From positions 1 to 64,000 of IMG/VR virus record IMGVR_UViG_3300046660_000488: a stretch of DNA of 64,000 bases. One strand, given 5' to 3'. A model generated the notes under the pieces. It ran no database searches. It was not told the origin of the DNA and saw nothing but the letters and a program-made list of their open reading frames with translations. This document shows positions 1-64,000 of this stretch, piece by piece (within the stretch, counting starts at the first letter, position 1; every line of letters begins with the position of its first letter). The position numbers were made by a program, and so were the translations under genes.

Positions 1-161
1 TCACCATCACGTTCCCACCCGGCACAACCGGGCAGGAGGTGAGGGATTACGGCATGAGCATGATCGCCACGATGCTCGTGGAAGTGGCCAGAGCGACGCC
101 GGGCGGCATGGACGTTCTCATGGCGGAATTGGCCAAATGGGAAGCGCTCGATCAAGCCTGA
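1..161 (+). CDS. hypothetical protein, 3' part (truncated by window start)
   Basis: Open frame from position 3 to TGA at 159-161 with GC3-rich codons. Confidence 0.5.
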   Translation, partial: TITFPPGTTGQEVRDYGMSMIATMLVEVARATPGGMDVLMAELAKWEALDQA

Positions 162-170
162 ATCATATTG

Positions 171-188
171 AATCTGGTTAACCAGATT
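171..188. promoter_or_regulatory. palindromic operator-like site AATCTGGTTAACCAGATT
   Basis: Perfect 18-bp intergenic palindrome; variants recur across the window. Confidence 0.55.
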
Positions 189-202
189 TCTAAGATGGGG
201 AC

Positions 203-511
203 ATGGATAGCATGTCGCCCCTCACCCCTGCTCAGCGCCTTCAGGAGACCTACCAAATTTTGGAAGGTCTGAAGCCTGCTGTCGAGTTCGAGGTGTCCAT
301 TTACTCGGACGTCAAGCTGCGGATGCGGGGCTCGAACCACGCGGATGTCCCACTGGACACGGTCGATTTTGGGTTCGAAGCGGTCGGTGACGCCCGGCAA
401 GCCATCGGTCAAATCCTGACTGACCCGGCCAATTTGGAGCCGTGCCAGTTCATTTTCTGGTCGCTCGCCGACCTGCATCACTACGTCGTTCACCTGAAAT
501 CGAGCGCGTAG
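203..511 (+). CDS. hypothetical protein
   Basis: 102-aa ORF between intergenic gaps. Confidence 0.6.
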   Translation: MDSMSPLTPAQRLQETYQILEGLKPAVEFEVSIYSDVKLRMRGSNHADVPLDTVDFGFEAVGDARQAIGQILTDPANLEPCQFIFWSLADLHHYVVHLKSSA

Positions 512-615
512 TTATCCCCATTCCGACCCGGATTTAAGGCGGCATTTTACGCCCCCGGCTCGGCCTAAATACCCGTCCGCAAATTTGTTCAAGTCATTTT
601 CTGGAGACCATTTCT

Positions 616-1635
616 ATGTCCGCACCTCCTGCCATGCTTCTCGATCCCGGCTTCAATCTGACATTGCGTCCGATGAAGTACCCGCAGTTCTACGACATGT
701 TCGTCAAGGCTCAGGAGAACAACTGGTCGGTGCAGGAGATTTCGTTCTCGACGGACCTGATTGACCTTCGCGAGAAGGTCACGGCGCCGGAAGTGCACAT
801 CATCAAGCGCATCGTGGCCTATTTCGCGACCGGCGACACCATCGTCGGCAACAACGCGGCCCTGACGCTCTACCGTCACGTCAACAGCCCGGAAGCCCGC
901 CTCTATTATGGGCGCCAGATTTTCGAGGAAGCGCTGCACGTGCAGTTCTACCTCACCCTGCTGGACAACTACATCCCCGACCACGGCGAACGTGAGGCGA
1001 TGTTCGACGCCATCAACAACGTCCCGTCCATCAAGGCCAAGGCCGACTGGACGTTCAAGTGGATGGATCAGATGAACGGCATTGACCGTCTGGAGACGGA
1101 CGAGCAGCGCAAGACCTTCCTGATGAACCTGCTCGCCTTCACGATGGGCGTGGAAGGTCTCTTTTTCTTCGCCGCGTTCGCCTACGTCTACTACCTGCGT
1201 GACCGTGGCCTGCTCCACGGGCTGGCCTCGGGTACGAACTGGGTGTTCCGCGACGAGTCGTTCCACATGCAGTTCGGCTTCTCCGTCATCGACGCCGTCC
1301 GCAAAGAAATGCCGCACCTGATGGATGCGGACATGGAGCAGCGCATCTACGACATGGTCGATGAGGCCATCGAATGTGAAATGATGTTCGCTCACGACGT
1401 GCTCGACATTGGCATTCTTGGACTGTCTGTCAACGACATGCACGAATACCTCCGCTACGTCGCGGACGGTCACCTGACCCGGCTGGGTCTGGCGAAACGC
1501 TACAACGCGAAGTGCCCCTTCGACTTCATGCTCAAGCAGGACATCCAAGCCCTGACGAGTTTCTTCGAGCGCACTGTTGCAGAATACACCGTGGGTATCG
1601 GTGGTGAAGTCAGTTTCGACGACGCTGACTTCTAG
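616..1635 (+). CDS. nrdB: ribonucleotide-diphosphate reductase beta (R2) subunit
   Basis: Di-iron ligands and radical Tyr: FATGD, EEALHVQFY, VEGLFF, RDESFH; C-terminal FFE..V.EY. Confidence 0.96.
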   Translation: MSAPPAMLLDPGFNLTLRPMKYPQFYDMFVKAQENNWSVQEISFSTDLIDLREKVTAPEVHIIKRIVAYFATGDTIVGNNAALTLYRHVNSPEARLYYGRQIFEEALHVQFYLTLLDNYIPDHGEREAMFDAINNVPSIKAKADWTFKWMDQMNGIDRLETDEQRKTFLMNLLAFTMGVEGLFFFAAFAYVYYLRDRGLLHGLASGTNWVFRDESFHMQFGFSVIDAVRKEMPHLMDADMEQRIYDMVDEAIECEMMFAHDVLDIGILGLSVNDMHEYLRYVADGHLTRLGLAKRYNAKCPFDFMLKQDIQALTSFFERTVAEYTVGIGGEVSFDDADF

Positions 1636-1661
1636 TTTACCCGAATAGTTCCTTCTGGGAG

Positions 1662-1693
1662 AGGGTCGATTTCGCGAGAAATCGGCCCTTTTT
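1662..1693 (+). terminator. intrinsic terminator
   Basis: AGGGTCGATTTC-gcga-GAAATCGGCCCT followed by a T-run. Confidence 0.8.
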
Positions 1694-1818
1694 CATGTCT
1701 TGGTTTGAAAGTGTGCTTGTTTGTATACTGTGACTGTACTTATAGGCCAAGTATCAAACCGTTTGACCATTATGTGGGACGTGGTATAATTGCATCATTC
1801 CTTCAACGGAGAGCAACT

Positions 1819-2118
1819 ATGCCTAAACCTACTTCTGAGCACCAAAACCGCATCTGGATTGAACTTGAAAAGCCCCCGAAGAAAATGGCGTCGGCGGAAA
1901 CCCACTTGCTTGGTCATGCTCGCGCCAAACTGGCCAACAACCTGATCGACCGGTTGATGGAGCCATCAGAGCGTAATCCCACCAAGACCCACGTTTTTTG
2001 GAGCGAGCGGGATTACGCATACTGCTTCATGAGCGGTGGGTGGGGAAGCTACGTGGTGGCTGAAGACAATGGACATTGGTACAGCCTCGACTACTTTGGG
2101 CGGCCCTTAACAGAGTAG
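1819..2118 (+). CDS. hypothetical protein
   Basis: ATG 1819 with GGAGAG SD. Confidence 0.65.
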   Translation: MPKPTSEHQNRIWIELEKPPKKMASAETHLLGHARAKLANNLIDRLMEPSERNPTKTHVFWSERDYAYCFMSGGWGSYVVAEDNGHWYSLDYFGRPLTE

Positions 2119-2296
2119 TTCGGGCCTCTACATGCGAGGGGAAGTGGAGGTGTGCACCTCCATTTTCCCCTTGTATTTCAAGGTATCGCATTACGTGTTG
2201 AAAAATATCTGGGTTGTGGACGCAATTTTCGTTGACGAAAGTTGGTTCCCCCTCCATTATGCGGCTCGTAAATGTAACCCTCTCAGAGGAAGCCAG

Positions 2297-3055
2297 ATGG
2301 CTGACGAAAATAAGGGCGGTTTTCTCGGTCGAGCCTTCGGGGCACTCATGGACGAGATCAGCGAGCCACCGCCCGGCTCTGCCCCGGTGAAAAAGTCGCG
2401 GGCCAAGACGCCGCCGATTCCGGCGCTCGATGAAGCACCGGCCGCGCCCGCCAACTATGTCCCGCCTCCGGTCAGCGCGCCGATGAGCATGACCCCGGCC
2501 GCAGCCGCCTACGCGCAAACGCCGTTCTCGGCGGCGATGACCGTGGCCGCCGCACCGCCCGTCGATGAGAAGACCTTGGGTCTGATCAACGAGAGCGTCT
2601 TCACGGCCGAGACCAAGTACGTCCAATTCGACAACGTCTGGAACGCGCTCAACCGCACCGGCGACGTCGGTCAGGTCGTCACCGTCCTGAAGATGACGGT
2701 CAAGGACGCCACGCCGGACAACATCATCGCCGACATCGACGTCCATCTGAAGGCGCTGGCCGCCACGCAGAAGACCGCCAACGAAGAGTTGGAGGGAGCC
2801 GCCAAGTCGATGCTGGGCGGCGCCGACCAACTGGTCGCCGACCTCGTCGCCCAGAACGCCGCAGCGCAAGCCGAGATCGAGCGCCACCAGCGCGAAATGG
2901 GCGAGCGCAACACGCTGATGAACCAAACTCAGCAGAAGCGTATCGCCGACGAGCAGAACATCGCCAGCGCCAAGGCGCGAACCGAAGCGGCGATCCAATT
3001 CGTTTCCGCCCGCTTGAGCACGGCCAAGGCCGCGCTCAGCGCCCTTCCGAAATAA
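2297..3055 (+). CDS. Pro/Ala-rich coiled-coil protein, first gene of the ABC/OmpA operon
   Basis: ATG 2297 after GAGGA; helical heptad-like C-terminal half. Confidence 0.75.
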   Translation: MADENKGGFLGRAFGALMDEISEPPPGSAPVKKSRAKTPPIPALDEAPAAPANYVPPPVSAPMSMTPAAAAYAQTPFSAAMTVAAAPPVDEKTLGLINESVFTAETKYVQFDNVWNALNRTGDVGQVVTVLKMTVKDATPDNIIADIDVHLKALAATQKTANEELEGAAKSMLGGADQLVADLVAQNAAAQAEIERHQREMGERNTLMNQTQQKRIADEQNIASAKARTEAAIQFVSARLSTAKAALSALPK

Positions 3056-3068
3056 GGACCATCCCAAC

Positions 3069-4160
3069 ATGGCTCTGAACGATCTCACCACCACGAGCGG
3101 TGGTAGCCCCCAGCGCTGGGTTCCGCCCGGCGAGAAGAAACTGAAGAATTGGCTGATGATCGGCACCGTGGGTGTCGTCGGCGGCGGGGTCTTCCTGTTC
3201 TTCGGCAACCAAGTCGTGCCCCTGTTCACGAAGGCGGTGGTCAACATCACCGACCTGCTGAACACCGGCATGGGCATGGTCTGGGTGGCCGCTGGCCTGC
3301 TCGCCTCGGTGATCGCCTTCAAGGAAATCTTCCTGCCGGGCGGCAAGATCAACGGCCTGATCCAGCAATTCTATTCCAGCCTCGCCTACCGGGCGCGTAT
3401 GGAATTGCTGGTCGAGGACCCGATCTCGCCGCTGAAGGACAACCGCGAGCGGGTCGCCCGCGAGAAGGAAATCTACTCGAACGAATTCGCGAAATTCGAC
3501 GGGCAGGTCTCGGCCTTCAAGCAAAGCCAGCAGGAATTCCTGCTAAAGGCCAAGGAAGCCGGGAAGCGCGCTAAGGCCGCGCATGACGCCCTCGGTTCGC
3601 TGGGTCAGGACGGCGATCCGGATGTCGTCGGCCGCTATCAGAAGGCGTTCCGCGACGAGAGCTATCGTTCGCAGGAAGCCAAGAAGACGGCGGACAACTT
3701 CGCGGAAGGTATCGAGACTCTGTCTCGCATCCGCAAGATCATCCTGCGTCTGGACGAGGCCGCCGACGAGATCATCCGTCGTCTGGACATCGACATCGAA
3801 AATCTGACTGCGCGTTGGAACATGTCGAAGACCATGCGCTCGATGCGCGACGCCGCCAACAAGATCATCAAGTCCGACAGCAAGACTTCGCTCGCGAAGG
3901 AAGCTGAGGCGATGATCAACCAAAACTACGCCCAGTCCATCGGCATGCTCGAAAACATGCGCGATCAGGCGATGCCGATGCTCCAGTCCATGGACCTCGA
4001 TCAACTGGCCGCCGCGAACGACATGCTCGACCAATGGGAGCAGGAATTGGTCGCTCTTCCGTCGTCGGGCGACAGCAGCGGCGTTCGCGTCGGCGCCGTC
4101 CTCCCCAACGCTCACCAGCAAGGTGCTGTTGCCCCCGGCAAGTTCACCTCGCTGCTGTAA
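3069..4160 (+). CDS. membrane-anchored coiled-coil protein (PspA-like architecture)
   Basis: Two N-terminal hydrophobic segments followed by long charged helices. Confidence 0.7.
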   Translation: MALNDLTTTSGGSPQRWVPPGEKKLKNWLMIGTVGVVGGGVFLFFGNQVVPLFTKAVVNITDLLNTGMGMVWVAAGLLASVIAFKEIFLPGGKINGLIQQFYSSLAYRARMELLVEDPISPLKDNRERVAREKEIYSNEFAKFDGQVSAFKQSQQEFLLKAKEAGKRAKAAHDALGSLGQDGDPDVVGRYQKAFRDESYRSQEAKKTADNFAEGIETLSRIRKIILRLDEAADEIIRRLDIDIENLTARWNMSKTMRSMRDAANKIIKSDSKTSLAKEAEAMINQNYAQSIGMLENMRDQAMPMLQSMDLDQLAAANDMLDQWEQELVALPSSGDSSGVRVGAVLPNAHQQGAVAPGKFTSLL

Positions 4161-4211
4161 CCCTTTTCCACCGCGTACCCCCTTTCCGTTTGCAACAGAG
4201 GGCCACAACAC

Positions 4212-5984
4212 ATGGCTATCAAGAAACAATACCAGTACATCGGGTACGGCCTCGCGGCCCTGCTCGTGGTCGGCGGCCTGAAGCTCGGCATGAACTCGGG
4301 CGTCATCCCGACGCCGTCGCTGTTCAAGTCCAAGGTTCCGGAAAAGTCCGAGAGCTTGGCGGGCAACGTCGCCGTCAGCAAGCCGACGCAGGTCTATGAA
4401 CTGGCCGCCAGCCCGGTCGGCGCGCCGTCCGCGCCGGTCAGCATCGAGTCGATCTCGTGGAACGGCACGGCGCCGACCACCTTCGCCAACGGTGGCCCGA
4501 CCACCACGCCGGATTCGCTGATCGCGAAGTACACCGGCGCGACGGTGAACATCAGCGCCCAAGACAACTACGACAACATGAAGACGAACCTGATCAAGTT
4601 CGCCACCGGCGTCTCGAAGGGTGAATCCGCGCCGCAGGGCTCGGCCTTCGTCCAGATCATGGGCGACGGCTACCCGGCGTTCGTCTCGACCCTCCAGAAG
4701 GCCATGCCGAAGGGCCAAGAAGTCGAGGTGGTCTACGTCACCGGCTTCTCTTACGGCGAGGACAAGTGCATGGGTCCGGCCGCCGCCAAACAAGGCAAGG
4801 ACGGCGCCAAGGGCCTGCTGATCGCCGCCGTCCCCTATGACGGCGACTGGAACATCTGCGTGAAGTGGGCCTCGGACAACGAGATCGCCATCAACACCGA
4901 CCAGAAGACGTTCGACCCGAACGCGATCAACTTCGTCGATACGACCTCGTTCCAAGAAGCCGACGAGAAGTACATCACCGGCGCCTCGGAAACCCGCGAC
5001 GAGATCGTCAACGGCAAGAAAACCGGCAAGAAGGTCACCGTGAAGGTCAACGGCGTCGCCACGTGGACGCCGGGCGACGTGGCCGTGGCCAAGCAAAAGG
5101 GCGGCCTCGTCACCCTCGCCTCGACCAAGGACTACAACCAGCAGATGCCTGCCGTCCTGATCGGCAACAAGCAATGGATGGCCGAACACAAGGCCTTCGT
5201 TGTCAACCTGATCAAGGCGCTGGACCGCTCGGCCTTCGCGATCCGCAACGGCGACACCGGCTTCGGCAAGACCCAAGCCGCCGTCTATGGCACGGCCGGT
5301 GGCCCGCCCTCGACCGCCGAATTCTGGATCAAGTACTACAACGGCTACAACGACACCGACGCGACCGGCATGCCGATCTCGCTGGGCGGATCGCGCGCCG
5401 TGACCGCCGCTGAAGTCAAGACCTACTTCGGTCTGACCCCCGGCTCGTCGAACAAGTACAAGACCGTCTACGACGTGTTCGGCGGCTACGCTCGGGATTA
5501 CTACCCCGACGCCGTGCCGGAGATCATCCCCTACGAGAAGGTCGTGAACACCGAATACCTGCTGGCCGCGCTGGAAGGCGTGAACGTCGGGGCCGCCAAG
5601 TCCGAATTCGAGACCAAGCAAGCCATCACGCAAGCCGTCTCGACCAAGGCCTACGCCATCCAATTCACCACCGGCACGGCCACGATCACCCCCGCTTCGG
5701 TCCGCCTGCTGACCAGCATCCAAGAAAGCGCCGCAATCGCCGGTGGGCTGCGTATCCAGATCAGCGGCCACACGGACGACACCGGCTCGGTGGCGACCAA
5801 CACGGCCCTGTCCAAGGCCCGCGCTCAGGCCGTCGCCGACTGGCTGTCCAGCCGCTACCCGAACGACTTCCCGGCCAACCGCATGGAAGTGATCGGCTAC
5901 GGCTCGGATATGCCGAAGGCTTCGAACGATACGGAAGCGGGCCGCGCCCAAAACCGTCGCGTCGAAATCCTGCTCGGCAAGTAA
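4212..5984 (+). CDS. ABC substrate-binding (NMT1/SsuA-like) domain fused to C-terminal OmpA-like peptidoglycan-binding domain
   Basis: N-terminal TM/signal segment; OmpA motifs ISGHTDDTG, LSKARAQAV, GYG..P.ASN, NRRVEI. Confidence 0.85.
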   Translation: MAIKKQYQYIGYGLAALLVVGGLKLGMNSGVIPTPSLFKSKVPEKSESLAGNVAVSKPTQVYELAASPVGAPSAPVSIESISWNGTAPTTFANGGPTTTPDSLIAKYTGATVNISAQDNYDNMKTNLIKFATGVSKGESAPQGSAFVQIMGDGYPAFVSTLQKAMPKGQEVEVVYVTGFSYGEDKCMGPAAAKQGKDGAKGLLIAAVPYDGDWNICVKWASDNEIAINTDQKTFDPNAINFVDTTSFQEADEKYITGASETRDEIVNGKKTGKKVTVKVNGVATWTPGDVAVAKQKGGLVTLASTKDYNQQMPAVLIGNKQWMAEHKAFVVNLIKALDRSAFAIRNGDTGFGKTQAAVYGTAGGPPSTAEFWIKYYNGYNDTDATGMPISLGGSRAVTAAEVKTYFGLTPGSSNKYKTVYDVFGGYARDYYPDAVPEIIPYEKVVNTEYLLAALEGVNVGAAKSEFETKQAITQAVSTKAYAIQFTTGTATITPASVRLLTSIQESAAIAGGLRIQISGHTDDTGSVATNTALSKARAQAVADWLSSRYPNDFPANRMEVIGYGSDMPKASNDTEAGRAQNRRVEILLGK

Positions 5985-6040
5985 GCTGGAAGGGGAGGGC
6001 TCCGGCCCTCCCCGACCTTCCCTCTCTTTAAGGGCCAGTT

Positions 6041-6817
6041 ATGAAAAACCTCCACCTACCCACGGCCGTGCTCCCCAACGAAACGGTCAAGTCCAACGTC
6101 ACCCTGATGATCGGGCTGGGTTGGATCGCTCTGGTGGCCCTGTTCTGGGCGACCGTTCAGGTCCCCATGGTTCCTGCCCCCGGCCCCACGCTTGGCGAGA
6201 TCGTCAACCAGTGGAACAAGGGCGCCTTCTATCAATTGCTCGCCAGCCTCACGATCAGCTTCGAAGCGATCCTCTGGGCCATCGGCATCGGCCTCGGCCT
6301 CGCCTATCTCGCCACCATCCCGCTGTTCAAGCCATTCGTTAGCGCGCTGGGAAAGCTGCGCTTCCTGAGCCTCAGCGGCACGGTTCTGGTTTTCGTGGCC
6401 TCGTTCTCGGGCCACGGCCTGAAGGTCGCCGTCCTGACCTTCACCATCGTCACCTTCCTGCTCAACGACATGCTTCGGGTGATCGACTCGATCCCGCAGG
6501 AGAAATTCGACCACGCCCGGACGCTCGGCTTCAACCGCTGGGAAGTCCTGCGCGAGGTCGTCATCCGGGGCACGCTGCACGAGGCCTTCGACTCCCTCCG
6601 CATGAACGCCGCCATCGCGTGGATGATGCTGACGGCCGTCGAGACCCTGTCACGCTCGGAAGGCGGCGTCGGCGTCCTGTTGCTGGCCTTGCAGAAATCC
6701 TTCAACCTCCCGGCCGTCTTCGCCGTCCAGATCATGATTTTCGCGGTCGGCATTGCCCAAGACCAGATCATCAAGGGCGCCAAGGCTGCGTTCTGCCCCT
6801 ACACGGTTCGGAAGTGA
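6041..6817 (+). CDS. ABC transporter permease (SsuC/TauC-like)
   Basis: Multiple TM helices; EAA-like loop DHARTLGFNRWEVLREVV. Confidence 0.88.
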   Translation: MKNLHLPTAVLPNETVKSNVTLMIGLGWIALVALFWATVQVPMVPAPGPTLGEIVNQWNKGAFYQLLASLTISFEAILWAIGIGLGLAYLATIPLFKPFVSALGKLRFLSLSGTVLVFVASFSGHGLKVAVLTFTIVTFLLNDMLRVIDSIPQEKFDHARTLGFNRWEVLREVVIRGTLHEAFDSLRMNAAIAWMMLTAVETLSRSEGGVGVLLLALQKSFNLPAVFAVQIMIFAVGIAQDQIIKGAKAAFCPYTVRK

Positions 6818-6822
6818 GCATC

Positions 6823-7767
6823 ATGAGCCTCATCGACGGTCTTCTGTCGGCCAACGAGCCCGACGTCCAGCCGGTGTCCAACGCGGTCACCAACCTCAAC
6901 CCCAACGTCGCGGTGGACGATTACCAGTTCACCAAGAACGAAAACCTGCTCCGGATCACCGGGCTCGGTGTTTCCTTCGGCGATAAGGTCGTCCTGCGGG
7001 ACGTGAACCTCGACCTGCGGAACATCGTGCGGCCGGGCCACAGCCAAGGTCAGGTCACCGCTCTGATCGCCCCTTCGGGCATGGGCAAGACCCAACTGTT
7101 CCGCTGCATCGCGGGCATCCAAGTCCCGACGACCGGCGCGGTGTTCATCAACACCACCGGAGGTGAGGTCGATCCGGCGACGCAGACGCCAGTTCGTCCC
7201 GGTCAAGTCGGCGTGGTGGCCCAAAACTACCCGCTGTTCATGCACCTGACGGTCATGGCAAACCTGCTGATGGCCGCCAAGAAGCGTGAGAAGAACACCG
7301 CTCACGCCAAGGCGATCTGCCTCGACTATCTGGAGCGCTTCGGCCTGTCCGACCGCGCCGACGTCTATCCGCACCAGCTTTCGGGCGGCCAGCGCCAGCG
7401 CGTCGCCATCATTCAGCAAATGGTCTCCTGCGGCCACATGCTGCTGATGGACGAGCCTTTCTCGGGCCTCGACATCCTCGTCAAGGAAAAGGTCGAGAAC
7501 CTGATCAAGGCCGTCGCGGCTCAGGACGAACTGAACACCGTGATCATCACGACTCACGACATTCAGGCCGCCATCGCCTGCGCTGACACGATTCTGCTGA
7601 TGGGCCGCGAGCGTGACCCGGAGACCAACGCGATCATCCCCGGCGCCAAGATCGTCGAGGAAATCGATCTGGCCTCCATGGGCCTGACGTGGCGGCCGAA
7701 CGTCACCGAATTGCCCCAATTCTTCGAGTTGGAAAAGATGATCAAGGCTCGCTTCCACGACCTCTGA
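6823..7767 (+). CDS. ABC transporter ATP-binding protein (SsuB/TauB-like)
   Basis: Walker A APSGMGKT, signature LSGGQRQR, Walker B LLMDEPFSGLD, H-loop THD. Confidence 0.93.
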   Translation: MSLIDGLLSANEPDVQPVSNAVTNLNPNVAVDDYQFTKNENLLRITGLGVSFGDKVVLRDVNLDLRNIVRPGHSQGQVTALIAPSGMGKTQLFRCIAGIQVPTTGAVFINTTGGEVDPATQTPVRPGQVGVVAQNYPLFMHLTVMANLLMAAKKREKNTAHAKAICLDYLERFGLSDRADVYPHQLSGGQRQRVAIIQQMVSCGHMLLMDEPFSGLDILVKEKVENLIKAVAAQDELNTVIITTHDIQAAIACADTILLMGRERDPETNAIIPGAKIVEEIDLASMGLTWRPNVTELPQFFELEKMIKARFHDL

Positions 7768-7792
7768 TCCACAACTTTCTTAACCAAGATTG

Positions 7793-7824
7793 ATGGCGCG
7801 CTCTGGACAGGGGCGCGCCATTTT
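7793..7824 (+). terminator. intrinsic terminator
   Basis: ATGGCGCGC...GCGCGCCAT hairpin followed by TTT. Confidence 0.7.
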
Positions 7825-7872
7825 CGTATGCTGGAAATGTGGTAAACCAGATTTCAGCGTAGACACATTTCG

Positions 7873-8202
7873 ATGCTCACCCTTGACGAAACGCTGTACT
7901 ACTATGACGAGCCCTTGCTGGCGACGTTCCGAGACGAGACGGGTGCACTGTTCATCGGCGTCAAGGTATACGATCCGAAGAAAGAGGAATTCTCGGAGCA
8001 CGACAACCCGTATTTGATCACCGATCTGCTCGACAGCACGTATCAGCAGATCATCAACAACCAGATCAAGCTACACGATGCGTTCCTACTCGGGACGAAA
8101 TGGCGGGTCTACAACTACGACCACGACGATTTCTTCTTCACGCCTGTGTCGCTGAAGAAAGCCCAGCCGCACTTTCCGGGTAAGACCTACCTATCAAGGT
8201 AA
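7873..8202 (+). CDS. hypothetical protein
   Basis: 109-aa ORF. Confidence 0.7.
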   Translation: MLTLDETLYYYDEPLLATFRDETGALFIGVKVYDPKKEEFSEHDNPYLITDLLDSTYQQIINNQIKLHDAFLLGTKWRVYNYDHDDFFFTPVSLKKAQPHFPGKTYLSR

Positions 8203-8233
8203 TTGACGTAGAATTTCACGTCCGTCAGGATGT

Positions 8234-8415
8234 GGATACTCTCTGAGTGTGTCCCAGACGGGGCTTACCTCTTCGGCGACGGCCGAAAGGCATGAGGGGA
8301 GTCTAAAGAACACTCGTTGGCGTGGTTCGGGCCGTTAACCCGAGCGCATGGCGAGTATAAACAAACCCTGAACCGGTGCAGGGAGTGTGGACGTGGGTCG
8401 CTCCTACGTCCACAC
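8234..8415 (+). ncRNA. candidate structured RNA upstream of argS
   Basis: TTGACG-N17-CAGGAT promoter; nested helices ATACTC/GAGTAT and GAGTGT/ACACTC, GCC-GAAA-GGC tetraloop, terminal GTGTGGACGT/ACGTCCACAC stem. Confidence 0.55.
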
Positions 8416-8458
8416 GGCCGGGCTTGACCTAATCTGGTCAACCAAATAGTGTGCCGGG

Positions 8459-10063
8459 ATGAAAAACCATTCCGCCTTGACCGCAGCCTTCGAAATGGAA
8501 GGTATCGATCCCGCGCTCGCGGTGCTCGTTCCCTGCGAAAAGCCCGATCTGGCCGATTTCCAGTGCAACGGCGCGTTCCTCGCCGCGCGCGACATGAAGA
8601 CGAACCCGCGCGCGCTGGCTCAGGCGGTTGTTGATCGCATGGGGGACGACCGGTTTTCGGTGGCCGGACCCGGCTACATCAACGTCAAGCTCACCCTCGA
8701 CGACCTCATCACGGCGCTGTTCGTGGACGAGAACGTCAGCGCCGCGCCCAAGAAAATCTACCTCGACTTTGGCGGCCCCAACGTGGCCAAGTCCATGCAC
8801 GTGGGCCACATGCGCTCGCTGTTCATCGGCGACGCCCTCCAGCGCATCCTACGGGCCGCCGGGCACACCGTGGTGTCGGACATCCATCTTGGTGATTGGG
8901 GCCTTCAAATGGGCCTGCTGACGGCCGCCCTGATGAAGACCACGCCGGAGTCCGAAATCACCCTGAAGATGCTGGAGGAAGCCTACCCGGCCGCCTCGCT
9001 TCGCGCCAAGGAAGACCCCGAGTTCAAGAAAGCCGCCCAACAGGCGACCCGGACTATTCAGAACCCGATGTGGGCGACCGAAGAGCGCTCTTTCTGGGAA
9101 GCGATGGTCCGGGTGTCGGTTGACGACATCAAGCGCCAGCTAAAGCGCCTCGGGATCGAGTTCACGCTGTTCCACGGCGAGAGCACCGTCGCCCGGCTGG
9201 TTCCCGGCATCGTCAAGCAGTTCGTCGATACGCTCATGGCCGTCGAGTCAGACGGCGCCATCGTCGTGCCATCGCTCAACGAGGATGAGCCGCCCATGAT
9301 CCTCCGCAATTCGGAGGGCGGATACCTCTACGCCGCCAGCGATCTGGTCACCATCTTCGAGCGGGCCAAGGACGAAGCCGACGAGATCATCTACGTCGTC
9401 GATCAGCGTCAGGCGTTGCACTTCAAACAACTGTTCGCGTTCGCGGAGAACATTTTCTCGGCCAAGCTGGTCCATGCCGGGTTCGGCACGGTCAACGGCC
9501 CGGACGGCAAGCCGCTGAAGACCCGCGACGGCGGCGTTCCCAAGCTGGACGATCTGGTCCACCAGACCTATCTGGCCGCGCACGCCAAGAACCCTGAGTC
9601 GATCACACGGTCGGAGCAGGTCGGTCTGGCGTGTCTGAAGTTTGGCGACCTGATGAACCCGCGCGAGTCGAGCTACAATTTCGACCCGGACAAGTTCACC
9701 GCCCACGAGGGTAAGACCGGCGCCTACCTTCTGTACCAGTGCGTGCGGATCAAGAGCATTCTGCGTGATCAGCCGGAAGATGACCTGTCGTTCGCCGAAG
9801 TCGCCAACGTCGGCGAGGAAGAACGCACGCTGGTGTTCAAGATGGCCTATGGCTTCACTCAAGCCATGGAGCGCGCCGTTACGCGCCTGTCGCCGAAAGA
9901 GATCGCCGATTACACCTACGATCTTGCACAGACGTTCTCCAAATACTACGCGCACAACCAGATCGCGGGTAATCGGGCGCGTCTTGCTCTGGCGAAGGGC
10001 GTTCACGACCGCCTTGTATACTGCCTCGACTTGCTTGGCATCCAAGTCCCCGACAAGATGTGA
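8459..10063 (+). CDS. argS: arginyl-tRNA synthetase
   Basis: ADFQCN, VAGPGYIN, PNVAKSMHVGHMRS (HIGH), GDWGLQMG, YVVDQRQ.LHF, KTRDGG, YLLYQCVRIKSIL. Confidence 0.96.
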   Translation: MKNHSALTAAFEMEGIDPALAVLVPCEKPDLADFQCNGAFLAARDMKTNPRALAQAVVDRMGDDRFSVAGPGYINVKLTLDDLITALFVDENVSAAPKKIYLDFGGPNVAKSMHVGHMRSLFIGDALQRILRAAGHTVVSDIHLGDWGLQMGLLTAALMKTTPESEITLKMLEEAYPAASLRAKEDPEFKKAAQQATRTIQNPMWATEERSFWEAMVRVSVDDIKRQLKRLGIEFTLFHGESTVARLVPGIVKQFVDTLMAVESDGAIVVPSLNEDEPPMILRNSEGGYLYAASDLVTIFERAKDEADEIIYVVDQRQALHFKQLFAFAENIFSAKLVHAGFGTVNGPDGKPLKTRDGGVPKLDDLVHQTYLAAHAKNPESITRSEQVGLACLKFGDLMNPRESSYNFDPDKFTAHEGKTGAYLLYQCVRIKSILRDQPEDDLSFAEVANVGEEERTLVFKMAYGFTQAMERAVTRLSPKEIADYTYDLAQTFSKYYAHNQIAGNRARLALAKGVHDRLVYCLDLLGIQVPDKM

Positions 10064-10124
10064 TTGACTGGCGGTTCGAACTGTGCTTTAACGCGGGTTC
10101 CTGCAATATTGGAGGCCTGCAATA

Positions 10125-10934
10125 ATGGCATATTCGGATCGTCACGTTATCAAGAGCGTGAACCCCAGCATCGAGCGCGGCATCACCACGCACTGCGGGG
10201 AGACCTACGACAATTCGCTCTTGCATTCGAGCCGTTATCTGACGGACGATCCGGTTCGGGACGGCGCGGTCCTCTGCTCCAAATGCTCGACCAAGGCTTT
10301 CGCCGCGATCCTGAAGAAGGAACCGAACGGCTTCACGCTGGGCGAGCGCACCGACCAGTCCAAGACCATCGGCTACAGCAGCTTCCGGTCGGTCTACCCC
10401 GTCTACGACGCCACCGGCGATCTGGTCGCCTACATCGCGATCAAGAGCGGTTGGGGAGGATCGTGGAACATCTATCCGCTGGAATCCCGCCTGACGCTGC
10501 GCGCGGCGCGCGAGGGCGCTGAGACCCAAGACCCAGCGATGTCCAAAGAGCCCGCCAAGCGGACGCGCTATCTCTCGGACGGCGCGCCTCTCGTGGTGGC
10601 CCATTCGACCTACACTTCGAAGGAACATGCCCTGACGGCGGTTCCTGCCGCGCTGGCCAACGGCCATATCAAGAGCCGGACCACGATCATCGCTGAAGAG
10701 CAGGCCGCTCGCAAGCGCTGGATGGACGATCAGGCTGAGCGTGAACGGGAAGCCGTCGAGCGCGAGGTCGAGCGCGTCGAGAACAAGCGCATCCGTGACG
10801 AGAAAATCGCGCACATCACCGAAGCCTTCACCGCCATGTGCCGGACCGACAGCAAGCTGTCCAACTTCGAGCGCGACGCTGTCGCAACGGCCGCCGAAAT
10901 GCTCGGCATCAAGATTCCGGACGTGGTCCTATGA
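10125..10934 (+). CDS. hypothetical protein
   Basis: ORF with GGAGG SD; ATGA coupling to the next gene. Confidence 0.75.
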   Translation: MAYSDRHVIKSVNPSIERGITTHCGETYDNSLLHSSRYLTDDPVRDGAVLCSKCSTKAFAAILKKEPNGFTLGERTDQSKTIGYSSFRSVYPVYDATGDLVAYIAIKSGWGGSWNIYPLESRLTLRAAREGAETQDPAMSKEPAKRTRYLSDGAPLVVAHSTYTSKEHALTAVPAALANGHIKSRTTIIAEEQAARKRWMDDQAEREREAVEREVERVENKRIRDEKIAHITEAFTAMCRTDSKLSNFERDAVATAAEMLGIKIPDVVL

Positions 10935-11158
10935 ACATCGACGCCCTGATCGCGGACGCCAAGGAATTCAAGGTCCCTGTTCCCGAATTGGGAACACTGA
11001 CTTCGGAGGCTGCGGCCCAAGTCACCGCCTGTTATGCGGCGGCCGACTGGCTGGAAAGCCAAGGACGGCACGCCGACGCCAAGGAAGCCCGACGCTGGGG
11101 CGCGATCCACAACGCCCGCTTCGTGCGGCTGTGGGCCACGGCGGAGGCCGCCCTGTGA
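10931..11158 (+). CDS. hypothetical protein
   Basis: Translationally coupled ORF. Confidence 0.65.
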   Translation: MNIDALIADAKEFKVPVPELGTLTSEAAAQVTACYAAADWLESQGRHADAKEARRWGAIHNARFVRLWATAEAAL

Positions 11159-11436
11159 GCCTCCTGACACCGGAACAGTCGCGCGAGATCGAGATCAAGC
11201 AAGTCCGCGCCCGCGATTACATCGCAGTCAGCCCGTATCTGGTGCATGGTGGGATCGACAGCCTGACCACGATCAAGTCGGCCGCCGCCTTGGTGGGCGG
11301 CGTTTTCGATGGTGGTGAGTGGAACACTCCCATGTACGTTCGCTGTATTCGCCACCTGTCAGACGAGGACATCGGCTTGCTTCTGGACCTCCTGAAGGAA
11401 GCCACGCATGACAAACCAGCAAAGATCAAACTATGA
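11155..11436 (+). CDS. hypothetical protein
   Basis: GTGA-coupled ORF. Confidence 0.6.
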   Translation: MSLLTPEQSREIEIKQVRARDYIAVSPYLVHGGIDSLTTIKSAAALVGGVFDGGEWNTPMYVRCIRHLSDEDIGLLLDLLKEATHDKPAKIKL

Positions 11437-11978
11437 ACGACACCAAGATCAGCAAATTCCTGTCCCTGATCCTCCGGCATGATCCGGCGGCCGGGGGCAT
11501 CACACTCGACGCCTACGGCTGGACGCCCGTCGCCGACGTGGTCAAGGCCGTGCAGAGCAAGGTCGAGCCGACGTTTGCCGAAACGGACCTGAACCGGATC
11601 GTCGAGGAATCTGAGAAGAAACGCTTCGCGTTCAGCGACAACTACATCCGGGCCAACCAAGGCCACTCGGTCGAGGTTGAACTTGGTCTGGAGACCACTC
11701 GTCCGCCAACCAAGCTGTTCCACGGCACGACGGCCAAGGCGTGGGACATGATCCGGTCCAGCCGTGGGCTGAACAAGATGGAGCGCCACGCGGTCCACCT
11801 GTCGCCGGACGTCGCCACGGCCACGATTGTCGGCGCCCGGCGCGGCAAGCCGTTCATCCTCGTCATCGACACCGACGCCATGTTCGTGGACGGCCACGAC
11901 TTCCAAGTCTCGGCCAACGGTGTCTGGCTGACCGACGAGGTCCCGCTGAAGTACATCAGCGTGCTGACCGATGGCTGA
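11433..11978 (+). CDS. kptA: RNA 2'-phosphotransferase (Tpt1/KptA)
   Basis: SKFLSLILRH, KKRF, IRANQGHS, LFHGT, M.RHAVHLS, NGVWLTDEVP. Confidence 0.95.
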   Translation: MNDTKISKFLSLILRHDPAAGGITLDAYGWTPVADVVKAVQSKVEPTFAETDLNRIVEESEKKRFAFSDNYIRANQGHSVEVELGLETTRPPTKLFHGTTAKAWDMIRSSRGLNKMERHAVHLSPDVATATIVGARRGKPFILVIDTDAMFVDGHDFQVSANGVWLTDEVPLKYISVLTDG

Positions 11979-12204
11979 TTATCCGGGCGACCCGACCAAG
12001 CAACCGCCGGAATGCAAGGACGTGTTCACGCCGTTCTCGGACTCGTTTCCGCGCGATCCGATGGTGGACGGTCCCTTCGGCTCTGGCCGCTGGAGCAAGT
12101 GCCCGAACCTGAAGGAACGGGACGATACCAGCATGGAAGCCGAGACATGGGAGTGCAGCGTCTGCGGCAAGAGCTACAAGCTCCACTACGAAGACATGGC
12201 ATGA
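11971..12204 (+). CDS. small Cys-containing protein
   Basis: CxxC (CSVC) plus further Cys; coupled to neighbours. Confidence 0.65.
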   Translation: MADYPGDPTKQPPECKDVFTPFSDSFPRDPMVDGPFGSGRWSKCPNLKERDDTSMEAETWECSVCGKSYKLHYEDMA

Positions 12205-12443
12205 CGTTCCGGACCAAGTACGATGACCCGAAGTTTGGCGTAAAGCGCCCGGCAGACGACTATGAAGACATGGTCCGGCAGGTCAGCGTCTTGCGTCCGG
12301 ACGCCTACATCGAAGGATCGGCCGGGTTCGACTGGATGATCATGAGCCGCGACAACCGCGAGCAGGTCGGCGTTGCCCGAGCCAACCCGACGACCGGGAA
12401 GTACTGGTTCAGGCTGCTGGAGGCGGGATCGCTACCTTGGTAG
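12201..12443 (+). CDS. hypothetical protein
   Basis: ATGA-coupled ORF. Confidence 0.6.
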   Translation: MTFRTKYDDPKFGVKRPADDYEDMVRQVSVLRPDAYIEGSAGFDWMIMSRDNREQVGVARANPTTGKYWFRLLEAGSLPW

Positions 12444-13029
12444 CCGCCACGTAGCCCATCAGGGCGCGGATCGCCGCCTTGCCGCTGGCCAGCAGGTCAC
12501 GGCTCCCAATACCGGCCCAGACGCCGTGCGGAACCGGCGGACCCTCTGGCAGATGGTTCCAGCCCAGCTTGGCCTTGCCCACCCAGACGTACCAGCACTC
12601 GTCTTTCTGGTCGAAGACGTAGGCCTCGCACGGCCCACCGTCGAAACGGTCGATGAACATCTGCACCGCCCACGCCGTGCCGCCCGACACGATGCCCTTG
12701 TTGTCGATGGTGGCGACCGCGTAGACGCGCTCGGCGTCGCGGACCTGATACCAGTTCCGACGCAGCAGGTTGGCGATCCACGGCTTGTGGCTCGGGAAAT
12801 AGCGGCCGAGCGTCTTGGCGGCGCGCTCGCAGTACGGGTCAGCCTGATTGAGCATTTCCTGCGGCAGGACGACGACCTCGTTCACCGGCGCTTCGGACTT
12901 GGCCGCATGCTTGGCGAAGCTCCAATGCACGACGGTGTGCCCGGCCATGCCTGCCGTCATCCCCCACTGGAGGTCCGCGCCTTCGGCGCCGCCGCTGAGG
13001 CAGACGTTTCCGTTGAGGATGTTGGTCAT
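12409..13029 (-). CDS. SLOG-superfamily (DprA/YspA-like) nucleotide-binding protein
   Basis: SGGAEGAD..W, LLRRNWYQV, GGTAWAV, AGIGSR. Confidence 0.65.
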   Translation of the reverse strand: MTNILNGNVCLSGGAEGADLQWGMTAGMAGHTVVHWSFAKHAAKSEAPVNEVVVLPQEMLNQADPYCERAAKTLGRYFPSHKPWIANLLRRNWYQVRDAERVYAVATIDNKGIVSGGTAWAVQMFIDRFDGGPCEAYVFDQKDECWYVWVGKAKLGWNHLPEGPPVPHGVWAGIGSRDLLASGKAAIRALMGYVAATKVAIPPPAA

Positions 13030-13517
13030 TTGGGCTTCAGCAAATCGAGGGAGTCGAGGGTGAACATGGGCGGACCTTCATGGTCGTAGGTGAGGACTGG
13101 CGAGGTTTCGCGCAGGCCTCGGCCCTTCCCCATGAACGTGCTCAGGTAACTCTGCATGACGTTGGTCTTGCCGCTGGAGCCGTTAGCCCCAAACACCTTG
13201 GTCATCAGGGTTTGTAGAACTCGCTCGCGAGCGGTGCGCTCGTCGATGATCTCTTGGACGCTGGTCAGGTGGTCGGCGAAGAACAGCTTGAAGAGGACCG
13301 CGTCTCGCTGGTCGTCTTCAAGGAAGACCGTGAAATAGACCGTATGCAGCGTCCCCATCATCGGGTTGAAGAAATCTGCGACCGGGCAGAGCTTGGACCG
13401 ATCCATGACGTAGCTACCCTTGGACTGGTTTTCGAGCCAATCCTTCGCCGCGTCGTATTCGCTCTCTGGGATGTTGAAGTGCATCCAGTCTTCGTGAACT
13501 TCAGCTTCTTCAGTCAT
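13026..13517 (-). CDS. hypothetical protein (DAVLFKLF paralog family)
   Basis: RDAVLFKLFF motif. Confidence 0.7.
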   Translation of the reverse strand: MTEEAEVHEDWMHFNIPESEYDAAKDWLENQSKGSYVMDRSKLCPVADFFNPMMGTLHTVYFTVFLEDDQRDAVLFKLFFADHLTSVQEIIDERTARERVLQTLMTKVFGANGSSGKTNVMQSYLSTFMGKGRGLRETSPVLTYDHEGPPMFTLDSLDLLKPK

Positions 13518-13902
13518 AAGATAGTTCCTGCAACTGTTTGCTGAATTCGGTGGCAGAAATCAAGTTTTGTTCACGAAGATGTATCAGTCTTGCCATCTGT
13601 ATTTGGTATTTCTGGATGCTCAACACTTGAATTTCACTCAATAGTTCGTCAGAGTGGAACAGCTTGAACAGCACGGCATCGCGATCTGCTTCCAAACGCA
13701 CGACGTAGAAATCGCCCCGATCATCCCAACAGTAATCTTCTTCTTCGTATTTCCGGAAGAACCCAACCGTTATGCGTGCCGATCCGATGGCCTGCGTCAT
13801 CAGCCAGTCGTTGGCGCTGACGATATAGCCCTTTGGGACGAGGAACCTATGCCAGTTCGACCGATCCGGCTCGTAGTCGATATGGGTGCAGACGGAGATC
13901 AT
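13510..13902 (-). CDS. hypothetical protein (DAVLFKLF paralog family)
   Basis: RDAVLFKLFH motif; start chosen by ATGA overlap. Confidence 0.7.
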   Translation of the reverse strand: MISVCTHIDYEPDRSNWHRFLVPKGYIVSANDWLMTQAIGSARITVGFFRKYEEEDYCWDDRGDFYVVRLEADRDAVLFKLFHSDELLSEIQVLSIQKYQIQMARLIHLREQNLISATEFSKQLQELSYD

Positions 13903-14261
13903 TCCGCGCCGACCAGTGCGCGATAGGACGGCGTGAAGCAATAGAACGGCTCATCCCGATGATTGCAGGTCCACTGGTTGTCAGAATAATGCTGTCTGAT
14001 CTTGGCTTCGACGATCAGGTCTTTGCTGTTGTACAGATCGTCGCTGAACACCAGTTTGAACAGCGGGGCGCCGCGTGCATCGTTAAGCACTCGGACACGA
14101 TAGAAATTGTGAACGATGAACGCGCCCTCGTCGGGCAAGACATCGTAGCCCAGCATGTTGCTGTAGCCGTAGGGCACGATCTCGTGCTCCACGGAATTGT
14201 GGACCAGCCATTCAACGGCCGCGTCCTTGGTGGATTTGCGGATGTAGAAATCGTGGGCCAT
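13899..14261 (-). CDS. hypothetical protein (DAVLFKLF paralog family)
   Basis: GAPLFKLVF motif. Confidence 0.7.
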   Translation of the reverse strand: MAHDFYIRKSTKDAAVEWLVHNSVEHEIVPYGYSNMLGYDVLPDEGAFIVHNFYRVRVLNDARGAPLFKLVFSDDLYNSKDLIVEAKIRQHYSDNQWTCNHRDEPFYCFTPSYRALVGAE

Positions 14262-14809
14262 CAGGTGTTCGCCAGATTGAAGGGTTCCATGACCCCGCCG
14301 GAGAATTTCGCAGCGGCGGCCAGCGCCTTCTCGACTTTCTCTTTCGGGGACAGCTTGGCAGATTTCTCGGTGGCGTGCAGCGATCCCAAGGCGAAGCTCT
14401 CGCCGCAGCCCACGGCCTCGTAGCCGTCAAGGCTCTCGCCGACTTGGAAGTCGCTGTCGATCCGGAACAGACGGCCGCGCACGCCCACGAGGAACGTGCC
14501 GCCGGTCTCGCGGTTGGAGTCCACGTAAGCGTAGCCTTCTTCCTTGAAGACCTTGCGGACGGCCGGGATGAACTTCTTGACCATGTACGCCATCATGTCG
14601 TCCTCGTCGGCCTTGGTGACCTCCGGCGGCGTGAAGACGTACTGGAGGATTTGCCCCATCCGGAATGACGAGGTGAAGCCCATGACGAACTCGTCGTTCA
14701 GGAACACCTTCTTATCCTTCCGGGCGGTGAGGTCGAGGCCGGACACACCAGCGCTATCGCCTCCGAGATAGACCTTGCCCTTCTGGGCGACGCCGACAAT
14801 ACACGTCAT
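14261..14809 (-). CDS. HslV/proteasome-beta-like Ntn threonine protease
   Basis: N-terminal M-T-CIVG, GGDS, K33-like KKVF, AVGCGESFALG. Confidence 0.8.
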   Translation of the reverse strand: MTCIVGVAQKGKVYLGGDSAGVSGLDLTARKDKKVFLNDEFVMGFTSSFRMGQILQYVFTPPEVTKADEDDMMAYMVKKFIPAVRKVFKEEGYAYVDSNRETGGTFLVGVRGRLFRIDSDFQVGESLDGYEAVGCGESFALGSLHATEKSAKLSPKEKVEKALAAAAKFSGGVMEPFNLANT

Positions 14810-14838
14810 TTGGGAACCTTGAAATGGTAAACGAAAAT

Positions 14839-15543
14839 CTACGCGGCCAGAGCCAGACGAGCAATACCCTCGTGCAACGCCTCGATAGTTTTCTCGTTGT
14901 GCAGCGTGACGTCAACGGGATAACCGATCCACGCCCACTCGGATTCGTGGGCTTTCTTCTCCAGATCGTAGCGGATGAAATCGTTGAGCGGATAATGGCC
15001 GCCGTCCGCGATCCAGCCGCCCCGGAAGGTGTCTCGGATGTATTGGTCGTTCTGGGTCTTGTAGCCATTGACGATCATGGCCTGATCCCACCACGGCGGC
15101 TCCGGGCCGCGCTTTACGCGGATGACCGTCGAGCCGTATTTCTTGCGGCCGAGATCGAGTTCGTTGGGGAAGCGGCCGTCGATCAGGACCACCCGCGAGT
15201 CGGCCGGGAGCAGGCTCAGCTTGCGGTCGATGTTGTTGATCCAGATGTTCTGGTTGAAGTGTTCGCGGAACAGGTTCGTGCCGACCAGTTGCATGGCCAT
15301 GCGCGGCGAGAAGCCCTTGATCCCGAGGCGTTCTTCCCACCATGGATCGACCTGCTCGCGCCACGCCCGGCTCTGCGGCGTGATGCCTTCGAGCATGGAT
15401 CGTTCCCAGCAGAAAATCGCGGCCAGCGCGTCTTTCAGGGCTTCGGCGAAGCTGAAGGGGATAAAGCCGTGCTGCTCAACGAGGTGGCGGGCGGCTGTGT
15501 CTTTGCCGCTCTTGGCAAAGCCTACAAGTGAAATGACCTGCAT
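14839..15543 (-). CDS. deoxynucleoside monophosphate kinase (T4 gp1-like)
   Basis: GFAKSGKDT P-loop, SFAEALKD, PRMAMQLVGT, DGRFPNE, H.SE. Confidence 0.9.
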   Translation of the reverse strand: MQVISLVGFAKSGKDTAARHLVEQHGFIPFSFAEALKDALAAIFCWERSMLEGITPQSRAWREQVDPWWEERLGIKGFSPRMAMQLVGTNLFREHFNQNIWINNIDRKLSLLPADSRVVLIDGRFPNELDLGRKKYGSTVIRVKRGPEPPWWDQAMIVNGYKTQNDQYIRDTFRGGWIADGGHYPLNDFIRYDLEKKAHESEWAWIGYPVDVTLHNEKTIEALHEGIARLALAA

Positions 15544-15608
15544 GTGAAGAACACCTTAAAGTATTCTTCATCATACTTCGGACGAAAATTCCGGGTCACT
15601 ATTCCCGT

Positions 15609-15824
15609 TCAGAAATCGTCGTCGTACACGCCCCAAAACGGCAACTCGTACTGTTCGGGCTCAGGCGGCGGCTTAGGCCTAGACGACAGCCACTCTCGGC
15701 ACTGTTGAATGTGGGCCAGATACTTGTAGTGGACTTTGTCGTAGCTCATTTCGACATAGTCGAACGCGATATGACGGATCAGTCCTTCGGCGTCGAGCCG
15801 GTTGGTGTACTTGGCGTATGACAT
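15609..15824 (-). CDS. hypothetical protein
   Basis: Short ORF MSYAKY... Confidence 0.55.
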   Translation of the reverse strand: MSYAKYTNRLDAEGLIRHIAFDYVEMSYDKVHYKYLAHIQQCREWLSSRPKPPPEPEQYELPFWGVYDDDF

Positions 15825-16159
15825 TGCTTGAACCCTCTCGGGCGCGGCGTGGTGGCGTCGTGCAGGGCGACCGCCTGCCTCGTCATGCCCATCCATGCCA
15901 ACACCTGCACGAGCGGGTGCGCGACGACGTTGTGGAACGCCCACGCACCCTTCTTCCATTTCAGGCGCCGACCCTCCATCGCGGAGGGCTTCATCACCCA
16001 CACGGCCTCGATGGCGTCGAAGCCGATAGCCGTGTAGGTGTCGCCTTGGAAGGTGATGATGTCCACTTCCTGCTGCTCAAGGCGCTCGATGTCGAGCCGC
16101 TTGACGTCGTCGAGCGGGATCAGGACGTTCTGAGCCTTGAGGCAGATCGGGGGTTTCAC
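15779..16159 (-). CDS. hypothetical protein
   Basis: GTGA-coupled ORF with W.FHN..AHP...LHD motif. Confidence 0.6.
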   Translation of the reverse strand: MKPPICLKAQNVLIPLDDVKRLDIERLEQQEVDIITFQGDTYTAIGFDAIEAVWVMKPSAMEGRRLKWKKGAWAFHNVVAHPLVQVLAWMGMTRQAVALHDATTPRPRGFKQCHTPSTPTGSTPKD

Positions 16160-16353
16160 CCGAGGAACAGGACCGGCCACACCGGCGTCTTCAGCAGGAT
16201 CGACACGCGGCTCTTGGCGTTCTCGCGCTGCACGTCCGTGCCATGGGCTTCGACGATCATGTGGACCCAGTTGTAGCCGAAGAAGGCCACGGCCGGGACC
16301 AGCCACAGGACCAGCAGGACGTTGACGACGATGTGGAAAATCGTTTCGATCAT
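16156..16353 (-). CDS. small membrane protein
   Basis: Hydrophobic helix; AAGGA SD. Confidence 0.6.
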   Translation of the reverse strand: MIETIFHIVVNVLLVLWLVPAVAFFGYNWVHMIVEAHGTDVQRENAKSRVSILLKTPVWPVLFLG

Positions 16354-16378
16354 CACAAATTCCTTTATAAACAAATAG

Positions 16379-16633
16379 TTAAATCTCAGGCCCAAATACG
16401 GCGACGACGTCCGGGTGGGACATGGGTAGAGCCTCGGCGGTTTCCCGGCTCATGGTGTTGCCGCTCGGCTCGTAGAGAAACCGCCCATCGGGCTTCCGGA
16501 TGAAGACGCGGCCCAAGTCGTCCTTGACGATCATCGGCGAGACCAGCATGGCCGCGTGGATGCTATAGGCATCCTGATCCAAGCGGCCCACGCTCTGACG
16601 CACAACGAATAGATCACCAACGGCGAAGGTCAT
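16379..16633 (-). CDS. hypothetical protein
   Basis: ORF MTFAVGD... Confidence 0.55.
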   Translation of the reverse strand: MTFAVGDLFVVRQSVGRLDQDAYSIHAAMLVSPMIVKDDLGRVFIRKPDGRFLYEPSGNTMSRETAEALPMSHPDVVAVFGPEI

Positions 16634-16664
16634 GATCAACTCGTAAACCAATCGTAAAAAGGCG

Positions 16665-17009
16665 TCAATCTTTTGGTGTGACGAACTCGGCCAGCTTGGC
16701 GAAGTAGCGCCCGGCGCGCTCATGTAGGGCCTTGACCGCCTCCGCCTGTGTTTTCTTTCGCGCCACGACCCGCTTATCGAAGAATTCCTCTTCGGTGAGG
16801 TTGCGGTTGTCACGGCCCATCTTGCCGGTGACCCGGACGATTGGCGCGGTGACACGGACCTCCCACATCCCATCCGGCGCCTTGTAGATGGTCCCGATCA
16901 GGATGCAGGTGGGCGTCGTCTCGGTCATTTCGAACGCGGACAGGAACTCCATGAACAAGGAGCCTGAGCCGTCCGGGTTCATCCGCCAGTAGAACGGGTT
17001 CGCGGCCAT
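16665..17009 (-). CDS. hypothetical protein
   Basis: Coupled ORF. Confidence 0.65.
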   Translation of the reverse strand: MAANPFYWRMNPDGSGSLFMEFLSAFEMTETTPTCILIGTIYKAPDGMWEVRVTAPIVRVTGKMGRDNRNLTEEEFFDKRVVARKKTQAEAVKALHERAGRYFAKLAEFVTPKD

Positions 17010-17554
17010 CAGGCGGCCCGCCAGCGATGGTCGAGGATGCGACGCTCTTCATCCCGCTTGGCGGCGGCCATGGCCGCCTGCGTGTAGAACGAGGCGATGC
17101 GGTAAAGGCCGACGCTCAGGGCAAGCATCTGCTCGAAGGTGTCCACGATGTAGACGTTCGGATGTGGGTTGGCCGCCAGATGGGCCTTGACCAAGGTCCG
17201 GGCGCGCACGCTCTCCTTGAACGCCACGGCGTCAGCCTTAAGGGCTTCGCAGGGCTCGGGGGAGATCATCACGATCACGAAGCGACCTTCGTTGAGGTCG
17301 GTGACCGCTTGGAGGATCGAGAAGCCGACCTCAGCCAGCGATCCGCTCCCGTAGGTCTCGTCGGTGACGGGGAACAGGATGATCTCGTCGGTGCGAAGGT
17401 GCTCGGCTTCGACGGCCGCCAATTCCGGCTTCCAGTCCTTGACCTTCGGGTTGAAGTAGTCAATGCCGTAGCCGTTGTAGTGGACCATGAACGGACGTCT
17501 CCACTCGGAGTCGCCGCAAGTGCCGAAGAGGCCAATGGTGGGGCGGTAATTCAT
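17009..17554 (-). CDS. nucleoside 2-deoxyribosyltransferase-like protein
   Basis: GLFGTC..WR, YFNP...W...E, ILF, SLAEVG pattern. Confidence 0.6.
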   Translation of the reverse strand: MNYRPTIGLFGTCGDSEWRRPFMVHYNGYGIDYFNPKVKDWKPELAAVEAEHLRTDEIILFPVTDETYGSGSLAEVGFSILQAVTDLNEGRFVIVMISPEPCEALKADAVAFKESVRARTLVKAHLAANPHPNVYIVDTFEQMLALSVGLYRIASFYTQAAMAAAKRDEERRILDHRWRAA

Positions 17555-18096
17555 CGCCAGAATGCCTTCCGGTTGTTGGTCTTGGGGTGCACGAACTCGC
17601 GATCATCCGGGGATGACCGTGTGTTCCATTTAATGAGCACCCCATCAATCGACGGAGAAGCAGTTGCGGCGATGCTGCAACCGAAACACTGTATCTGGAA
17701 AAAGTTCGCTTTCCAAATCCTTTGTGAAACGTAGGCTCCACCCCCGGCCGGGCGCTCCAACCACTTCATGTGTGGTGTGCAGTCGCAGAACGGGCACGGC
17801 AATACACCGACGCCTTGGAAATGAAACTCGTCCTCGACTTCGTCGCCGGTGACACAGCGCCACTGAGTTCCGGCCGGGACCTTGTACTCCCAGCCGTTCC
17901 AGTGTGCGAAATCCGGCAACATTTCCCGGCGATCCTTCACGCCGTTGCTGTGCGGCGATGCAGGCTCGACCCACGCCGGACGGTCGATGTTCTTGCTACC
18001 GATCACGGCCACCATGTCGAGGCGCCACCAGTACAGGCCGCGTTCCGTGGGAAACGTGGCCTCATCCTTCGGGTCGAGGGTGATCCAATCGCTCAT
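17551..18096 (-). CDS. hypothetical protein with Lar-like Zn-ribbon
   Basis: LPCPFC ... QCFGC ... KWNTR. Confidence 0.6.
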   Translation of the reverse strand: MSDWITLDPKDEATFPTERGLYWWRLDMVAVIGSKNIDRPAWVEPASPHSNGVKDRREMLPDFAHWNGWEYKVPAGTQWRCVTGDEVEDEFHFQGVGVLPCPFCDCTPHMKWLERPAGGGAYVSQRIWKANFFQIQCFGCSIAATASPSIDGVLIKWNTRSSPDDREFVHPKTNNRKAFWR

Positions 18097-18488
18097 CCGG
18101 GGTAGCTCGACGAATAGCGCGATCCCATGGATCGCAGGCGAACACCATGGAAGTGAAGCGTGCCGCACACGAAATTGTGGCGGTAGCCTTTGTTCTTGAG
18201 GAACGCGGTCATGTCGCTCTCGCTGATCGAGACGTCTTCCGTCGCTTCACGCTGCATGAAGCGCATGAAGTCATCCTTCCAAATCCAGTTGTACATGTCG
18301 CGGGCTTTCGCTTCCGCGTCATGGGTTTTGTCCAGACAGCGTTCATGCCACGTTTCGAGCAGGTGAAGCTCGTGAGTGCTTAGACGCGGGAGCGGGAATT
18401 TCGAAACAAGCGGAGTGACCGAAACGACCAGAGCACCGGATTCGGCCATGGTCCGCTTGCCTTTGCGGCCGAATAGTCCGAACTTCAT
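18093..18488 (-). CDS. hypothetical protein
   Basis: Coupled ORF. Confidence 0.6.
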   Translation of the reverse strand: MKFGLFGRKGKRTMAESGALVVSVTPLVSKFPLPRLSTHELHLLETWHERCLDKTHDAEAKARDMYNWIWKDDFMRFMQREATEDVSISESDMTAFLKNKGYRHNFVCGTLHFHGVRLRSMGSRYSSSYPG

Positions 18489-19351
18489 GCTTCCAACACC
18501 CGCTTGGCCCATGCCGTGAAATAGGACGACACCTGATCAATGCACCGATCCAGCGGGATATGGCCGCGCGGCTGGGTGTTGTCGAACAATTCCTGAGCCT
18601 TGGCCATCACCTCTTCCGTGGTGAACGTTTTCGGGATGGTCGTCTTGGGCTCGCGACGGCATCCTTCCCAGATGGCGCGGTACGGCTGACCGAAGTTGGT
18701 CGGGAACGGACGGTAGGTCATCCAGATATCCATGATGTAGGCGATCTCGTCATTAGACCCCACGGTCTGGCCTTCGCGAGCCAGAAAGGCGATGGTCCCA
18801 TGCTCCCGCGACATGACGACATCGTGAAGGACGCCGTCCTTCTCGAACGTCAGCAGTAGGTCGCCGTACCGAACGTGGGAGCAGTCTTGGACATGCCACT
18901 TGACGATGGTCGATTGACCGGGTTGATCCTTGCCACCAATCTCATCACGTGGCGACAGCGAACACAGACACTCGCAATAGCCCGGATCGCCACTCGCTTT
19001 TTTCTTCTCGAAGCGTTCAATGAACTCGGCCCGCGATATCGGCGTCGGCGGGTAGATGTCACACACGTGTTCGCCGGGGTGGACGACGCCGTCGTGCGCG
19101 TAGGCGTAATCGACATAGCCGTCGATTGGCGCGCCGTACTGGACGATCAGGTCACCGCCTTGCAGACCGACTTGTCCGGCGATCTCGAACACGACCTCGC
19201 CTTTGGCAACGTAATCGCCGCCCTGCTTGACCCGCGTCAGATTCTTGACCTTGGGGTTGAACTGGTTCCCGTCATTGAACCAGTCCCCGGCAGTCATTCG
19301 CCATTCGCCGCGCTCGACCTCGAAGCTTTTTCCGTAATCGGTGTCGGCCAT
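18485..19351 (-). CDS. protein with two degenerate biotinyl/lipoyl-like domains
   Basis: IVKWHVQDCSHVRYGDLLLTFE...GTIAFLAREGQTV and GDYVAKGEVVFEI...APIDGYV. Confidence 0.55.
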   Translation of the reverse strand: MADTDYGKSFEVERGEWRMTAGDWFNDGNQFNPKVKNLTRVKQGGDYVAKGEVVFEIAGQVGLQGGDLIVQYGAPIDGYVDYAYAHDGVVHPGEHVCDIYPPTPISRAEFIERFEKKKASGDPGYCECLCSLSPRDEIGGKDQPGQSTIVKWHVQDCSHVRYGDLLLTFEKDGVLHDVVMSREHGTIAFLAREGQTVGSNDEIAYIMDIWMTYRPFPTNFGQPYRAIWEGCRREPKTTIPKTFTTEEVMAKAQELFDNTQPRGHIPLDRCIDQVSSYFTAWAKRVLEA

Positions 19352-19353
19352 GA

Positions 19354-20118
19354 TCAGCCTTGCACGGCGGCGATGAAGGCGGTGCGGGCCTCTTCAGTGG
19401 CGAACGTCATCGACTGGGGGAGGCCGATGTTGGATTGAGCGACGACGTCTGTATAGCGCGCGAAGACGTCATTCGAGTTGTCGGCGATCCACTGGTTGAT
19501 GTTTGCCACGTCCTTGGCCGTGGCGTCGATCAGCAGCAGTGGTTGGGCCTTGGGATGGAAGCCCGAGGCCTTGTGGTTGAACATGCCGTGGAAGGGTTCT
19601 TCCAGCTTCACGCCGAATTGGCTGGCCTCGTAACTGATCCCCTCTTCGATCAGGAACGGCAAGTCGATGCCCAATTCCTTCAGCGCGTCAGCGCCACGCT
19701 CGGAGACTTGATACAAGCCGAGATAGAACAGTCCCACGTAATGGGCTTCGATCTCTTCTTCAGACTGGACAGTGAAGACTTCGTTCAAGCTGGCGCGTTG
19801 AAGAGCCTTCTCGGCCTTGTCTTCATCGTCGTCATCTTCGTTGTCCAGAATTTCGCAGAGATCGACCGTTTCGCCCGTATTGACCTGAGCGAAAATCTCG
19901 TCAAAGCGGGCGATGACCTTGGCGGCGTCCCAGCCGATGATCCGCCCGGTGTTGATGTCGATCTCAAGCTCGATCTCGTCACTGCCACCCTCGCCGATCC
20001 CGAGGCCATCGGGGACGTAGCCGTCGTGTTCGATCTCGCGATCACCCAGCGTGAGGGTCGCGCCGAGCAGCCCATGGGTCGGCGCGCCGATGGACATTTT
20101 GCGGACGGGATTGGTCAT
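19354..20118 (-). CDS. acidic hypothetical protein
   Basis: 254-aa ORF in operon. Confidence 0.7.
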   Translation of the reverse strand: MTNPVRKMSIGAPTHGLLGATLTLGDREIEHDGYVPDGLGIGEGGSDEIELEIDINTGRIIGWDAAKVIARFDEIFAQVNTGETVDLCEILDNEDDDDEDKAEKALQRASLNEVFTVQSEEEIEAHYVGLFYLGLYQVSERGADALKELGIDLPFLIEEGISYEASQFGVKLEEPFHGMFNHKASGFHPKAQPLLLIDATAKDVANINQWIADNSNDVFARYTDVVAQSNIGLPQSMTFATEEARTAFIAAVQG

Positions 20119-21443
20119 GCGACGAGGCCACCGGTCTTTTGGCTGAGATCGAAGTTGCGCTCGATGAAGTCAATGACCTTGCGAGCGGGCGTGTGGCGGC
20201 TGAAGACGATGTTCGGCCCGTGGTTGTCCAGCATGACGACCTTCAGCGACCGGTCATCGGTCAGCCCGAGATTGTCCGACGTGTTCTGGCCACACTGGTG
20301 GCTTCCGCACTCGTTGGGCCACTGCGCGGCCACATTGACCGGGTCCGCGTGGTCAGCCTTCAGCGGGCAGTGGAAGTGGACGATGCAGTCGGCGTCCGGA
20401 TGCTCTTTGAAGATGATCCGCTGCGACTGGCCGCCGACCGAAGGCTTGGCGCCGAACGCGATGACGTTGTCGTCGCCTTGGTACTCGATCTGCACCATGC
20501 CGATTTCGCGCAGGTTGTTGAAGTTGGCCTTGCGCTTGGAGGTGATGATGGTCTGGTCGTTGTACTTGAAGGCGAAGTGACCAACGGTCGCGCCACGGAA
20601 CAGCTTGTAGGCGCCGTGGTCGATGCAGTGGTTCACGACCTCGCGGAGGTTTTCCGGAACCAGCGGCGAGTCCCACGGCACGGGCTCGCCCGGCACGACG
20701 GTCGAGCGGGTGAAGGTGTTGGACGACCGGGCCATGACGATGTCCACCAGACGCTTTAGGGCGGCCTTGCGATCCGTGCCGAAGTCCTCGTTGGTCTCTT
20801 CCGGCATCACGATCATGTTGCGGCGGGTGACCGTGTCGTTGGCGAACACCAGATTGATCCCAGCGCCTTTGAGGCTGTCGAGGGCGATCCGGTATTGCTC
20901 TTCAGGCGTCGCGTTGGTGGTGGTCTTGAAGCCGACCACGAAGATGTCCTTGCGATCCCGGCGGATGGTCTCCAGCAGCTTCGGCGCGGCCGTCAGACGC
21001 AGGTCCACCGGACCATCGCGGCTCTTCAGGCGCTCGGCGTGAGAGCCGCGCGGGATGGGGATGGAGATTTCACCCAGAGAGCCGTTGGCGTAGTTCACCT
21101 CGACCACGTCGGCGACGTAATCGCAGAGCGCCACGTTCATGATGATGACGCGGGTCTCCGGGTCAGCCTTCAACTGCTCCAGCAGTTCAGCAACGTCATC
21201 GTTGGTGACCAGCGTGCTCTGATGCGGCGCGGCCAGCACCGTCTGGTGCAGGGTGACGCGCTCGGCTGCGACACGGTTGGCGACGCTCGATGGAATGGAC
21301 GAATCCACATCGGCGGCAACCCGGCGGACGAACAGCCCGTAGAGTTCGCGCGCCGTGCCGCCACGGGCTGGAGCCGCCAGCGCCAGATGGTTGCGGATGA
21401 AGCTGAGCGTCCCGCCGCCCAGAACGTGGATTTTGTTGCCCAT
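20115..21443 (-). CDS. CoaB/DFP-like domain fused to class II aldolase/adducin-like domain
   Basis: CoaB-like GGGT...GGTA, NVALCDY, VVGFKTT, LVFANDT; aldolase-like HPDADCIVHFH and LDNHG. Confidence 0.7.
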   Translation of the reverse strand: MGNKIHVLGGGTLSFIRNHLALAAPARGGTARELYGLFVRRVAADVDSSIPSSVANRVAAERVTLHQTVLAAPHQSTLVTNDDVAELLEQLKADPETRVIIMNVALCDYVADVVEVNYANGSLGEISIPIPRGSHAERLKSRDGPVDLRLTAAPKLLETIRRDRKDIFVVGFKTTTNATPEEQYRIALDSLKGAGINLVFANDTVTRRNMIVMPEETNEDFGTDRKAALKRLVDIVMARSSNTFTRSTVVPGEPVPWDSPLVPENLREVVNHCIDHGAYKLFRGATVGHFAFKYNDQTIITSKRKANFNNLREIGMVQIEYQGDDNVIAFGAKPSVGGQSQRIIFKEHPDADCIVHFHCPLKADHADPVNVAAQWPNECGSHQCGQNTSDNLGLTDDRSLKVVMLDNHGPNIVFSRHTPARKVIDFIERNFDLSQKTGGLVA

Positions 21444-21453
21444 GTCGGACCCC

Positions 21454-22122
21454 TTAGTACTGGCCAGCCTTCAGCAGAGCTTCGTTGTAGACCATGCCAG
21501 CGGTTATCATCGCGGCCTTGAGTTCGTCGAGCGTGCCGCCGGAGACGTAGATCATGTTCTCGCTGGCCTCGTCGAATTCGATCTCGTCGGGGATGTTCGG
21601 GAACAGGTGGCAAATCATCGGCGAGACGTGCCAGTCGGTGATGCACTTGTTCTTGTCCCAATAGCCCTTGGGACAGGTCATCATGCTGATCGACTCGCCG
21701 TCTTCGCTCATTTCGAAGTCGTCGTCGAACGCGGCGATCACGAAATACATCGGCTCGGTGGTGGTCAGATACGGCGGCGGATAGTCGTAGTCTTCGACCA
21801 CGCCGTTGATCGACGCCCGGTGGCCCGTCGAAGGGCTGGCCAGCATAATGTAGTCGGCGTCATCGTCGGCCGGTTCGGTCAGCACCCAGTCTTGGATGCC
21901 GGTCTTGATCGCGATCATGTTGATCGCGTCCCACGCGGTTTGGTTGTCAACCTGCTGGAGGTCGTCGCCCACCGAACGGATTAGCAGCTTGTGCTGCGTG
22001 TTCTCGAACAGCCGGGCTTCGACGCCGCTGACCTTCCGTTTGCTGAGACGCTTCCACTGGGACGCCTCCGTGCCCGGAAACTTGGCGACGAGGGCTTGCT
22101 TGATTTCGTCAGAAGCAGACAC
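21454..22122 (-). CDS. hypothetical protein
   Basis: 222-aa ORF. Confidence 0.7.
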   Translation of the reverse strand: MSASDEIKQALVAKFPGTEASQWKRLSKRKVSGVEARLFENTQHKLLIRSVGDDLQQVDNQTAWDAINMIAIKTGIQDWVLTEPADDDADYIMLASPSTGHRASINGVVEDYDYPPPYLTTTEPMYFVIAAFDDDFEMSEDGESISMMTCPKGYWDKNKCITDWHVSPMICHLFPNIPDEIEFDEASENMIYVSGGTLDELKAAMITAGMVYNEALLKAGQY

Positions 22123-22138
22123 AGTGGAAGCTCACAGG

Positions 22139-23152
22139 TTAGGGGTGGAGGCGGTGGTTCTTGACCTTCGGCTTCGCGTTTTGCTTGCGGCCGAAGACGG
22201 CGCCAGCCGTGTCCAGAGGGACGTGGTAGAACGCCCGGCCGTCGCGGACCGGATAGGACGGATCGTGGGTCAGGACGGCGTAGCTCTTGCCGTCCTCCGA
22301 GCCCGCCGCGATGGTCGCAGTCAAGGCTTCGTGCGAGGTGGCTTCCAGACAGATGCACGTGCCGAACCCACCGGCCGAGATCGACCAGTCGAGCAGGGCG
22401 TACAGCAGCGGGTTGGAATAGGTGTCGTGCTGGACGATGTGATCGACCTTGTCTTGCAGGGCGCGAACCCGGTCGGCGAAGTCCTCGACGGACTTGACGT
22501 CCTTGCCGAACAGAATTTCCCAGACCAGTTGGTTGGCTGCGTGCGTGCCTTGGGCGATGGCCTTACCGGGGTTCATCGACTCCAGATCGTTGCGGACCAG
22601 AACGTAGAGGATCGGCAGGTCGGCGTACTCGTCGTACGCTTCGACCTCTTCGGCGACCTCGTCTTCCGTCTCCGACATGGCGCGAAGCGCGTCCAGAAAC
22701 TTGGAGGCGCGATCCAGAATGTCGTCGGTGTCGCCGAACGTGTAGGCGCGCCGGAAGCTCTCGGCGGCCTTGAAGACCGCCGCTTCGGACGGGGTCGGGT
22801 CGAAGCTGATGTCGTTGACGACCTCTTGCTCGGCCGCCTTGAATTGCTTCCACAGGGCCGGGTCGATCACGCCCTTGGTCAGGCTGGCGTTGGGGACCAT
22901 CTGGCCGTCAACCACCCGGAGCAGGTGCTGGGAGACCATGATCTGCGTCACGGCCAGAAACTTGCCGAAAGGACCGGTGTCCAGATTGAGATCGGACAGT
23001 TGGGCGGTCGGGAAATCTTGGAAGACCGGGACGTCAGCGGTCATGACCGGGCGCTGAATCTCCGCCAGTGCATCGCCGACATCATAACCAAGCTCGATGG
23101 CTCGGCTGATCGACATGCGGACGAGGACTTCGCGTTCTTTGGCGTCGGTCAC
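22139..23152 (-). CDS. protein with C-terminal peptidyl-tRNA hydrolase 2 (Pth2)-like domain
   Basis: YVLVRNDL.SMNPGKAIAQGTHAA ... D ... T..AVFG; start set at GTG after GGGAG. Confidence 0.7.
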   Translation of the reverse strand: MTDAKEREVLVRMSISRAIELGYDVGDALAEIQRPVMTADVPVFQDFPTAQLSDLNLDTGPFGKFLAVTQIMVSQHLLRVVDGQMVPNASLTKGVIDPALWKQFKAAEQEVVNDISFDPTPSEAAVFKAAESFRRAYTFGDTDDILDRASKFLDALRAMSETEDEVAEEVEAYDEYADLPILYVLVRNDLESMNPGKAIAQGTHAANQLVWEILFGKDVKSVEDFADRVRALQDKVDHIVQHDTYSNPLLYALLDWSISAGGFGTCICLEATSHEALTATIAAGSEDGKSYAVLTHDPSYPVRDGRAFYHVPLDTAGAVFGRKQNAKPKVKNHRLHP

Positions 23153-23191
23153 AAATTTCTCCCTGACAGTGGAGCGTGACACTTACTACAC

Positions 23192-23440
23192 CTATTTGTT
23201 TTGGTCAACCAGTTTTGGACGGTCCCGGTAGTAGAGATAAAACTGCCAAAACTTCAGACATGCCCAAAACCCTTCGGCAAGACCGAAGGGCCAAGCTCCC
23301 TGAAGGAAGCCGTAGGCCGACCCCGCCAGACAGGCGAAGCCGAACAGGAACGTGTACCAGTGGTTCTTACGCTCAAGGCCGTCACACACGATCATCGCGG
23401 TGACGGCCAGAAGCCCGAACCCTGATAGAGGGGTGATCAA
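23192..23440 (-). CDS. small multi-pass membrane protein
   Basis: Three hydrophobic segments, YGFLQGAWPFG..E. Confidence 0.65.
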   Translation of the reverse strand: MITPLSGFGLLAVTAMIVCDGLERKNHWYTFLFGFACLAGSAYGFLQGAWPFGLAEGFWACLKFWQFYLYYRDRPKLVDQNK

Positions 23441-24621
23441 GCGTCTACGGCGTGCGGGAGGAACCGCGCGCTGTCTTCGTCCACGATCAGCTTGGAAGCC
23501 TCGCGGATGCTGACGCCACACGGCTCGCCGCCGACGATCCACGAAGCGATGATCGGAGCATGATCGCCCAGCGGGACGACGCGCTCTTGGTACATCACCT
23601 CGGAGCCCGCGTATCCACCACCGGTCTGGTCGATGACCTGCCCGGCGATGTCACGGATGACGATGTTCTGACCACCGTGGCCGTTCAGCGGCTTGGCCAC
23701 CGACTCGAACCACTGGGCCTGCGGCGACGTCGCCGAATGGACCAGCAGCGGGTGGTAGGCGTTGCCGTCCCACATGTCCACGAACAGGCGGTTGTTGGAC
23801 GCCAGCATCTTCCACGCCGGTTCGATCAGCCGGAGGCGATTGTTCATCGCTTCGTCGATCAGCTTGGGGCCGAACTGGTCGTTCAGCATCCACGCCAGCG
23901 GGCACAGCTTCAGCATCGTGGTGATCGACTGCCCGTCGCCGTCCACGAAATGCTCGGAGTAGTCGTCTTCCGACAGGCCGACATCGGTCAGCAGAAGGAA
24001 ACGCGCATCCACTCCGGCTTCGTTGGCGATATTGCCCAGATAGTCGGCCACGCCTTGCTGATCCGGTTCCGGCATGCAGGTGACGTGGACGAGGCTACCC
24101 CGGCGCCGTTCAGTGTCGGTCATCACCCGCGTCCGGCTCTCGCCTGCGATACGCTGGAACATGTCGAACAGCCGGTCATGGATGCCGTTGAACTGGTTGC
24201 CGCCCGGATAGGTGGCGTCCAGCCATTGGCGCTGCATGATGCTGGCCTCCAGCAGGCCCGAAGGATTGTCCCCGTTGAACGAGATCACCTTCGGACCTTC
24301 GGCGGTCATGGCGATGTTGAACCGTCCGTACAGGGACGGTTGCTGATCGCTGTCAGACCAGCTTTTCTCGATCAACGCGATCTGGTCGGGGTTGTACCCG
24401 TAGAAAATCAGTTCGCGCCGCTCAATGACTCGGCCGATGGTCTCCAGAAGCATCGCGTAGGCTTCGCGGGTTGCTTCGAACAGACCACCAGCGTCAGCGT
24501 CGGTCAGGCTGTAGTAGGCCGATTCATCCCAGTACGGGCGACCCGGCGTGTGCCAGTTGAAGCCGATGTCCGAGGCGTTGGCCTGCCAGTCCGGACGCGG
24601 CGTGATGCTGATGCGCTGCAT
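23437..24621 (-). CDS. glutathionylspermidine synthase family (YgiC/YjfC-like) ATP-grasp protein, degenerate active site
   Basis: PRPDWQ, YWDESAYY, SLYGRF, LLEAS..Q..W, QFN.IH, IEPAWK, SWIVG. Confidence 0.88.
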   Translation of the reverse strand: MQRISITPRPDWQANASDIGFNWHTPGRPYWDESAYYSLTDADAGGLFEATREAYAMLLETIGRVIERRELIFYGYNPDQIALIEKSWSDSDQQPSLYGRFNIAMTAEGPKVISFNGDNPSGLLEASIMQRQWLDATYPGGNQFNGIHDRLFDMFQRIAGESRTRVMTDTERRRGSLVHVTCMPEPDQQGVADYLGNIANEAGVDARFLLLTDVGLSEDDYSEHFVDGDGQSITTMLKLCPLAWMLNDQFGPKLIDEAMNNRLRLIEPAWKMLASNNRLFVDMWDGNAYHPLLVHSATSPQAQWFESVAKPLNGHGGQNIVIRDIAGQVIDQTGGGYAGSEVMYQERVVPLGDHAPIIASWIVGGEPCGVSIREASKLIVDEDSARFLPHAVDA

Positions 24622-24627
24622 GGATGC

Positions 24628-25566
24628 TTACCGGCGACGGCTGGAGGACGACGAGGACTTGTAGCTGCTCGACGACGAGGACGACTTGTAGGACGAGGAC
24701 GACGACGAGGACGAACCCCACGACGAAGACGATTTCGACGGCGACTTGTAGCTGCTCGACGAAGACGACGAACCCCACGACGAGGACGACGGCGCCTTGT
24801 AGCTGCTGCTGCTCGACGGCGCGGCCTTGTAGGACGACGACGCCCAGCCCGACGAGGTCGGCTTGGTCTTGTAGCTGGCCGAGTTGTCGTTCGCGGCCGT
24901 GGCGCCGAAGCCGCCGCGTTTGGCGGTGTTGTAGCTCGAAGCCGACGTGGCCGGGCTGTTGTACGACGAAGCGGGCGAGGCCTTGTAGCTGCTGGCCGAC
25001 GTCGAGGCGGTCACCGGGACGGCGCGAGCCTTGTCATAGGACTTGTTTGCGGCCGTCTGACCGAAACCACCGCGCTTGACGGTCGGCGCCGGAGCGTAGT
25101 TGTCGTTCGAGTACGAGCGAGCGTAGCTCGACGCCTTCGGCGGGTGATAGGTGCGGAAGTTGGGGTTGGAGGTCGAGTACGACCGGTAGTAGGTGCGGTA
25201 GTTGTCGCCGCGCCAGTAGTTGTTGTCGCGCCAGCCGTTGTTGTTGCTGTTCAGCATCTGGCTGATCAACATGCCGGTGATCAGAGGACCGTAGATGTCC
25301 TGACCGTTCTCGCTGCGGCTTTCGCAGTTGCCGTAGCCGAATTGGGCCTCGCACTGCGACTTGGCGCTGTAGCGCGGCGCGTTCTGCTGGGCCGACGACA
25401 CGGCCTGCACGCAGGCGTCACGGTTGGGATTGTCCATCCCGGCCATGCAGTCGGCGACGGCGACGTCAAATTTCGACAGCGGCTGCTGGGGTTGTTGCTG
25501 GCCGCAGGCGGCCAGCGAGAGGCTGACCACCGACATGGCGGCGAGGGCGAGGATGCTCTTACGCAT
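24628..25566 (-). CDS. DUF1190 (YgiB/YjfM-like) lipoprotein with Ser-rich tail
   Basis: Lipobox LAAC; APRY..K..CE.QFG.GNC; P.ITG...SQ; RGGFG motifs. Confidence 0.8.
   Translation of the reverse strand: MRKSILALAAMSVVSLSLAACGQQQPQQPLSKFDVAVADCMAGMDNPNRDACVQAVSSAQQNAPRYSAKSQCEAQFGYGNCESRSENGQDIYGPLITGMLISQMLNSNNNGWRDNNYWRGDNYRTYYRSYSTSNPNFRTYHPPKASSYARSYSNDNYAPAPTVKRGGFGQTAANKSYDKARAVPVTASTSASSYKASPASSYNSPATSASSYNTAKRGGFGATAANDNSASYKTKPTSSGWASSSYKAAPSSSSSYKAPSSSSWGSSSSSSSYKSPSKSSSSWGSSSSSSSSYKSSSSSSSYKSSSSSSRRR
24640..25000 (-). repeat. low-complexity Ser-rich coding repeats (SSSSYK / SSSWG)
   Basis: Repeated CTTGTAG-CTGCTC/GACGAGGAC units on the + strand. Confidence 0.7.
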
Positions 25567-26377
25567 TGGAGGTGGTTCCGATCTGGAGGGGAGCCGCCGT
25601 GGCCGGAGCCGGGGCGCCCAGCGCCGCGAGGCGTTGCGAGAAGGGGAGGCTCGACGAAGTGCCTTTGACTTCGGCGAGAGCGGCGAGAACGTTCGGGTCT
25701 TCGAGCGAGCCGTCTTCGACCTGCGTCAGGACCGTGGCCTTGATCTTCAGGGCTTCGGCGTTGCCGCGCGCGGCGTCCGTCTGGCGCTTCATCGACGTCA
25801 GCGCCGAGTTCAGGCCGTCCGGCTCGTTGTTGCGGAGACCTGCGACTTCAGCCGCTTGGTTGGCGCGCATCTGGGCCTGCTCTTCGGCCAGCTTGGCGCG
25901 GGCCAGTTCGCGGGCGCCCTGCGTCAGGTTCTTCTGGGCCGTCCGAAGGGCTTCAGCCTTCTCGCGGTAGATGGTCTCGGTCTCGGTGACCAGCGCCTTG
26001 GCGTCGGCGGCTTCGGAGACCTCGCGGTCCATTTCGACCTTGGCCTCTTCCAGCGTGTTCAGCAGGCCGTTCAGGCTGGTGGCCAGAGCGGCTTTCTGCG
26101 GACCTTCCGGCGCGGCCTCGTACTTGGCGTTCAGCACCTGCGCGCCTTGTGCGAAGCGGTCGAACTTGGCCTTGGCCGCGACCGCTTCAGTTTCTTCACG
26201 CGCGGCGTCGGTTTTCACCTTCGCCAGCATGACGCCGACCTTGTCGAGGTTCTGTTCCATCATCGCCAGTTGCGCGTCCGAAGCGGTGGACGGGTCGAGG
26301 TTGACGATGGCGTCAGTGACTTCTTGGATGGCTTTCTTGCCGTGCGCGCCACCAAGGGCGCGAAGGAAACCAAGCAC
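25559..26377 (-). CDS. PspA/IM30 (YjfJ-like) coiled-coil protein
   Basis: All-helical Ala/Glu-rich protein with DP motif and C-terminal RLAAL; sits directly upstream of ygiB/ygiC-like genes as in yjfJ-M-C loci. Confidence 0.65.
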   Translation of the reverse strand: MLGFLRALGGAHGKKAIQEVTDAIVNLDPSTASDAQLAMMEQNLDKVGVMLAKVKTDAAREETEAVAAKAKFDRFAQGAQVLNAKYEAAPEGPQKAALATSLNGLLNTLEEAKVEMDREVSEAADAKALVTETETIYREKAEALRTAQKNLTQGARELARAKLAEEQAQMRANQAAEVAGLRNNEPDGLNSALTSMKRQTDAARGNAEALKIKATVLTQVEDGSLEDPNVLAALAEVKGTSSSLPFSQRLAALGAPAPATAAPLQIGTTSNA

Positions 26378-26453
26378 AGGGTATCTCCCGTTGGGTGGAG
26401 TTGGAATAAGGCTCGCACCGTAGCGGGTATTATGGATTTGGTCTACTAAAATC

Positions 26454-26753
26454 TCACGAAAGGGGTTTCGGTGTAACCCCATGATTTTTCATGATATTTT
26501 CCATCGTTTCGATGGCGTGATCATGGTCGCTGATTTTGTCCTCGAATCGAGAAATCATGATTTCAATCATGCGCTCACCGTCGCCGTTGCCCATGAAGGA
26601 CCAGCGCTGCGACAAGTCTTTGTGCTGTGCACGGACGTTCTGCAACTGCAAGGTTGCCATTCGGTGCATTTCCGGTATGACCCGGAGAGGCACAGTTTCG
26701 AAATCTCGCAAGTCACCGTCGTTGTCGTAGATGACGTAGTCAATCTCGTCCAT
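26454..26753 (-). CDS. hypothetical protein
   Basis: Short ORF. Confidence 0.55.
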   Translation of the reverse strand: MDEIDYVIYDNDGDLRDFETVPLRVIPEMHRMATLQLQNVRAQHKDLSQRWSFMGNGDGERMIEIMISRFEDKISDHDHAIETMENIMKNHGVTPKPLS

Positions 26754-27354
26754 GGTGATCCACCGGCCGATAGGGAGGGAGTGTTGCAAGGCGACGCTTG
26801 ACGTCTTCCCAGCTTGCGGGCTTCAGCCCCCAGCAATCGGCGCCGATGTCCGTGCGTTGGTCGCACTCGGCTTCCTTGAGTGAGCCGTGGCTGTGACCAT
26901 AGAGCATGATCGAACCGTGGTGCGACTTGTTCCAGACCATCGACGCATAGTGGAAGATGCAGATCATCTTGCCGTCCAAGCGGATTTCCATGTAGGGCTC
27001 GGACGATTGCCAGAGGCTGGACAGTCGAATTTCCACGTTGTCGTGGTTGCCCCAGACGAAATGCTTGCGGCCGTTCAGGCGCTCCAAGTATTTCTCTTCA
27101 GCCCCATGGGCCATCGCGAAGTCACCGGCGTGGTAGACATCGTCGTCGGGGTCAACCCGCTCGTTCCAGTAGCGGATCATGTCCTCGTCCATGCGCGCGA
27201 CGTCTAGGAAGACCTTCGGCTGACCCTTGTCGTCGAGGACCGGGCGGTTCTGGCTATCGAGGATGGGCTTGGAGTACGGCCGGTTGCAGTACTTGATCAC
27301 GTTGCGATGGCCAAAATGCGTATCGCTAGTGAACCATGTTTTTCTCTTTCTCAT
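26740..27354 (-). CDS. calcineurin-like metallophosphoesterase
   Basis: SDTHFGH, GDF, GNHD, FHY, GHSH. Confidence 0.92.
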   Translation of the reverse strand: MRKRKTWFTSDTHFGHRNVIKYCNRPYSKPILDSQNRPVLDDKGQPKVFLDVARMDEDMIRYWNERVDPDDDVYHAGDFAMAHGAEEKYLERLNGRKHFVWGNHDNVEIRLSSLWQSSEPYMEIRLDGKMICIFHYASMVWNKSHHGSIMLYGHSHGSLKEAECDQRTDIGADCWGLKPASWEDVKRRLATLPPYRPVDHHGRD

Positions 27355-27361
27355 CCACCCA

Positions 27362-27721
27362 TTATGCGGGAGGGAGATATTTTTGGTCAACCACTTCGTA
27401 ATCGGCGTCGATCACCCCGTCGTCGGCCTTCGCCTTAGCACGGGCGCGGAGGATTGCTTTTTCGTGCTCGATCTCGCGCTCGTACATATCGCGCATGAAC
27501 TCCATCATGACCTCAGCTTGAATGCCGAGCGCGATAGCCTTGCGGGTCTCCGGATCGTAGCTGGACCAGTCGTCGTCGAGGTGGCGCGCCTCGCGCTTGG
27601 CCCGAAGCTCGGCCATGCCGCGATCATGCTCGTCCCAGATGTGCTTGGCGTACAGCAGCGGGGCGAAGACGATGGCGAACAGGAAGATGGTCATGAACGC
27701 ATCCATGAATTCACGCATCAT
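27362..27721 (-). CDS. membrane-anchored hypothetical protein
   Basis: N-terminal TM; GGAGG SD. Confidence 0.65.
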   Translation of the reverse strand: MMREFMDAFMTIFLFAIVFAPLLYAKHIWDEHDRGMAELRAKREARHLDDDWSSYDPETRKAIALGIQAEVMMEFMRDMYEREIEHEKAILRARAKAKADDGVIDADYEVVDQKYLPPA

Positions 27722-28163
27722 CGTCCCTCCAAGCCGTCAGTTGGCCCTTTTCCGGAACCGCGTGAACGGCGCTGTCCAGAACCGTTACGATGGCGGGAAA
27801 CAGGCGACCGCCGCCCATTCCTCGGATGATCAGCACCGCGCCGCTTTCTTTGTCGGTGACGACCTCATGCTCGTCCGTGGGATCGTAACGACCGGCCGCG
27901 ATCTCCCGCAGTTTCGCCCGGTGCGGTTCGAGGTCGATTTTCACGACCCGTTCAAGATAGCGCAGCAGCGCATGGTCGCTGACATGCAGCATGTCTATCG
28001 GCGCTTCGGCTTGCCGTATCGCTTCGTTGACCATCGTGAGGCGATGCTGCATCGACTTGGTCTCGCTCGACATCGAGCTTAGGGCCGAGCGCAACTCGCG
28101 CTGCATTTGACGCATGTCTTCCGGCGACAGCCCGAGCATGTAGAGCGGATTCAGATCAGACAC
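27711..28163 (-). CDS. hypothetical protein (SDHALLRYLER motif)
   Basis: Motif resembles RelE/BECR-like phage proteins. Confidence 0.6.
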   Translation of the reverse strand: MSDLNPLYMLGLSPEDMRQMQRELRSALSSMSSETKSMQHRLTMVNEAIRQAEAPIDMLHVSDHALLRYLERVVKIDLEPHRAKLREIAAGRYDPTDEHEVVTDKESGAVLIIRGMGGGRLFPAIVTVLDSAVHAVPEKGQLTAWRDDDA

Positions 28164-28167
28164 TAAT

Positions 28168-28581
28168 TCAGTCCCAGAGTTCAACGGGAACGATGTGCCC
28201 GTCAGATTCAAGCTCGCGCTGCGTTGAAAGCGCGAGGTCGAGCGCTTCCTGATTGCTGTTCTCGTAGTCGCCGTGGTCCTTATCGACCAACGGCGTGCCC
28301 GGCTGAGCCCACCCACCCGGAGCTTCCTTCCACTTGTGGGAGAGGTACTTCCATTCGAGATCGACGGCCAGCCTATGGTCCGTGAACAGCGGGATCGGCG
28401 GATCGGCCATGTAGTGCAGGACGCCGTCGATTTCCTTCAGCCAGCCGCGCGAGACAACGCGAGGCACGCCGTTGGAGAACGTCGCCTTCTCGTCGTAGCT
28501 GATCTTGTAGACCTCGTCTTCCGCGTCATCTTCCAGCCGACGCTGGGAGCGGGATTTCGCGGCCTTGTTCTTGGCTGACAT
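28168..28581 (-). CDS. hypothetical protein
   Basis: Coupled ORF. Confidence 0.65.
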   Translation of the reverse strand: MSAKNKAAKSRSQRRLEDDAEDEVYKISYDEKATFSNGVPRVVSRGWLKEIDGVLHYMADPPIPLFTDHRLAVDLEWKYLSHKWKEAPGGWAQPGTPLVDKDHGDYENSNQEALDLALSTQRELESDGHIVPVELWD

Positions 28582-29082
28582 TCACTCGGTCTCGTTCAGG
28601 ATCGCGCGTTGCTCGGCCGGAAATTCGCCAACGCGGGTCTTGGTCCCGGCCGCCACGTTCACGATGGTGTCGCGCGTGTCAACGGCGTCTTCGATCTCGG
28701 CCAGCACCTTGGCCAGCAGGGCGCGGGCGCCGCCGGTGGCGTCTTGGGTGCGTTCCAGATGATCGACGACGGCCCGGTACAGGTCAAGGCCGTGATCTTG
28801 GGTGGCTCGACGCAGACGGTTGCGCGTCCAGAATTCGTTCTCACGACCGATGCGACGGCCGCCGCTGGCGATCAGGTCGTCGATGGCGCCCTTGGCGTCT
28901 TTCACAGTCTGGAACCACGCCGCGCCGGGCATGTCCTCGACCGTGCCGAATTCGGCCGGGAAGACGTTATAGCCCTGCGTGACCTTGTGGCCGTCGATCA
29001 GGAAGCCGTCGCCGAAATCGCGCTTATGCGTGATCTTGTAGCCGCGATAGAGGACCGCGTATTGGGGATCGGTGTAGAGCAC
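28582..29082 (-). CDS. hypothetical protein
   Basis: GGAGG SD with GTG start. Confidence 0.7.
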   Translation of the reverse strand: MLYTDPQYAVLYRGYKITHKRDFGDGFLIDGHKVTQGYNVFPAEFGTVEDMPGAAWFQTVKDAKGAIDDLIASGGRRIGRENEFWTRNRLRRATQDHGLDLYRAVVDHLERTQDATGGARALLAKVLAEIEDAVDTRDTIVNVAAGTKTRVGEFPAEQRAILNETE

Positions 29083-29091
29083 GGTGACCTC

Positions 29092-29340
29092 CTAGTCCTT
29101 GGGCTGACGCACGCGCCAGACCTTGTTGTCGAAATCCACGAGGCCAGCCTTGCGGGCTTTCTGGAGAAGGCGGTTGGCCACCTCTTGGCGAGCCCACAGG
29201 TCGTTGGGCTCGTAACCGGCGCGGCCGAGAGCCGACGCGATTTCGAGGTTGGTGAAGACGCCGGTCATGTGACGCAGGGCCGAACGAACCTGCTCTTCAG
29301 TGGCGATCTTGCCCTTGTAGTTGATGGCGCTGTCGAGCAT
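29092..29340 (-). CDS. small putative winged-helix protein
   Basis: GGAGG SD; helix-helix-W strand pattern. Confidence 0.6.
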   Translation of the reverse strand: MLDSAINYKGKIATEEQVRSALRHMTGVFTNLEIASALGRAGYEPNDLWARQEVANRLLQKARKAGLVDFDNKVWRVRQPKD

Positions 29341-29395
29341 GTGGCCTCCGCAATTGAACAGAGCCACACAGTACTACATTTTGAAGTAGTGTCAA

Positions 29396-29929
29396 CTACA
29401 GTTTTGAAGTTTTCACGTGCGAGAGGCAAGACGTATCAGCTAGAAGGATATCTGCTTGCTCGGTCCCGTAATTGTCAGGGATGATCCATCCTTCAAATCC
29501 TTGACGACGAAGGTGTTGCATCAGGTCCATGGCATACTCGCGCATACCGTTTCCGTCATCGACGCCTTCGTATTCGGCGTAGTAATCCATGATGGATCGG
29601 GTGAGAACCGCGAGACGGACCGGCCGTGAAACCGTGTACGTGATCAGTCGAGGCTTTCCGTCTTGATCAGACCAAGTAGAAAAATACTTTGCTGTATCAA
29701 CAGAGTTGGTTACCCACGAGAAATCATCGAGGCCATTACGCTCGTCGAACTTGGCGTTTGTTCCGTGATACACCGTCGTTCCTTTCTGAAGAACGTACTC
29801 GTCCGGGGCCGGAGGCCCATCGTCCTCATCTTCATCCTCATTGTCGTAACCGTCGTCATCACGGTCGTCGCCGTACTCTTGGAGGTTCAGGCTCTCCATG
29901 AGGGAGATAAAATCACGAAACTGGCTCAT
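29396..29929 (-). CDS. late, putatively virion-packaged ADP-ribosyltransferase-like protein
   Basis: TAAATA 5 nt before ATG; MSQFRDFISLMES leader; VYHGT, WVT...A.YF, GFEGW. Confidence 0.6.
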   Translation of the reverse strand: MSQFRDFISLMESLNLQEYGDDRDDDGYDNEDEDEDDGPPAPDEYVLQKGTTVYHGTNAKFDERNGLDDFSWVTNSVDTAKYFSTWSDQDGKPRLITYTVSRPVRLAVLTRSIMDYYAEYEGVDDGNGMREYAMDLMQHLRRQGFEGWIIPDNYGTEQADILLADTSCLSHVKTSKL

Positions 29930-29987
29930 GCCCGTATTTATGTGGTAAATAGGAATTGCGGACCATCCCGGTCCGAGGAGAAAAGTC

Positions 29988-30683
29988 ATGAAAAGGCTTC
30001 TTGAAATCCGCTCCGCTGAAGGCGGCGCCGATTCCCAACTGTTCGTCCAAGACCTGACCAAGTCGTACCTGCGTCTCTTCGCTCGCAAGGGCTGAAAGCA
30101 CCGCGTCGTTCGGGAACGGCCGTCAGACGCGGGCCTCTACGAGATCACCATCGAAGTCATTGGCTCTGGGGTCTCCAAACTCGAAAATGAAATCGGTGGC
30201 CACCGCATCCAGCGTGTGCCGCCAACAGAAAAACGGGGCCGGGTTCACACCAGCACCGTGACTGTCGCTGTCGTCGATCCTGACGTCGCGGTGTCGGACG
30301 TCTATGCCAAGCGCTCAGACAAAGACTTCCGCATCGAATGGTTCAGCGGCTCCGGCGCGGGCGGTCAACACCGCAACAAGCACCAGAACTCGTGCCGCGT
30401 GCACCACATCCCCACTGGAGTCTGTGAAGCACGTCAGGGCCGTGAGCGTATCTCCAATCTGAAGGACGCCATGGCCGCCATCAACGTCACCCTCGACAAG
30501 ATGGAGCGCGGGGATGTCGGGGCCACCTTGGCTTCGGTTCGCAAGGACCAAGTCGGGAGCGGAATGCGCGGCGATAAGACCGTGACAATCCGTTTCCAAG
30601 ACGATAAAGTGGTGCACGAAAATGGAAAAGCCATGACCGCCACTCGTTATATGAAGGGCTTCATGGACGATGTGTGGAGCTAA
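29988..30683 (+). CDS. RF1-like class I peptide chain release factor with in-frame UGA (30093-30095), probable readthrough
   Basis: LLEIRSAEGGADSQLF...RKG*KHRV continuing in the same frame to E.GGHRIQRVPPTEKRGRVHTSTVTVAV and SGAGGQH.NK; GAGGAG SD. Confidence 0.85.
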
Positions 30684-30685
30684 TT

Positions 30686-31129
30686 ATGGCGCGTTGGGAA
30701 ATCGGGGTCGCGAGCACCACCAGTGATGAGACCAACTGGACCGGTGAATACGTGCTCGCCAACCACGAAGGCCAAGCGCTTGAGCAGGCGGAGTTCAACG
30801 GGTACTATCGCAATGTGCGCGTGCGGCCGGAGCAGATTGACGTCGCTCCGGCCTTCGACCCGGACACAGCCTTCACGACCCGATACGCTTACATCGACCA
30901 GTCGAAACCGTTTGGTGACGGCTTCACCGGCGTTCGGATCGAGGAAGACGGGAAACCGGACAAGATCATATACGCCATCGACCCCTCTGGCGCGCCAAAG
31001 GTAGAGCCTGAGCCCGAGTACGATCTTCTTGACTTGCATGGCAAGACGATGGGGATCATGGCCATCATCGCGAGTGCTTGCTTTGTGCTCGGAATGCTGG
31101 TAGTCGGGCTCACTCAACTGTTTAGGTGA
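30686..31129 (+). CDS. hypothetical protein with C-terminal TM helix
   Basis: ORF immediately after the RF stop codon. Confidence 0.65.
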   Translation: MARWEIGVASTTSDETNWTGEYVLANHEGQALEQAEFNGYYRNVRVRPEQIDVAPAFDPDTAFTTRYAYIDQSKPFGDGFTGVRIEEDGKPDKIIYAIDPSGAPKVEPEPEYDLLDLHGKTMGIMAIIASACFVLGMLVVGLTQLFR

Positions 31130-31132
31130 CCC

Positions 31133-31711
31133 ATGAAACTGATCGTAACGACCGTCGAGAGCGTCGAGCCTTGGGGCGAAAAGCTGTCCCTCGTGAAGGT
31201 GGCCGGTGTCGAACACACCGTCGTCGCCAACCGTAAGGACGATGGTTCGTTCCGCTGGGAAGTCGGCCAACCGGTCGTCTACGTCCCCGAGAACGCGATC
31301 CTGCCGCAGGACGTCCTGCTCCTGCGCGGGTACTGGGAAGCCGGAGCCAAGAAGGGCATGCTGGCCAGCGGCAAGGGCAACCGGGTCAAGGGTCGCACCT
31401 TCGGCAAGGTCACGGCCGAGGACGGCACGGTCACCGATCCGGGCGTCGAGTCCAAGGGTCTGCTGTTCAAGGTCGATCCGAAGTTCACTGACACCGGCCG
31501 GAAGATGAACGTCAGCCGGGTTCGGGTGGACAACGACCTCACCGTCGTCGGCGATCCCACCGAAGAATACACCATCGACTTCGACACCAAGACCATCGGC
31601 GGCGACTATCACTCCGAAGGCTTCTCGGGCAAGCAGGTCGTTGTCTTCAAGAACGTCCAGATCGGCGACGACGTGACCGAATTCTTCGGCGCCACGGAAT
31701 TCACCGGCTAA
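31133..31711 (+). CDS. stand-alone OB-fold (tRNA-binding / RNA ligase N-terminal-like) protein
   Basis: VG..VVYVPE.AILP, RVK...F, S.GLL, GDDVTEFFG. Confidence 0.6.
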   Translation: MKLIVTTVESVEPWGEKLSLVKVAGVEHTVVANRKDDGSFRWEVGQPVVYVPENAILPQDVLLLRGYWEAGAKKGMLASGKGNRVKGRTFGKVTAEDGTVTDPGVESKGLLFKVDPKFTDTGRKMNVSRVRVDNDLTVVGDPTEEYTIDFDTKTIGGDYHSEGFSGKQVVVFKNVQIGDDVTEFFGATEFTG

Positions 31712-31733
31712 CCGTTGATCTGGTGACCAAATG

Positions 31734-31762
31734 AAAAGGCTCCCCAATCGGGGAGCCTTTTT
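31734..31762. terminator. bidirectional intrinsic terminator
   Basis: AAAAGGCTCCCC-aatc-GGGGAGCCTTTTT. Confidence 0.85.
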
Positions 31763-31764
31763 AG

Positions 31765-31995
31765 TTCGGTGAACGAGATTCGTCGTTGACCCGACACAAG
31801 ATACGGTTAACTTAAGCGCCAGCCGCGCCCCGGCTGAGACTTGAGCCGCAGCCAATGCGTTCCAGTCCGCAGAGAAAGCAGGATCGGTCTCGAAGGCCCG
31901 CCGGAGCCGCCCGGCGGGCCTTCACACGTGCGACCTTACGCGCCCCGAGCTTCACCCACACAAAGCTTGGTAGGTAGGTCGTCCACCCGTGGCTC
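31765..31995 (-). ncRNA. candidate late structured RNA
   Basis: TAAATA on the minus strand at 31996-32001; no credible ORF; 13-bp GC hairpin plus nested stems. Confidence 0.4.
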
Positions 31996-32005
31996 TATTT
32001 AGACG

Positions 32006-32037
32006 AAAAAGCCCGCCGCATGAGCGACGGGCTTCTT
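32006..32037 (-). terminator. intrinsic terminator
   Basis: AAAAAGCCCG...CGGGCTT hairpin; T-run on the minus strand. Confidence 0.7.
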
Positions 32038-32083
32038 CAGATGGTGCTACAAAACAGCACACCCCAAGGTGGAGTTACCGGTG

Positions 32084-32341
32084 TCAGCGAATCTTGCCGA
32101 GGAGTCGGTTGGCGCGGGTCAGGATCGCGGCGACGTCTTCGGCCAGAGCGTCGGTCTCGCCGATGCGCTTGATCTCGCTCAGAACCTGAGCGACTTCGCG
32201 CTCGATGCGCTGGACTTCGACATAGGTGAAGGCCAGCTTTTCCAGTTCGCTCTTGCGAGCCTTGGTCTGGATGCCGCTCAGGATGTCGGCGAAAGTGGCG
32301 GTCTCGGCGGTGGGAACAGCAGCGGCAACGGCGTCGGTCAT
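32084..32341 (-). CDS. hypothetical protein (paralog of 32429-32725)
   Basis: SELEKLA..Y...EIKRIGET. Confidence 0.7.
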   Translation of the reverse strand: MTDAVAAAVPTAETATFADILSGIQTKARKSELEKLAFTYVEVQRIEREVAQVLSEIKRIGETDALAEDVAAILTRANRLLGKIR

Positions 32342-32428
32342 GAAATGGCTCTTCTGAATTGGTGAGCGAATGAGGCCCTATGGTTAGCAGCCGTTAGGCG
32401 CCCTTGCAAGCATTTCGTTTACGAGATT

Positions 32429-32725
32429 TCAGAGGCGGAACGGCAGGCTTGGCTCAAACGCACGCCATTTCGTCGGGACCATGTCCGGATCGCCAGCCGT
32501 GGCGTTCTGCGCGCGGCGGTAGACGTCCCAGACGATACCTTCAGGCGGATGGCCTTCGGTCTCGCCGATACGCCTGATCTCGGCCTTCAGCGGGTCCAGA
32601 ACGTTGCGGATGAACTCGTCGATGCTGTGGTAGGCGTTGGCGAGGTTTTCGAGGTCGCTGCGGCGGTGCACAAGCGATTGCTCGGCAAGCACCTTCTCAA
32701 AATCGGTCATGACAAAATGGCTCAA
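32429..32725 (-). CDS. hypothetical protein (paralog of 32084-32341)
   Basis: SDLENLA..Y...EIRRIGET. Confidence 0.7.
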   Translation of the reverse strand: MSHFVMTDFEKVLAEQSLVHRRSDLENLANAYHSIDEFIRNVLDPLKAEIRRIGETEGHPPEGIVWDVYRRAQNATAGDPDMVPTKWRAFEPSLPFRL

Positions 32726-32769
32726 AGGAAATATCCCTTATGCCTAACATGTCGTTTACCAAACTGCAA

Positions 32770-34437
32770 TTAATCTGCGCTTTGGCCCTTGAGCCATTCG
32801 TAGAAATCTTGGATCGTCAGACCGTGATGGTGGGGCTGCTTGATCATCGACGGATCGAAAATCATGTAGGTCCACGCGGCCTTGGCGTTGGCCAGCTTGC
32901 GGATTTCAATGGTCTCGGGGAATTTGATGCCGGTGGCGCCCAGCGCTTTCAGGTGATCGACGAACTCCGGCTGGTCCAGCAACCACCACCAGTGAGCTTG
33001 GATCAGGCTGGTCGTTGACGTTCCGTATTCCTCCTGCACGAGACGCAGGCCCAGCTTGCGAACGCTGACCGGCGATCTCGCGTAGTCCAGCACCTTGCTG
33101 GTGTCCACGTAGCAACGGAGCACGTCATAGTTGGCCCCGCTCTCAGCGCGGTTCGAGCCGAAATAGTTGGCCAGTTCCTTGCTGTCGGTCAGGAAGACGC
33201 CTTGGTTCTGAACCGTGCGGATCGACCCGAGGAACCCACCGCGCTGGCCCTTGGTCAGAGCAAAGCCGCTGGCCTTGATCTCGGCCGCCAGATGGCGCGG
33301 TGTGCCGTGGTAGAGGGGCGTGAGACCTTCCAAGGGTTTCTGGGCTTCCTCGCGCTTCTGCATCAGCAGAGCGTTGAGCGCTTGCAGCTTGTCCTTCGGG
33401 GCTCGACGCAGGCTGTCGGTGAACGCCTCGTAGCTGGACATGTCGAGACCAGACATATCGGGAGCATCCTCGGTGACCGGCTCCTTGAACATGTCGCCCA
33501 GTTCGCGACCGGTCAGGCCGGTCCCGTACTTGGTGTTGAACGTCACGTCGTCGCTGTTGAAATAACGACGCAGGCATTGCTCGACATTCACCGTGTCAGG
33601 AACCCCAACAACCGCGACGGTGTCGTCATACGGGCTGAGGCTCGCGTCGATCCGCTGCTCGGTGTCGTAGGGAATATGCAAGGCAATCGCGCCCTGAGCG
33701 TGGATCGCATATCGGGCGACCCAGAGGTAGATGTCCGCACCGACGACGAGACCCCGCAGGTCGCCGGTTTGGCACAGCTTCGTTATGGCTTTGGGGCTGG
33801 GGTTCTTGTAGGCGCGAAATCGCGGGTCAGCGGCCGGAAGCTCAGCTTCCGTGATCGCCTGTCCTTTGAATTCCTTGACCCACTGCATGACGCGCGGCTT
33901 GACCGACGCCATGGAATCTCGCCACTCGCGGTTCCGCCGGAAGAATGCCGGATCATGCGCGTGTGCGCGATCTCCAAGAGCTTTGACATCTTCAGCGTCG
34001 ATGTTCAGATCGACCACCGTGCCGTCTTCGAGCTTCAGAAACTGGTGGTCCCAGCTTCCTTCGATTTGGCCGCCGAACAGTTGCTGCGCGAACAGTGATG
34101 TGAACTTGCAGGAATACGACAGATCGGCCGGTTCCGGCGCGTAGCGTTCCTTCGCGCGCTCTTTCCATTTGGCCATCGCGAACTCGCGAGCCTTGGCGAT
34201 GTTCTCCGGAGTGGGCTCCAGCAGGCCAGCCTCTTCGGTCATCAGCTTGGCGATCCGGGGCTTGAACAGCTTCTGGTCGCCCTTGTCGGTCTTCAGGACA
34301 GGCTGGTTGTTCTTGTCCTTCGTGAAGCCCTTGACCTTGGCCTTGCGGTTCTTGAACTTGCCGACCAATACAGTGTCACCGACCTCAATGTCAGGCAACT
34401 CCAGAGTTTCGGATTCCAAGATTTCTTTCCAGCGCAT
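32770..34437 (-). CDS. late multidomain internal-virion-like protein with C-terminal ART-like domain
   Basis: TAAATA 4 nt before ATG; MRWKEILESE; LYHGT...GVFLT...A.YF. Confidence 0.7.
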   Translation of the reverse strand: MRWKEILESETLELPDIEVGDTVLVGKFKNRKAKVKGFTKDKNNQPVLKTDKGDQKLFKPRIAKLMTEEAGLLEPTPENIAKAREFAMAKWKERAKERYAPEPADLSYSCKFTSLFAQQLFGGQIEGSWDHQFLKLEDGTVVDLNIDAEDVKALGDRAHAHDPAFFRRNREWRDSMASVKPRVMQWVKEFKGQAITEAELPAADPRFRAYKNPSPKAITKLCQTGDLRGLVVGADIYLWVARYAIHAQGAIALHIPYDTEQRIDASLSPYDDTVAVVGVPDTVNVEQCLRRYFNSDDVTFNTKYGTGLTGRELGDMFKEPVTEDAPDMSGLDMSSYEAFTDSLRRAPKDKLQALNALLMQKREEAQKPLEGLTPLYHGTPRHLAAEIKASGFALTKGQRGGFLGSIRTVQNQGVFLTDSKELANYFGSNRAESGANYDVLRCYVDTSKVLDYARSPVSVRKLGLRLVQEEYGTSTTSLIQAHWWWLLDQPEFVDHLKALGATGIKFPETIEIRKLANAKAAWTYMIFDPSMIKQPHHHGLTIQDFYEWLKGQSAD

Positions 34438-34507
34438 GCTTTATTTAGTGCATGTAATTGATGCTGGGTTGTAGTATTCATCTACAACTCTTAGGCATAT
34501 TCGCTAC

Positions 34508-35209
34508 ATGACTGCTCCCCCGATTCCGATCCATCAACGCATTGTAACTGCCGCGTCTCGTAAGGTCGATGCCGTTACACACCAGATGCTTGGTCGCAAG
34601 AACATTCGCACGATGAATGTTTCGGTTGAACAAGGTTTGGAAAACGACTACGAGCTTTCAACCGAAATCGTCTCCGTGGTCAGCGACCAGATCGCCGTGG
34701 AATGCGCGACCGAAGCGCTGGCCAAGGCCAGAGCCCTGACCCACCGGGATGCCTTCAAGATCGCGTGGGTCGATGATCTATCAATCGGCGATTGGGCTGT
34801 GGAACGCCGGGCTGAAAATGCTCGTTTCATCGCGGCTCTGTTGAAGCACACCACGCGCGAACATCACGACCAATCGGATCGCGTGGTGTTCATGTCGCCC
34901 ACCGTCTACAGCATTCTGGCCGCGTTCAAGGTGATCAGCATCCTAGACGGCGACGAGGCAAAGACCTTGGACGACGACGCCTTCCTGCAATCGCGTGGAA
35001 CGTTCAATGGCGCCAAGGTGCTGGTAGAGACCGGCGCTGGGCCATACGACGCTGTGGTCGTGGCCAAGGAGGGATGGCTGACCTATGCGGGTGAGGGCCT
35101 GAGCGCCAGTCCGGCCGGGTCAATCGTTCTGGATCGAATTGTTGAGGTCGATCCGTCGAAGGTGGTCATTCTGCTGACCAATTCCGATTTCCATTCTGCC
35201 GAAGGCTGA
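34508..35209 (+). CDS. truncated major-capsid (gp23/gp24)-like paralog
   Basis: A.SRK, ELSTEI, VFMSPTVYSIL, GTFNGAKVLV resemble T4 gp23 P-domain segments. Confidence 0.45.
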   Translation: MTAPPIPIHQRIVTAASRKVDAVTHQMLGRKNIRTMNVSVEQGLENDYELSTEIVSVVSDQIAVECATEALAKARALTHRDAFKIAWVDDLSIGDWAVERRAENARFIAALLKHTTREHHDQSDRVVFMSPTVYSILAAFKVISILDGDEAKTLDDDAFLQSRGTFNGAKVLVETGAGPYDAVVVAKEGWLTYAGEGLSASPAGSIVLDRIVEVDPSKVVILLTNSDFHSAEG

Positions 35210-35211
35210 CG

Positions 35212-35886
35212 TCAGGATGACGCGCCAGCATCCTCACCGATGTTGGCGCTGTCATCGTCGTACGTGCCAGCGTTGAAGATCGACTTGACTTGGTTCGGGT
35301 TGAACACGCCGAACGTCAGGTGACCGTCTTCGATCATCTGCACGCCATCGAAGCCGAACACGTCGAAGATGCTCCGGATGATCGCCGCGCCTTGAGCGCC
35401 GAACATCGACGTCGAGTGCAGCCAGAAATCGAAGCGGTCGTAATGCGGGCCGCTCTCTTCCATCCGAGCGTAGTATCGAACCTGATCAATCAGGGCGCTC
35501 AGCTTCTTCGACACGTCGTCGTTGATCGCAAAACCGTTCTCCATGGCCTGCTCGGTCATGGCGTAGAAGAATTCGCCAACCGTCACTGTCTTGGATAGGC
35601 CCAAATCTGCATTGAACGGGTTCTCGATCCGCATGTAGAGCGGGATGACGTTCGCGTGGCCTTGGCCATAGTCGTCGCGCATCTGCGCGTAGTCGTTGGC
35701 CAGTTCGTTGTTGACGCTGGCCCAAACCATGCCCTTGAACGAGTCGAAGGTCTGCCCCGTTCCGTGGAACAGGACGAGAGGATTGCCGCTGCTGTCTACA
35801 GCCTTGCTGTTGCGGAACCAACGCTTGAACGCATCCGAGAACGTGCGTTCATGGTGGCGTTCGACGATCTCGATGAACTCGCGCAT
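35212..35886 (-). CDS. ART-PolyVal-like ADP-ribosyltransferase-fold protein
   Basis: MREFIEIVE; FKRWF..SK.VD..G.PL.LFHGT; A.DYA; VIPLYMRIENP; GFDGV; F.P.QVKS. Confidence 0.75.
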   Translation of the reverse strand: MREFIEIVERHHERTFSDAFKRWFRNSKAVDSSGNPLVLFHGTGQTFDSFKGMVWASVNNELANDYAQMRDDYGQGHANVIPLYMRIENPFNADLGLSKTVTVGEFFYAMTEQAMENGFAINDDVSKKLSALIDQVRYYARMEESGPHYDRFDFWLHSTSMFGAQGAAIIRSIFDVFGFDGVQMIEDGHLTFGVFNPNQVKSIFNAGTYDDDSANIGEDAGASS

Positions 35887-35887
35887 C

Positions 35888-36850
35888 TTATTGCCCCGTG
35901 CCAGCGTTGCGGCGCCGGGCGCGGCCGTTGTCCAGTTGGTTGGCGGTCTTGCCAGCTTCGACGAACTTGACCTTGAAGGGGCTGGCCTTGAATTTCGCGA
36001 TCAGAGCCTGATACTCGGCCAAGGCCTTGTCGTCGTAGTCGTTCCACCACAGTTTGTCGCGATCCGCCGGTTCGGGGTCAGCGTACTTGGCCGGGATCGC
36101 CACGACGATCTGGGTGGACGGCGGGACTTTCAGGGTCTCGTTGGGGACCAGCCATTCGGCTTCGTCCGCATAGACGTTGGCTTGACGAACGACGGCGCCA
36201 GACACCGCCGGATACCACTTCGAGCGGTTCTGCGGCGAGAAAAAACGGACGTACTCAGTGCCGTAGTAACCGGCGGCCTTGGCCGCCTGATAGTAGAGGT
36301 TGGCGTAATCGGCGATGGACGACAGGCGAAGGCCGTTGGCTTCATAGTCACCGAAGCTGGCATCATCGACGGCCGGATACTTCGTGCTCGGAGCGACGCC
36401 CTTGCGGAGCAAGTCGGCGATGTAGGAGGCGTTGTTGGTCACGGTTCCGCCGTCACCCTGAATCTTCAGTTTCGGGAAGCACCCATAGATCAGATTGTCG
36501 CCCTGCGAGCGCGCGACGTCCTTGATGCTGAGGATGCGGCCGATGATCGCCGAGTTATTGGCGACCAGCTTTTCAGGATCGTTGTAGCCGACGCGCGTCA
36601 CGCGGTTCATCCGGACAACGTCCTGAGCGGGCATGACGAAGAAGACGTTGCGGCCGACGTTAGGGCTGAAGTTGGCCCAGATCGTCTTGGACGAACTGAT
36701 GCCCTTCACGCCGTGCAGGATGCCGGTCTGGAAGAAATCGTCGTTCAGGTGCTCTGGGCGTGCGGCCAGATAGAATTTGTCGCCGCGCAAGCCGACATCG
36801 GCGAAGCTACGTTCGAGCAGGGGCTTGGGGAGGATTTCACGAAAACGCAT
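35888..36850 (-). CDS. late internal-virion-like protein
   Basis: TAAATA 5 nt before ATG; MRFREIL...LLE; DEAEW (ExE). Confidence 0.7.
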   Translation of the reverse strand: MRFREILPKPLLERSFADVGLRGDKFYLAARPEHLNDDFFQTGILHGVKGISSSKTIWANFSPNVGRNVFFVMPAQDVVRMNRVTRVGYNDPEKLVANNSAIIGRILSIKDVARSQGDNLIYGCFPKLKIQGDGGTVTNNASYIADLLRKGVAPSTKYPAVDDASFGDYEANGLRLSSIADYANLYYQAAKAAGYYGTEYVRFFSPQNRSKWYPAVSGAVVRQANVYADEAEWLVPNETLKVPPSTQIVVAIPAKYADPEPADRDKLWWNDYDDKALAEYQALIAKFKASPFKVKFVEAGKTANQLDNGRARRRNAGTGQ

Positions 36851-36858
36851 GCCCGTAT

Positions 36859-37074
36859 TTAGGGTCGCCAGAGGTGCTTTCGTTTCCGGGTTTTGACCAC
36901 GACCTTGCCATCATCGTCCACGTACATTCCGACGTAAACCTCTTCCTCACCAGCCTCGCGTTTCTCGCGGACCATCTGCTCGCCGTTGACGATCAGGTCG
37001 CACAGGACGCGGATAGTCGCGGCCGTCAGGATGGCGAGGATCGTGACGCCGACGAATTGAACGAGCGGGATCAT
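36859..37074 (-). CDS. small membrane protein
   Basis: N-terminal TM; ATGA coupling. Confidence 0.55.
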   Translation of the reverse strand: MIPLVQFVGVTILAILTAATIRVLCDLIVNGEQMVREKREAGEEEVYVGMYVDDDGKVVVKTRKRKHLWRP

Positions 37075-37400
37075 TCGGCGACCAAGCCTTCGAAATTCTC
37101 CATGTTCAACTCGTCGGCGCCGTAGATGCCGATTGCCCGGCGAACGAACGAATTCCACTGCGTCAGGTGCGGGCGGCCCATGTAGCAGCAGCGGATGACG
37201 CAGATCAGGGCGTCCATGTTAAGGTCCGCCGGATTCGTGCGCTCATAGAAATCGTCGATGACGCTGAACTGGCCGTCCACCATCAAGTCCTGAAGCGCAT
37301 TGAAGATAATGCACACCTGACCCGTGGTTAGCTCGTCCAGTTCAGCAGGAAGCAAGGCCTCCCAGTCAGTCGTATTCGTATTCAGGTCGGGCACGATCAT
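37071..37400 (-). CDS. hypothetical protein (start uncertain)
   Basis: ORF filling the gap in the operon. Confidence 0.5.
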   Translation of the reverse strand: MIVPDLNTNTTDWEALLPAELDELTTGQVCIIFNALQDLMVDGQFSVIDDFYERTNPADLNMDALICVIRCCYMGRPHLTQWNSFVRRAIGIYGADELNMENFEGLVAE

Positions 37401-38214
37401 CACCATAGCCGGGGCGGTCCACGGGTTGCCCGTAGAAATTCCCCTGCTGGTAATTTGCCACACGAGTGCCCAACAAGTCCAAATCAAAGATGGCCTTCCA
37501 CATTTCCATCTGGCCGATGTAGCCTTTCTTGCCGCTCTGGGCCTGCGCGACGACCTTCTCGAAGTCCTCCTGTGACGGCATCCACCGGAATTCGATGAAA
37601 TGCGTCTTGTCGTCTTCGGCGTTGTAGCCGGGGATCGTCAGGATGGCTTCCTTGACCGTCTCCGCCGGTTCATCGGCCATTTCATCGCTCCACGAGTGCT
37701 TGCGCTTGCACACGAACACGTCCTCTCGCGCCAGCAGGATTTCCGCCAGCTTCTTGAGGTCGTACCGACCATTGTGCATGGCCGCGTCGATGTAGTCGGC
37801 CCGCTGGCCCATGGGCAGAAGACGGCCCTGATAGTCGCGGTACAGGCCTTCGTCGCCGCCGTAGACAAGGTCTTCCAGCGTCGCTTCGCCGTCCTCGAAT
37901 TGCTCGAAGACGCCCTTGGGCGACTTCGTCTCGGCCGAAGGCCGGTGGAAACGACCGAACCGGCGGATGTGCTCGCGGCGTTCGGCGTTCAGGACGGCGA
38001 TATGCTTGGCGAATTCACCCTTGCCGAGCTTGAGCTTGGCCATGACGGAGTCGGTGCAGAACCCTTGGGTCAGCGAGTTGCTGATCACCGTTCCGCTTTC
38101 CTTGACCGTGCGGATCGTCCGCCGGGCCACGTTGAGGTTTGGCGCCAGAACGATGTGTTCGAACTTGCGCTCGTAGCGCACGGTCTCGACCTTCTCGAAC
38201 GTCACTACTTCCAC
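37366..38214 (-). CDS. hypothetical protein
   Basis: AGGAG SD; 282 aa. Confidence 0.7.
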   Translation of the reverse strand: MEVVTFEKVETVRYERKFEHIVLAPNLNVARRTIRTVKESGTVISNSLTQGFCTDSVMAKLKLGKGEFAKHIAVLNAERREHIRRFGRFHRPSAETKSPKGVFEQFEDGEATLEDLVYGGDEGLYRDYQGRLLPMGQRADYIDAAMHNGRYDLKKLAEILLAREDVFVCKRKHSWSDEMADEPAETVKEAILTIPGYNAEDDKTHFIEFRWMPSQEDFEKVVAQAQSGKKGYIGQMEMWKAIFDLDLLGTRVANYQQGNFYGQPVDRPGYGDDRARPEYEYD

Positions 38215-38346
38215 AACGGTCTCCTTCTAAGTTTTCAGACGAGTTCTATACTACAGGAGCAACCACAGGTCAATGGGCTAAAAGCCATTATTTGCAACGG
38301 GGTTGAACCCATAAATAGAGGTCAACTTCATCCAGAGGACGACTTC

Positions 38347-40176
38347 ATGGGCATGGTCTATCGCGGCGGTTTCCGCACCATTACGGGTCTCACGCACCCC
38401 TCGCCGGTTCCGGGCGTGACTTCGCGTTTCATCCCCAACGGCATCGGCTTCCGTCCGGGTGGCGGCCAAGTGATGGCCACGTGCAGCAACATGACCGCAG
38501 TCGGTTACATTGCCAACGGCCCGAAGGTCAACGGCACGGTCAACAACTTCGACGGCAAGGTTGACATCTATCAGACCGACGTTGATGGCGCCATCGTCAG
38601 CAAGATCGTCGAGATCACCCCGGACCCGAACACCTTCTATGCCAAGGCTGTTCCGCAGGGCATCTGGTTCTCGCCTGACTCCAACTACATCGCCATCAAA
38701 TGGTCGATCACCGGCAACACAGCAGCAACCGGCATCTATGTCTACAGCCGTAGCAACGCCGACTTCACGCTGTCGCAGTTCATCCAGTATGGCAACTCGC
38801 TCATCTGGCATTCCAACAGCATCAACTTCCTCGTCACGCGCACGACCGGCCAAGGCTATCCGCAGATCGGCCGCGCTGATCTTGGCGCTCCGCTGACCAC
38901 GCTGGCCAATGCTTCGCCGACGCTGAACCTTGGCATCCAAGGCTTCCAGTGGGCATGGTGTGGTGATGACCTGCTCGGCGTCTATGCCGACTCGGTTGAC
39001 GCCAGCAAGAACAAGCTGGTGACCTATCGCAAGGGCGCGGCCAATGCCGTCAGCGCAACCCGCCTGTCGTATGGCGCTTTGGTTCTGGGCGGCGCGGGCA
39101 ACACACGCATTCTGGGCCTAAACGAAACCAACCGCGTCGTGCTGTACGGACCGAACGCGGCCATCAACTTGATCAATGACTACAACTACGCCAACGGCGT
39201 GCTGACCGCGCGTCCGGGTCCTTCGGTCAAGAGCGCGACGACCTACGGCGCCATCAGCTACTCGAAGACCAAGAAGCGCATCATCATGGACAACGGGACC
39301 GAAACCCGCATCTTCCAAGATGTGGGCGGCGTGTTCACCTCAGTGTCCAGCAGCAAGATCGCGGTCGATTACGGCGCGGTCGTAGACATCAAGCAGAACG
39401 AAACGTCTGGTGCTGTCATGGTGCTTGGTACGGATGAAATCACGACCTACCAAATCCCCAGCGTCGGTTTCTCGCCGGTCAACAACACCAAGCGCACCGG
39501 CGCCAACCAGTTGATGTACTCGTGGGATTTCCAGACCAACATCAACCCGACCGTCGAGACCAGCTTCGGCTCAGCACCGACCATGGTGGTCAAGGGTTCG
39601 CCGACCATCGCTCCGGCGCCGGGCAACGCGGGCAAGAACGCGCTCTATCTGGGCACGGCTGGCGTGGACATGATCGCCCTGCCGCGTCAACGCGATCTGG
39701 AGTTCATGTACAAGGCCTACACGCTGGAATTCTGGGTCTACCAGATCGCCAAGACGGCTCCGGGCATGATCATCGGCGACTCGGCCAACCGTGGCCTGCA
39801 ATTCACCAGCAGCAGCAGCACGTCTTCGACTGTTCAGGTCTCCACGCTCGGCCAGACTTCCACGTCGGCCGGTTGGTCCAGCAATGGCATCACGGTCAAC
39901 AAGTGGCACTTCGTGTCCATCGTCATGAACGGCACGACGCTGACGACTTACCTCAATGGCTATCAGGGATCGGGCACGACGGTGTCGATGCTTCCGTTCA
40001 ACGGCACATCCTACTATCCGTCTGATCTTGACTGGGCTTATTTCTGCCTTGGCGGCAAGGTCAACGCTGACGGCTCGGTGGCCGGTAGCGGCTTCAAGGG
40101 CTATCTGCGCGGCGTGAAGCTCTACAACTACGCCAAGTCCTACACCGGCATCCCGTTCGCTCTGCCGACGTTCTAA
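38347..40176 (+). CDS. tail fibre / receptor-binding-like protein (beta-rich, C-terminal LamG domain)
   Basis: TAAATA at 38312; FSPDSNYIA propeller-like blade; YTLEFWVY...WHFVSIV...YLNG...F.GYL. Confidence 0.75.
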   Translation: MGMVYRGGFRTITGLTHPSPVPGVTSRFIPNGIGFRPGGGQVMATCSNMTAVGYIANGPKVNGTVNNFDGKVDIYQTDVDGAIVSKIVEITPDPNTFYAKAVPQGIWFSPDSNYIAIKWSITGNTAATGIYVYSRSNADFTLSQFIQYGNSLIWHSNSINFLVTRTTGQGYPQIGRADLGAPLTTLANASPTLNLGIQGFQWAWCGDDLLGVYADSVDASKNKLVTYRKGAANAVSATRLSYGALVLGGAGNTRILGLNETNRVVLYGPNAAINLINDYNYANGVLTARPGPSVKSATTYGAISYSKTKKRIIMDNGTETRIFQDVGGVFTSVSSSKIAVDYGAVVDIKQNETSGAVMVLGTDEITTYQIPSVGFSPVNNTKRTGANQLMYSWDFQTNINPTVETSFGSAPTMVVKGSPTIAPAPGNAGKNALYLGTAGVDMIALPRQRDLEFMYKAYTLEFWVYQIAKTAPGMIIGDSANRGLQFTSSSSTSSTVQVSTLGQTSTSAGWSSNGITVNKWHFVSIVMNGTTLTTYLNGYQGSGTTVSMLPFNGTSYYPSDLDWAYFCLGGKVNADGSVAGSGFKGYLRGVKLYNYAKSYTGIPFALPTF

Positions 40177-40182
40177 ACAAGC

Positions 40183-40217
40183 AAAGGCCCGCTGGTAATT
40201 ACTCCAGCGGGCCGTTT
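40183..40217. terminator. intrinsic terminator between convergent units
   Basis: AAAGGCCCGCTGG-taattact-CCAGCGGGCCGTTT. Confidence 0.75.
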
Positions 40218-40390
40218 GCCGTCTCACTCTGCTATATTGCCGGTTCCGTCTCTCGGATGCTCCGGCCGGAGCATTCCGAGGTTCTTCACCACTATGCGCT
40301 GGAGGGAGTCGAACCCTTCAGCTTCCAGACTTGCACTGCGCTTCAAGCAGAACCCTACTACCGTTCAGGTGGGTGACCTCGTAGACAAGC
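40218..40390 (-). ncRNA. candidate tRNA-like ncRNA
   Basis: TTGCAC-N17-TATATG promoter; paired termini; D-like, anticodon-like and AGGG-TTCGACT-CCCT T-arm hairpins; no CCA end. Confidence 0.6.
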
Positions 40391-40521
40391 CTCCATATAG
40401 CACCACGACATCGTGGGTGCAACCCCTCTCGTAAACGAAAACAATACTTCAAAACTGTGCTTGACGTTCCAAGCACAGTGTAGTAGAAGCTTGTTCAACG
40501 TCATCAACACGGAGGCCTCTC

Positions 40522-40938
40522 ATGTCGCTCGGTAAAACTCTCGCCACCCAAGCTGACGAACGCGCCGCCGCCCATATCGCCGCCGAGCACGCCAAGTCCG
40601 TGGCCGCGCTGGCGAAGATCAAGGCCGACAAGGCTGCGGTCACCGCGTTTCTGGCCACCGTCCGCGCGGCCATCGAGTTCGCCGCCGATACCTCCACCAC
40701 CTACAAGTCGCCGACCACGCAACGAGAGCGCGGCGACGCCTTCAGCACCTATTCGTGGAAGGAACGCACCAAGGACGTTCCCTACGCCAAGGGCTCGTGG
40801 GAAGACCCGGCCAGCCCCTACTATCCCGAGTGGAAGGAATTCGCCGACTGGGCGACCTCGGAAGACCTGAACCCGCGCCTCGTCTACGAGCACGACGGCA
40901 TGGGCATGGAGTCGTGGTACGTGGTGCGGATCGACTAG
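40522..40938 (+). CDS. hypothetical protein
   Basis: GGAGG SD; TTGACG-type promoter upstream. Confidence 0.75.
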   Translation: MSLGKTLATQADERAAAHIAAEHAKSVAALAKIKADKAAVTAFLATVRAAIEFAADTSTTYKSPTTQRERGDAFSTYSWKERTKDVPYAKGSWEDPASPYYPEWKEFADWATSEDLNPRLVYEHDGMGMESWYVVRID

Positions 40939-40940
40939 CC

Positions 40941-41171
40941 ATGAGCGAGGTCCACATCAACAAACGGGTGGCGATCTCGGCCTTGGCCCTCAAGGCGGGG
41001 ATCAAGCATCTGCACGACAACGGGTTCAACGGCGCGGATGAATTCAACATCCGCTCGACGACCTACCGCGTCTATTTCGTGGATTTTCTCCGCGAAACCA
41101 TCCAGTCTTCGGACATGCCGCCGGAGGCCATTCCGGTCCTCGAAGGCATGATCAGCGAACTGGTGCACTAA
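40941..41171 (+). CDS. hypothetical protein
   Basis: ORF in operon. Confidence 0.65.
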   Translation: MSEVHINKRVAISALALKAGIKHLHDNGFNGADEFNIRSTTYRVYFVDFLRETIQSSDMPPEAIPVLEGMISELVH

Positions 41172-41172
41172 C

Positions 41173-41505
41173 GTGGAAGACCGAACGCCCGAAGGCTACC
41201 TCGACTGGATGCGGGAATCCAACCCGAACATCGTCCACATCGAGTTGATCGACGACGAGCGCTGGGTGATGATCGAGCGCTTGATGTACCACTACACGAT
41301 CAAGACGGGCACGGTGAATGACTTCTTCACCGGCTACGAGGATCGCTGGTGCATCGCGAACCTCCAACGGGCGCTGATCTCGTTCGCAGAATGGAAGACC
41401 CGTGGCTTCGAAGGCGAGCCCACGCTGTGGCATCGTCATCCCAATTCCGGGCGGCGGCGTGATCAAGACAACCCGGTCGCAGCAACCGAACACATCGCGC
41501 AATAG
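41173..41505 (+). CDS. hypothetical protein
   Basis: ORF in operon (EP..WHRHP..GRRR). Confidence 0.7.
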   Translation: MEDRTPEGYLDWMRESNPNIVHIELIDDERWVMIERLMYHYTIKTGTVNDFFTGYEDRWCIANLQRALISFAEWKTRGFEGEPTLWHRHPNSGRRRDQDNPVAATEHIAQ

Positions 41506-41513
41506 GAGGTCCC

Positions 41514-41660
41514 ATGCTTTCGTCTCTACCAAAGCCCACTGAGGTTCCTCTGGCGACGTATCGTTTCTTCTTGCGGTTCTGGGGAGAGGTCGGCGATCTA
41601 CTAACGAAACCGTGGCCGAAAGCCAATGCGTGGTTCAATGCCAATGTCAAAGATGGCTAA
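41514..41660 (+). CDS. small hypothetical protein (48 aa)
   Basis: AGGAGG SD; fills the gap between neighbours. Confidence 0.55.
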   Translation: MLSSLPKPTEVPLATYRFFLRFWGEVGDLLTKPWPKANAWFNANVKDG

Positions 41661-41943
41661 GCGCAAAGTCTGGCGCCGTCGATCCACTAAGCCCAACACC
41701 GTCGCGGTCTACTATGGTCGCGACGATGATGGGGCGATTGGCTTAATCGGCGGATGGGGCGATGGAGCACGCAGGGGCGACGCGATGTTCCTGATGTGGG
41801 CGCTGGGCGAAGATCGCAACCGGCCGTCGTTCGAGACCTTCCCCGGCCTGAAGAAAGAACCGTCCATCCTCGCCGAGCTTGAGGCGAGAGGATACGACCT
41901 GACCACCCTGAAGATCAGCATCGAAAGGAAGCAAGAGCCATGA
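41653..41943 (+). CDS. hypothetical protein
   Basis: EL..RGYDLTTLK.SI motif. Confidence 0.65.
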   Translation: MAKRKVWRRRSTKPNTVAVYYGRDDDGAIGLIGGWGDGARRGDAMFLMWALGEDRNRPSFETFPGLKKEPSILAELEARGYDLTTLKISIERKQEP

Positions 41944-42125
41944 GCATCATCGCCGACCTCAAGAGCCTTCAGGCTGGTTTCGATAAAGAAACTCGTGACG
42001 CCATCACCGCCTCCAAGGCGCTGACCGGCGCCGCGCGCGACGATCAAATCCGCGCATCGGTCGCCGCCTTCCATAAATCGCAGGGCGTCGCCGCCGCGAT
42101 CACGCTCGTGGAAAATGCAGTCTGA
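41940..42125 (+). CDS. small hypothetical protein
   Basis: ATGA-coupled ORF. Confidence 0.6.
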   Translation: MSIIADLKSLQAGFDKETRDAITASKALTGAARDDQIRASVAAFHKSQGVAAAITLVENAV

Positions 42126-42136
42126 AAAATAAGTGG

Positions 42137-42166
42137 TTGACGAAAACGTCCCACTCAGGATAAATA
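42137..42166 (+). promoter_or_regulatory. promoter of the leader peptide/tRNA-Thr operon
   Basis: TTGACG at 42137-42142 and TAAATA at 42161-42166. Confidence 0.7.
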
Positions 42167-42171
42167 AGAAC

Positions 42172-42213
42172 ATGAACCGGATGACCACACGAACGACAAC
42201 CACCATCGCCTGA
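42172..42213 (+). CDS. Thr-rich leader peptide MNRMTTRTTTTIA (ThrL-like)
   Basis: 6 Thr codons within 7 consecutive codons; near-leaderless; directly upstream of three tRNA-Thr genes. Confidence 0.8.
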   Translation: MNRMTTRTTTTIA

Positions 42214-42261
42214 AGCGCATTCGCGCGCAGGTCTCGATGGTTATTGTGGGTTGTTTCTTGT

Positions 42262-42336
42262 GCCGGTGTAGCTCAGGGGTAGAGCGGAACTTTCGTAAAG
42301 TGATTGTCGGGGGTTCGATTCCCTCCTCCGGCACCA
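42262..42336 (+). tRNA. tRNA-Thr(CGT), atypical
   Basis: Cloverleaf with CCA; loop TT-CGT-AA; U-U in acceptor stem and only 3 Watson-Crick pairs in anticodon stem. Confidence 0.85.
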
Positions 42337-42359
42337 GAAACAACCCACATCCTTGTTCT

Positions 42360-42445
42360 GCCAACGTGGCTCAGTGGCGACAGCACCGGCTTTGTAAGCC
42401 GCCTCCGCAAGGACACCGTGGGTTCGAGTCCCACCGTTGGCTCCA
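42360..42445 (+). tRNA. tRNA-Thr(TGT) with long variable arm
   Basis: GCCAACG/CGTTGGC acceptor, loop TT-TGT-AA, variable hairpin TCC-GCAA-GGA, GTGGG-TTCGAGT-CCCAC, T-CCA. Confidence 0.9.
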
Positions 42446-42458
42446 ACTTTCTTGATAT

Positions 42459-42534
42459 GCTGGCGTGGCACAGTTGGTAGCGCGCTATACTCGTAATATA
42501 GAGGTCATCGGTTCGAATCCGGTCGCCAGCACCA
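42459..42534 (+). tRNA. tRNA-Thr(CGT)
   Basis: GCTGGCG/CGCCAGC acceptor, CTATA-CT-CGT-AA-TATAG, T-loop TTCGAAT, A-CCA. Confidence 0.93.
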
Positions 42535-42939
42535 TCAACTACTCTTTCCTTCAGCATAGCGCACACGCCTAATGTGGCGTCCATTCCCACGGTTCTTGTT
42601 CCGATACGTCGGCGTGAGCGAATGACAGTTGCAGCACAAAAGCCGCAGGTTGCTAAGCGCGTGATTGTCGGCGTTCCCATCCGCGTGGTCAACCTCGACA
42701 TCAACTGGGCGTTTTGTCTGATCCCAAACGCATTCCGGGTCCATGCAGATGTTACCATGCGTAACCAGCATGTATTTGCGTAGGGTCTGTGGATGAACTC
42801 TCACCCCGCTTTTGATTAGCTCGACCGTTGCAGACCACTTGTGTAAACCTTGGCAAGCATTATTACAATACTTACCGTGCGTGTTCTTTTGACGTATTTT
42901 CTCTGTGCCACACTGAAGGCACGTGAATGTTTCAGACAT
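42535..42939 (-). CDS. HNH endonuclease
   Basis: CxxC Zn motifs; VEVDHADGNADNH.LSNLRLLCCNCH. Confidence 0.9.
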   Translation of the reverse strand: MSETFTCLQCGTEKIRQKNTHGKYCNNACQGLHKWSATVELIKSGVRVHPQTLRKYMLVTHGNICMDPECVWDQTKRPVDVEVDHADGNADNHALSNLRLLCCNCHSLTPTYRNKNRGNGRHIRRVRYAEGKSS

Positions 42940-42978
42940 TCACAACTATAGTTCAGATGACTATTTTCCGTCGATTTG

Positions 42979-44067
42979 TTAGCGCGTCGGCGCCCGAACG
43001 CCCTTGTGGATGTCGCTGGCATCCTCGTCGTCGCCCGCCACGCTTTGGGTCGAAACCCGGAAGCTGTTGGCCTTTTCGACATCCCAGAGCACGAACGCCC
43101 GGTGCATGTGGCCACCCAGTCCACGAGGACCCGTGCCGCCCAGTCGCACGCCGCCTTGGTATTCGAGGCCGGTATAGCCAGCATTCAGCAGGTCTTGGAT
43201 CAGAAGCTGCTGGCGTTCCTTGTCTCTGAACACGAAGTAGCCTGAGTGCGTGCCGTTCCAGAAGAAATCCAGCGTCGGGTTCTCGCCCTTGCCGCCAAGC
43301 TGATGGTCGGTCCACGCATAATACGTGCCGTGTTTTTTGTAGCCTTCAATGAAGTCCCAGAACTTGTTCCCATTGCTGTCCGAACCGTAGTGACGCAGGT
43401 CGAACGGACGCTCTTCATCGCCCTTGGCGGCGCGCACGAACGCCTTGTAGACGATGGCAAGTTGATCGTCGGTCAACGGCCGCTCGGCGTGCATGGTGCG
43501 CTCCAGATAGTCGGCAGGGACCTCGAACGTGGTCACGACGCCGGGACGATCTGCCTTGGTCAGGACGAACTCGCCCGTGGTCAACTGGGTGACCCGGACC
43601 TTGCCCCTCAGCGCCTCGAAATCCTTCTTGGCCTTGCCGAACAGGTTCTGGAGAACCTTGCGTTGGCCAGCTTCGAACTCTCCCCGAAAATCGTCGCCAC
43701 GGGCTGCTTTCTCGGCAGGGTCCATGTTCCAGAACCGGCCGTTGGCGTCGGCGCGGTACTGCTGGAGCACCAGATCAAGCTCGTACTTCGTCTTCATGAC
43801 GTGGACGAGGTAGGATTGGATAAGGTCTTTCTTGGATCGGGCGCCTTCGCCCTGATCGGTGCGCTTGCGGAACAGGACGTTCTCGTCGGCCGCCTTGCTG
43901 GCGGTGTAATCTCGCGCGATGGACGGGCTGTCGGTCAAGTACAGGCCCATGCCCAGCAGGGCGTCATAATCGGTCTTGTCGATGTCGAACATTTCGATGG
44001 AGGATGCGTCGCCACGATACAGGGTGACTGTGCTTTTCTCTTCGAACAAGGCAATGAATTCGCGCAT
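42979..44067 (-). CDS. late internal-virion-like ART-fold protein
   Basis: TAAATA 4 nt before ATG; MREFIALFEE; LYRGD, G.GLYLTDS...A.DY, GYTGLEY. Confidence 0.7.
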   Translation of the reverse strand: MREFIALFEEKSTVTLYRGDASSIEMFDIDKTDYDALLGMGLYLTDSPSIARDYTASKAADENVLFRKRTDQGEGARSKKDLIQSYLVHVMKTKYELDLVLQQYRADANGRFWNMDPAEKAARGDDFRGEFEAGQRKVLQNLFGKAKKDFEALRGKVRVTQLTTGEFVLTKADRPGVVTTFEVPADYLERTMHAERPLTDDQLAIVYKAFVRAAKGDEERPFDLRHYGSDSNGNKFWDFIEGYKKHGTYYAWTDHQLGGKGENPTLDFFWNGTHSGYFVFRDKERQQLLIQDLLNAGYTGLEYQGGVRLGGTGPRGLGGHMHRAFVLWDVEKANSFRVSTQSVAGDDEDASDIHKGVRAPTR

Positions 44068-44114
44068 GTCGTATTTAGGTTGACATTTGGTTAACCAAAC
44101 CATAAATACAGACG

Positions 44115-44153
44115 ATGACCATCAAGTTCTACATGGAGTTCGACACCTTTTAG
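44115..44153 (+). CDS. candidate short upstream ORF MTIKFYMEFDTF
   Basis: ATG 6 nt after TAAATA; stops 26 nt before the next gene. Confidence 0.4.
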   Translation: MTIKFYMEFDTF

Positions 44154-44179
44154 GTTACTTGACCTGAGAGGAAACGAAC

Positions 44180-44566
44180 GTGAAATCCCACTACGAGAAG
44201 GCCCAAGGCTACGGAGACGAGCCGGGGCAATACCGCTACAGCCTTAGCTGCGGCGGCTACCACCGTGCAATCCACACCTTCCCCGAACTGCGCGACCGTG
44301 ACGCCGTCATCTACGACGACGAGCTGCGCGACCTGAAGGTTTTCCCCCGCGCCAGCCGCAGCCACGGGGTGCTCGACGCATGGAACGACTTCAACATCAA
44401 GTCCAACTACGGCCGTAGCTGGAAGCGCTACACCAAGCACCGCAAGCAGTGGATGGTTGGCGACGATCCCAAGTCGATCTCCCGCAACGAGAACAACCGG
44501 CTGCTCTGGTCGGCCTACATGATCTACCTGAACATGGGCGGCGATCTGGACAAATACCGTTGGTGA
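44180..44566 (+). CDS. basic hypothetical protein (RSWKRY...RKQW)
   Basis: GAGGA SD with GTG start. Confidence 0.7.
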   Translation: MKSHYEKAQGYGDEPGQYRYSLSCGGYHRAIHTFPELRDRDAVIYDDELRDLKVFPRASRSHGVLDAWNDFNIKSNYGRSWKRYTKHRKQWMVGDDPKSISRNENNRLLWSAYMIYLNMGGDLDKYRW

Positions 44567-44584
44567 GCATGGCCTAAATACGGC

Positions 44585-45253
44585 ATGCGCTTCTTCCAAC
44601 TCGTTGAAACTCCGACACTTCCCCCAGCCTTCAAGGCGTGGTTCGGGCAGAGCAAGGTCGTGGACGCGAGCGGCCAGCCGCTGCGCGTCTACCACGGCAC
44701 GGAAAAGGACTTCGACGAGTTCGGATACGGCATCCAGCCCGGCGCCGATCAGATCGGCTCAGGTTTCTATTTCACCACCGATCCGGCCGAAGCCAGCGGC
44801 TACGCCGGTGGAAGCCAAGGCGCTCGCGTGATCCCGGCCTATCTGTCGATCCAGAATCCTCTGGACGCGGACAAGGTCGGAACCCTGACGCCCGTGCAGG
44901 CGGCCAAGATCATTCAGATGTCACCGCGTCTGGAGGATGTCTTCGGAGACTGGGACGACGGCTCGGGGAACAAGCGTCAGGTGATGGCGACCATGGCCAA
45001 CACCTACGCCTTCCAGAACGGCAACATCGTCCGGCGTCTGTTCTCGATGGCCAACGACATCTACGGCGACCAGCATGCAGACGCCTTCAACAAGGCGCTG
45101 CATGTCGTGCTCGGCTATGATGGCGTGTTCAAGACGCACGACGACTGCGTCCACTGGGTGGCGTGGTTCCCGCAGCAGGTGAAGGCCGCGACCAACAGCG
45201 GGACATTCGACCCGGCCAACCCCAAGTTCACCGAAGCCTTCAGAAGGCCTTAG
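44585..45253 (+). CDS. ART-PolyVal-like ADP-ribosyltransferase-fold protein
   Basis: TAAATA 4 nt before ATG; FKAWFGQSKVVD..G.PLRVYHGT, GFYFT, ASGYA, VIPAYLSIQNP, GYDGV, P.QVK. Confidence 0.8.
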   Translation: MRFFQLVETPTLPPAFKAWFGQSKVVDASGQPLRVYHGTEKDFDEFGYGIQPGADQIGSGFYFTTDPAEASGYAGGSQGARVIPAYLSIQNPLDADKVGTLTPVQAAKIIQMSPRLEDVFGDWDDGSGNKRQVMATMANTYAFQNGNIVRRLFSMANDIYGDQHADAFNKALHVVLGYDGVFKTHDDCVHWVAWFPQQVKAATNSGTFDPANPKFTEAFRRP

Positions 45254-45476
45254 CGAACGCCTTGACGGCGCGCGCGAAACGCTCCGCGAAGGTTGGGCCT
45301 CGCGGAGGTTTCGGCACGGCGTTGAAGTTACTACCGCCGTTGGAGCCGCAGCACAGGTTGGTGCAGGTGATGTAGCCGTCCGAGCAATTCTCGTCCGCCA
45401 CTTCGGCGTCGGTCTCAAGCTCTTTCCGCATGCCGTCTTCACCGCAGATCGGACAGTTCACCCACACCCTCGTCAT
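45240..45476 (-). CDS. small Zn-ribbon protein
   Basis: CPIC ... CTNLCC. Confidence 0.65.
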   Translation of the reverse strand: MTRVWVNCPICGEDGMRKELETDAEVADENCSDGYITCTNLCCGSNGGSNFNAVPKPPRGPTFAERFARAVKAFAKAF

Positions 45477-47050
45477 TCGATCTCACCCTTCACGGCCCGG
45501 TTCAGCAGGTCGATGGTGTTCTGACGCCCGTAGGCGGCCGTGAACGACCCGAAGCGCGGACCCTGCTCGTCACCGAACAGAACCTCGTACAGGCTCTGGA
45601 ACCATGCCCGCAGGGGCTGGAAATCGTGAGCCTTGCCGACCTCGTAGACCTCGAATTGATAGGCCTCCGGGTCGAGCCCATCAGCCATCTTCTCGAACCG
45701 CTCGACCAGATCGAGGAAGGCCGTGGCCTCCTGTTCGGTCGGGGCGCGTCGCTGGCGATCCTGTAGCAGGATGTCGCGGGCATAGTTGATCGCCCCGTCG
45801 ATCAGAGGGGTCAGGAAGGCCAGATCACCGGCCGACAGCGCCTTGTACTGTCGCAGGTAGGCGATCAGGCTCTCACGATCCTTGGCGCCGGACACCACCG
45901 CCAGATTCAGCAGCAGGCCATAGGTCACGTCGCTGCTGTAAGGCGGCGGCGTATCCCCGTGGATGTGCCAGATCGGCGAGTCGAGCTTGGCCGCGCCGGT
46001 GAGAGCCGGATAGGCGACCAGCGCCTTCAGGTACTCGTCGGTGGCGCGCGGAACCGTCTTGGCCGTGAAAATCTTGGCCTCGCGCGGCTTCAGGAACATG
46101 AAGTAGGCCAGCGGCCCCGTGGTGCTGTAGCGGCTCCACGTCTCCATGCTCATGCCGTTGCCGGACGACTTCGATTGCTTGCGGCCCTCGTCGTCGAGGA
46201 ACAGTTCATAGGTGAACGTCATCGGAGGCTTGCCGCCGATGGCCTTGCAGATGCGCGACGACAGCACGGCGCTGTCCATCAAGTCCTTGCCGTGCATTTC
46301 GTAGTCCACGTCGAAGACGACCCAGCGAGCGGCCCAGTCCACCTTCCACTGAAGCTTGGCGGCGCCTCCGCGCACGTCGATCAGCATGTCCACGCCCGCG
46401 TCGAACGTCGAATCCTTGAAGAACAGGCCGCGTCCGGCGTCGCCGAAGTCCTCAGACGGTCGGACGCTGGCATCGGCCAGCAAGACGCCGGAGTAAGCCA
46501 GCGGCATGAAGGCCGAGTACGTCGCCTTGCGGGCGTCACGCAGGGTCGGGAGCATGATCGCCTGAACAGCGTCGTAGCTGAGCAAGACGCGCTGTAGCAC
46601 GTCGTCGAACACGCCGTTGCGATAGCACTCGGTCGCCGAAATTAACTCGACGTCCTCGAAGCCCGACTGCTCGATGAAAGCCTTCAGCGCCGCGTTGTTG
46701 CGGTGCGCGAAGCTCTCGTACTCACCGAAAGGATCGGGGACCATCGTCAGCGGCTTGCCGAGGTGTTCGGCCATGCTTTCGGGCATGCCGTCCGGAACCT
46801 TGCGGAAGCCGTCGTAGTCGTCGCTGAAGACGATGAGGCGCGTGGCGACCGTGCCGCCCGTCAACTCGATGAAGGCGTCGCGAACCATCTGGGTGCGCGT
46901 GACCTCGCCGAACGTGCCGATGTGCGGGGCGCCCGAAGGACCAAAGCCGGTCTGGAACGTGACCAGCTTCTTGTCACCGACACGCTTCAGCAGAGCACGA
47001 GCCTGCTCGAACGGCCACGACTTGGCGTTCTGCGCGTCAGGATTGGTCAT
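45473..47050 (-). CDS. class I lysyl-tRNA synthetase
   Basis: SWPFE.A, TGFGPSGAPHIGTFGEV.RT, SDD.DGFRKVP, KLQWKVDW..RW, DYEM.GKDL, KQSKSSGNG, GPRFGSF. Confidence 0.95.
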   Translation of the reverse strand: MTNPDAQNAKSWPFEQARALLKRVGDKKLVTFQTGFGPSGAPHIGTFGEVTRTQMVRDAFIELTGGTVATRLIVFSDDYDGFRKVPDGMPESMAEHLGKPLTMVPDPFGEYESFAHRNNAALKAFIEQSGFEDVELISATECYRNGVFDDVLQRVLLSYDAVQAIMLPTLRDARKATYSAFMPLAYSGVLLADASVRPSEDFGDAGRGLFFKDSTFDAGVDMLIDVRGGAAKLQWKVDWAARWVVFDVDYEMHGKDLMDSAVLSSRICKAIGGKPPMTFTYELFLDDEGRKQSKSSGNGMSMETWSRYSTTGPLAYFMFLKPREAKIFTAKTVPRATDEYLKALVAYPALTGAAKLDSPIWHIHGDTPPPYSSDVTYGLLLNLAVVSGAKDRESLIAYLRQYKALSAGDLAFLTPLIDGAINYARDILLQDRQRRAPTEQEATAFLDLVERFEKMADGLDPEAYQFEVYEVGKAHDFQPLRAWFQSLYEVLFGDEQGPRFGSFTAAYGRQNTIDLLNRAVKGEIE

Positions 47051-47051
47051 G

Positions 47052-47840
47052 TCAGGCGTACTCCTTCACCTTGGTACGGATTTTATCGAAGGCGAACGTA
47101 TAGTTCCTTTTGAGAAGAAGTTCAACCCTCTTTGGCACGATGCACTCCAAGTATTTTGGGTCATCGTCGTAGAAGGAAGTAGGAAACTCAGGGAGGTCAT
47201 ACTTGCTCTTCTTGAGGGTCGCGCGTACGTCCGAAAGCAAAGGGAAGCGGGTGTTCGCATCCCGCTGGCTGAAGAAGCCAAAGCGTTGGATCGGCTTGGT
47301 GAACCCAAGTGTGTGAGCATCGGTGCTGAAGTCGCCGTCGAAGCCGCCGAGATTCCACGGAGACGCGCCCAGCGGCACGATGGTCAAGTGCGTCTGGTCG
47401 GCGCCAGCGGACTTGGCGATGATGGCGACGTATTCTTCTTCGTTCACGTGGCCGAGGCGGGAGACCGTGCAGAACGGGACGATCTTGCGATCCCGTGATT
47501 CCGTCCAGTTGATATGCCGCTGAATGACCGTCCACTCCCCGTTCGTGAACAGGTAGCGGTACTGCCAGCCACAATCCTCCGACAGGAAATTCTCCATCGT
47601 GATGATGCGGCGAGCTTCCTCGCCCCAGCCACCCGGATCGTAGAAGCACGTCTTGGCCTTGGTGGGCTCAAGGGCCTCGATCTGCCGATCCCAGCGGACG
47701 AGAGCGGCGGCTTTGGTCGGGCTGTTGTAATGCTCATGGAGCATGCGGCCCGTCCACGACAGGTAGGCGCTGCTTCCGACGTAATTGCACTCGACCTGTC
47801 CGTCCGGCCGCTCGAAGCCGATCAATCCGCGCGTACCCAT
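47052..47840 (-). CDS. hypothetical protein
   Basis: MGTRGLIG...G.ML.EHYN...Y.YLF..GEW, a phage-type motif set. Confidence 0.7.
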   Translation of the reverse strand: MGTRGLIGFERPDGQVECNYVGSSAYLSWTGRMLHEHYNSPTKAAALVRWDRQIEALEPTKAKTCFYDPGGWGEEARRIITMENFLSEDCGWQYRYLFTNGEWTVIQRHINWTESRDRKIVPFCTVSRLGHVNEEEYVAIIAKSAGADQTHLTIVPLGASPWNLGGFDGDFSTDAHTLGFTKPIQRFGFFSQRDANTRFPLLSDVRATLKKSKYDLPEFPTSFYDDDPKYLECIVPKRVELLLKRNYTFAFDKIRTKVKEYA

Positions 47841-48109
47841 CAGAGACCAACCTTCTCGCAAGGGACCACGACGGCGATCCCGTCATTCATCCGGGGTGAC
47901 GAAATGCCCATGCAGATTCCGCGCTTGTTCTTCACGTAGATCAGGCTGTCGGCGACGAACTGTGCGCGGTCTCGGACCGGGTCAGTCTGGGCCGAGCCGG
48001 GCGCGCGGCGCGGCATGGCGTGATGCGACACGAACCACATGAACAAGAACCCGAACAGCAGGAGTGCTCCGGCGACCACGTTCCAGATTTTGGTGATGGT
48101 TTTCTTCAT
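47840..48109 (-). CDS. small membrane protein
   Basis: N-terminal TM, two Cys. Confidence 0.65.
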   Translation of the reverse strand: MKKTITKIWNVVAGALLLFGFLFMWFVSHHAMPRRAPGSAQTDPVRDRAQFVADSLIYVKNKRGICMGISSPRMNDGIAVVVPCEKVGL

Positions 48110-48643
48110 CGGCTGACCGTGCCAGAGTGGCTAATTTTGGTCAACCAAAACGAAACGAGCCCGCCTGTGTTAAACGGCGGGCTCTGGTCTCAAATGGTTA
48201 AAATATATGAGTTGCCAACGCGAGGCTGGCGGTTGGACCATGCACCTGTGGCCATGGCCCCTGTTGAAATAAGGGTCAAAAATTTTTTAAGTTTCAAAAA
48301 AGCTGTAACCAGCCCCGAGTACTATTTAGTGCCCTAACGTCGTGATTTGCAAGATGTTTCTTTAGATCGCCGAGCAAAGATAGCCGATAAGCTGGACGAT
48401 CAACCAGACTGCAAAGAAGAAACTCGCCGCGAATACCATCGCCAGTATAGCGATCAGCGCGAAGAGCCAATGAGTGAAGCCGATTACTACTTTACGGCCG
48501 CGATTGCCAGCAAGATGAGCCAAGCGAAGAATCCAATGAATGAACCGGTCTCTACCAGTTCGCTATAGTTGCGGTGTTGCATTTTTTCTTTCTCCATTTC
48601 GTACAGCGCTATTTATGCTGCACTGCACAAATGGAGACCGAAT

Positions 48644-48964
48644 TTAACGCATCGCTTTGGCTGCTGAGTCGCCGTACTTGAGGATCGTCAGGTACTTGAT
48701 GGCGTGGCCAACGTGGTTCTTGATCTCCATCAGTTCGTCGATCCGGGTATAGATCGGATAGACGGTGATGCCCTGCGTGCGGGCCACCATCAGAGCGTGG
48801 TTGATCTCGATGGCGGTCTGATTGTAGGCCTCTTCGAAGGCGTTCTCGACGTCCTCGTAGTTCACGCCGTCGAACGCCTTCAGATACTCGAACCCAGCGC
48901 TTACCAGCCGGTGAATGACCAGCAGAGTTGCCAGCGGGCTGAGGCCGTCTTGTTGATCACTCAT
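48644..48964 (-). CDS. hypothetical protein
   Basis: Coupled ORF. Confidence 0.6.
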   Translation of the reverse strand: MSDQQDGLSPLATLLVIHRLVSAGFEYLKAFDGVNYEDVENAFEEAYNQTAIEINHALMVARTQGITVYPIYTRIDELMEIKNHVGHAIKYLTILKYGDSAAKAMR

Positions 48965-49484
48965 CCTTGAGACTTTCGAAACGCACCAATCTGGAGTAGG
49001 GCAGGTTGTAGCAGGCCGCCTTGACTTCCCAGCCATTTGACGGGTCGATGTCGCCGACCTTCAGATAGGTCGCCTTGTCTTTGTAGGCTTCCTTCTCGAT
49101 CACCCCGAGGACGAACCCGCGCTGATAATCCTGCGTGTTCTTCGGCCGGTAGAGCGACACGAACACGTAGAAGTCGGCCTTCTGGGACGTGTTGAAATTG
49201 GCCACCGACGCCTCGTAGTCGATCCGGGGCTCGACCGTGCGATCCTTGGTCTTCACCTCGATGGACAGGTGCTCCATCGTGATGTCGTGCTGGTAGGTGT
49301 TGTGCGAGGTCGATCCGGGGAAAGCCTTGAGCACGACTTCCTCGCCGAGGAAGCCCGCCAGATTGCCTTCGCCGCGCCGGATGGAGTTCCGCAGGGCGCC
49401 CATTTCCTTGGCCTTCTCTGAGGCGCGGGAAACCATTTCCGAGGTGATCTCAACCTCGATGAAGCCGTTGTCGAGGATTTTCAT
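48957..49484 (-). CDS. putative PD-(D/E)xK nuclease-fold protein
   Basis: G.LGE ... HDI....IEVKTK ... DFYVFV. Confidence 0.55.
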   Translation of the reverse strand: MKILDNGFIEVEITSEMVSRASEKAKEMGALRNSIRRGEGNLAGFLGEEVVLKAFPGSTSHNTYQHDITMEHLSIEVKTKDRTVEPRIDYEASVANFNTSQKADFYVFVSLYRPKNTQDYQRGFVLGVIEKEAYKDKATYLKVGDIDPSNGWEVKAACYNLPYSRLVRFESLKDE

Positions 49485-49735
49485 TTGCGGAACATCGCCA
49501 TGAAGATCATCCAGATCAGCGAGATCGGCCAGAAGATGGCCAGCCCGAGGGCGGTGACTTTCTGGGTGGTTTCGTTGACTTCCCAACCCTGTTCCTCGCG
49601 GATTTCGACGATGGCTTGCTCCATCGCGGCGAGGTAGATTTTCAGGAAGGGGTTGATGCCAAGCAGCCAGATCGTCGCCAAGATCAGCGGCATCCAGTGG
49701 ATCGCTTGGAACTGTTGGATCAAATAGTCCATCAT
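49481..49735 (-). CDS. small membrane protein
   Basis: Two TM helices. Confidence 0.65.
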   Translation of the reverse strand: MMDYLIQQFQAIHWMPLILATIWLLGINPFLKIYLAAMEQAIVEIREEQGWEVNETTQKVTALGLAIFWPISLIWMIFMAMFRK

Positions 49736-50073
49736 CGCCTTGCAAAATATCTGGTGGCGAAATCCTTAGCGGACTCCACCACTTGCTTCGAAATAGACGA
49801 GTGATGCTTTCCAGATTGGAACACGTAGGTGAAACCATCACCCGTGTGCTCCAGCGTGAAGATGATCTTGGTTCCGGCGTCTGTCTCTTCAGCCACAACG
49901 ACTGCGTAACGGGGGCCAGACGTCGAGGCTTTGAGCGTGAAGCACGCGCCGTCAACGACGTACCGGCCGTCCTTGGGAGCGCCCTGCTCGACCGTCAAAT
50001 AGGCGGCTCGCGCGAGGAATTCCCCGAGAGACTTGGCATTACCCCACAATACGGGGTTGAACTCTAAAATCAC
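49732..50073 (-). CDS. hypothetical protein
   Basis: ORF coupled to the downstream gene. Confidence 0.55.
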   Translation of the reverse strand: MILEFNPVLWGNAKSLGEFLARAAYLTVEQGAPKDGRYVVDGACFTLKASTSGPRYAVVVAEETDAGTKIIFTLEHTGDGFTYVFQSGKHHSSISKQVVESAKDFATRYFARR

Positions 50074-50130
50074 TTAGACACCACAAATGTCGTTTACCAA
50101 ATTTAGGCGAGAACGATATTGGGTGCAACA

Positions 50131-50163
50131 AAAAAGCGTCCGACCCGAAGGTCAGACGCTTTT
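50131..50163. terminator. bidirectional intrinsic terminator
   Basis: AAAAAGCGTC.GACC-cgaa-GGTC.GACGCTTTTT. Confidence 0.85.
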
Positions 50164-50164
50164 C

Positions 50165-50393
50165 CGATCTGCTCGCTCAATTTTCGCCGAGGGCAAGCGT
50201 TAGGGTTTTCGAGGCCCTGTCGGCGTGACGGCGCCGGAACCCTTTGTATAACCGGAAGCTCAACCCGGCACTGCAATTACGTTCGCAATTACGCCCAGCC
50301 TTCCCGCCGGATTGGGGCCAGAGTTTGTATCGCCAACTCAGGTCAGAACACGGGCTAGTCCTCCAGAGCAGGTGGCCACCCGCCCTCTTGGAC
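50165..50393 (-). ncRNA. candidate ~230-nt ncRNA with its own promoter
   Basis: TTGCTC-N17-TATCCT promoter with operator in the spacer; terminator downstream; no credible ORF. Confidence 0.5.
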
Positions 50394-50441
50394 CTGCACA
50401 GGATAGGCGATCTGGTAAACCAGAGCAAGGGTCCAGATACG

Positions 50442-50474
50442 AAAAATCCCCGGTGAGCCTTGGCTGACCGGGGA
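50442..50474 (-). terminator. intrinsic terminator
   Basis: TCCCCGGT.AGCC-aa-GGCT.ACCGGGGA-TTTTT on the minus strand. Confidence 0.75.
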
Positions 50475-50725
50475 CCAACGAACGCGCCGGAGCGCGCTTG
50501 CTTTGGGCGGTAAGCATTAACCCGCTCAGACTCCCGGCGCCGGGTTTCTGACCAGCCGAATCCCGAGGGATAGGACTGTCCTTAATGACTTAGGAGTACC
50601 TTGAGAAGCATGGCCGGTCAAGGCATCCCAGAGGGCGCGCGAGACATTACGTCCCCGGTGGAGCGCCGACCCGCCGCATGCCTCCGGCCGGAAAGCATGC
50701 GGAAAACTGGTGAGGGGTCGCGCAC

Positions 50726-51040
50726 AAAATAAGAGAGCCGCTTTCCGTTTGGTGACCCCGGTTTGAAGGGGATCAGGTCCACGGTCAGCGGCTCTCCGCC
50801 CAATCTGATTGCTCAGTCGGGTTGCCTCTTACGACCCGCCGTTTCCGGCTCCGCTGGAGGACTTTTTGGCTTCTCCACTGGGTTTGAACCTTGTGGATGG
50901 CCGGTAGCTTTCGACCTTTCGGTCTAGGCCTCGCACTGGGGTTCGACGCCAGTACCGCTTTAGTCCGTAGCTTTGTGGGCCGTAGGACTTCCTTGGGGTT
51001 CGAAGCCAAGGGTTTGCTTCGACTTTCGTCTTAGCGGGGT
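50726..51040 (-). ncRNA. structured RNA segment with repeated T-loop-like and GNRA hairpins
   Basis: Four TC(G/A)AACC-loop hairpins and two GAAA hairpins; ends in a GAGAGCCGCT/AGCGGCTCTC stem plus TTATTTT. Confidence 0.5.
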
Positions 51041-51044
51041 CTCG

Positions 51045-52205
51045 ATGGCTTGAGACTACAGCCATAGAACAACCGATCTTTACCCAAGGGTGTTCTCAAG
51101 GTTGCGGCCCTGAGTTTCTTGGTTATCCACGGCCAGCCCACGTGTTACGGCAGGTCAGGTCGTATCGGTCCGTGTCGCCTTGTTCCTACCTCGCGGTAGA
51201 CGAGTGGCTTTTCTCGCGTCGCTTCATACTACTCGACACTTCCCATCCCTCCTGCTTCGCGGGCAGTTCACGGCTGCAACACCGTTAAGAAATCTTCCGT
51301 ATCGACAAGGGCGACTTTGCCGGTCATTCCCCTGCCCCAATTCTCTTGCGAGTTGGGGATTAGACACTTTTCGTATGAAGCCGGGTCAGGCTTGTGCTTT
51401 TGTTTTGAGGACGGTTTTGACACCGCGACCTACAGCTTGGAAGGCTGTCGCTCTACCACTGAGCTACATCAAATCCACTGGGACGTGCTGACCCGTTGCT
51501 CCATAAGGCTTTCACCCTACAGAATACAACACACCCCGTTCGTTTCATCCTGCTAAGACTACTCCGAGAAACCTTTGGACAACGTGCCTGAGCCCGTCAC
51601 CCTCGATCATGCCGCACGCCCTTTCCCGCTAAGGATCGAACCTTACGACTATCCGTTACTTTCTCCCATGGATGGGTTTGCGTGCCATGGATACCGGGTG
51701 CGAACCCGATTTGAGCTACCTTCCTCGTCGGTTAGGCAACTTCCTATCCCCTCTCGGAGACCCATGACCCCACCTTCCGGAATATCTCCCATCCTCTGGT
51801 AAGGCGTGGAAGACCCTCTCGGGAAGCTCGGACCTGTATAGGTGGACAGCCACCGAAGTGACAGCGGGGTTATGTGGACATACCCCCTTTGAGCCCATTG
51901 CTGGGCCTCATCCTTTACGGCGCTATACCGCCGTTCCGCACCACAAGTGATTACCGTTCCTCTTACGAATACCCGAAGGCATCGTATTTGACCCGGCTCT
52001 GCTTGTGGGCAGATACGCTCAGCACTGTGGATCGTCTTCTTGCGAAGGCCATCCGAAGAAACTAAAGCGCGCCATCCGAAAACGTCGCTACTTCGATCTC
52101 ATCACATGGTCTAAGCGGTCGTTCGAAACCACTTTGCTGCCTCTCGACAGCAGTACCAAGCCACGTCTCCGGAGCGAACCCCGTTGCCGTGCCGATCATT
52201 GACCG
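51045..52205 (-). ncRNA. GOLLD-like giant ncRNA (~1.15 kb)
   Basis: TTGACG-N17-TAAGTT promoter; no coding signal; dense hairpins with GNRA/UUCG loops; embedded tRNA-like element; 3' motifs (GTGTTGTATT...GCAAC, AAAAGTG, GAGTAG, GTGGATAA, GTAGTCTCA) recalled from memory as GOLLD-like, not searched. Confidence 0.6.
51403..51473 (-). tRNA. tRNA-Gly(TCC)-like element embedded in the large RNA (probably not a functional tRNA)
   Basis: Canonical D arm GCTC-AGTGGTA-GAGC and ACAGC-CT-TCC-AA-GCTGT; aberrant T loop; AT-rich acceptor; no CCA. Confidence 0.7.
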
Positions 52206-52212
52206 GAGAACC

Positions 52213-52241
52213 AACTTACCGACTTCTTTATTCCTCGTCAA
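52213..52241 (-). promoter_or_regulatory. sigma70-like promoter for the giant ncRNA
   Basis: TTGACG-17 nt-TAAGTT preceded by an A-tract. Confidence 0.7.
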
Positions 52242-52532
52242 CCACTTTTTTTCGTTCGATCCGAAGATTTTCGCGAACCAGTTTGTCAACCCGGATTTCC
52301 GGAAGCCGCTGAGGTGTTTCCCTCGACCGACCGTGAAATCAACATACCCAGACCCCCTGATCGGTGCAACACAAAAAGTGCGAAAAACCGTCATTTGCCT
52401 GCATGATCTGTGGACAAGTCTGAAACATCGTTTGATTTCAAAGACTTGCGACGCTTCTACCAGATCGTCTTCGATCAATTAACGTGCGTTCGCGCGGATT
52501 TGGTTCAGAGAATGGTCATGCTTCGGACGATT

Positions 52533-53066
52533 TCAGTCCCAACCATTGCCTTCCAGCGGATGGGGCTCGTCGGCTGGGATGGTCCAGAATTTCCCGTCAC
52601 CCTGCGAACAGAGTTTCCACATGGTCGCCTTGCTCAATATGCGCGCGGCGACCGGCTCACCGGGGTTGAGGCGGTCGAAGGTGAACACGGGGTTGTCTTT
52701 CCGCAGTTTGCGGTTCCGCAGGATCGACAGGTAATAATGCTCGGTGGCTTCCCAGTCGATCTCACCGGAGGCCGTATCGACCAGCAGGCCGCGCTGCACA
52801 TAAGAGAGCGCGGCGTCGAGCTTGGGCGTGGGGAACGTCATCACGCACCAGAAGGCGCCGGAGCGGATCGGCTTGTCGATCTCGATGTAGCCGAGGACGT
52901 GGGCGGCCAAATTGATGATGCTCGCGTGATAGATGCGCGCATCTTCTTCGCTGTCGTAGGGGATGCCCTCGATCTCACCCATCGCATAGTCGCGGTTCAA
53001 TGAACCCTGCGACAGCTTGAGCAGATGGTTTTCTTGGCTGGGTGAGAGGCGTGTCGGCAGAGACAT
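52533..53066 (-). CDS. hypothetical protein
   Basis: 177-aa ORF abutting the upstream gene. Confidence 0.65.
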   Translation of the reverse strand: MSLPTRLSPSQENHLLKLSQGSLNRDYAMGEIEGIPYDSEEDARIYHASIINLAAHVLGYIEIDKPIRSGAFWCVMTFPTPKLDAALSYVQRGLLVDTASGEIDWEATEHYYLSILRNRKLRKDNPVFTFDRLNPGEPVAARILSKATMWKLCSQGDGKFWTIPADEPHPLEGNGWD

Positions 53067-53564
53067 TTAGACGATCAGGCGCGAGACCTGTAGGCCGCCG
53101 TTGAACTCGCAGACCGTGCCGATCTTCAGATCGTCGTAGCTGTGGTGGATCGTGACCACGGTCCACGTATATTCTTGGCCTTCCATGGCCGCGCAGAATT
53201 CCCGCGCATATTGCTCTTCGGCGAAGGCGGCGGCGAAATGGCGCTCTTCGTTCAGCCAGCCGGGCTTGTGGCGGAAGACGACGGCCTTGATCTTGTCCGA
53301 TCCGGCGTAGGACGTGAGCATCGGGGCGAACCGGGCATAGGCGGCTTGGCGCTCCAGTTGCTTGGGGTGCATGCCGGTATGGACGGCCGGATCGCCGCTC
53401 AGCGCCGGACAGATGTCGTCCTCGCCGTATTTGCAGCCGCCGAGGTTTTCACCCTCGTTGCAGTGGGACATATGCACGCCATACTGGCGATGGTCGGCTC
53501 GGATGATCTCGCGTGCTTCGGTCATGGCCCTCTCCCGGTTTGTAACCGTTGTCTCATAGCACAT
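53067..53564 (-). CDS. hypothetical protein (start may be 53525)
   Basis: H..HC....GCKYG.D..CP motif. Confidence 0.65.
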   Translation of the reverse strand: MCYETTVTNRERAMTEAREIIRADHRQYGVHMSHCNEGENLGGCKYGEDDICPALSGDPAVHTGMHPKQLERQAAYARFAPMLTSYAGSDKIKAVVFRHKPGWLNEERHFAAAFAEEQYAREFCAAMEGQEYTWTVVTIHHSYDDLKIGTVCEFNGGLQVSRLIV

Positions 53565-53649
53565 TCTGTAGCACAGTCAAGCCCTAAACAGCATTCCTCC
53601 AAGTCTGGCCCGTCATAAATAACCGATCTGCTTTATCGGTGTTTGAATT

Positions 53650-56600
53650 ATGACGACTCATTACTCCGGCCTTCAATTGCGCGGCAACTTGTTCATCAAC
53701 AAGGAACTGCAACCGGCTGTCGTTTGGGTTTCTCCTCTGCGTAAGGCTCTGGGTCCGTATGGCTCGGACCTTAATCCCAGCAAAGATGTTGACATCACGT
53801 TCGTCGCTCACGCAAGCGACCCGAACGCTGTGCTTGTCTATTCCGTCGTCGTGGGGGTTGTTCCGGACGGACTGACGCTCGATTCAGCAACCGGTAAGAT
53901 GGTTGGCACGCTGACCGCGTCCGAAGGTCTGGCCGAATTCACCGTGCGCGCCACGATCCAGAACACTCAACTGTTCGCCGAGCGCCACTTCCGCATGGTC
54001 ATCGGCAACGCCCCGCCGCCCGTCTGGATCACGCCCGCTGGCCTGATCGACGAAGTCGGTGAGAGCGAGACCTACACCACCACCCTGCTGGCCGAAGACC
54101 CCTACGAGCTTCCGGTCACCTATTTCCTCGTGGGCGGCTCCCTGCCGCCGGGCATGTTCCTCAACAGCACCACGGGCCAAATCTACGGTTCGACGCCCGA
54201 CCTCGACGATGACATGATCTGCGACTTCACGGTCTCGGCGTCGAACAACTCGCGCAACACCACGCGCGATTTCACGATCTACCTGACCGCCACGCCGCCC
54301 GGCGACGCGGCGTACTGGATCACGCCTGCCGGTGACGTGGGCGAAGGCTACGAACTGACTGAATTCACGTTCGACCATCTGGAAGCCATCGACCCGAACG
54401 CCCTGCCGATCACCTACGTCCGCGTCGCCGGTAACATTCCGGACGGCCTAATGGTCGATGCCAACAGCGGCGTGATCTACGGAACCATGGGTCCGCAGGC
54501 CGACGACACCCTGTTCAAGTTCATCATGGGCGCGCGCACGTCGGTCTACACGACCAAGCGCATGTTCACGATCATGGTCAAGCACGTCACGCCCCCGAGC
54601 TTCGGCGACGACAACCCGACACAGATCACGATGCGCGGTCTGGAGAACGAGGTGTTCTACAGCAACGCCGTGCACGCCACGAGCCCGACGCCGATCCCGA
54701 TCACCTACACGATCACGAACCTTCCGACCCCGCTGATCTTCAGCCCGTTCACGGCTGAAATCCACGGCATCATGCCGCCGGTCATCGAAGACGCCGACCA
54801 CATCTACAACATGGTCGTCACGGCCTCGAACGGCATCAAGTCAAAGAGCGTCACGGTCCAACTGACCGACGAGAAGAACCTGCCGCCGTATTTCACGGTC
54901 TCGGGATCGCTCGGCGAAGCGCTGGGCGGCAAGCCGTTCAACGCGCCTGTCCCGCTGGCCATCGACCCCAACGGCGTCCAGACCGTCTACACGCTGCTGA
55001 ACCCGGAAGACCTGCCGGAATCCATCACGTGGGACGCCAGCGTCGGCCTGCTCACGGGTACGTATCCGCCTGCCCCGACCGAAGACGTGATCACCACGTT
55101 CCAACTGCAAGTCTTCGACGGCGTGTTCACGACCAATGCGACGCTGACGATCACGTCGTGGCTGAACACGGAGCCGGAATGGATTACCGCACCGGGCCAG
55201 ATCGGCACGATCATCGAGAACCACAACGGATCGTTCGTGGTTGAAGCCCGCGATCCACAGAACGAGCCGATCATCTACTCTCGTGTCGGCGGCGCCTTCC
55301 CGCCGGGCATGGACATTGACCCGAACACGGGCGCGATCAGCGGCCCTGACGTCGGCCCGGTTCTCGATGTCGATTTCGACATCTACGACTTCGTCATCCG
55401 AGCCGACGATGGCGTGCTGTTCACCGACCGCGCCTTCCGCATCGTCGTGACCAAGGACTACCCGCCGATCTGGGACACGCAGCCGGGCGTCATCGTTGAC
55501 GTGCTCGCCGGTAAGCAATTCACCTTCCAGCTTGAGGCCCACGATCCGAACGGCACGACGCCGGTCTATTCGGTGATCGACGATGGCGGTCTTCCGATTG
55601 TCGATCCGACCACGCAACTTCTCTACGAAGAGAGCGGCGTGATCATCAACGGTCGCACCATCCGCGCCAAGATGCCCCAGCCGTCCAACCCGGCCGATGA
55701 GTCCGAAGACTTCAACCTCATCATGTCCATTGATGATGGCTACAACCCGCCGGTTGAGCGCACCTTCACGCTCCGGACCAACCGCAACACGCCGCCGGTT
55801 TGGAACACCAACATCTACGCCAGCAACTTCGTGGTCGTGCCGACCACGGCCAACATCGCCACCTATCAAATTGGCAACCCGCTGGTTAAGACCGAAACGT
55901 TGTCGAACGGCAACGTGGTCATCTACTCGCTGCTCGACCAGTACGAGACCGAAGTAATCGACCTCCAGCTTGGTGCTGACGATCCGCAGACCGGCGTGGA
56001 CAGCCTCTACTACTTCTACTCGGATTCGTCGTCCGTCTTCGAATTCAACGGCCAAGAGGGCGTTGGTGATGACGGCGTGCTGTTCATCAACCAGAACACC
56101 GGGCGCCTGACCGGCCGTGTCCCGACCGTGGATGCCGACAAGTTCTGGCACATCAACGTCACGGCTTACGACAAGACCGAAGTCTCGATGGAAAACCGCT
56201 ACTACGGCACGCCGCAGCGGTTCCTGCTCTCGACCCGCTTCAACAAGCCGCCGGAGTGGATCACCGCGCAGAACATCGGCCGCGTCGAACGTCTGGCCTA
56301 CACCCTGCAATTCAACGCGATCAACAAGGGCAACCTGCCGGAAATGCAGTACGTGCTGAACAGCGGCGTGCTCCCGGCCAACATGACCCTGACGAACACG
56401 GGCGTCCTGTCCACGACCCTGCCGCCTAACAAGACGGAAGCGGTCGAAGAGGACAAGACCTACACGTTCGCGGTCACGGCCAACAACGGCATCAAGCAGT
56501 CCACTAAGTCGTTCAACTTCACGGTCTACAAAAACCTCGAACCGGTGTGGGAACCCGCGACCCTCGAAGGTCTGGGCCAAATCCCGTTCACCGGCCAAAT

Positions 56601-59600
56601 CTCCGCGACCGATCCGAACCAAGGCTTCGGCGATCCTCTGGTTTACACCATCGTGGACCGCTCGCAGGTTCCGTCGTCGGTCAAGTTCAACATCGCCGAT
56701 CCGTTCGGCGCCTCGGTGGTGTCCTACCAGACGTTCGACGCCGACTATGTCGATTACAAGGATGCGGCCCAGTGGTCGTTCGTTGGCAACCCCGCGCTGG
56801 TTCCGGGCAAGTTTGGCAACGCCGTCAGCATGGATGGCACGAGCTACCTGACCGCCGAAGTGGGCGCTCTGGGTCAATCGCCGTTCACGTTCGAGACGTG
56901 GTTCAAGCGCGACGGTGGCGGTCCGGTGCAGCACCTGATCACGCTGGGTGATCTGGGTGAAAACGGCGTCAGCCTCTACCTCGACAACGGCGTTCTCAAG
57001 CTGGACGAAGACACGATCAACGTCCTGAACGGGACCGCGTCGATCTCCGACACCGCGTGGCATCACGTGGCGCTGGTCCGCGACGGCAACGACTACACGA
57101 TCTATCTGGACGGCGTCGTTGACGCGCAGATCACCATGCCGACCGTCGCGTCCCTCTCCGCGACGACGTTGCTGCTTGGCTCGTTCGGCATCACGCCGGA
57201 CACGCTGTTCACCGGCGCTCTGGATGATTTCCGCCTGACAGCCGCCGCTCGCTACACGCAGGCCTTCACGGCGCCGACCAAGGCGTTCGACCGCACGATC
57301 ACGGGAGTCATCACCGGCAACCTGCCGCTGGTGCAAGCCGACGCCTATTACCCGTTCGACGTCAGCGTCTCCGACAATCTCGTCAGCGTTCCGGCCTCGT
57401 TCACGATCCACAACATCCACGACCAAGACCCGATGTGGAGCACGCCCATGGGCCTGATCTACAGCAACTTGGAAGACACGCCGTTCACGTTGACTGTCGG
57501 CGCGGCCGATCCGGAAGCCAACCAAATCGCGTACTCGCTGTTCTCGGGGACCTTCCCGTTCACGCTGAACTCGGTCACGGGTGAGATTTCGGGCACGCTT
57601 CCGTCTGTCTCGACCGATACCGACTACGACTTCACCCTGCGCGCGTCGGATGGCATCCATATCTCGGATCGCAGTTTCCGCATCACGTCTGAAGACAACC
57701 TGCCGCCGGTCTGGGTGTCGTGCAGCACCACGATGGACATGCACGCTCTTGGTGGCGAGTTCTCGTCCTACCAGTTCGAGGCTACCGACCCGAACGGCCG
57801 TCCGACGCTGACCTACGCCATCACTGGTGGCACGACGCCTCCGGGCCTCAACTTCGGAACGGGTGGAGCCCTGACGGGCACGTTGAACACCGTTCAGGCC
57901 GACCAAGACTACACCTTCGACGTCACTGTTTCTGATGGCGTCTTCTTCGTGCCGCGCACGTTCACGTACCGCGCCCTGCTGAACCGCGCGCCGTATTACG
58001 TCCCGAACGCGACGACGATCCTGACCCAGTTCGAGCAGACGTTCATCGCCGATACGCTCGACCCTATCGACATCTACGACCCGGATGGTTCGGAACTGAC
58101 GATCCAAGTCCAGCCGCCGCAATTCCCGCTCCAGTACCACGTTGACAATGCGGGAACGGATCACGCGACTGTTTGGATCACGGGCGGTTCTCTGCCTGCC
58201 GTGATGACCGACACCACGTACCAGATGACAATTCTGGCCGACGATGGCGTCAACTTCCGCTCGCAGCAATACGCCTTCCGCGTCAAGTTCAACTCGCCGC
58301 CGTCGTTCACGTCGCCTGCAACGTTCCCTGACGCGGTCGAGCAGACTCCGTACTATGCCGTGGCCAACGCCGTCTCGAACGGCATGCCGGTGTTCTACGC
58401 CGTCGTCGGCGGAATGCTTCCTCCGGGCCTGACCCTGAACGTAGCCAACGGCGCGATCACGGGTACGGCGCCGCTCGTCGATGATGACCAGCAGTTCCCG
58501 TTCCAACTCCAAGCCACGACCGGCATCAAGGCGACTGTGCAGGACGCCGTCATCACGGTCCGCAAGAACCTGCCGCCGGTGTGGCTGACGACGACGCTCG
58601 CCAACGTGATGGAGAACACGGTCATCACGCCGTTCCAACTGGTGGCGACCGACCCGAACCATCAGGCGATCACCTACACGTGGCTGAGCGGCTTCCTGCC
58701 GCCGGGCCTGACGGCCAACTACGTCATCAACCCGAACACGGTGACCATCATCGGCAACACGCCGATCTTGGCCAACGACACGGTCTACAATTTCCGCGTC
58801 GGCGCGTCGGACGGCTACATCCGCACGGACCGCGATTTCGTCCTGACCGTGAAGTACAACCAGCCGCCGGTCTGGGTGACCAATGCTGGCCTGATCGCCA
58901 CGGTCAACGAACAAGACAGCCTCAGCAACCAGACGCGCGTCATCGCGACCGATCCGGAAGTGCAGGGCATCACCTACGCGATCCACAACACGGCTGCATG
59001 GCCGGGCTGGCTGACGCTGCAAACCAATGGCTTCCTGACTGGCACGGCGCCGCAGACCGCCAACGGTTTCACGACCGCTTTCGAGATCGACGCCAGCGAC
59101 GGCAACCGCTTCGTCACGCGCCAATTCTCGATCAACGTTCAGCACGTCGGCACACCGCCGACTTGGATCACGCCTGCTGGCCAAATTCTGGCTGGAGACG
59201 AAGGTAACTCGGCCGTCTTCACGCTGGTCGCCAACGACAATGTCTACCACGACACGGTGACCTACGCGCTGAACTCGACCGGGTTCCCGAGCACGATGAC
59301 GCTGCTGTCCAACGGCTACATCTACGGCACGTACCCGAGCATTTCGACGACGACCACGTACACCTTCGACGTGGCCGCAATCAACGTCTTGGCCGAAAAG
59401 CGTATTCGCCAATTCAGCATCACGTCGAACAACGTCGATTACCTGCAAGTCACCAGCCCGACCGGCGTCAATACGTACTATGGCAAGGGCGATGTCGTTC
59501 CGATGACGACAGAAGGCGAATGGACGGTTACCGTCCTGAAGCCTCTGAAGCTGAACGGCAAGCTCTGGGGCGCTGGCGGCGGCACGACCAACGGTGGCGC

Positions 59601-60315
59601 TGGCGGCTTCACGACGGGTGACACGGCTACCCTCACGACCGGAACGATCCTCCGGGCATGGGTCGGCGGCGGCGGCTTCGTCGGTAGCCCGACCCTTGGG
59701 CACGACGGTCCCTTCGGCAATGGCGGCAACTGCGGACGTCCCAACGGCGGTGGCATTTCTCTCGGCACGGGCGGTGGTCTCACCGGTCTGTTCCTAAGCT
59801 CCGTCTCGCAAGGCAACGCTCTGCTCGTCGCGGGCGCTGGCGGCGGCGGCGGCACGTCCGGTCCAGCGGCTGGCGCTGGTGGCGGCACGGTCGGCGCGAA
59901 GGGTAACGACTCCGGAAACGGTGGCGGCGGCTTCGGCGGCACGCAAACCAGTGGTGGTGCACGTGGTGGATCGTCCGGTTTCGACACCAACTCTCTGGGT
60001 GGTAGCGCGCTTACAGGTGGCCGTGGTGCGGCCAATATCTCGTCGATTTACTCACCCGGCGGCGGCGGTGCAGGTTACTGGGGTGGTGGCGCCGGTTACG
60101 GCAACAACCAATGGGGCGGCGCCGGTGGCGGTGGTTCGGGCTATCTGGCTGCGAGCATCACCAACGGTTCGCTCACGGCCGGTTCCGGTACGACGCCCGC
60201 TAACGCCAACGATAGTGACCGCCTTACCTACGCACCCAATGCCGGTAGCCCCGGCTTGTCGAACACGTCGAACTCACAAGCTCCGGCGGGTCTCATGGTC
60301 CTTCGGATTCTCTAA
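53650..60315 (+). CDS. giant virion structural protein (tail fibre/baseplate-like): tandem Ig/cadherin-like repeats, LamG domain, Gly-rich C-terminus
   Basis: TAAATA at 53616; repeats N..P.W.T..G ... A.DP ... Y....G.LP.G ... G.I.G ... F...A.DG ... R.F; FTFETWF...WHHVALVR...DDFR; WGAGGG Gly-rich tail. Confidence 0.9.
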   Translation: MTTHYSGLQLRGNLFINKELQPAVVWVSPLRKALGPYGSDLNPSKDVDITFVAHASDPNAVLVYSVVVGVVPDGLTLDSATGKMVGTLTASEGLAEFTVRATIQNTQLFAERHFRMVIGNAPPPVWITPAGLIDEVGESETYTTTLLAEDPYELPVTYFLVGGSLPPGMFLNSTTGQIYGSTPDLDDDMICDFTVSASNNSRNTTRDFTIYLTATPPGDAAYWITPAGDVGEGYELTEFTFDHLEAIDPNALPITYVRVAGNIPDGLMVDANSGVIYGTMGPQADDTLFKFIMGARTSVYTTKRMFTIMVKHVTPPSFGDDNPTQITMRGLENEVFYSNAVHATSPTPIPITYTITNLPTPLIFSPFTAEIHGIMPPVIEDADHIYNMVVTASNGIKSKSVTVQLTDEKNLPPYFTVSGSLGEALGGKPFNAPVPLAIDPNGVQTVYTLLNPEDLPESITWDASVGLLTGTYPPAPTEDVITTFQLQVFDGVFTTNATLTITSWLNTEPEWITAPGQIGTIIENHNGSFVVEARDPQNEPIIYSRVGGAFPPGMDIDPNTGAISGPDVGPVLDVDFDIYDFVIRADDGVLFTDRAFRIVVTKDYPPIWDTQPGVIVDVLAGKQFTFQLEAHDPNGTTPVYSVIDDGGLPIVDPTTQLLYEESGVIINGRTIRAKMPQPSNPADESEDFNLIMSIDDGYNPPVERTFTLRTNRNTPPVWNTNIYASNFVVVPTTANIATYQIGNPLVKTETLSNGNVVIYSLLDQYETEVIDLQLGADDPQTGVDSLYYFYSDSSSVFEFNGQEGVGDDGVLFINQNTGRLTGRVPTVDADKFWHINVTAYDKTEVSMENRYYGTPQRFLLSTRFNKPPEWITAQNIGRVERLAYTLQFNAINKGNLPEMQYVLNSGVLPANMTLTNTGVLSTTLPPNKTEAVEEDKTYTFAVTANNGIKQSTKSFNFTVYKNLEPVWEPATLEGLGQIPFTGQISATDPNQGFGDPLVYTIVDRSQVPSSVKFNIADPFGASVVSYQTFDADYVDYKDAAQWSFVGNPALVPGKFGNAVSMDGTSYLTAEVGALGQSPFTFETWFKRDGGGPVQHLITLGDLGENGVSLYLDNGVLKLDEDTINVLNGTASISDTAWHHVALVRDGNDYTIYLDGVVDAQITMPTVASLSATTLLLGSFGITPDTLFTGALDDFRLTAAARYTQAFTAPTKAFDRTITGVITGNLPLVQADAYYPFDVSVSDNLVSVPASFTIHNIHDQDPMWSTPMGLIYSNLEDTPFTLTVGAADPEANQIAYSLFSGTFPFTLNSVTGEISGTLPSVSTDTDYDFTLRASDGIHISDRSFRITSEDNLPPVWVSCSTTMDMHALGGEFSSYQFEATDPNGRPTLTYAITGGTTPPGLNFGTGGALTGTLNTVQADQDYTFDVTVSDGVFFVPRTFTYRALLNRAPYYVPNATTILTQFEQTFIADTLDPIDIYDPDGSELTIQVQPPQFPLQYHVDNAGTDHATVWITGGSLPAVMTDTTYQMTILADDGVNFRSQQYAFRVKFNSPPSFTSPATFPDAVEQTPYYAVANAVSNGMPVFYAVVGGMLPPGLTLNVANGAITGTAPLVDDDQQFPFQLQATTGIKATVQDAVITVRKNLPPVWLTTTLANVMENTVITPFQLVATDPNHQAITYTWLSGFLPPGLTANYVINPNTVTIIGNTPILANDTVYNFRVGASDGYIRTDRDFVLTVKYNQPPVWVTNAGLIATVNEQDSLSNQTRVIATDPEVQGITYAIHNTAAWPGWLTLQTNGFLTGTAPQTANGFTTAFEIDASDGNRFVTRQFSINVQHVGTPPTWITPAGQILAGDEGNSAVFTLVANDNVYHDTVTYALNSTGFPSTMTLLSNGYIYGTYPSISTTTTYTFDVAAINVLAEKRIRQFSITSNNVDYLQVTSPTGVNTYYGKGDVVPMTTEGEWTVTVLKPLKLNGKLWGAGGGTTNGGAGGFTTGDTATLTTGTILRAWVGGGGFVGSPTLGHDGPFGNGGNCGRPNGGGISLGTGGGLTGLFLSSVSQGNALLVAGAGGGGGTSGPAAGAGGGTVGAKGNDSGNGGGGFGGTQTSGGARGGSSGFDTNSLGGSALTGGRGAANISSIYSPGGGGAGYWGGGAGYGNNQWGGAGGGGSGYLAASITNGSLTAGSGTTPANANDSDRLTYAPNAGSPGLSNTSNSQAPAGLMVLRIL

Positions 60316-60872
60316 TCCACGTCCCACGCATCCGAGGCCTTGCGGCGTTCAACGCCCAAGGTCTCGAAGTCCTGCATCTTCCACAGGATCAGGTCTTTTT
60401 CCTCGACGGGAATCCGCATGACCTTCATCGGGTCAACGGTGTAGCGATGCTTGGTGAAGTAGCTGTGTGGATCATCTTGCAAGACCGCACCATGCTTGGC
60501 TACCGCAACGACCTCCACCAAACCAGCGTCGGTGAAGCGCGAAATCTTGCCGATCATCAAGACTTTTTCTTTTGAATTATAAGTCTTTTTGCCGATGAAG
60601 GTGACGTAATGGCCAGCCTTGATCAGGCGTCCTGTCGTATCCCGGTGGGGCTTGATGACCGGCTGGCCGGTTTCGTCCACCTCATCGAAATGGGTGTAGA
60701 TCAGCGATACCGGGACGTCTTTGCCGATGTCCACGGTGATCTTGCGTTTCTTCTCGTCGATCTCGACGATGTCACCAACCGCGCCCTTGTGGCTTCCCTG
60801 CGCGACGTAGAGCCGGTTGGTCTTCCCAGCCTGATACGCGGCGAGAAGGTCTTCGTACTGCCAGTTCTTCAT
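60312..60872 (-). CDS. hypothetical protein with KOW/SH3-like domains
   Basis: V.QGSHKG..G.IV; D.TGR.IK.G..V. Confidence 0.65.
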   Translation of the reverse strand: MKNWQYEDLLAAYQAGKTNRLYVAQGSHKGAVGDIVEIDEKKRKITVDIGKDVPVSLIYTHFDEVDETGQPVIKPHRDTTGRLIKAGHYVTFIGKKTYNSKEKVLMIGKISRFTDAGLVEVVAVAKHGAVLQDDPHSYFTKHRYTVDPMKVMRIPVEEKDLILWKMQDFETLGVERRKASDAWDVD

Positions 60873-61459
60873 CGGAAACGCATCTTCGCCATTACTGCAT
60901 CATACTTGGATTCGAAGGTCAGCAGGTGACCTGAGTAATTGTAGCGCCGCTTGCAGCAGCGGTCGCACCACTCGATGACCGTGTCGCGATCATCGCCGGA
61001 ATCCACCGCGATGGTGTGCAACGAAAGGTCCGGCAGAAGGTCCCACGTGAACTTCGTGACGTCGATGGGAACGCCCTTCTTCTCGGCCGCCCGGACCATC
61101 TTCCGAAGCTCGGTCTTGACCTTCTTCAATTCGTTGTTCGACAGCCGCAGATAGCTTTCGTCGTACGGCATCAGAAATTGGCTGTGGAACGTCGGGTCGT
61201 CGAAATTCAACTGACCGTGCGACGGCATGTGCGAATTGCGCTGGCGATCACGACGCGAGAGTAAGGCGGCGATCTGGCTTTTCGCCGCGCCGGGGACCAG
61301 CGGTGGTGGGGGCTCTTCGACGAACGCCTGAAAGGCGAAATACTGGCCCTCGAACGGCAACCACATCTGGTTCGGATCATACAGGTTCTTGAGTTTGGTG
61401 ATCGGAGCGTTGGTGTACCACTCCAACGCAAACTCAGAATCCATTTTAACCGGCCGCAT
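60869..61459 (-). CDS. hypothetical protein
   Basis: C-terminal EWC...FESKYDAVMAKMRF, related to the DAVLFKL family. Confidence 0.7.
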   Translation of the reverse strand: MRPVKMDSEFALEWYTNAPITKLKNLYDPNQMWLPFEGQYFAFQAFVEEPPPPLVPGAAKSQIAALLSRRDRQRNSHMPSHGQLNFDDPTFHSQFLMPYDESYLRLSNNELKKVKTELRKMVRAAEKKGVPIDVTKFTWDLLPDLSLHTIAVDSGDDRDTVIEWCDRCCKRRYNYSGHLLTFESKYDAVMAKMRFR

Positions 61460-61515
61460 GAACCAAACCCTTATCGTGTCAGGATATTAGCAAGCGGCAA
61501 TTAATTTCGCAAACA

Positions 61516-61545
61516 AAAACCCGATGCCATTGCTGACATCGGGCC
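61516..61545 (-). terminator. intrinsic terminator
   Basis: AAAAACCCGATG...CATCGGG. Confidence 0.65.
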
Positions 61546-61636
61546 TTGTGGTGGGTGGGTATCCAGAGGGTTTGACCGGGTGGTCATAAGTAGTTATGTC
61601 GTGATTCCGACAGAAAACACCGTCTATAAAACGGTG

Positions 61637-62143
61637 TTATTTGCTTGGGATAACGAGGGACTTAAGCTCGTAAGCAACTAAACGTCGATAAGTTTCGTAC
61701 CGAAGCCAAACTTTGGCAAATTCCTTCGTCAATTTCTTCAAATCGGCGTTCAACTGATAGATATTGTTGCGTTTTCCGGTGCGTCGCCAGCCTGAATTAT
61801 TTTCGATCCGAAGCTGATCTACGACGTTGTCTTTGGCGTCTTTCAGGTTGTAGCAGGCGATATGGAGTTCAGCGAGGTGCGGATACTCCGAGAACGCCTC
61901 GAATTCAGGCGTGGACGGAAGACCTATTGCTCCCTCACTTCGGTCGCAGGTGAGGCTATAGTTTGCGAACCCCCGGTGGTCGTTTTTCTTGCTCGATGCC
62001 GCGAGAGCAAAGAGGTAGATCATCGACGCCTGATAGCGCTCACGCAGATCGAAGATGCACGCCTTGTTCAAGACCTCCGTCATGTGGATGGTCTTGTAAT
62101 CCGTCAGCACACCCTCGGTGTCGATGTAGACGCGATGGTCCAT
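61637..62143 (-). CDS. hypothetical protein
   Basis: TGATG-coupled ORF. Confidence 0.6.
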   Translation of the reverse strand: MDHRVYIDTEGVLTDYKTIHMTEVLNKACIFDLRERYQASMIYLFALAASSKKNDHRGFANYSLTCDRSEGAIGLPSTPEFEAFSEYPHLAELHIACYNLKDAKDNVVDQLRIENNSGWRRTGKRNNIYQLNADLKKLTKEFAKVWLRYETYRRLVAYELKSLVIPSK

Positions 62144-62376
62144 CAATACTTGAACTGGTTGAGGCAGGCGAATTTCTTTTCCGTCATCCAACGGATGTTC
62201 ACCGTGGCCCCGGTGTTGACGAGCACTTGATCGACCGCGTCCGGATCAATGGGCGTGACGCTGTGGACGCGCACGAGGCTGGAGTCCATGGTCAGGAACA
62301 GCACCGGGTCCTTGTCGGTGATGGCCATGTAGTCGGCGAGACCAGACGTGTAGGAGACCAGATAGTGCTTGGCCAT
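62143..62376 (-). CDS. hypothetical protein
   Basis: Short ORF in operon. Confidence 0.6.
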   Translation of the reverse strand: MAKHYLVSYTSGLADYMAITDKDPVLFLTMDSSLVRVHSVTPIDPDAVDQVLVNTGATVNIRWMTEKKFACLNQFKY

Positions 62377-62378
62377 GG

Positions 62379-63740
62379 TCAGTCTTTCTCGTTGAAGGCT
62401 TTGCCGTTCAGGTACACCTCGAACATGAAGTGCTCACGGAAATCTCGCCCGACCAACTCGCGCCGCATGGTGTCGGTGTTGACCCGGCTGCGGGTCCGCC
62501 AGACCGTATCGCTGACCTTCTTCAGGTCGGCCGGAAGCATGTGGTCGATGCCCAGATCACCGACCCACGGCTCCCCGGTCTTGCGGAACGGGCGGCCGGG
62601 CGTGAAATGGACCAAGAACCCGTCGTCGGACTCACGGACCACGAAATAGAATTCCTTGGCCCGGTAGGTCTCGTGGTTGGCCTTGCGAGCCTCTTCGTCC
62701 ATGACGTCGATTTCGCCCGCCAGTTCGTTCCACGGGCGCGGCTTCTTCGGACCCTTGTCGTTCTTTTCCACAACGACCGTGCCCTTGGGCACGAGGCGTT
62801 CGCCCAGATCGCTGACGGCGTAGACCTCGTTCTCGACGCCAGCCTCGTTCAGGATGGCGGCGATCTTCTCAGCCTCTCGCACGGTCAGGGTGACCAGCCA
62901 GCAGCCGGTGGGGCTATTGCGGCGCTTGAACGTCTTGCCGACGTCGTAATCCGCGCTCGATAGCAGAGCGACCACGGCAGGGAGCTTGGCGTCCACGACA
63001 TCGATCTTGCGGTACGTGCCGACCGCGCCGCGCGGGTCGATGATCACCATGTCGGTGTCCGGCGCGCTGTCGGGATCGAAGCCTTCAGGCTCGTCCTCAT
63101 AGACGACCGTTTCGCGGTCCACGCCTTCTTGGTTGGTTACCGCCGTCGCCGACTGGATTTCGTACGAGCCGTCCAGCTTCTTGATGATCCGGATGCCGGT
63201 CACCGCTGTCTCGATCTCGACTTCGCCGTTCATTTCGCTGCTGGGCGGCTTGGCGCCACCGAAGCTGTCGCCGCTCGTGCCGTCCATCATCTTCTTGATT
63301 CTGGAGTCGGACTCTTTCTGCTTGTCGGAGCGCGTGTCCCACGGGTCGTGTTCGGTGAGGCCGAGAATTTCGCCGATGGTGCGGTCGTCGTCCGCCTCAT
63401 CTTCCTCGCGTTCCTTGACGATCCGCATCATGGCCTTGTTGCGGCTCTTGGCGTCGGCGCGATCCTCACAGACTACGATGTCGTGCTTGGCATAGAACGC
63501 GGCGCGCTGGGCTTCGTCGGCGAAGATGATACGGTACGGAGGACGCTTGAAGCCCTTGAAGAAGGGGTCTTCCATCAACTCCGGAACCGGGATGTGCTCG
63601 GCCGCCTGCGCGCCGTAATCCTCTTCGTTGATCACGGCGAGAGCGATGTCGTTGAAGAGGGTGTCGAAGTCTGTCGGCTCATCGGCCGCCACGATCATCG
63701 AAACGAGATCGCCATCACCGCGCTCGAAGGCGTAACGCAT
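62379..63740 (-). CDS. acidic hypothetical protein
   Basis: 453-aa ORF with strong GC3 bias. Confidence 0.8.
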   Translation of the reverse strand: MRYAFERGDGDLVSMIVAADEPTDFDTLFNDIALAVINEEDYGAQAAEHIPVPELMEDPFFKGFKRPPYRIIFADEAQRAAFYAKHDIVVCEDRADAKSRNKAMMRIVKEREEDEADDDRTIGEILGLTEHDPWDTRSDKQKESDSRIKKMMDGTSGDSFGGAKPPSSEMNGEVEIETAVTGIRIIKKLDGSYEIQSATAVTNQEGVDRETVVYEDEPEGFDPDSAPDTDMVIIDPRGAVGTYRKIDVVDAKLPAVVALLSSADYDVGKTFKRRNSPTGCWLVTLTVREAEKIAAILNEAGVENEVYAVSDLGERLVPKGTVVVEKNDKGPKKPRPWNELAGEIDVMDEEARKANHETYRAKEFYFVVRESDDGFLVHFTPGRPFRKTGEPWVGDLGIDHMLPADLKKVSDTVWRTRSRVNTDTMRRELVGRDFREHFMFEVYLNGKAFNEKD

Positions 63741-63743
63741 GCA

Positions 63744-64000
63744 CTAAGCTCCAGACAGTTCGACTCCGAACAGGTTCTCTTCGTTTACCAGATTGAGAAC
63801 GTTCAGCCAATAGGTTCCGGGTGTGACCGGAACGAAAACTGCCGTCAAGTCATCTTCGACGGTCAGGTCAGCATCATGCACACGTATCACGTCGTCCATC
63901 AACGACGACAAATGCCATGTCGCGGGCTGCTTCGCGGGTGCGTAGACGACACCGGCCCCACCCTTCGTCAAGCTGATCCAGCAACGAATGGAGAGGTCTT
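63744..64000 (-). CDS. hypothetical protein (may extend beyond the window)
   Basis: ORF ending just upstream of the 63740 start. Confidence 0.45.
   Translation of the reverse strand, partial: DLSIRCWISLTKGGAGVVYAPAKQPATWHLSSLMDDVIRVHDADLTVEDDLTAVFVPVTPGTYWLNVLNLVNEENLFGVELSGA

Follow-up and report, generated by a model that had tools for sequence, protein, structure and literature searches.

Why do scattered genes of a huge phage share a TAAATA box set directly against the start codon and a short N-terminal peptide? We address this for a T4-superfamily megaphage from a rhizosphere metagenome, whose 578,292-bp (~578 kb) genome has direct terminal repeats in its IMG/VR record and is 100% complete by CheckV. 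The only sequencing runs that contain it are DNA runs from rhizosphere metagenomes. The window analyzed here is the first 64 kb, which carries the six genes in question (g1-g6). The original prediction described them as a dispersed family of leaderless late genes for capsid-targeted ADP-ribosyltransferase (ART)-like effectors. What it observed proved real and understated; its interpretation is partly supported, as we infer that the proteins are packaged, cleaved, and injected and that they act with NAD. With a probability of about 0.68, these are late leaderless genes with a tag like the T4 capsid-targeting sequence (CTS), whose products would be packaged in the head and injected as effectors.

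TAAATA as a predicted late promoter

TAAATA is the most frequent A/T hexamer of the genome, with 180 copies where the median A/T-only hexamer has 38, and is usually preceded by C or A, giving the core (C/A)TAAATA. It precedes an ATG by 5 nt in 40 cases and by 4 nt in 15, where 2.7 are expected per spacing; these 55 genome-wide junctions compare with ~5 expected, and the 5-nt spacing stands 15-fold above expectation. ATG-CGC is favored immediately after the box. The window has only 14 TAAATA copies on both strands, five of which are the junctions of g1, g2, g3, g5, and g6, each as originally described. On the minus strand, the box lies 5 nt before the ATG for g1 (29935..29940, ATAAATA-CGGGC-ATG) and g3 (36856..36861, CTAAATA-CGGGC-ATG) and 4 nt before it for g2 (34442..34447, CTAAATA-AAGC-ATG) and g5 (44072..44077, CTAAATA-CGAC-ATG); the g6 box, on the plus strand (44575..44580, CTAAATA-CGGC-ATG), is likewise 4 nt from its ATG. 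None of the five has a Shine-Dalgarno site, also as described, since a gap of 4-5 nt leaves no room for one. The junction is kept in all three of the relatives' contigs whose DNA was read.

Further plus-strand copies of TAAATA occur near two of these boxes, an inverted one at 29946 by the g1 box and a divergent one at 44103 beside the g5 box. The TAA of the g3 box doubles as the stop codon of an upstream 99-aa ORF (36859-37158).

Head genes have the same box, but 27-50 nt upstream and with a Shine-Dalgarno site in the leader. It lies upstream of the core, protease, and scaffold genes and of two genes placed where a portal protein (599 aa) and a vertex protein (393 aa) would be expected. Untagged genes led by TAAATA encode a baseplate wedge subunit, virion structural proteins, and tail-fiber-like proteins. 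The phage also encodes a gp55-type late sigma factor (phrog_12791, 2.9e-80; T4 gp55 by tblastn, 3.2e-6). Because the box also precedes head genes and a gp55-type sigma factor is encoded, we predict TAAATA to be the late promoter of this phage and the recognition box of that factor, which agrees with the T4-like late promoter first proposed. In T4 the box runs from -13 to -6 (PMC2988020), so that a 5-nt gap places the A of the ATG at +1, and sigma bound 4-5 nt from the ATG would start transcription at or beside that A. We infer both these start sites and the late timing. With the box abutting the start codon in ~55 genes, leaderless late mRNAs are predicted.

A short N-terminal tag

A tag of the form M-R-x3-5-hydrophobic-x-E heads ~35 proteins genome-wide. 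Its Glu falls at residue 9 in 20 proteins, residue 8 in 10, and residue 10 in 4 (34 in total), and the proteins are mostly unrelated outside the tag by BLAST. Of the 50 TAAATA-leaderless genes, 21 begin with the pattern MR-x(2-5)-[LIVMF]-x-E, compared with 16 of the 650 remaining genes (Fisher p = 5e-17), so the shared N-terminal pattern noted in the window genes is indeed enriched on leaderless genes. The same expression follows Met-Arg at 37 of 87 N-termini and at 12 of 214 internal sites (p = 1e-13); the tag is short, and this loose expression matches 5.6% of internal Met-Arg sites by chance. The tag is disordered in both structure models (g3 and g5) and is kept in 19 g3 homologs and 14 g5 homologs from related huge phages. 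It also heads many metagenomic polyvalent proteins, 44 of the 76 relatives of g2. Genes with a Shine-Dalgarno site or coupled to an upstream gene (g4, 470531, and 550658) carry it too, so the tag does not simply come with a leaderless start.

The T4 CTS, MKTYQEFIAE, which is cleaved once (PMC8442874), is of similar length, likewise N-terminal, and also ends in Glu. All T4 internal head proteins use this signal; gp21 cleaves after Glu, and in Alt the cut falls at ITE-6 (PMC5694885). The phage encodes a prohead protease of the gp21 type (Peptidase_S77, PF03420, E = 4.5e-25; phrog_207, 2.6e-57) and a gp23 capsid protein (Gp23, E = 3.9e-91). A neighbor of the protease gene is scaffold-like (phrog_237, 1.7e-5), and small core genes next to the protease have the N-termini MRIDEFV... 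and MRSILEQAF.... By analogy, we regard the tag as this phage's equivalent of the T4 signal. The capsid-targeting claim thus gains a CTS-like tag, a matching protease, and a capsid protein, while cleavage and packaging stay predicted.

ART-like proteins in the window

The window cargo appears to be mainly of ART fold: g4 and g6 as ART-PolyVal members, g1, g2, and g5 as divergent ARTs, and g3 with a doubtful fold. The active site of ART-PolyVal consists of H in strand 1, Y in strand 2, and D in strand 5 (PMC5512222). Its Pfam gathering cut-off (PF18760, 31.2 bits) is passed by g4 and g6, and not by g1, g2, or g5. Apart from ART-PolyVal and DUF3990, no Pfam ART family matched any of g1-g6.

The sequence assignments of g6 and g4 are firm. 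The g6 gene (44585..45253, plus strand, 222 aa) encodes the tag MRFFQLVE followed by an ART-PolyVal domain (1.5e-23, 84.6 bits; phrog_21376, 1.4e-23) with a complete H-Y-D triad (VYHGT at aa 35, GFYFT, HDD). The g4 gene (35212..35886, minus strand, 224 aa) has the tag MREFIEIVE and then an ART-PolyVal domain (1.5e-16, 61.8 bits; phrog_21376, 4.7e-25); its catalytic positions read H-W-D, with H41 in the LFHGT core at aa 39, W in strand 2, and D in IEDG. It has no TAAATA of its own. Its ATG begins 1 nt past the g3 stop (TAA-G-ATG), so the coupling behind g3 holds as first noted, and by this arrangement g4 is predicted to be translationally coupled.

By its modeled fold, g5 (42979..44067, minus strand, 362 aa) is an ART, with the tag MREFIALFE and a helical insert at aa 79-156. 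The model (pLDDT 85, residues 1-9 disordered) best matches, among solved structures searched with VIA, a chain of the cyanophage A4 pre-ejectosome (Z 12.1; PMC12002296), followed by ParT (Z 8.8), diphtheria toxin (8.8), and PARPs (7-8); ARTs make up over half of the 50 best matches. Foldseek against BFVD gave 17 matches at E<=1e-3, reaching E 1e-7, several of them named ART-PolyVal-like. Its profile aligns to ART-PolyVal and matches the ART set in hhalign with a probability of 94, and the Pfam score for ART-PolyVal is 17.0 bits, under the cut-off. The core reads LYRGD (aa 16) in place of YHGT, then GLYLTD, and the putative triad is R-Y-Q, where most homologs have R-Y-D.

Both g1 and g2 are probable ARTs. 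The protein encoded by g1 (29396..29929, minus strand, 177 aa) combines the tag MSQFRDFISLME, an acidic linker, and a small ART-like domain with VYHGT at aa 53. ART-PolyVal aligns over profile positions 8-115 of 140 at a score under the family cut-off (E 0.031, 15.5 bits). The nearest structures to its ESM Atlas model are RES NAD+ phosphorylases (TM 0.63), and an ART-PolyVal cluster reaches TM 0.55. The 555-aa g2 protein (32770..34437, minus strand; tag MRWKEILESE) is multidomain and of polyvalent type: a KOW-like module of ~50 aa (aa ~12-66; Pfam KOW, 0.016) and a middle domain (aa ~75-200) precede a C-terminal ART-PolyVal-like domain (0.034, 15.3 bits) with LYHGT at aa 375 and a putative H-F-E triad. 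The C-terminal family aligns with the ART set over 146 columns (hhalign probability 72.6, E 3.2e-5). The 76 homologs of g2 have single modules in common with ART-PolyVal, Acb1, GNAT, GH19, ParB, and NT5C proteins.

The g3 protein (35888..36850, minus strand, 320 aa) has the tag MRFREILPKPLLE (family consensus MRxxEIIxE) and then a domain without a Pfam model; neither Pfam nor PHROG gave a match. Its model (pLDDT 84.7, residues 1-14 disordered) is weakly Tpt1/DarT-like, with VIA scores (Tpt1, Z 6.6; DarT, 4.5-5.0) under the tool's noise guide of 8 and TM 0.30/0.45 against DarT in the Atlas. A profile search found 349 relatives, and in some of them the domain is joined to Acb1, DarA_C, or a Tpt1-like domain. 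No link to ARTs was found by sequence or profile; g3 is not demonstrably an ART. In the alignment of 19 homologs, R22 (LRGD), S52, and E230-x-E232 are invariant. The R, SSS, and ExE residues recall the R-S-E clade, which is suggestive, yet backed by no profile.

All five ART-like cores originally listed are present (g1, g2, g4, g5, and g6), and the fold is confirmed or probable in these five of the six genes, g3 being the weak case. The R-S-E clade of T4 Alt and VIP2 was also considered for the window ARTs and rejected; Pfam gave no match to it, and g5, which has Arg in strand 1, has a profile that leads to ART-PolyVal. By sequence, the window ARTs are best placed in the H-Y-D ART-PolyVal clade.

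A tag-defined set of diverse proteins

For g1-g6, BLAST finds just two links, one between g4 and g6 and one from g5 to a gene outside the window, so the genes do not form the single family first described. "ART effectors" is right in that the set contains ARTs, and too narrow for ~35 diverse tagged proteins. At least a dozen of these appear ART-like by sequence. Tagged proteins elsewhere in the genome include Acb1 (7e-37), a Hydrolase_2 cell-wall hydrolase (3e-19), GNATs, and a SprT-like peptidase (1.7e-12). Promoter and tag are therefore specific neither to g1-g6 nor to ARTs. Rather than one paralogous family, g1-g6 likely belong to a tag-defined set of head-packaged, injected effectors. Acb1 degrades CBASS signals; T4 Acb1 is not known to be packaged.

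Proposed loading route and alternatives

We propose that during prohead assembly the tag docks each protein to the scaffolding core, that the gp21-type protease then removes it after the Glu, and that the mature protein would stay in the head with the DNA and be injected with it at the next infection. On entry, the ARTs could use NAD+ to modify host proteins or nucleic acids.

The same late leaderless genes might instead encode proteins that act late in the cytoplasm, where they could, for example, modify proteins of the phage or host ahead of lysis; T4 ModA and ModB likewise act unpackaged. The N-terminus would then be a feature of translation or mRNA, or part of a recombination cassette of promoter plus first codons for cargo swapping, of the kind suggested by T-even plasticity regions, which swap genes. 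Tag and promoter are adjacent and conserved together, the codon preference right behind the box fits, and packaging is itself the conditional step. However, the tag also occurs on Shine-Dalgarno-led or coupled genes and on genes with TAAATA 23-32 nt upstream (g4, 470531, 550658, 120966, and 482649), and structural genes lie behind the same leaderless promoter without it. Conservation is moreover at the protein level, with hydrophobic-x-E at a constant distance from the start, in agreement with how the encoded protease cleaves. We consider a cytoplasmic role or cassette rather unlikely.

Packaged proteins could also be mainly internal head or scaffold filler, or condense DNA, with the ART-like folds as catalytically dead relics. 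The non-canonical catalytic positions of g5 (R-Y-Q), g4 (H-W-D), and 480416, which has G and no Asp at the third position, are compatible with this, as is the match of g5 to a structural layer of the pre-ejectosome; with Q in g5 and G in 480416, some members may be inactive. Against such relics, H-Y-D is retained in g6 and most ART-PolyVal paralogs, every subfamily is kept across relatives at 40-60% identity, and other cargo consists clearly of anti-defense or wall-cutting enzymes (Acb1, Hydrolase_2, GNAT, SprT-like), which makes filler quite improbable. Start codons were picked by the analyst and the motif is short and loose, so that chance or annotation could in principle have produced the pattern. 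This is ruled out for practical purposes by the 5-nt spacing spike, the tag statistics, the junctions in the three relatives, and independently made public-database gene calls, in which homologs have the identical N-terminal pattern.

Implications

Injected proteins act before any phage gene expression and are thus a first line against host defenses, and they are hard to spot from sequence. At slightly under even odds, we speculate that a clade of T4-related soil phages of 0.26-0.58 Mb has unbundled a polyvalent arsenal into dozens of small CTS-tagged genes, most of them read from a gp55-type promoter that abuts the start codon and yields leaderless late mRNAs. Some 5% of the proteome would be head-loaded and injected as a pre-made anti-defense and takeover kit, with no fewer than 12 ARTs alongside Acb1, GNATs, and a peptidase. 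The CTS and a gp21-type protease could then be a general loading route for polyvalent proteins, given the tag on g2 relatives, and would tie computationally defined domains to a known mechanism. If Acb1 is packaged, the phage would deliver an anti-CBASS enzyme together with its genome. If the tag is a true capsid-targeting signal, a simple rule, a late box followed by M-R/K-x3-5-hydrophobic-x-E, would list injected effectors in uncultured huge phages. The ~55 promoter-fused, presumably leaderless late genes would be unusual for a T4-type phage and would inform on host translation.

Comparison with known systems

The T4-type late promoter (TATAAATA at -13 to -6) and the one predicted for this phage both have an A/T box at -10 without a -35 element, precede virion genes on both strands, and occur with an encoded gp55. 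The T4 box is TATAAATA, whereas the core here is (C/A)TAAATA and abuts the start codon in ~55 genes. A literature search for leaderless late promoters in gp55 phages found no T4-type example, and the word "leaderless" is absent from a review of T4 late transcription.

T4 packages an ART, Alt, and the internal proteins of T-even phages are diverse anti-defense proteins with only the CTS in common (PMC3012670, PMC8442874, PMC5694885). Like IPI, IPII, IPIII, and Alt, otherwise unrelated proteins here start with a short peptide that has hydrophobic-x-Glu at its end, and they come from late genes (by predicted promoter) in a phage with a gp21-type protease, gp23 capsid, and gp55 sigma. T4 has a handful of such proteins, Lys at position 2, and an R-S-E Alt, whereas this phage has ~35, known from sequence alone, Arg at position 2, and H-Y-D ARTs. 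Unlike those of T4, most tagged genes here are predicted to be leaderless.

Polyvalent proteins (Iyer, Burroughs, Anand, de Souza, Aravind 2017) are likewise predicted to be injected with DNA (PMC5512222) and share the repertoire of H-Y-D ART, GNAT, 2H phosphoesterase (Acb1), zincin/SprT-like peptidase, ParB, and peptidoglycan hydrolase. MuF, portal-associated, or RNAP modules have been proposed as the handles by which they are packaged (PMC5512222), and the terms "propeptide", "N-terminal signal", "KOW", and "SH3" are absent from that text. They form one giant polypeptide, whereas most of the cargo here is divided among small genes that each have a tag and promoter of their own. Only g2 combines at least two disparate effector domains in a single chain; the single-domain g1, g3, g4, g5, and g6 would work like polyvalent-protein domains without being polyvalent themselves. 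Domains of g2 and g3 recur within metagenomic proteins of 600-2500 aa.

The giant phages phiKZ and SPN3US carry many head-internal proteins, cut after Glu by a gp21-like protease and ejected into the host (PMC5694885), much as proposed here. Their motif is S/A/G-x-E, often after long propeptides, whereas the tag here is a uniform 8-10 residues and ends in hydrophobic-x-E, as in T4.

Phage identity and probable late promoter

The window opens a single contig of 578,292 bp (GC 0.59; the window is its first 64,000 bases), which is classed in IMG/VR as viral with direct terminal repeats and has a CheckV completeness of 100%. Judged by its sequence, the phage is a member of the T4 superfamily. Its head genes include one for a major capsid protein, Gp23 (336 kb; Pfam E = 3.9e-91; phrog_138, 8.8e-93), one for a 212-aa Peptidase_S77 prohead protease of the T4 gp21 type (333.9 kb, genome 333863-334501; E = 4.5e-25; phrog_207, 2.6e-57) and a scaffold-like gene between the two. 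A late sigma factor of the gp55 type is encoded at 301.2-302.2 kb (phrog_12791, 2.9e-80), and T4 gp55 itself matches it (3.2e-6). Two small genes adjoining the protease begin MRIDEFV and MRSILEQAF. A megablast search of the annotated phage collection found no near relative of the region, and the stretch occurs in only two sequencing runs, both DNA and both rhizosphere metagenomes.

Five window genes had been noted to start 4-5 nt downstream of a TAAATA box, and all five junctions read as described: g1 (ATG at 29929, minus strand), g2 (34437, minus), g3 (36850, minus), g5 (44067, minus) and g6 (44585, plus). The one-base coupling of g4 (35886, minus) to g3 is likewise as described. These junctions account for 5 of the 14 TAAATA hexamers on both strands of the window. 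In the whole genome TAAATA occurs 180 times and is the commonest A/T-only hexamer (median for these hexamers, 38). An ATG lies 5 nt downstream of it 40 times and 4 nt downstream 15 times, where 2.7 would be expected for each gap, and a second, broad excess falls at gaps of 23-30 nt. In extended form the consensus reads (C/A)TAAATA-c-g-G-c-C-ATG.

Some genes without the N-terminal tag described below have the leaderless box as well: those for a gp25-like baseplate wedge subunit, for three virion structural proteins, one of which has 3275 aa, and for a tail-fibre-like protein. Separated from the start codon by a leader of 27-50 nt, the box stands before a 905-aa gene, a core gene, the protease, the scaffold, a 599-aa gene that occupies the portal position and a 393-aa head-module gene. 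The T4 late promoter consists of an 8-bp TATA box that covers -13 to -6 and is recognised by gp55, with no -35 element (PMC2988020). Given this architecture and its position before virion and head genes, TAAATA is best read as the late promoter of the phage. A 5-nt gap would place the A of the ATG at +1 and thus yield a leaderless mRNA. The literature searched yielded no account of a leaderless late regulon of the T4 type.

Relatives of g3 and g5 were obtained through a protein word search; a related-locus search of IMG/VR with either as a single protein gave no match. This box-ATG junction also lies before the g3 and g5 homologues, and before the genes next to them, in the related contigs whose DNA was read: an NCBI MAG contig of 569,661 bp, together with a Logan copy of that locus, a JGI contig of 259,433 bp and a Logan contig of 27.9 kb.

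Some boxes form back-to-back inverted pairs (TATTTA...TAAATA) 5-30 bp apart, as at window positions 29935-29951 and 44072-44108. At 468.4 kb of the genome (468385/468413), such a pair drives two divergent leaderless genes just 28 bp apart. A 99-aa ORF (window 36859-37158, minus strand) has as its stop codon the TAA of the box before g3, and the g3 promoter thereby overlaps the end of this upstream gene.

A shared N-terminal tag

The six genes share an N-terminal M-R-x3-5-hydrophobic-x-E peptide, likened to the T4 capsid-targeting sequence (CTS). Genes were called crudely from codon usage, which gave about 700. Among these, MR-x(2-5)-[LIVMF]-x-E heads 21 of the 50 leaderless late genes, compared with 16 of the other 650 (p = 5e-17). 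Of 87 N-terminal Met-Arg pairs, 37 are followed by the motif, compared with only 12 among 214 internal pairs (p = 1e-13). Its Glu is residue 9 in 20 proteins, 8 in ten and 10 in four. About 35 proteins carry the tag, including a few variants such as MSQFRDFISLME of g1. It is disordered in both AlphaFold models (residues 1-9 of g5, 1-14 of g3) and is conserved in homologues of 30-60% identity, 19 of them for g3 and 14 for g5.

The idea that the six genes form one paralogous family is rejected by BLAST grouping: most tagged proteins have no kinship beyond the tag, and the only groups are {g4, g6, 107699, 470531} and {g5, 313508} (numbers being genome positions) and a small GNAT-related set. A second idea, that the tag is a by-product of leaderless initiation, is also rejected, because the tag is present on Shine-Dalgarno-led or coupled genes (g4, 470531, 550658) and absent from structural genes that share the leaderless promoter.

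Three proteins (genome 188955, minus strand; 482159 and 548514, plus strand) bear a variant tag with a six-residue extension, M-x-R-S/G-D-D-M-R-x-L/I-L-D-x-I/V-E, and two of them have TAAATA with a Shine-Dalgarno-containing leader of 24-27 nt.

Predicted ADP-ribosyltransferase folds among the six genes

The genes had been proposed to encode a family of ADP-ribosyltransferase (ART)-like effectors, five of them with ART-like cores, and the proposal fits the six unequally. Profile matches firmly assign g6 (Pfam ART-PolyVal, 1.5e-23; triad H-Y-D) and g4 (1.5e-16; triad H-W-D) to ART-PolyVal, for which H-Y-D is the given triad (PMC5512222).

By its predicted fold, g5 is also an ART. Its Pfam match is below threshold, and its family profile aligns with an ART-PolyVal set (the ART set) at a probability of 94, partly via the tag. 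The model (pLDDT 85) matches ParT (Z 8.8), diphtheria toxin (8.8) and PARPs (7-8) in VIA-align, the best solved match being a chain of the cyanophage A4 pre-ejectosome (Z 12.1). The proposed Foldseek comparison gave a divided answer: no PDB match was returned for g5 or g3, while BFVD yielded 'ART-PolyVal-like' proteins for g5 with E down to 1e-7. The ART fold of g5 surfaced only with VIA-align and BFVD, and a profile search of PDB sequences with the g5 family returned only noise. The g5 triad is R-Y-Q, with D at the third position in most homologues.

The C-terminal domain of g2 is probably an ART, as its family aligns over the whole domain with the ART set (probability 72.6, E = 3.2e-5) with the tag uninvolved. 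A probable ART is also encoded by g1, whose weak Pfam ART-PolyVal match spans nearly the full profile; its Atlas model is closest to RES NAD+ phosphorylases (TM 0.63). For g3 there is only a weak structural resemblance, to Tpt1 (Z 6.6) and DarT (about 5), and in the Atlas to DarT and DUF952 (TM below 0.5). Its invariant R22, S52 and E230-x-E232 are suggestive, but no profile match backs them. Pfam and profile-profile comparison gave no sequence link to ARTs: when the g3 family was aligned by hhalign with the g5 family and with the ART set, no relationship emerged outside the tag. On these grounds g3 is not classed as an ART.

The genome as a whole has nine ART-PolyVal matches, and about a dozen tagged proteins have an aromatic-(H/R)-G motif right after the tag. 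HMM iteration within the genome from four strong ARTs gained only one further gene.

Other tagged proteins and multidomain relatives

The tag also heads an Acb1 anti-CBASS phosphodiesterase (7e-37; genome 137774-138298, L010; N-terminus MRAIEIFE), a SleB-type cell-wall hydrolase (3e-19), three GNATs, a SprT-like peptidase (1.7e-12) and a protein with a weak ParB_N match. If the tag means packaging, Acb1 would be an anti-CBASS enzyme delivered along with the DNA.

The multidomain g2 includes a KOW-like module of ~50 aa that is N-terminal or internal in 76 metagenomic proteins, where its partners are ART-PolyVal, Acb1, NT5C, GNAT, GH19 or ParB domains; the same tag opens 44 of the 76. The g3 domain has 349 relatives, some within proteins of 600-2500 aa and fused to Acb1 (as in the metagenomic proteins P0123 and P0124), DarA_C or a Tpt1-like ART.

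Neighbouring genes in the window

Between g2 and g4, on the opposite strand, a 233-aa ORF (34508-35209, plus) resembles the middle of the Gp23 major capsid protein (sub-threshold Pfam, 9.3e-5; profile positions 158-306 of 376). It lies far from the head module (327-338 kb) and may represent either a fragment of a capsid protein or a paralogue that has diverged. Three tandem tRNA-Thr genes (42262-42939; anticodons CGT, TGT and CGT, the middle one 86 nt) directly adjoin a 134-aa HNH endonuclease-like ORF on the minus strand. Translation factors occur among the effector genes: a 155-aa RF-1-domain (GGQ) protein (30216-30683, plus; 1.3e-13) and a class I lysyl-tRNA synthetase (45473-47050, minus; 2.3e-98). 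In relatives, IleRS-like and ArgRS genes adjoin effector genes. Two further products are probably virion or fibre proteins: one of 628 aa (38290-40176, plus) has a Laminin_G_3 (concanavalin-like) domain at its C-terminus, and the other, from a 2221-aa ORF with TAAATA 28 nt upstream (53650-60315, plus), has matches only to PHROGs of unknown function.

Predicted effector set and known systems

We conclude that the six genes most likely belong to a tag-defined set of predicted effectors that would be expressed late, packaged in the head, trimmed by the protease and injected. ART-fold enzymes are the largest class of this predicted set. The original prediction of an arsenal of injected ART effectors thus holds in outline, with a set broader than ARTs and with g3 uncertain.

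The kind of system is already known. The T4 CTS is MKTYQEFIAE, with a single gp21 cut (PMC8442874). In T4 it is the CTS by which every internal head protein joins the core; gp21 cleaves on the C-terminal side of Glu, and the cut in Alt falls at ITE-6 (PMC5694885). The internal proteins of T-even phages are a diverse set of anti-defence proteins with only the CTS in common (PMC3012670). The ARTs of the present phage are not Alt-like. The tagged proteins have the same range of domains as the polyvalent proteins, for which Iyer et al. predicted injection along with the DNA (PMC5512222), a text in which 'propeptide', 'N-terminal signal', 'KOW' and 'SH3' do not occur. Set beside these systems, the scale, the unbundled architecture and the fusion of promoter to ATG look new.

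What the first reader, a model, noticed from the sequence alone, without database searches (positions are those of the whole stretch)
29988..30683. RF1-type release factor gene with an in-frame UGA at a Trp-type position: probable stop-codon readthrough sensor
Seen: SD GAGGAG, ATG 29988, 35 codons (LLEIRSAEGGADSQLF...RKG), TGA at 30093-95, then the same frame continues through the PxT motif (RVPPTE) and GGQ. The ORF track shows only the 3' part. Known: RF1 proteins often have ..GWK.. at this point; PxT specifies UAA/UAG, while UGA is read only by RF2; bacterial prfB autoregulates through an internal UGA plus a frameshift. The protein also lacks RF domain 1. Inference: full-length factor is made only when host RF2 activity is low and UGA is read through, probably as Trp, giving cross-regulation or ribosome rescue. 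Other genes here use TGA as a true stop, so this is not genome-wide recoding.
Basis: partly seen in the sequence, partly recalled or inferred. Interest (0 to 1): 0.85.

Follow-up and report, generated by a model that had tools for sequence, protein, structure and literature searches.

The report
Phage release-factor gene needing UGA readthrough
A giant phage carries a shortened copy of the bacterial protein that ends translation at UAA/UAG, and this gene is itself interrupted by a UGA stop that has been kept at the same tryptophan position in about a hundred relatives, so the protein can only be made when ribosomes read through that stop, a design long predicted for release-factor genes but reported as not found in bacterial ones.

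Summary
ATG 29988 opens 35 codons, TGA sits at 30093-95, and the same frame runs on through PPT and GGQ to TAA 30681-83. Both pieces hit one PCRF domain in order. The product is an RF1-type factor of about 231 aa (domains 2-4, no domain 1) in a complete 578 kb phage.

It is neither an error nor a pseudogene:
- The source run's own assembly matches at about 180x depth.
- A related soil strain keeps the TGA.
- 20 of 23 listed strain differences are at third codon positions.
- All 90 distinct relatives in this clade have TGA at this codon, while their other 197 Trp codons are all TGG.
- One clade member has TGG there, and the site aligns with the conserved Trp of canonical RF1.

TGA is the phage's commonest true stop, no tRNA has a UCA anticodon, and no other gene needs readthrough. 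The context is leaky (+4 base A 71, C 15, G 4, T 0), with a covarying hairpin 6 nt downstream in the window's subclade. Sister clades, including Myxococcota chromosomes, have a prfB-like GGAGG-N3-CTT-TGA-C +1 frameshift site at the adjacent codon.

Best reading: programmed UGA-to-Trp readthrough that throttles synthesis of the factor. Dependence on RF2 activity and Trp-tRNA supply is inferred, not shown.

The parts
29975..29980 (+). Shine-Dalgarno-like GAGGAG, 7 nt before the ATG
   Evidence: read directly from the sequence
29988..30092 (+). ORF part 1: 35 codons carrying the EIRSAEGGAD helix-tip motif (30003-30035) of the RF decoding domain
   Evidence: Pfam PCRF positions 103-134, E 5e-6. 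Amino-acid identity among clade members is 56%, at least as conserved as the body.
30093..30095 (+). In-frame UGA (codon 36) at the conserved Trp of the RF1 'G-W' motif; proposed readthrough site
   Evidence: TGA in 90 of 90 distinct relatives, TGG in one clade member. Identical in the source-run assembly at ~180x and kept in a related soil strain.
30096..30096 (+). +4 base A (UGA-A, a context prone to tRNA-Trp misreading)
   Evidence: +4 base is A 71, C 15, G 4, T 0 in 90 relatives, against T as the commonest base after the genome's genuine TGA stops. The literature basis is PMC5289835.
30101..30132 (+). Hairpin starting 6 nt after the UGA (stem 30101-30107 with 30126-30132); possible readthrough stimulator
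   Evidence: z = -1.95 in the window and down to -4.1 in relatives. Cells are 83.5% paired against 34-46% in slid controls, with compensatory changes at three stem pairs. The register is present in only 12 of 90 sequences.
30096..30680 (+). ORF part 2: 195 codons covering the rest of the decoding domain (QRVPPTE...HTS; PPT at 30219-30227), the GGQ domain (GGQ at 30360-30368) and domain 4
   Evidence: Pfam PCRF 138-194 plus RF-1. PDB phmmer gives RF1 99 bits and RF2 61 bits. The AF2 model of a relative 73% identical to this piece superposes on ribosome-bound RF1 at TM 0.86-0.90. 20 of 23 strain differences fall on third codon positions.
30681..30683 (+). Genuine terminator TAA (followed by T)
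   Evidence: read from the sequence. The clade's own terminator is TAA in 12 of 13.
30686..31129 (+). Next gene in the same direction (147 aa, hydrophobic C-terminal stretch, no Pfam hit), starting 2 nt after the RF stop; probably co-transcribed
   Evidence: It is not conserved next to the RF gene in the second huge phage.

Best explanation
The gene encodes a compact RF1-type class-I release factor of about 231 aa (decoding domain 2/4 plus GGQ domain 3, no domain 1) belonging to a 578 kb phage. Making it requires programmed readthrough of the UGA at codon 36.

Shown: the stop is real, site-specific and held by selection. Both flanks are under purifying selection as one reading frame. The site is the conserved Trp of RF1. 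The genome otherwise uses TGA as its main terminator.

Inferred: near-cognate tRNA-Trp(CCA) inserts Trp at UGA-A in competition with the host's RF2, the only factor that reads UGA. The yield of full-length factor would then be a small fraction of initiations, rising when RF2 is limiting or when charged tRNA-Trp is abundant. The phage brings two tRNA-Trp genes and a TrpRS. A hairpin 6 nt downstream may prolong the pause.

Once made, the factor would terminate at UAA and UAG. That would relieve RF2 of UAA work in a phage whose genes end mostly in UGA, closing an indirect negative-feedback loop.
For: Anatomy and family assignment.

Not an artefact: the source-run contig is identical at ~180x. An independent soil-study contig spans the TGA with all 3 of its differences elsewhere. 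20 of 23 listed strain differences are at third codon positions.

Conservation: a clade with 99/100 support holds 16 TGA, 1 TGG and 1 frameshift. Across 90 distinct sequences the site is TGA in all, against 197 TGG and 0 TGA at other Trp codons. The +4 base is A 71, C 15, G 4, T 0. pN is 0.2-0.35 on both sides with saturated pS.

Standard code: coding density 0.89; stops TGA 388, TAA 279, TAG 99; no tRNA with a UCA anticodon; this is the only same-frame junction without a start codon in 30 codons. A second complete huge phage gives the same picture. The same TGA occurs in contigs of cultured Thalassospira and Jiella.

Trp supply: TrpRS and two tRNA-Trp genes.

RNA structure.

Parallel solution in sister clades: a prfB-like SD-CTT-TGA-C +1 site one codon away.

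Literature: UGA-A is misread by tRNA-Trp and +4C terminates poorly (PMC5289835).
Against: There are no expression data of any kind: no RNA, peptide or reporter result. The host is unknown. The inserted residue is inferred only from the TGG alternation and the RF1 alignment.

RF2 sensing is not demonstrated. UGA may be fixed merely because it is the only stop one wobble step from Trp, and constant leaky readthrough would act as a plain attenuator. In the frameshift clades the stop is TAG in about a fifth to a quarter of sites and TAA in one, so RF2 specificity is not obligatory for the family.

The hairpin register exists in only 12 of 90 sequences and was derived from those same sequences. UAA/UAG specificity of the PPT variant is predicted from motifs, not measured. 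Whether a factor without domain 1 works efficiently on the ribosome is untested. Some low-GC relatives could be genuinely TGA-recoded phages, because the test on 6.5 kb loci was too noisy to tell.
Confidence: 0.72

Rival explanations
1. Plain attenuator. The UGA is read through at a fixed low rate and only keeps the dose of a potentially harmful extra release factor low, with no physiological sensing of RF2.
For: Overexpressed release factors reduce fitness (PMC12421855). UGA-A is intrinsically leaky. The stop identity varies (TGA, TAG, TAA) at the equivalent frameshift sites of sister clades.
Against: A weak ribosome-binding site or promoter would give the same result. Instead, two different recoding devices (readthrough and an SD-stimulated +1 shift) are maintained at the same spot across hundreds of diverged genes, with a selected +4 context and local RNA structure. 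Any UGA readthrough necessarily competes with RF2.
Confidence: 0.2
2. True autoregulation. The truncated PPT factor itself recognises UGA (RF2-like or omnipotent specificity), so the in-frame UGA is a prfB-style negative feedback on its own level.
For: Evolution has repeatedly placed UGA at the recoding site, as in prfB. The tripeptide is an unusual PPT, invariant in the first 58 sequences examined; later hits include SPT in one relative (P0016) and PVT in two (L173, L174). TGA, TAG and TAA all occur at the family's frameshift sites, as would be expected if all three were recognised.
Against: The RF1 decoding signature Q-R-V-P-x-T-E...H-T-S is intact, including the Gln that RF2 replaces by Val. 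Sequence and fold are closer to RF1 (99 vs 61 bits; 34% vs 25-28% identity). Two close relatives have the canonical PVT.
Confidence: 0.1
3. Code switch. TGA is decoded as Trp genome-wide or late in infection by a dedicated suppressor, as in TGA-recoded phages that carry RF1 plus TrpRS, and the RF gene merely follows that code.
For: RF1 together with TrpRS is the 'code change module' described for TGA-recoded Jade phages, and this phage has both. Some low-GC relatives have several in-frame TGAs (L038, L041, L056).
Against: Two complete genomes show no tRNA(UCA) (G001: the 400 of 517 kb analysed). TGA ends 35-51% of their genes. TGA junctions show no excess, and no other gene is interrupted. Within the genes TGA appears only at this codon, and all 197 other Trp codons are TGG. 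The same TGA is found in contigs of cultured Alphaproteobacteria.
Confidence: 0.05
4. Selenocysteine insertion directed by the downstream hairpin acting as a bacterial SECIS element.
For: A conserved hairpin begins 6 nt after the UGA, at about the distance of a bacterial SECIS.
Against: The homologous residue is Trp (TGG in L062, W in RF1 structures), never Cys. There is no tRNA-Sec in the phage. The hairpin is absent from most of the clade although the TGA is universal.
Confidence: 0.02
5. Dead gene, sequencing error, or two separate products (a 35-aa peptide plus a reinitiated C-terminal protein).
For: Automatic gene callers treat it this way: database entries are 140-195 aa fragments.
Against: Reads and independent assemblies agree. 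The TGA is invariant in 90 diverged sequences, with purifying selection on both sides. There is no conserved start codon after the stop: the first in-frame start is 41 codons downstream in the window and 58 in G001. The N-terminal piece carries a motif that canonical RF1 uses for stop-codon recognition.
Confidence: 0.02

Closest known systems
prfB (RF2) autoregulatory +1 programmed frameshift
   Same: It is a class-I release-factor gene interrupted early by an in-frame UGA, and the decoding of that UGA competes with RF2. Sister clades of this family use the very same device (SD-like GGAGG, ~3 nt, CTT TGA C) at the codon next to the window's UGA.
   Different: The window's gene continues in the same frame, so it needs readthrough and not a frameshift. 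The factor is RF1-type, so the loop would be cross-regulation and not autoregulation. The site lies in domain 2 and not in domain 1. A review states that in-frame UGA readthrough was hypothesised for RF2, that none of the sequenced bacterial RF2 genes has it, and that the counterpart for RF1 genes (with UAG) is unknown (PMC5009743). A survey of more than 12,000 genomes found no programmed frameshift in prfA and never TAG in the prfB motif (PMC12421855).
Mimivirus/Megavirus class-I release factor gene (readthrough plus frameshift)
   Same: It is a giant virus carrying its own termination factor, whose translation needs recoding of internal stop codons. The authors interpret this as regulation of the factor's level (PMC3521657).
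   Different: That factor is of the eukaryotic/archaeal eRF1 type, in a virus of amoebae, and one gene uses both events. Here the factor is bacterial RF1-type, in a phage, with one event per gene and different clades using different events.
Plant eRF1-1 autoregulation by stop-codon readthrough
   Same: The level of a termination factor is coupled to readthrough of a stop codon in its own mRNA (PMC5397192, listed; abstract only).
   Different: It is eukaryotic, acts through the gene's normal stop codon together with nonsense-mediated decay, and is true autoregulation.
Code-change module of TGA-recoded Jade phages (RF1 + TrpRS + suppressor tRNA)
   Same: It is a phage-encoded RF1 together with a phage TrpRS. 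This phage also has both.
   Different: Those phages recode TGA genome-wide, carry a UCA suppressor tRNA, and their module is written in the standard code. This phage uses TGA as its main stop, has no UCA tRNA, and has a single UGA inside the RF gene itself.
Phage Q-beta A1 (coat readthrough) protein
   Same: It is programmed low-level readthrough of a leaky UGA by tRNA-Trp in a phage gene. This rests on my own knowledge and was not checked here.
   Different: It produces a C-terminally extended minor variant of an otherwise functional protein. Here the short product is presumably useless and only the readthrough product is functional.
PrfH and ArfB (RF homologues lacking domain 1)
   Same: They are natural class-I RF relatives that work on the ribosome without domain 1. 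PrfH appears among the fold matches at TM 0.70.
   Different: They lack a stop-codon reading head and act in ribosome rescue. This family keeps the full RF1 decoding signature. The NCBIfam prfH score is 40 bits against a cut-off of 167.

Membership tests
Bacterial release factor 1 (prfA, NCBIfam TIGR00019 / NF001859) | RF-1 (GGQ) catalytic domain | tested here: met
   Pfam PF00472 50.6 bits against a cut-off of 35; GGQ at 30360-30368
Bacterial release factor 1 (prfA, NCBIfam TIGR00019 / NF001859) | RF1-type decoding head: PxT tripeptide with Gln three residues before it, plus the E...H-T-S residues | tested here: met
   GGHRIQRVPPTEKRGRVHTS aligned to E. coli RF1 [20 protein letters not shown]. 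x = P is unusual. Specificity was not measured.
Bacterial release factor 1 (prfA, NCBIfam TIGR00019 / NF001859) | N-terminal domain 1 (about 105 residues) | tested here: not met
   The ORF begins 5 residues before the EIR motif, at model position ~107-115 of 347-361. All 58 conceptual products are 214-240 aa.
Bacterial release factor 1 (prfA, NCBIfam TIGR00019 / NF001859) | Score above the curated equivalog cut-off | tested here: not met
   133 bits (plus 22 for the N-terminal piece) against cut-offs of 423 and 400
Bacterial release factor 1 (prfA, NCBIfam TIGR00019 / NF001859) | Fold of RF1 domains 2-4 | tested here: met
   AF2 model of relative P0003 (pLDDT 90.3): TM 0.86-0.90 and rmsd 2.1-3.1 A to ribosome-bound RF1
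Release factor 2 (prfB) | SPF tripeptide and an RF2-type sequence | tested here: not met
   PPT, not SPF. prfB 72 bits against prfA 133 bits. PDB gives RF2 61 bits against RF1 99 bits.
Programmed stop-codon readthrough | In-frame stop conserved at one codon across diverged homologues, with coding constraint on both sides | tested here: met
   TGA in 90 of 90 distinct sequences. pN 0.2-0.35 with saturated pS on both sides. 20 of 23 strain differences at third positions.
Programmed stop-codon readthrough | Leaky stop context | tested here: met
   UGA with +4 base A 71, C 15, G 4, T 0, whereas T is the commonest +4 base at the genome's genuine TGA stops (PMC5289835)
Programmed stop-codon readthrough | Downstream stimulatory RNA structure | tested here: inconclusive
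   A hairpin with compensatory pairs occurs in 12 of 90 sequences. The clade-wide mean z is -1.25 against +0.13 to -0.71 in control windows.
Programmed stop-codon readthrough | Full-length product detected, and the inserted residue identified | not testable with these tools
   Only DNA runs hold the sequence. No proteomic data are available.
Genome-wide TGA-to-Trp recoding (genetic code 4) | Many genes with in-frame TGA, TGA rare as a terminator, and a tRNA with a UCA anticodon | tested here: not met
   TGA ends 388 of 766 gene calls. Junction counts are TAA 20, TGA 19, TAG 6. There is no UCA tRNA among 69 tRNAs. The RF junction is the only one of its kind. G001 gives the same result.
Bacterial selenoprotein gene | UGA with a SECIS hairpin, Cys in homologues, and Sec machinery | tested here: not met
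   A hairpin is present in a subclade only. The homologous residue is Trp, never Cys. The phage has no tRNA-Sec.
PrfH (release factor H) | Score above the curated cut-off | tested here: not met
   40 bits against a cut-off of 166.65

The most novel reading that the evidence does not exclude
These compact PPT factors are a self-contained, phage- and Myxococcota-borne termination system with altered (omnipotent or UGA-including) specificity. The UGA readthrough site, and the CTT-UGA-C, CTT-UAG-C and CTT-UAA-C shift sites of its relatives, would then be true autoregulatory sensors. In huge phages that also carry amber-suppressor tRNAs, the factor would be one arm of a phage-controlled re-tuning of stop-codon meaning during infection.
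Probability: 0.1. Interest if true: 0.92.

Novelty: new variant of a known kind. Interest (0 to 1): 0.8.

Why it matters
Control of release-factor levels by recoding is a textbook case, but it is known in bacteria only as the prfB +1 frameshift. A review records that the simpler design (an in-frame UGA read through when RF2 is scarce) was predicted before the genes were sequenced. It reports that none of the sequenced bacterial RF2 genes has such a UGA and that the counterpart for RF1 genes is also unknown (PMC5009743). A 2025 survey of more than 12,000 genomes concluded that RF1 genes are not regulated by programmed frameshifting (PMC12421855).

Here an RF1-type family shows both devices at the same spot: in-frame UGA at a Trp codon in about 100 phage and prophage-like sequences, and a prfB-like shift site in sister clades, including Myxococcota chromosomes.

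If it works as proposed, it offers three things:
- a natural cross-talk circuit between the two termination pathways;
- a minimal release factor without domain 1 for structural and synthetic-biology work;
- a reason why huge phages carry termination factors at all.

There is also a practical consequence. Public databases hold these genes either as truncated fragments or as code-4 translations that hide the stop, so the family is systematically mis-annotated.

Tried and rejected
- **First junction screen.** The crude same-frame test was confounded by shadow frames in a 59% GC genome. A stricter version missed even the RF gene. I replaced both with a GC3-filtered codon model.
- **Other readthrough candidates.** 353557 is followed by an RNA-ligase-like gene with its own ATG, 237663 is a non-coding-looking frame, and 4158 (TAA) is followed by a gene with its own SD and ATG. 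None is real.
- **Specialised UGA-reading tRNA-Trp (4-bp anticodon stem).** Both phage tRNA-Trp genes have normal 5-bp stems.
- **"Full-length" database proteins with W at the site.** I first took these as TGG relatives. Three of the four whose DNA could be read are code-4 gene calls over a TGA, and only P0045 is a true TGG.
- **Genetic code of relatives from 6.5 kb loci.** Too noisy to use.
- **Pairwise dN/dS.** dS is saturated, so only pN against pS could be reported.
- **Synteny around the gene.** None between the two huge phages. Pfam gave nothing for the neighbours, and the promoter/terminator scan gave nothing above the shuffles.
- **GenBank phages.** No close homologue; the best hits are about 36-40% identical, and many sit on unannotated contigs that may be host sequence.
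- **Fixed hairpin register across the whole clade.** Only 12 of 90 sequences have it.
- **Literature.** I found no description of interrupted phage or RF1-like release-factor genes in the searched library. This does not prove there is none.

Full report
**The observation.** GAGGAG lies at 29975-29980 and ATG at 29988. Thirty-five codons follow, then TGA at 30093-30095, and the same frame continues for 195 codons to TAA at 30681-30683. It passes through RVPPTE (PPT at 30219-30227) and GGQ (30360-30368). Pfam places the two pieces on one PCRF domain in order (profile 103-134, then 138-194), followed by the RF-1 domain. NCBIfam ranks prfA (133 bits) above prfB (72) and prfH (40), all far below their curated cut-offs. 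The ORF starts five residues before the EIR motif, so domain 1 of canonical factors is absent.

**What genome this is.** The window is the first 64 kb of a complete virus record of 578,292 bp with direct terminal repeats and GC 59%. It has 69 tRNA genes, including two tRNA-Trp(CCA) and two with anticodon CUA, but none with UCA. The only DNA similarity to isolated phages is a short stretch shared with Caulobacter jumbo phages. It has one RF-1-domain gene, the one in question. It also encodes a TrpRS (genome 321124-322272; trpS 289 bits, cut-off 177), a TyrRS and PTH2-like proteins.

**Not an error and not a dead gene.**
- The source-like run's own assembly covers 29400-31200 without a single difference at a word depth of about 180.
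- Contigs from an independent soil study carry a related strain. One of them spans 30054-30209 with three differences, all away from the TGA.
- Of the 23 listed strain differences inside 30096-30680, 20 fall on third codon positions.
- Among clade members, synonymous sites are saturated (pS 0.6-1.1) while pN is 0.2-0.35 on both sides of the stop. The 35 N-terminal codons are at least as conserved (56% amino-acid identity) as the body (49%).

**Comparative evidence.** A scan of viral contigs gave 57 relatives. All conceptual products are 214-240 aa and lack domain 1. They fall into three classes:
- an in-frame TGA at codon +30 from the EIR motif (the window's class);
- a +1 frameshift at the adjacent codon, with an SD-like GGAGG/GGGGG, about three bases, then CTT TGA C (sometimes TAG, once TAA);
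- uninterrupted genes with W, F or another residue at the site.

The window's gene lies in a clade with 99/100 support holding 16 in-frame TGA, one genuine TGG (L062) and one frameshift.

Database proteins that looked full-length with W at the site turned out to be code-4 gene calls over GGT TGA AAG.

Scans of metagenome and genome contigs raised the count to 103 sites and 90 distinct sequences:
- TGA in every one, while the other in-frame Trp codons of the same genes are 197 TGG and 0 TGA;
- +4 base A 71, C 15, G 4, T 0;
- preceding codon Gly in 86 of 90.

The same TGA occurs in contigs of the cultured Alphaproteobacteria Thalassospira xianhensis and Jiella sp.. The TGG of the uninterrupted relative aligns with the conserved Trp of solved RF1 structures (..QGWKFEV....KGWNLEV..).

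**Not a different genetic code.** With a codon model trained on high-GC3 ORFs, coding density under the standard code is 0.89. Stops are TGA 388, TAA 279, TAG 99. Same-frame coding-coding junctions number TAA 20, TGA 19, TAG 6, in rough proportion to stop usage. Inspected one by one, every other junction has an ATG/GTG/TTG within the first 0-20 codons. The RF junction alone has none within 30 codons. I analysed a second complete huge phage with the same TGA (G001, 517 kb, GC 45%; 400 kb analysed). It gave a density of 0.89, stops TAA 312 / TGA 200 / TAG 61, no UCA tRNA, and again the RF junction as the outlier, with 58 start-less codons.

**What the protein is.** phmmer against solved structures puts RF1 first (99 bits) and RF2 well behind (61 bits). 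The RF1 decoding signature is intact: the Gln three residues before the tripeptide, P-x-T, Glu, and H-T-S. An AlphaFold model of the closest database relative (P0003, 73% identical to the post-TGA piece; pLDDT 90.3) superposes on ribosome-bound RF1 at TM 0.86-0.90. RF2 matches at lower identity, and PrfH at TM 0.70. By motif logic the factor should read UAA and UAG, but this was not measured.

**How it most likely works.** *Shown:* a selected, site-specific UGA at a Trp position in a gene that is under purifying selection as one frame, in a standard-code genome. *From established knowledge:* UGA is recognised only by RF2. UGA followed by A is particularly prone to misreading by tRNA-Trp, and UGA followed by C terminates poorly (PMC5289835). 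*Inferred:* tRNA-Trp(CCA) inserts Trp in competition with RF2, so the output of full-length factor is a small fraction of initiations. That fraction would rise when RF2 is limiting or when charged tRNA-Trp is abundant, and the phage supplies both tRNA-Trp and TrpRS. Because 51% of the phage's genes end in UGA and 36% in UAA, an extra UAA/UAG-reading factor would free RF2 for UGA. That would close an indirect negative-feedback loop.

**RNA structure.** A hairpin starting 6 nt after the UGA (30101-30132) may help. It folds better than shuffles in the window (z -1.95) and in several relatives (down to -4.1). It is 83.5% paired against 34-46% in slid controls. It shows compensatory changes at three pairs, in which synonymous third-position changes match non-synonymous partner changes. 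Clade-wide, the 52 nt after the UGA are more structured (mean z -1.25, 26% below -2) than control windows of the same genes (mean +0.13 to -0.71). However, the exact register exists in only 12 of 90 sequences, so this element is plausible and not established.

**Caveats and rivals.** No transcript, peptide or reporter data exist, and the host is unknown.
- UGA may be fixed simply because it is the only stop one wobble step from Trp. Constant leakiness would make the site a plain attenuator.
- The use of TAG (and once TAA) at the frameshift sites of sister clades shows that RF2 specificity is not required family-wide.
- True autoregulation through an altered, UGA-reading specificity of the PPT head cannot be excluded without biochemistry, but it is disfavoured by the intact RF1 signature and by PVT in two close relatives.
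- A late code switch, selenocysteine insertion, a split product and a pseudogene are each contradicted by several results, set out under the rival explanations.

**Comparison with what is known.** The nearest relatives in mechanism are prfB +1 autoregulation, the Mimivirus/Megavirus eRF1 gene that needs a readthrough and a frameshift (PMC3521657), plant eRF1 readthrough autoregulation, and the RF1 + TrpRS + suppressor-tRNA module of TGA-recoded Jade phages.
- A review states that in-frame UGA readthrough was once hypothesised for RF2, that none of the sequenced bacterial RF2 genes has it, and that the RF1 counterpart is unknown (PMC5009743).
- A survey of more than 12,000 genomes found no programmed frameshift in prfA and never TAG in the prfB motif (PMC12421855).
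- RECODE's CUU-stop sites all belong to prfB (PMC10885494), and GeneTack lists only prfB among release-factor clusters.
- Huge phages are known to carry RF1 and RF2 genes (PMC7162821), but I found no mention of interruptions in them.

I therefore rate this as a new variant of a known kind. It is not a member of the curated prfA family, because domain 1 is missing and the score is below the cut-off. It is an RF1-derived compact family whose members are expressed through recoding.

Noticed in passing
L017-L057 (viral contigs); L189-L251 (genome contigs), e.g. L203, L231, L237, L238: Sister clades of the same truncated RF1-like family carry a textbook prfB-type +1 site (GGAGG/GGGAG, ~3 nt, CTT TGA C; TAG in about a fifth to a quarter, TAA once) at the codon next to the window's UGA. 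They include chromosomes of cultured Myxococcota (Nannocystis spp., Minicystis rosea). This appears to contradict the published view that RF1-type genes lack programmed frameshifting.
   Followed up: partly
L190, L193, L195, L214, L224 (+41); L050, L052, L053, L058, L225 (+47); L198, L200, L229 (in-frame TGA at +41): There are further recoding hot spots 10-17 codons downstream of the first one. They use CTT TGA C or CTT TAG C shifts or an in-frame TGA, in Thiobacillus, Achromobacter, Variovorax, a Cupriavidus plasmid and low-GC phages.
   Followed up: no
genome G000:C1:109999-110155 (minus strand; outside the window); G001 117291-117364: Two tandem tRNA genes with anticodon CUA (amber suppressors) sit in a phage that uses TAG as a stop for about 13% of its genes and also encodes an RF1-type factor that should oppose them at UAG. 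The second huge phage with the same RF gene also has a tRNA(CUA).
   Followed up: partly
genome G000:C1:319120-322272 (outside the window): TyrRS (tyrS 307 bits) and TrpRS (trpS 289 bits) genes lie side by side. With two tRNA-Trp genes at 507963-508339, the phage can raise the supply of the tRNA that would misread UGA.
   Followed up: partly
P0001-P0120; L059-L061: Public protein databases hold this family either as fragments of 140-195 aa that start after the stop, or as 224-233 aa code-4 translations that silently turn the TGA into W. In both cases the interruption is hidden.
   Followed up: yes
L070 (NCBI assembly contig of 1,136,180 bp, range 602266-614733): The same GGT TGA AAG-interrupted gene lies on a 1.1 Mb contig among phage-like genes (ART-PolyVal, NUDIX, 2OG-Fe(II) oxygenase). 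This could be an exceptionally large phage, a concatemer or a mis-binned contig.
   Followed up: no
window 42262-42534: A cluster of three tRNA-Thr genes (CGU, UGU, CGU) on the + strand. The middle one is 86 nt long, unusually long for a tRNA-Thr.
   Followed up: no
genome G000:C1:457430-457499 (outside the window): ARAGORN reports a 70-nt tRNA-like gene with a two-base 'anticodon' (undetermined type). It may be a false call or a tRNA with an odd anticodon loop.
   Followed up: no
window 29396-29932 (minus strand) and 32770-34437 (minus strand): Both flanking proteins contain a '(V/L)YHGT' stretch. In L070 the gene upstream of the RF homologue is an ART-PolyVal ADP-ribosyltransferase. Pfam gave no significant hit for the window's proteins, so this is only a lead.
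   Followed up: no
L173, L174 (Rhodospirillales and Kiloniella MAG contigs); P0016/L061: The otherwise invariant PPT tripeptide is PVT (canonical RF1) in two close relatives and SPT in one. These natural variants would be useful for testing stop-codon specificity.
   Followed up: no
window 26740-27390 (minus strand): A calcineurin-like metallophosphoesterase domain protein (Pfam PF12850, E 8e-6, just under the cut-off). Homologues lie near the RF gene in L008 and L111.
   Followed up: no

What the first reader, a model, noticed from the sequence alone, without database searches (positions are those of the whole stretch)
40183..40422. tRNA-like ncRNA with closed ends and no CCA
Seen on the minus strand: TTGCAC-N17-TATATG promoter. 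5' GCTTGTCTAC pairs imperfectly with 3' GTGAGACGGC. Inner GAGGT/ACCTC and CACC/GGTG stems enclose a D-like hairpin (CCT-GAACGGTAGT-AGG), CTGC-TTGAAGC-GCAG (GAA at the anticodon position) and a canonical T arm AGGG-TTCGACT-CCCT. An 18-nt perfect palindrome (40257-74) and a terminator follow. Known: bacterial Y RNAs (YrlA) are tRNA mimics with a long terminal stem, but their arm order differs and no Ro60 gene lies in this window. Inference: an unclassified tRNA-mimic or decoy RNA.
Basis: partly seen in the sequence, partly recalled or inferred. Interest (0 to 1): 0.65.

Follow-up and report, generated by a model that had tools for sequence, protein, structure and literature searches.

The report
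Orphan tRNA-derived small RNA gene in megaphage
A 578-kb soil megaphage carries a one-off small-RNA gene of about 210 bases, with its own promoter and terminator, whose front half looks like a remodelled, non-chargeable tRNA; it matches no known RNA family, but with no relatives and no RNA data its function is unproven.

Summary
The window is the first 64 kb of a 578,292-bp megaphage with terminal repeats, 69 tRNAs, from a rhizosphere metagenome.

**Supported**
- The promoter reads better as TTGCAC-N16-CTATAT. It belongs to a promoter class enriched in this genome: 9 sites against about 1 in shuffles, and at least 3 of them drive tRNA genes.
- A minus-strand intrinsic terminator lies about 210 nt downstream, and no credible ORF lies between.
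- The T arm is canonical and sits on a stable extended hairpin.
- A 7-nt anticodon-like loop carries GAA, and a D-like loop carries GG.

**Not supported**
- The cloverleaf and "closed ends" are not favoured in the full transcript (pair probabilities 0.02 or less).
- The core folds no better than shuffles (z -0.19).
- ARAGORN, the Rfam tRNA, tmRNA and YrlA models, and every other Rfam family fail.
- There is no CCA, no Ro60, RtcB, reverse transcriptase or integrase gene in the genome, and no paralogue.
- No homologue turned up in 48 related phage records or in three collection scans.

**Verdict:** probably a real orphan small RNA with a tRNA-derived module. A non-chargeable mimic is my preferred reading; a decaying tRNA relic is the main rival. 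It is not YrlA. Related megaphages do carry YrlA-like mimics.

The parts
40447..40486 (-). Upstream hairpin followed by TTTTG on the minus strand. It looks like a terminator or insulator just before the promoter.
   Evidence: Inverted repeat I1, 17-nt arms, 82% complementary; sequence read.
40431..40454 (-). A+T-rich stretch upstream of the -35 hexamer, resembling an UP element.
   Evidence: Read; the genome as a whole is 59% G+C. The role is inferred.
40417..40422 (-). -35 hexamer TTGCAC.
   Evidence: It is part of the pattern TTG[AC][AC]N-N16/17-CTA[AT]AT, found 9 times in the genome against a mean of 0.95 in shuffles.
40395..40400 (-). -10 hexamer CTATAT, 16-nt spacer.
   Evidence: It matches the rhizobial sigma-70 consensus CTTGAC-N17-CTATAT (PMC2873474). 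Sister promoters in this genome sit just upstream of tRNA genes (103565, 123267, 262238).
40178..40390 (-). Predicted primary transcript of about 213 nt. The start is inferred at 5-9 nt after the -10 hexamer, and the end in the U tract.
   Evidence: Promoter and terminator positions. No ORF with a plausible start or ribosome-binding site. Expression could not be tested: the only run holding this DNA is a DNA run.
40276..40380 (-). tRNA-like core: a bulged 9-bp closing stem, a D-like hairpin, an anticodon-like hairpin and an extended T hairpin, forming a four-way junction.
   Evidence: Minimum-energy fold of the isolated core, but z is -0.19 and pair probabilities in the full transcript are 0.02 or less. 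Post-hoc shuffle test: 38 of 5000.
40354..40369 (-). D-arm-like hairpin CCUG / AACGGUAG / UAGG, with GG in the loop.
   Evidence: Weak: 4 bp including one G-U; pair probability about 0.014 in the full-length fold.
40333..40353 (-). Anticodon-arm-like hairpin. The inner stem is CUGC/GCAG and the 7-nt loop is UUGAAGC (U33, GAA, G37 in tRNA numbering). GAA lies at 40344-40342.
   Evidence: The stem CUGC/GCAG is the same as in the phage's tRNA-Phe(GAA) at 518519-518595; 12 of 17 arm positions are identical.
40292..40328 (-). Extended T hairpin. The canonical T arm (AGGG-UUCGACU-CCCU, 40303-40317) is stacked on GCUG/CAGC and then CUG/UAG, separated by internal loops.
   Evidence: Pair probabilities 0.93-0.99. 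Listed in the T-arm census of the genome.
40252..40280 (-). 12-bp hairpin with one bulged A, built on the 18-nt perfect palindrome at 40257-40274.
   Evidence: I5; -20.6 kcal/mol, z -2.9. Its base overlaps the 3' strand of the closing stem.
40176..40213 (-). Intrinsic terminator: a 10-bp G+C-rich stem and then TTTGCTTGTT. An upstream A tract makes it weakly bidirectional for the convergent + strand gene that ends at 40176.
   Evidence: flags the minus strand only; one search gives z -5.5.

Best explanation
This is an independently transcribed phage small RNA of about 210 nt on the minus strand. It is read from a host-type sigma-70 promoter and ended by its own intrinsic terminator.

Its 5' half is a remodelled tRNA. 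It keeps an intact T arm, a 7-nt anticodon-type loop carrying GAA on a stem like that of the phage's own tRNA-Phe, and a GG-containing D-like loop. It has lost what a decoding tRNA needs:
- It has no CCA.
- It has no free acceptor end.
- Twelve extra bases separate the T stem from the closing stem.
- The T helix is lengthened.

It therefore cannot be charged. The proposed (inferred) mechanism is that it acts as a tRNA look-alike that occupies proteins which read tRNA loops. Candidates are T-loop or elbow readers, and anticodon readers such as the phage-encoded PheRS-like enzyme or a host tRNA-cleaving defence nuclease. It would act as a sponge or decoy and would not depend on Ro60.

Shown: the sequence features, membership of the promoter class, the terminator, and failure of every known-family test. 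Inferred: transcription, the overall fold, and any binding partner.
For: **A transcription unit**
- The promoter pattern is enriched 9 against 0.95 in shuffles. Sister sites drive tRNA genes or face downstream genes.
- The -10 hexamer matches the rhizobial sigma-70 consensus, which fits the rhizosphere source.
- The terminator is oriented for the minus strand (z -5.5).
- There is no credible ORF.

**tRNA ancestry**
- The T arm is canonical and stable.
- The anticodon-like stem equals that of the phage's tRNA-Phe.
- The element's own covariance model finds ordinary tRNAs as its best foreign hits.
- The loops are canonical while the helices carry insertions, which argues against random decay. 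The co-occurrence test gave 38 of 5000.

**Not a decoding tRNA**
- ARAGORN and the Rfam tRNA and tmRNA models fail.
- 64 of the 69 phage tRNAs encode CCA and this element does not.

**Context**
- The phage encodes a PheRS-like gene at 520441-521112.
- Related megaphages carry YrlA-like tRNA mimics.
- This genome holds other non-canonical tRNA-like modules at 455-459 kb.
Against: - There is no homologue anywhere, so no covariation is available. Searched: 48 related phage records with a covariance model, BLAST, and pattern scans of IMG/VR, JGI metagenomes and GTDB genomes.
- No RNA run holds this phage, so transcription is unproven.
- The cloverleaf is not favoured in the full-length fold and is no more stable than shuffles.
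- The T helix is 11-12 layers long instead of 5, which would stop a tRNA-like D-loop/T-loop elbow from forming.
- No binding partner has been identified.
Confidence: 0.4

Rival explanations
1. It is a decaying relic of a singleton tRNA gene, possibly tRNA-Phe or a long-variable-arm type. It still has its promoter and terminator but has no function of its own.
For: - The layout matches the phage's singleton tRNA genes: promoter, short leader, tRNA, terminator (for example tRNA-Val at 201479-201553).
- There is no conservation in any relative or collection.
- The tRNA models fail.
- The flanking genes are orphans in a variable region.
- The fold is no more stable than shuffles.
Against: - The T loop, the anticodon-loop format and the D-loop GG are all intact while the helices carry large insertions. 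Neutral decay should hit loops as well.
- The promoter and terminator are both intact.
- An added 12-bp hairpin and about 50 nt of 3' sequence are not explained by decay.
Confidence: 0.3
2. The tRNA likeness is incidental. The locus is an ordinary small regulatory RNA, or simply intergenic control DNA. It would then consist of a bidirectional terminator for the upstream gene, a palindromic protein-binding site and a stray promoter match, with a T-loop-capped hairpin used only as a stable structural element.
For: - Only the T hairpin, the palindrome and the terminator are individually significant.
- About 1 in 10 promoter matches of this pattern is expected by chance.
- T-loop-capped hairpins occur outside tRNAs in other genomes.
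- An 18-nt perfect DNA palindrome could be an operator.
Against: - The 13-base T-arm motif is tRNA-specific, and it lies on the same strand as the promoter and the oriented terminator.
- Anticodon-like and D-like hairpins sit in tRNA order and spacing.
- The palindrome occurs only once in the genome.
Confidence: 0.15
3. It is a Y RNA of the D. radiodurans Yrn1 type. The tRNA-order mimic is closed by a terminal stem, and it works with a host Ro60 (Rsr) protein.
For: - Arm order D, anticodon, T closed by a terminal stem is the Yrn1 arrangement described in PMC4201824.
- Relatives in the same megaphage group carry YrlA-like RNAs, one of them next to a Ro60 gene.
Against: - No TROVE/Ro60 or RtcB gene exists in this complete genome.
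- There is no RF02553 match.
- No GNCGAA(N)G motif is present in the 5' strand (read).
- The terminal stem is weak.
- The host is unknown.
Confidence: 0.07
4. It is an unusual but working tRNA-Phe precursor. It would be trimmed by RNase P and 3' nucleases and would receive CCA after transcription.
For: It has a GAA anticodon loop with U33 and G37, a canonical T arm, and the phage encodes a PheRS-like enzyme.
Against: - There are 12 nt between the T stem and the closing stem, and a 4-nt bulge in that stem.
- The T helix is extended.
- The tRNA covariance model and ARAGORN reject it even at lowered thresholds.
- The phage already has two normal tRNA-Phe genes.
Confidence: 0.03

Closest known systems
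YrlA-type bacterial and phage Y RNAs (Rfam RF02553; PMC4201824)
   Same: A non-chargeable tRNA mimic with a canonical T arm and a D-like arm, embedded in a longer RNA whose ends pair. YrlA-like modules occur in related megaphages (G002, G003, G004).
   Different: - YrlA has the arm order T arm, closed acceptor hairpin, D arm. This element has D, anticodon, T.
- No RF02553 match even at E of 10.
- No adjacent Ro60 gene, and none in the genome.
- No GNCGAA(N)G Ro-binding motif.
Deinococcus radiodurans Yrn1 Y RNA (as described in PMC4201824)
   Same: A tRNA-order mimic (D-like features, anticodon-like arm, T arm) closed by the pairing of the RNA's own ends.
   Different: - Yrn1 has a 6-nt anticodon-like loop and a strong Ro-binding terminal helix, and it is encoded next to rsr.
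- This element has a 7-nt loop, a weak terminal helix, a much longer T helix and no Ro60 gene.
- No sequence comparison was possible, because no Yrn1 sequence was to hand.
Canonical tRNA-Phe(GAA) and the phage's singleton tRNA genes
   Same: The promoter, leader, RNA, terminator layout; the T arm; the anticodon loop format; and the anticodon stem CUGC/GCAG, identical to that of the phage tRNA-Phe at 518519.
   Different: - It fails the tRNA covariance model and ARAGORN.
- It has no CCA.
- It has no 7-bp acceptor stem contiguous with the T stem.
- It has an extended T helix and an extra 3' domain of about 100 nt.
tmRNA tRNA-like domain (including two-piece alphaproteobacterial forms)
   Same: A T arm within a longer non-coding RNA in a phage. 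Huge phages often encode tmRNAs (my own knowledge).
   Different: - No tmRNA model match.
- ARAGORN calls a permuted tmRNA only at junk thresholds.
- There is no acceptor/CCA end and no tag reading frame.
tRNAs embedded in GOLLD RNA (RF02032)
   Same: The same genome carries a GOLLD RNA with an embedded, slightly degenerate tRNA 11 kb away. tRNA modules inside larger phage non-coding RNAs are therefore a theme here.
   Different: There is no GOLLD or other large-RNA match at this locus. The element is a short stand-alone unit.

Membership tests
tRNA (RF00005 / ARAGORN) | Covariance-model score at or above 29 bits, or an ARAGORN call. | tested here: not met
   No hit at the gathering threshold, none at E of 10 over 901 nt, none at E of 10 over the genome. 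ARAGORN finds nothing at default settings and only spurious intron or permuted models at lowered thresholds.
tRNA (RF00005 / ARAGORN) | A 7-bp acceptor stem contiguous with a 5-bp T stem, and a 3' CCA end. | tested here: not met
   Twelve nt separate the T stem from the closing stem, which also has a 4-nt bulge. There is no CCA, whereas 64 of the 69 phage tRNAs encode it.
tRNA (RF00005 / ARAGORN) | A canonical T arm (G53, T54, T55, C56, R57, A58, C61) and a 7-nt anticodon loop with U33 and R37. | tested here: met
   AGGG-UUCGACU-CCCU and UUGAAGC, read. T-arm census.
YrlA (RF02553) | A covariance-model match with arm order T arm, closed acceptor hairpin, D arm. | tested here: not met
   No RF02553 match at the locus at E of 10. 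All sub-threshold genome hits lie in tandem tRNA clusters. The arm order here is D, anticodon, T.
YrlA (RF02553) | Encoded next to a Ro60/TROVE gene. | tested here: not met
   No PF05731 match in the complete 578-kb genome. The positive controls rang, and relative G002 does have one.
YrlA (RF02553) | The GNCGAA(N0-1)G motif in the 5' strand of the terminal stem (PMC4201824). | tested here: not met
   Read. The nearest match is UACGAGG, with two mismatches.
Yrn1-type Y RNA | A tRNA-order mimic closed by a stable terminal helix that binds Ro60. | tested here: inconclusive
   The order matches, but the terminal helix is weak, the fold has pair probabilities of 0.02 or less, and there is no phage Ro60. 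Binding cannot be tested here.
tmRNA (RF00023, RF01849 and relatives) | A tRNA-like domain with an acceptor/CCA end plus a tag reading frame. | tested here: not met
   The permuted model appears only at 60-70% thresholds, and no tag was identified.
Promoter-to-terminator small-RNA gene | A recognisable promoter and an intrinsic terminator on one strand, with non-coding sequence between. | tested here: met
Promoter-to-terminator small-RNA gene | A detectable transcript. | not testable with these tools
   The only run holding this DNA is the source DNA metagenome; there is no RNA run.
Diversity-generating retroelement or retron RNA | A reverse transcriptase gene and a template repeat of the adjacent gene's 3' end. 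| tested here: not met
   No PF00078 match in the genome, and no repeat of 39500-40180 elsewhere.
Phage attachment site carrying a tRNA 3' fragment | An integrase in the genome and a tRNA 3' end identical to a host gene. | tested here: not met
   No PF00589 match. The genome is packaged with direct terminal repeats. No matching host tRNA was found in the GTDB pattern scan. Serine integrases were not searched for.

The most novel reading that the evidence does not exclude
It is a previously undescribed, Ro60-independent class of phage tRNA mimic. The RNA is tRNA-Phe-shaped and non-chargeable, is made early from a host promoter, and soaks up an anticodon- or elbow-reading protein. That protein would be either a host tRNA-cleaving defence nuclease (decoy) or the phage's own PheRS-like enzyme (regulator). 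It would be the functional counterpart in this phage of the YrlA-like RNAs carried by its relatives.
Probability: 0.12. Interest if true: 0.75.

Novelty: new variant of a known kind. Interest (0 to 1): 0.4.

Why it matters
Huge phages carry large tRNA sets, aminoacyl-tRNA synthetases and, as shown here for this group, several kinds of tRNA look-alike:
- YrlA-like modules with or without Ro60.
- tRNA-like units with clipped anticodon arms.
- A GOLLD RNA with an embedded tRNA.

A stand-alone, promoter-driven, non-chargeable tRNA-Phe look-alike would add a new form to that repertoire. It would also give a concrete object for testing whether phages use RNA decoys against host tRNA-targeting defences, or to tune their own translation enzymes.

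If it is only a dying tRNA gene, it still illustrates how tRNA genes decay or are re-used in megaphage genomes. As a single unconserved, unexpressed-so-far example, it is a lead and not a discovery.

Tried and rejected
1. **Standard tRNA, intron-containing tRNA, or tmRNA (permuted forms included).** ARAGORN and Rfam are negative. Lowered thresholds gave only spurious models.
2. **YrlA.** No model match, wrong arm order, and no Ro60 or RtcB gene.
3. **Protein-coding.** Only short ORFs with no ribosome-binding site and odd composition.
4. **Diversity-generating retroelement or retron.** This was prompted by the lectin-like gene just upstream. There is no reverse transcriptase and no template repeat.
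5. **Attachment site.** No tyrosine integrase.
6. **Paralogues in the genome.** None by BLAST, nhmmer or covariance model.
7. **Synteny route to orthologues.** Both flanking proteins have no relatives. A tblastn of neighbouring ORFs against relatives' loci found nothing useful.
8. **Covariance model of the core against 48 phage records related through the terminase.** The best foreign hits were an ordinary tRNA-Arg (14.4 bits) and a YrlA-like module in G003 (12.3 bits).
9. **Collection scans.**
   - IMG/VR returned unrelated T-loop hairpins.
   - JGI metagenomes returned 73 hits, nearly all a tRNA-derived repeat family from insect-gut samples (my reading) plus ordinary tRNAs.
   - GTDB genomes returned a multicopy element in Faecousia, a tmRNA 3' end and coding DNA.
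10. **A 40-nt similarity to a YrlA-like module of G003.** Score 39 against 16 +/- 2 in shuffles. It rests mostly on an 18-nt identical T-arm stretch, so I do not treat it as proof of homology.
11. **Read laying** was not used, because the only holder is the source DNA run.

Full report
**Where the window lies.** The window is the first 64 kb of a 578,292-bp virus record with direct terminal repeats, estimated complete. It is 59% G+C and carries 69 ARAGORN tRNAs and no tmRNA. Only one public run holds it: a rhizosphere DNA metagenome that is probably its source. No RNA run holds it. The element sits in a 345-bp gap between two + strand genes. Upstream is a 609-aa protein with a concanavalin/LamG-type domain ending at 40176. 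Downstream is a 138-aa orphan starting at 40522 behind a GGAGG site. Neither protein has any relative in IMG/VR or in the 5.8-billion-protein collection. The locus therefore lies in a lineage-specific region, and synteny cannot lead to orthologues.

The promoter is better read as TTGCAC (40422-40417), a 16-nt spacer, then CTATAT (40400-40395).
- The tool's E. coli-type scan does not flag it.
- The pattern TTG[AC][AC]N-N16/17-CTA[AT]AT occurs 9 times in this genome against a mean of 0.95 in 20 shuffles.
- Three of the other eight sites sit just upstream of tRNA genes. A near-variant precedes the singleton tRNA-Val. The rest face downstream genes or leaders.
- CTATAT with CTTGAC at -35 is the published rhizobial sigma-70 consensus (PMC2873474), which fits the rhizosphere origin.

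The hairpin at 40213-40186 followed by TTTGCTTGTT is called a terminator on the minus strand only and has a folding z-score of -5.5. It has an A tract on its 5' side, so it can also serve weakly for the convergent + strand gene. No ORF in the gap has a convincing start or composition. I conclude that a minus-strand non-coding unit of about 213 nt (roughly 40390 to 40178) is likely. This is an inference, not a demonstration.

**The tRNA-like part.**
- The T arm (AGGG-UUCGACU-CCCU, 40317-40303) is canonical. With its GCUG/CAGC extension it is the one robust local structure, with pair probabilities of 0.93-0.99 in the full transcript.
- The hairpin CUGC-UUGAAGC-GCAG has the tRNA loop format (U33, GAA, G37). 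Its stem is identical to that of the phage's own tRNA-Phe(GAA) at 518519; 12 of the 17 arm positions match.
- The D-like hairpin is CCUG / AACGGUAG / UAGG.
- Folded alone, the 105-nt core (40380-40276) gives a four-way junction as its minimum-energy structure. It has a bulged 9-bp closing stem and linkers of 2, 0, 4 and 1 nt, close to the 2, 1, 4-5 and 0 nt of a class I tRNA.

Support for that fold is thin.
- The core energy is no better than shuffles: z -0.19, with 87 of 200 shuffles folding as well.
- In the 215-nt transcript the cloverleaf is 4.2 kcal/mol above the minimum, and its stems have probabilities of 0.001-0.02. A rival long-range helix, GGUUCUG/CGGAACC, is preferred.
- The base of the 12-bp palindromic hairpin (40252-40280) competes with three closing pairs.
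- The T helix is 11-12 layers long instead of 5, which would keep the T loop away from the D loop.

I ran a post-hoc test with the T hairpin fixed and both flanks shuffled. An anticodon-format hairpin appeared in 5.8% of trials. Adding an adjacent GG-loop hairpin brought this to 2.4%, and adding a closing stem to 0.76%. This is suggestive, but the criteria were chosen after seeing the data.

**Known families.**
- ARAGORN finds nothing here at default settings and only spurious models at 60-80% thresholds.
- Rfam finds nothing at the gathering threshold, and nothing relevant at E of 10 over 901 nt. That covers tRNA, tmRNA, YrlA, GOLLD and all the rest.
- A genome-wide tRNA model search at E of 10 also skips the locus.
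- The element lacks CCA, whereas 64 of the 69 phage tRNAs encode it.
- There is no TROVE/Ro60 gene, no RtcB, no reverse transcriptase and no tyrosine integrase in the genome.
- The 3' end of the upstream gene is not repeated elsewhere.

This excludes a standard tRNA, a tmRNA, a phage-encoded Ro60-YrlA module like the one in relative G002, a diversity-generating retroelement or retron RNA, and makes an attachment site unlikely (serine integrases were not searched for). The YrlA paper (PMC4201824) defines YrlA by the order T arm, closed acceptor hairpin, D arm; by adjacency to Ro60; and by a GNCGAA(N)G motif. None of these holds here. The same paper notes that D. radiodurans Yrn1 has the opposite orientation, with an anticodon-like arm between the D and T features.

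**Search for relatives.**
- The element is single-copy.
- Through the terminase I fetched 80 related phage loci at 52-75% identity.
- I searched 48 of those records, including nine that are 350-608 kb, with BLAST and with a covariance model built from the core.
- The best foreign hits were an ordinary tRNA-Arg (14.4 bits) and a YrlA-like module (12.3 bits).
- Pattern scans of IMG/VR, JGI metagenomes and GTDB genomes gave nothing related.

**Context that bears on function.** tRNA look-alikes are frequent in this phage group.
- Relative G002 (608 kb) has a 479-aa TROVE protein with a YrlA-like RNA 1.1 kb away.
- G003 (425 kb) has what reads as three tandem YrlA-like modules and no TROVE gene: two have Rfam YrlA matches (35.5 and 13.9 bits) and the third I read by eye.
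- G004 has one YrlA-like module, also without TROVE.
- One G003 module shares an 18-nt identical T-arm stretch and a 40-nt alignment with our element: score 39 against 16 +/- 2 in shuffles. I regard this as weak evidence of shared ancestry.
- In the present genome, an ORF-poor stretch at 455.6-459.1 kb holds six orphan T arms. Two tRNA-like units there have anticodon arms clipped to tetraloops, and one tRNA-Sec-like core is enclosed by a stem of about 31 bp.
- A GOLLD RNA with an embedded tRNA lies 11 kb from the element.
- The phage also encodes a PheRS-like protein beside one of its two tRNA-Phe genes.

**Most likely explanation and its rivals.**
- I put about 0.4 on a real, stand-alone small RNA whose tRNA-derived module acts as a non-chargeable mimic. 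It would occupy T-loop or anticodon readers such as the phage PheRS-like enzyme or a host tRNA-targeting nuclease. The argument is that the promoter and terminator are intact and that the loops are canonical while the helices carry insertions, which is not what neutral decay predicts.
- I put about 0.3 on a dying singleton tRNA gene.
- I put about 0.15 on an ordinary small RNA or control region whose tRNA likeness is incidental.
- I put about 0.07 on a Yrn1-like Y RNA that uses host Ro60.
- I put about 0.03 on a working but odd tRNA-Phe precursor.

Transcript mapping, chemical probing, tRNA-enzyme assays and, above all, orthologues for a covariation test would decide among these.

**Verdict.** If real, this is a new variant of a known kind, the phage tRNA mimics. 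It is of moderate interest because it is a single, unconserved example with no expression data so far.

Noticed in passing
window 51047-51537 (-): A GOLLD RNA (RF02032) match over the full model: 129.6 bits, E 4e-35, just under the gathering score of 150, so the default scan missed it. A tRNA (51403-51473, anticodon UCC, degenerate T loop) is embedded in its variable region. ARAGORN does not call this tRNA.
   Followed up: partly
G000 455,600-459,100 (-) (L186 1100-4610): An ORF-poor stretch of about 3.5 kb with six orphan T-arm hairpins. Two tRNA-like units have anticodon arms cut down to tetraloops. One tRNA-Sec-like core is enclosed by a stem of about 31 bp followed by a U tract (z -6.45). 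A hairpin motif of the type TTGCCCGCATGGGCA recurs about eight times. This may be a large composite non-coding RNA or an array of tRNA mimics.
   Followed up: partly
genome-wide; in the window at 40422, 48352 and 50128 (all -): A promoter class, TTGAC/TTGCA-N16/17-CTAAAT(AG), occurs 9 times against about 1 expected. It resembles the rhizobial sigma-70 consensus and often sits ahead of tRNA genes. This points to an alphaproteobacterial host and marks likely early transcription units.
   Followed up: partly
window about 48150-48325 (-): A second small-RNA-like unit. The promoter at 48352 is followed by about 170 nt of A/U-rich and structured sequence and then a strong terminator (GAGCCCGCC...GGCGGGCTC plus a T run), all ahead of the next gene. 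It has no Rfam match.
   Followed up: no
L096 1440-1960 (G003:232529-233048, +): What reads as three tandem YrlA-like modules (T arm, closed hairpin, D arm), each preceded by a TACAGCAA motif; two have Rfam YrlA matches and the third I read by eye. They lie in a complete 425-kb relative that has no TROVE gene. The best RF02553 score is 35.5 bits and ARAGORN finds no tRNA there. One module resembles a permuted tRNA-Leu(TAG).
   Followed up: partly
G002:245866-247757 (-) (L099, L109, L110) and L098 1501-1579 (G004): The 608-kb relative G002 encodes a 479-aa TROVE/Ro60 protein with a YrlA-like RNA (30.7 bits) about 1.1 kb upstream, which is the classical Ro60/Y RNA arrangement. G004 has a YrlA-like module (33.9 bits) without TROVE.
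   Followed up: partly
G000 520441-521112 (+): A PheRS-like (tRNA-synt_2d) ORF of 418 aa lies directly after a tRNA cluster that contains tRNA-Phe(GAA).
   Followed up: no
G000 109999-110155 (-): Two adjacent tRNAs carry a CUA anticodon (ARAGORN labels them tRNA-Pyl). They are candidate amber suppressors and hint at TAG recoding late in infection. I did not examine this.
   Followed up: no
window 42360-42445 (+) and elsewhere in the genome: Several tRNAs that normally have short variable loops (Thr-UGU, Lys, Gln, Asn, Cys) carry variable-region insertions of 10-13 nt in this phage.
   Followed up: no
window 40215-40250 (-): The element's 3' domain contains a near-repeat, GAGACGG-AAC-CGGC and GAGACGG-CAAA-CGGC. 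It could be a seed sequence or a protein-binding site. It was not analysed.
   Followed up: no
L187-L209 (Faecousia MAG contigs): A multicopy element in Faecousia genomes ends in a T-loop-capped hairpin (GCTGTCGGGTTCGACTCCCCTCAGC) about 110 nt from contig ends. It is probably the structured end of a mobile element and is unrelated to this finding.
   Followed up: no
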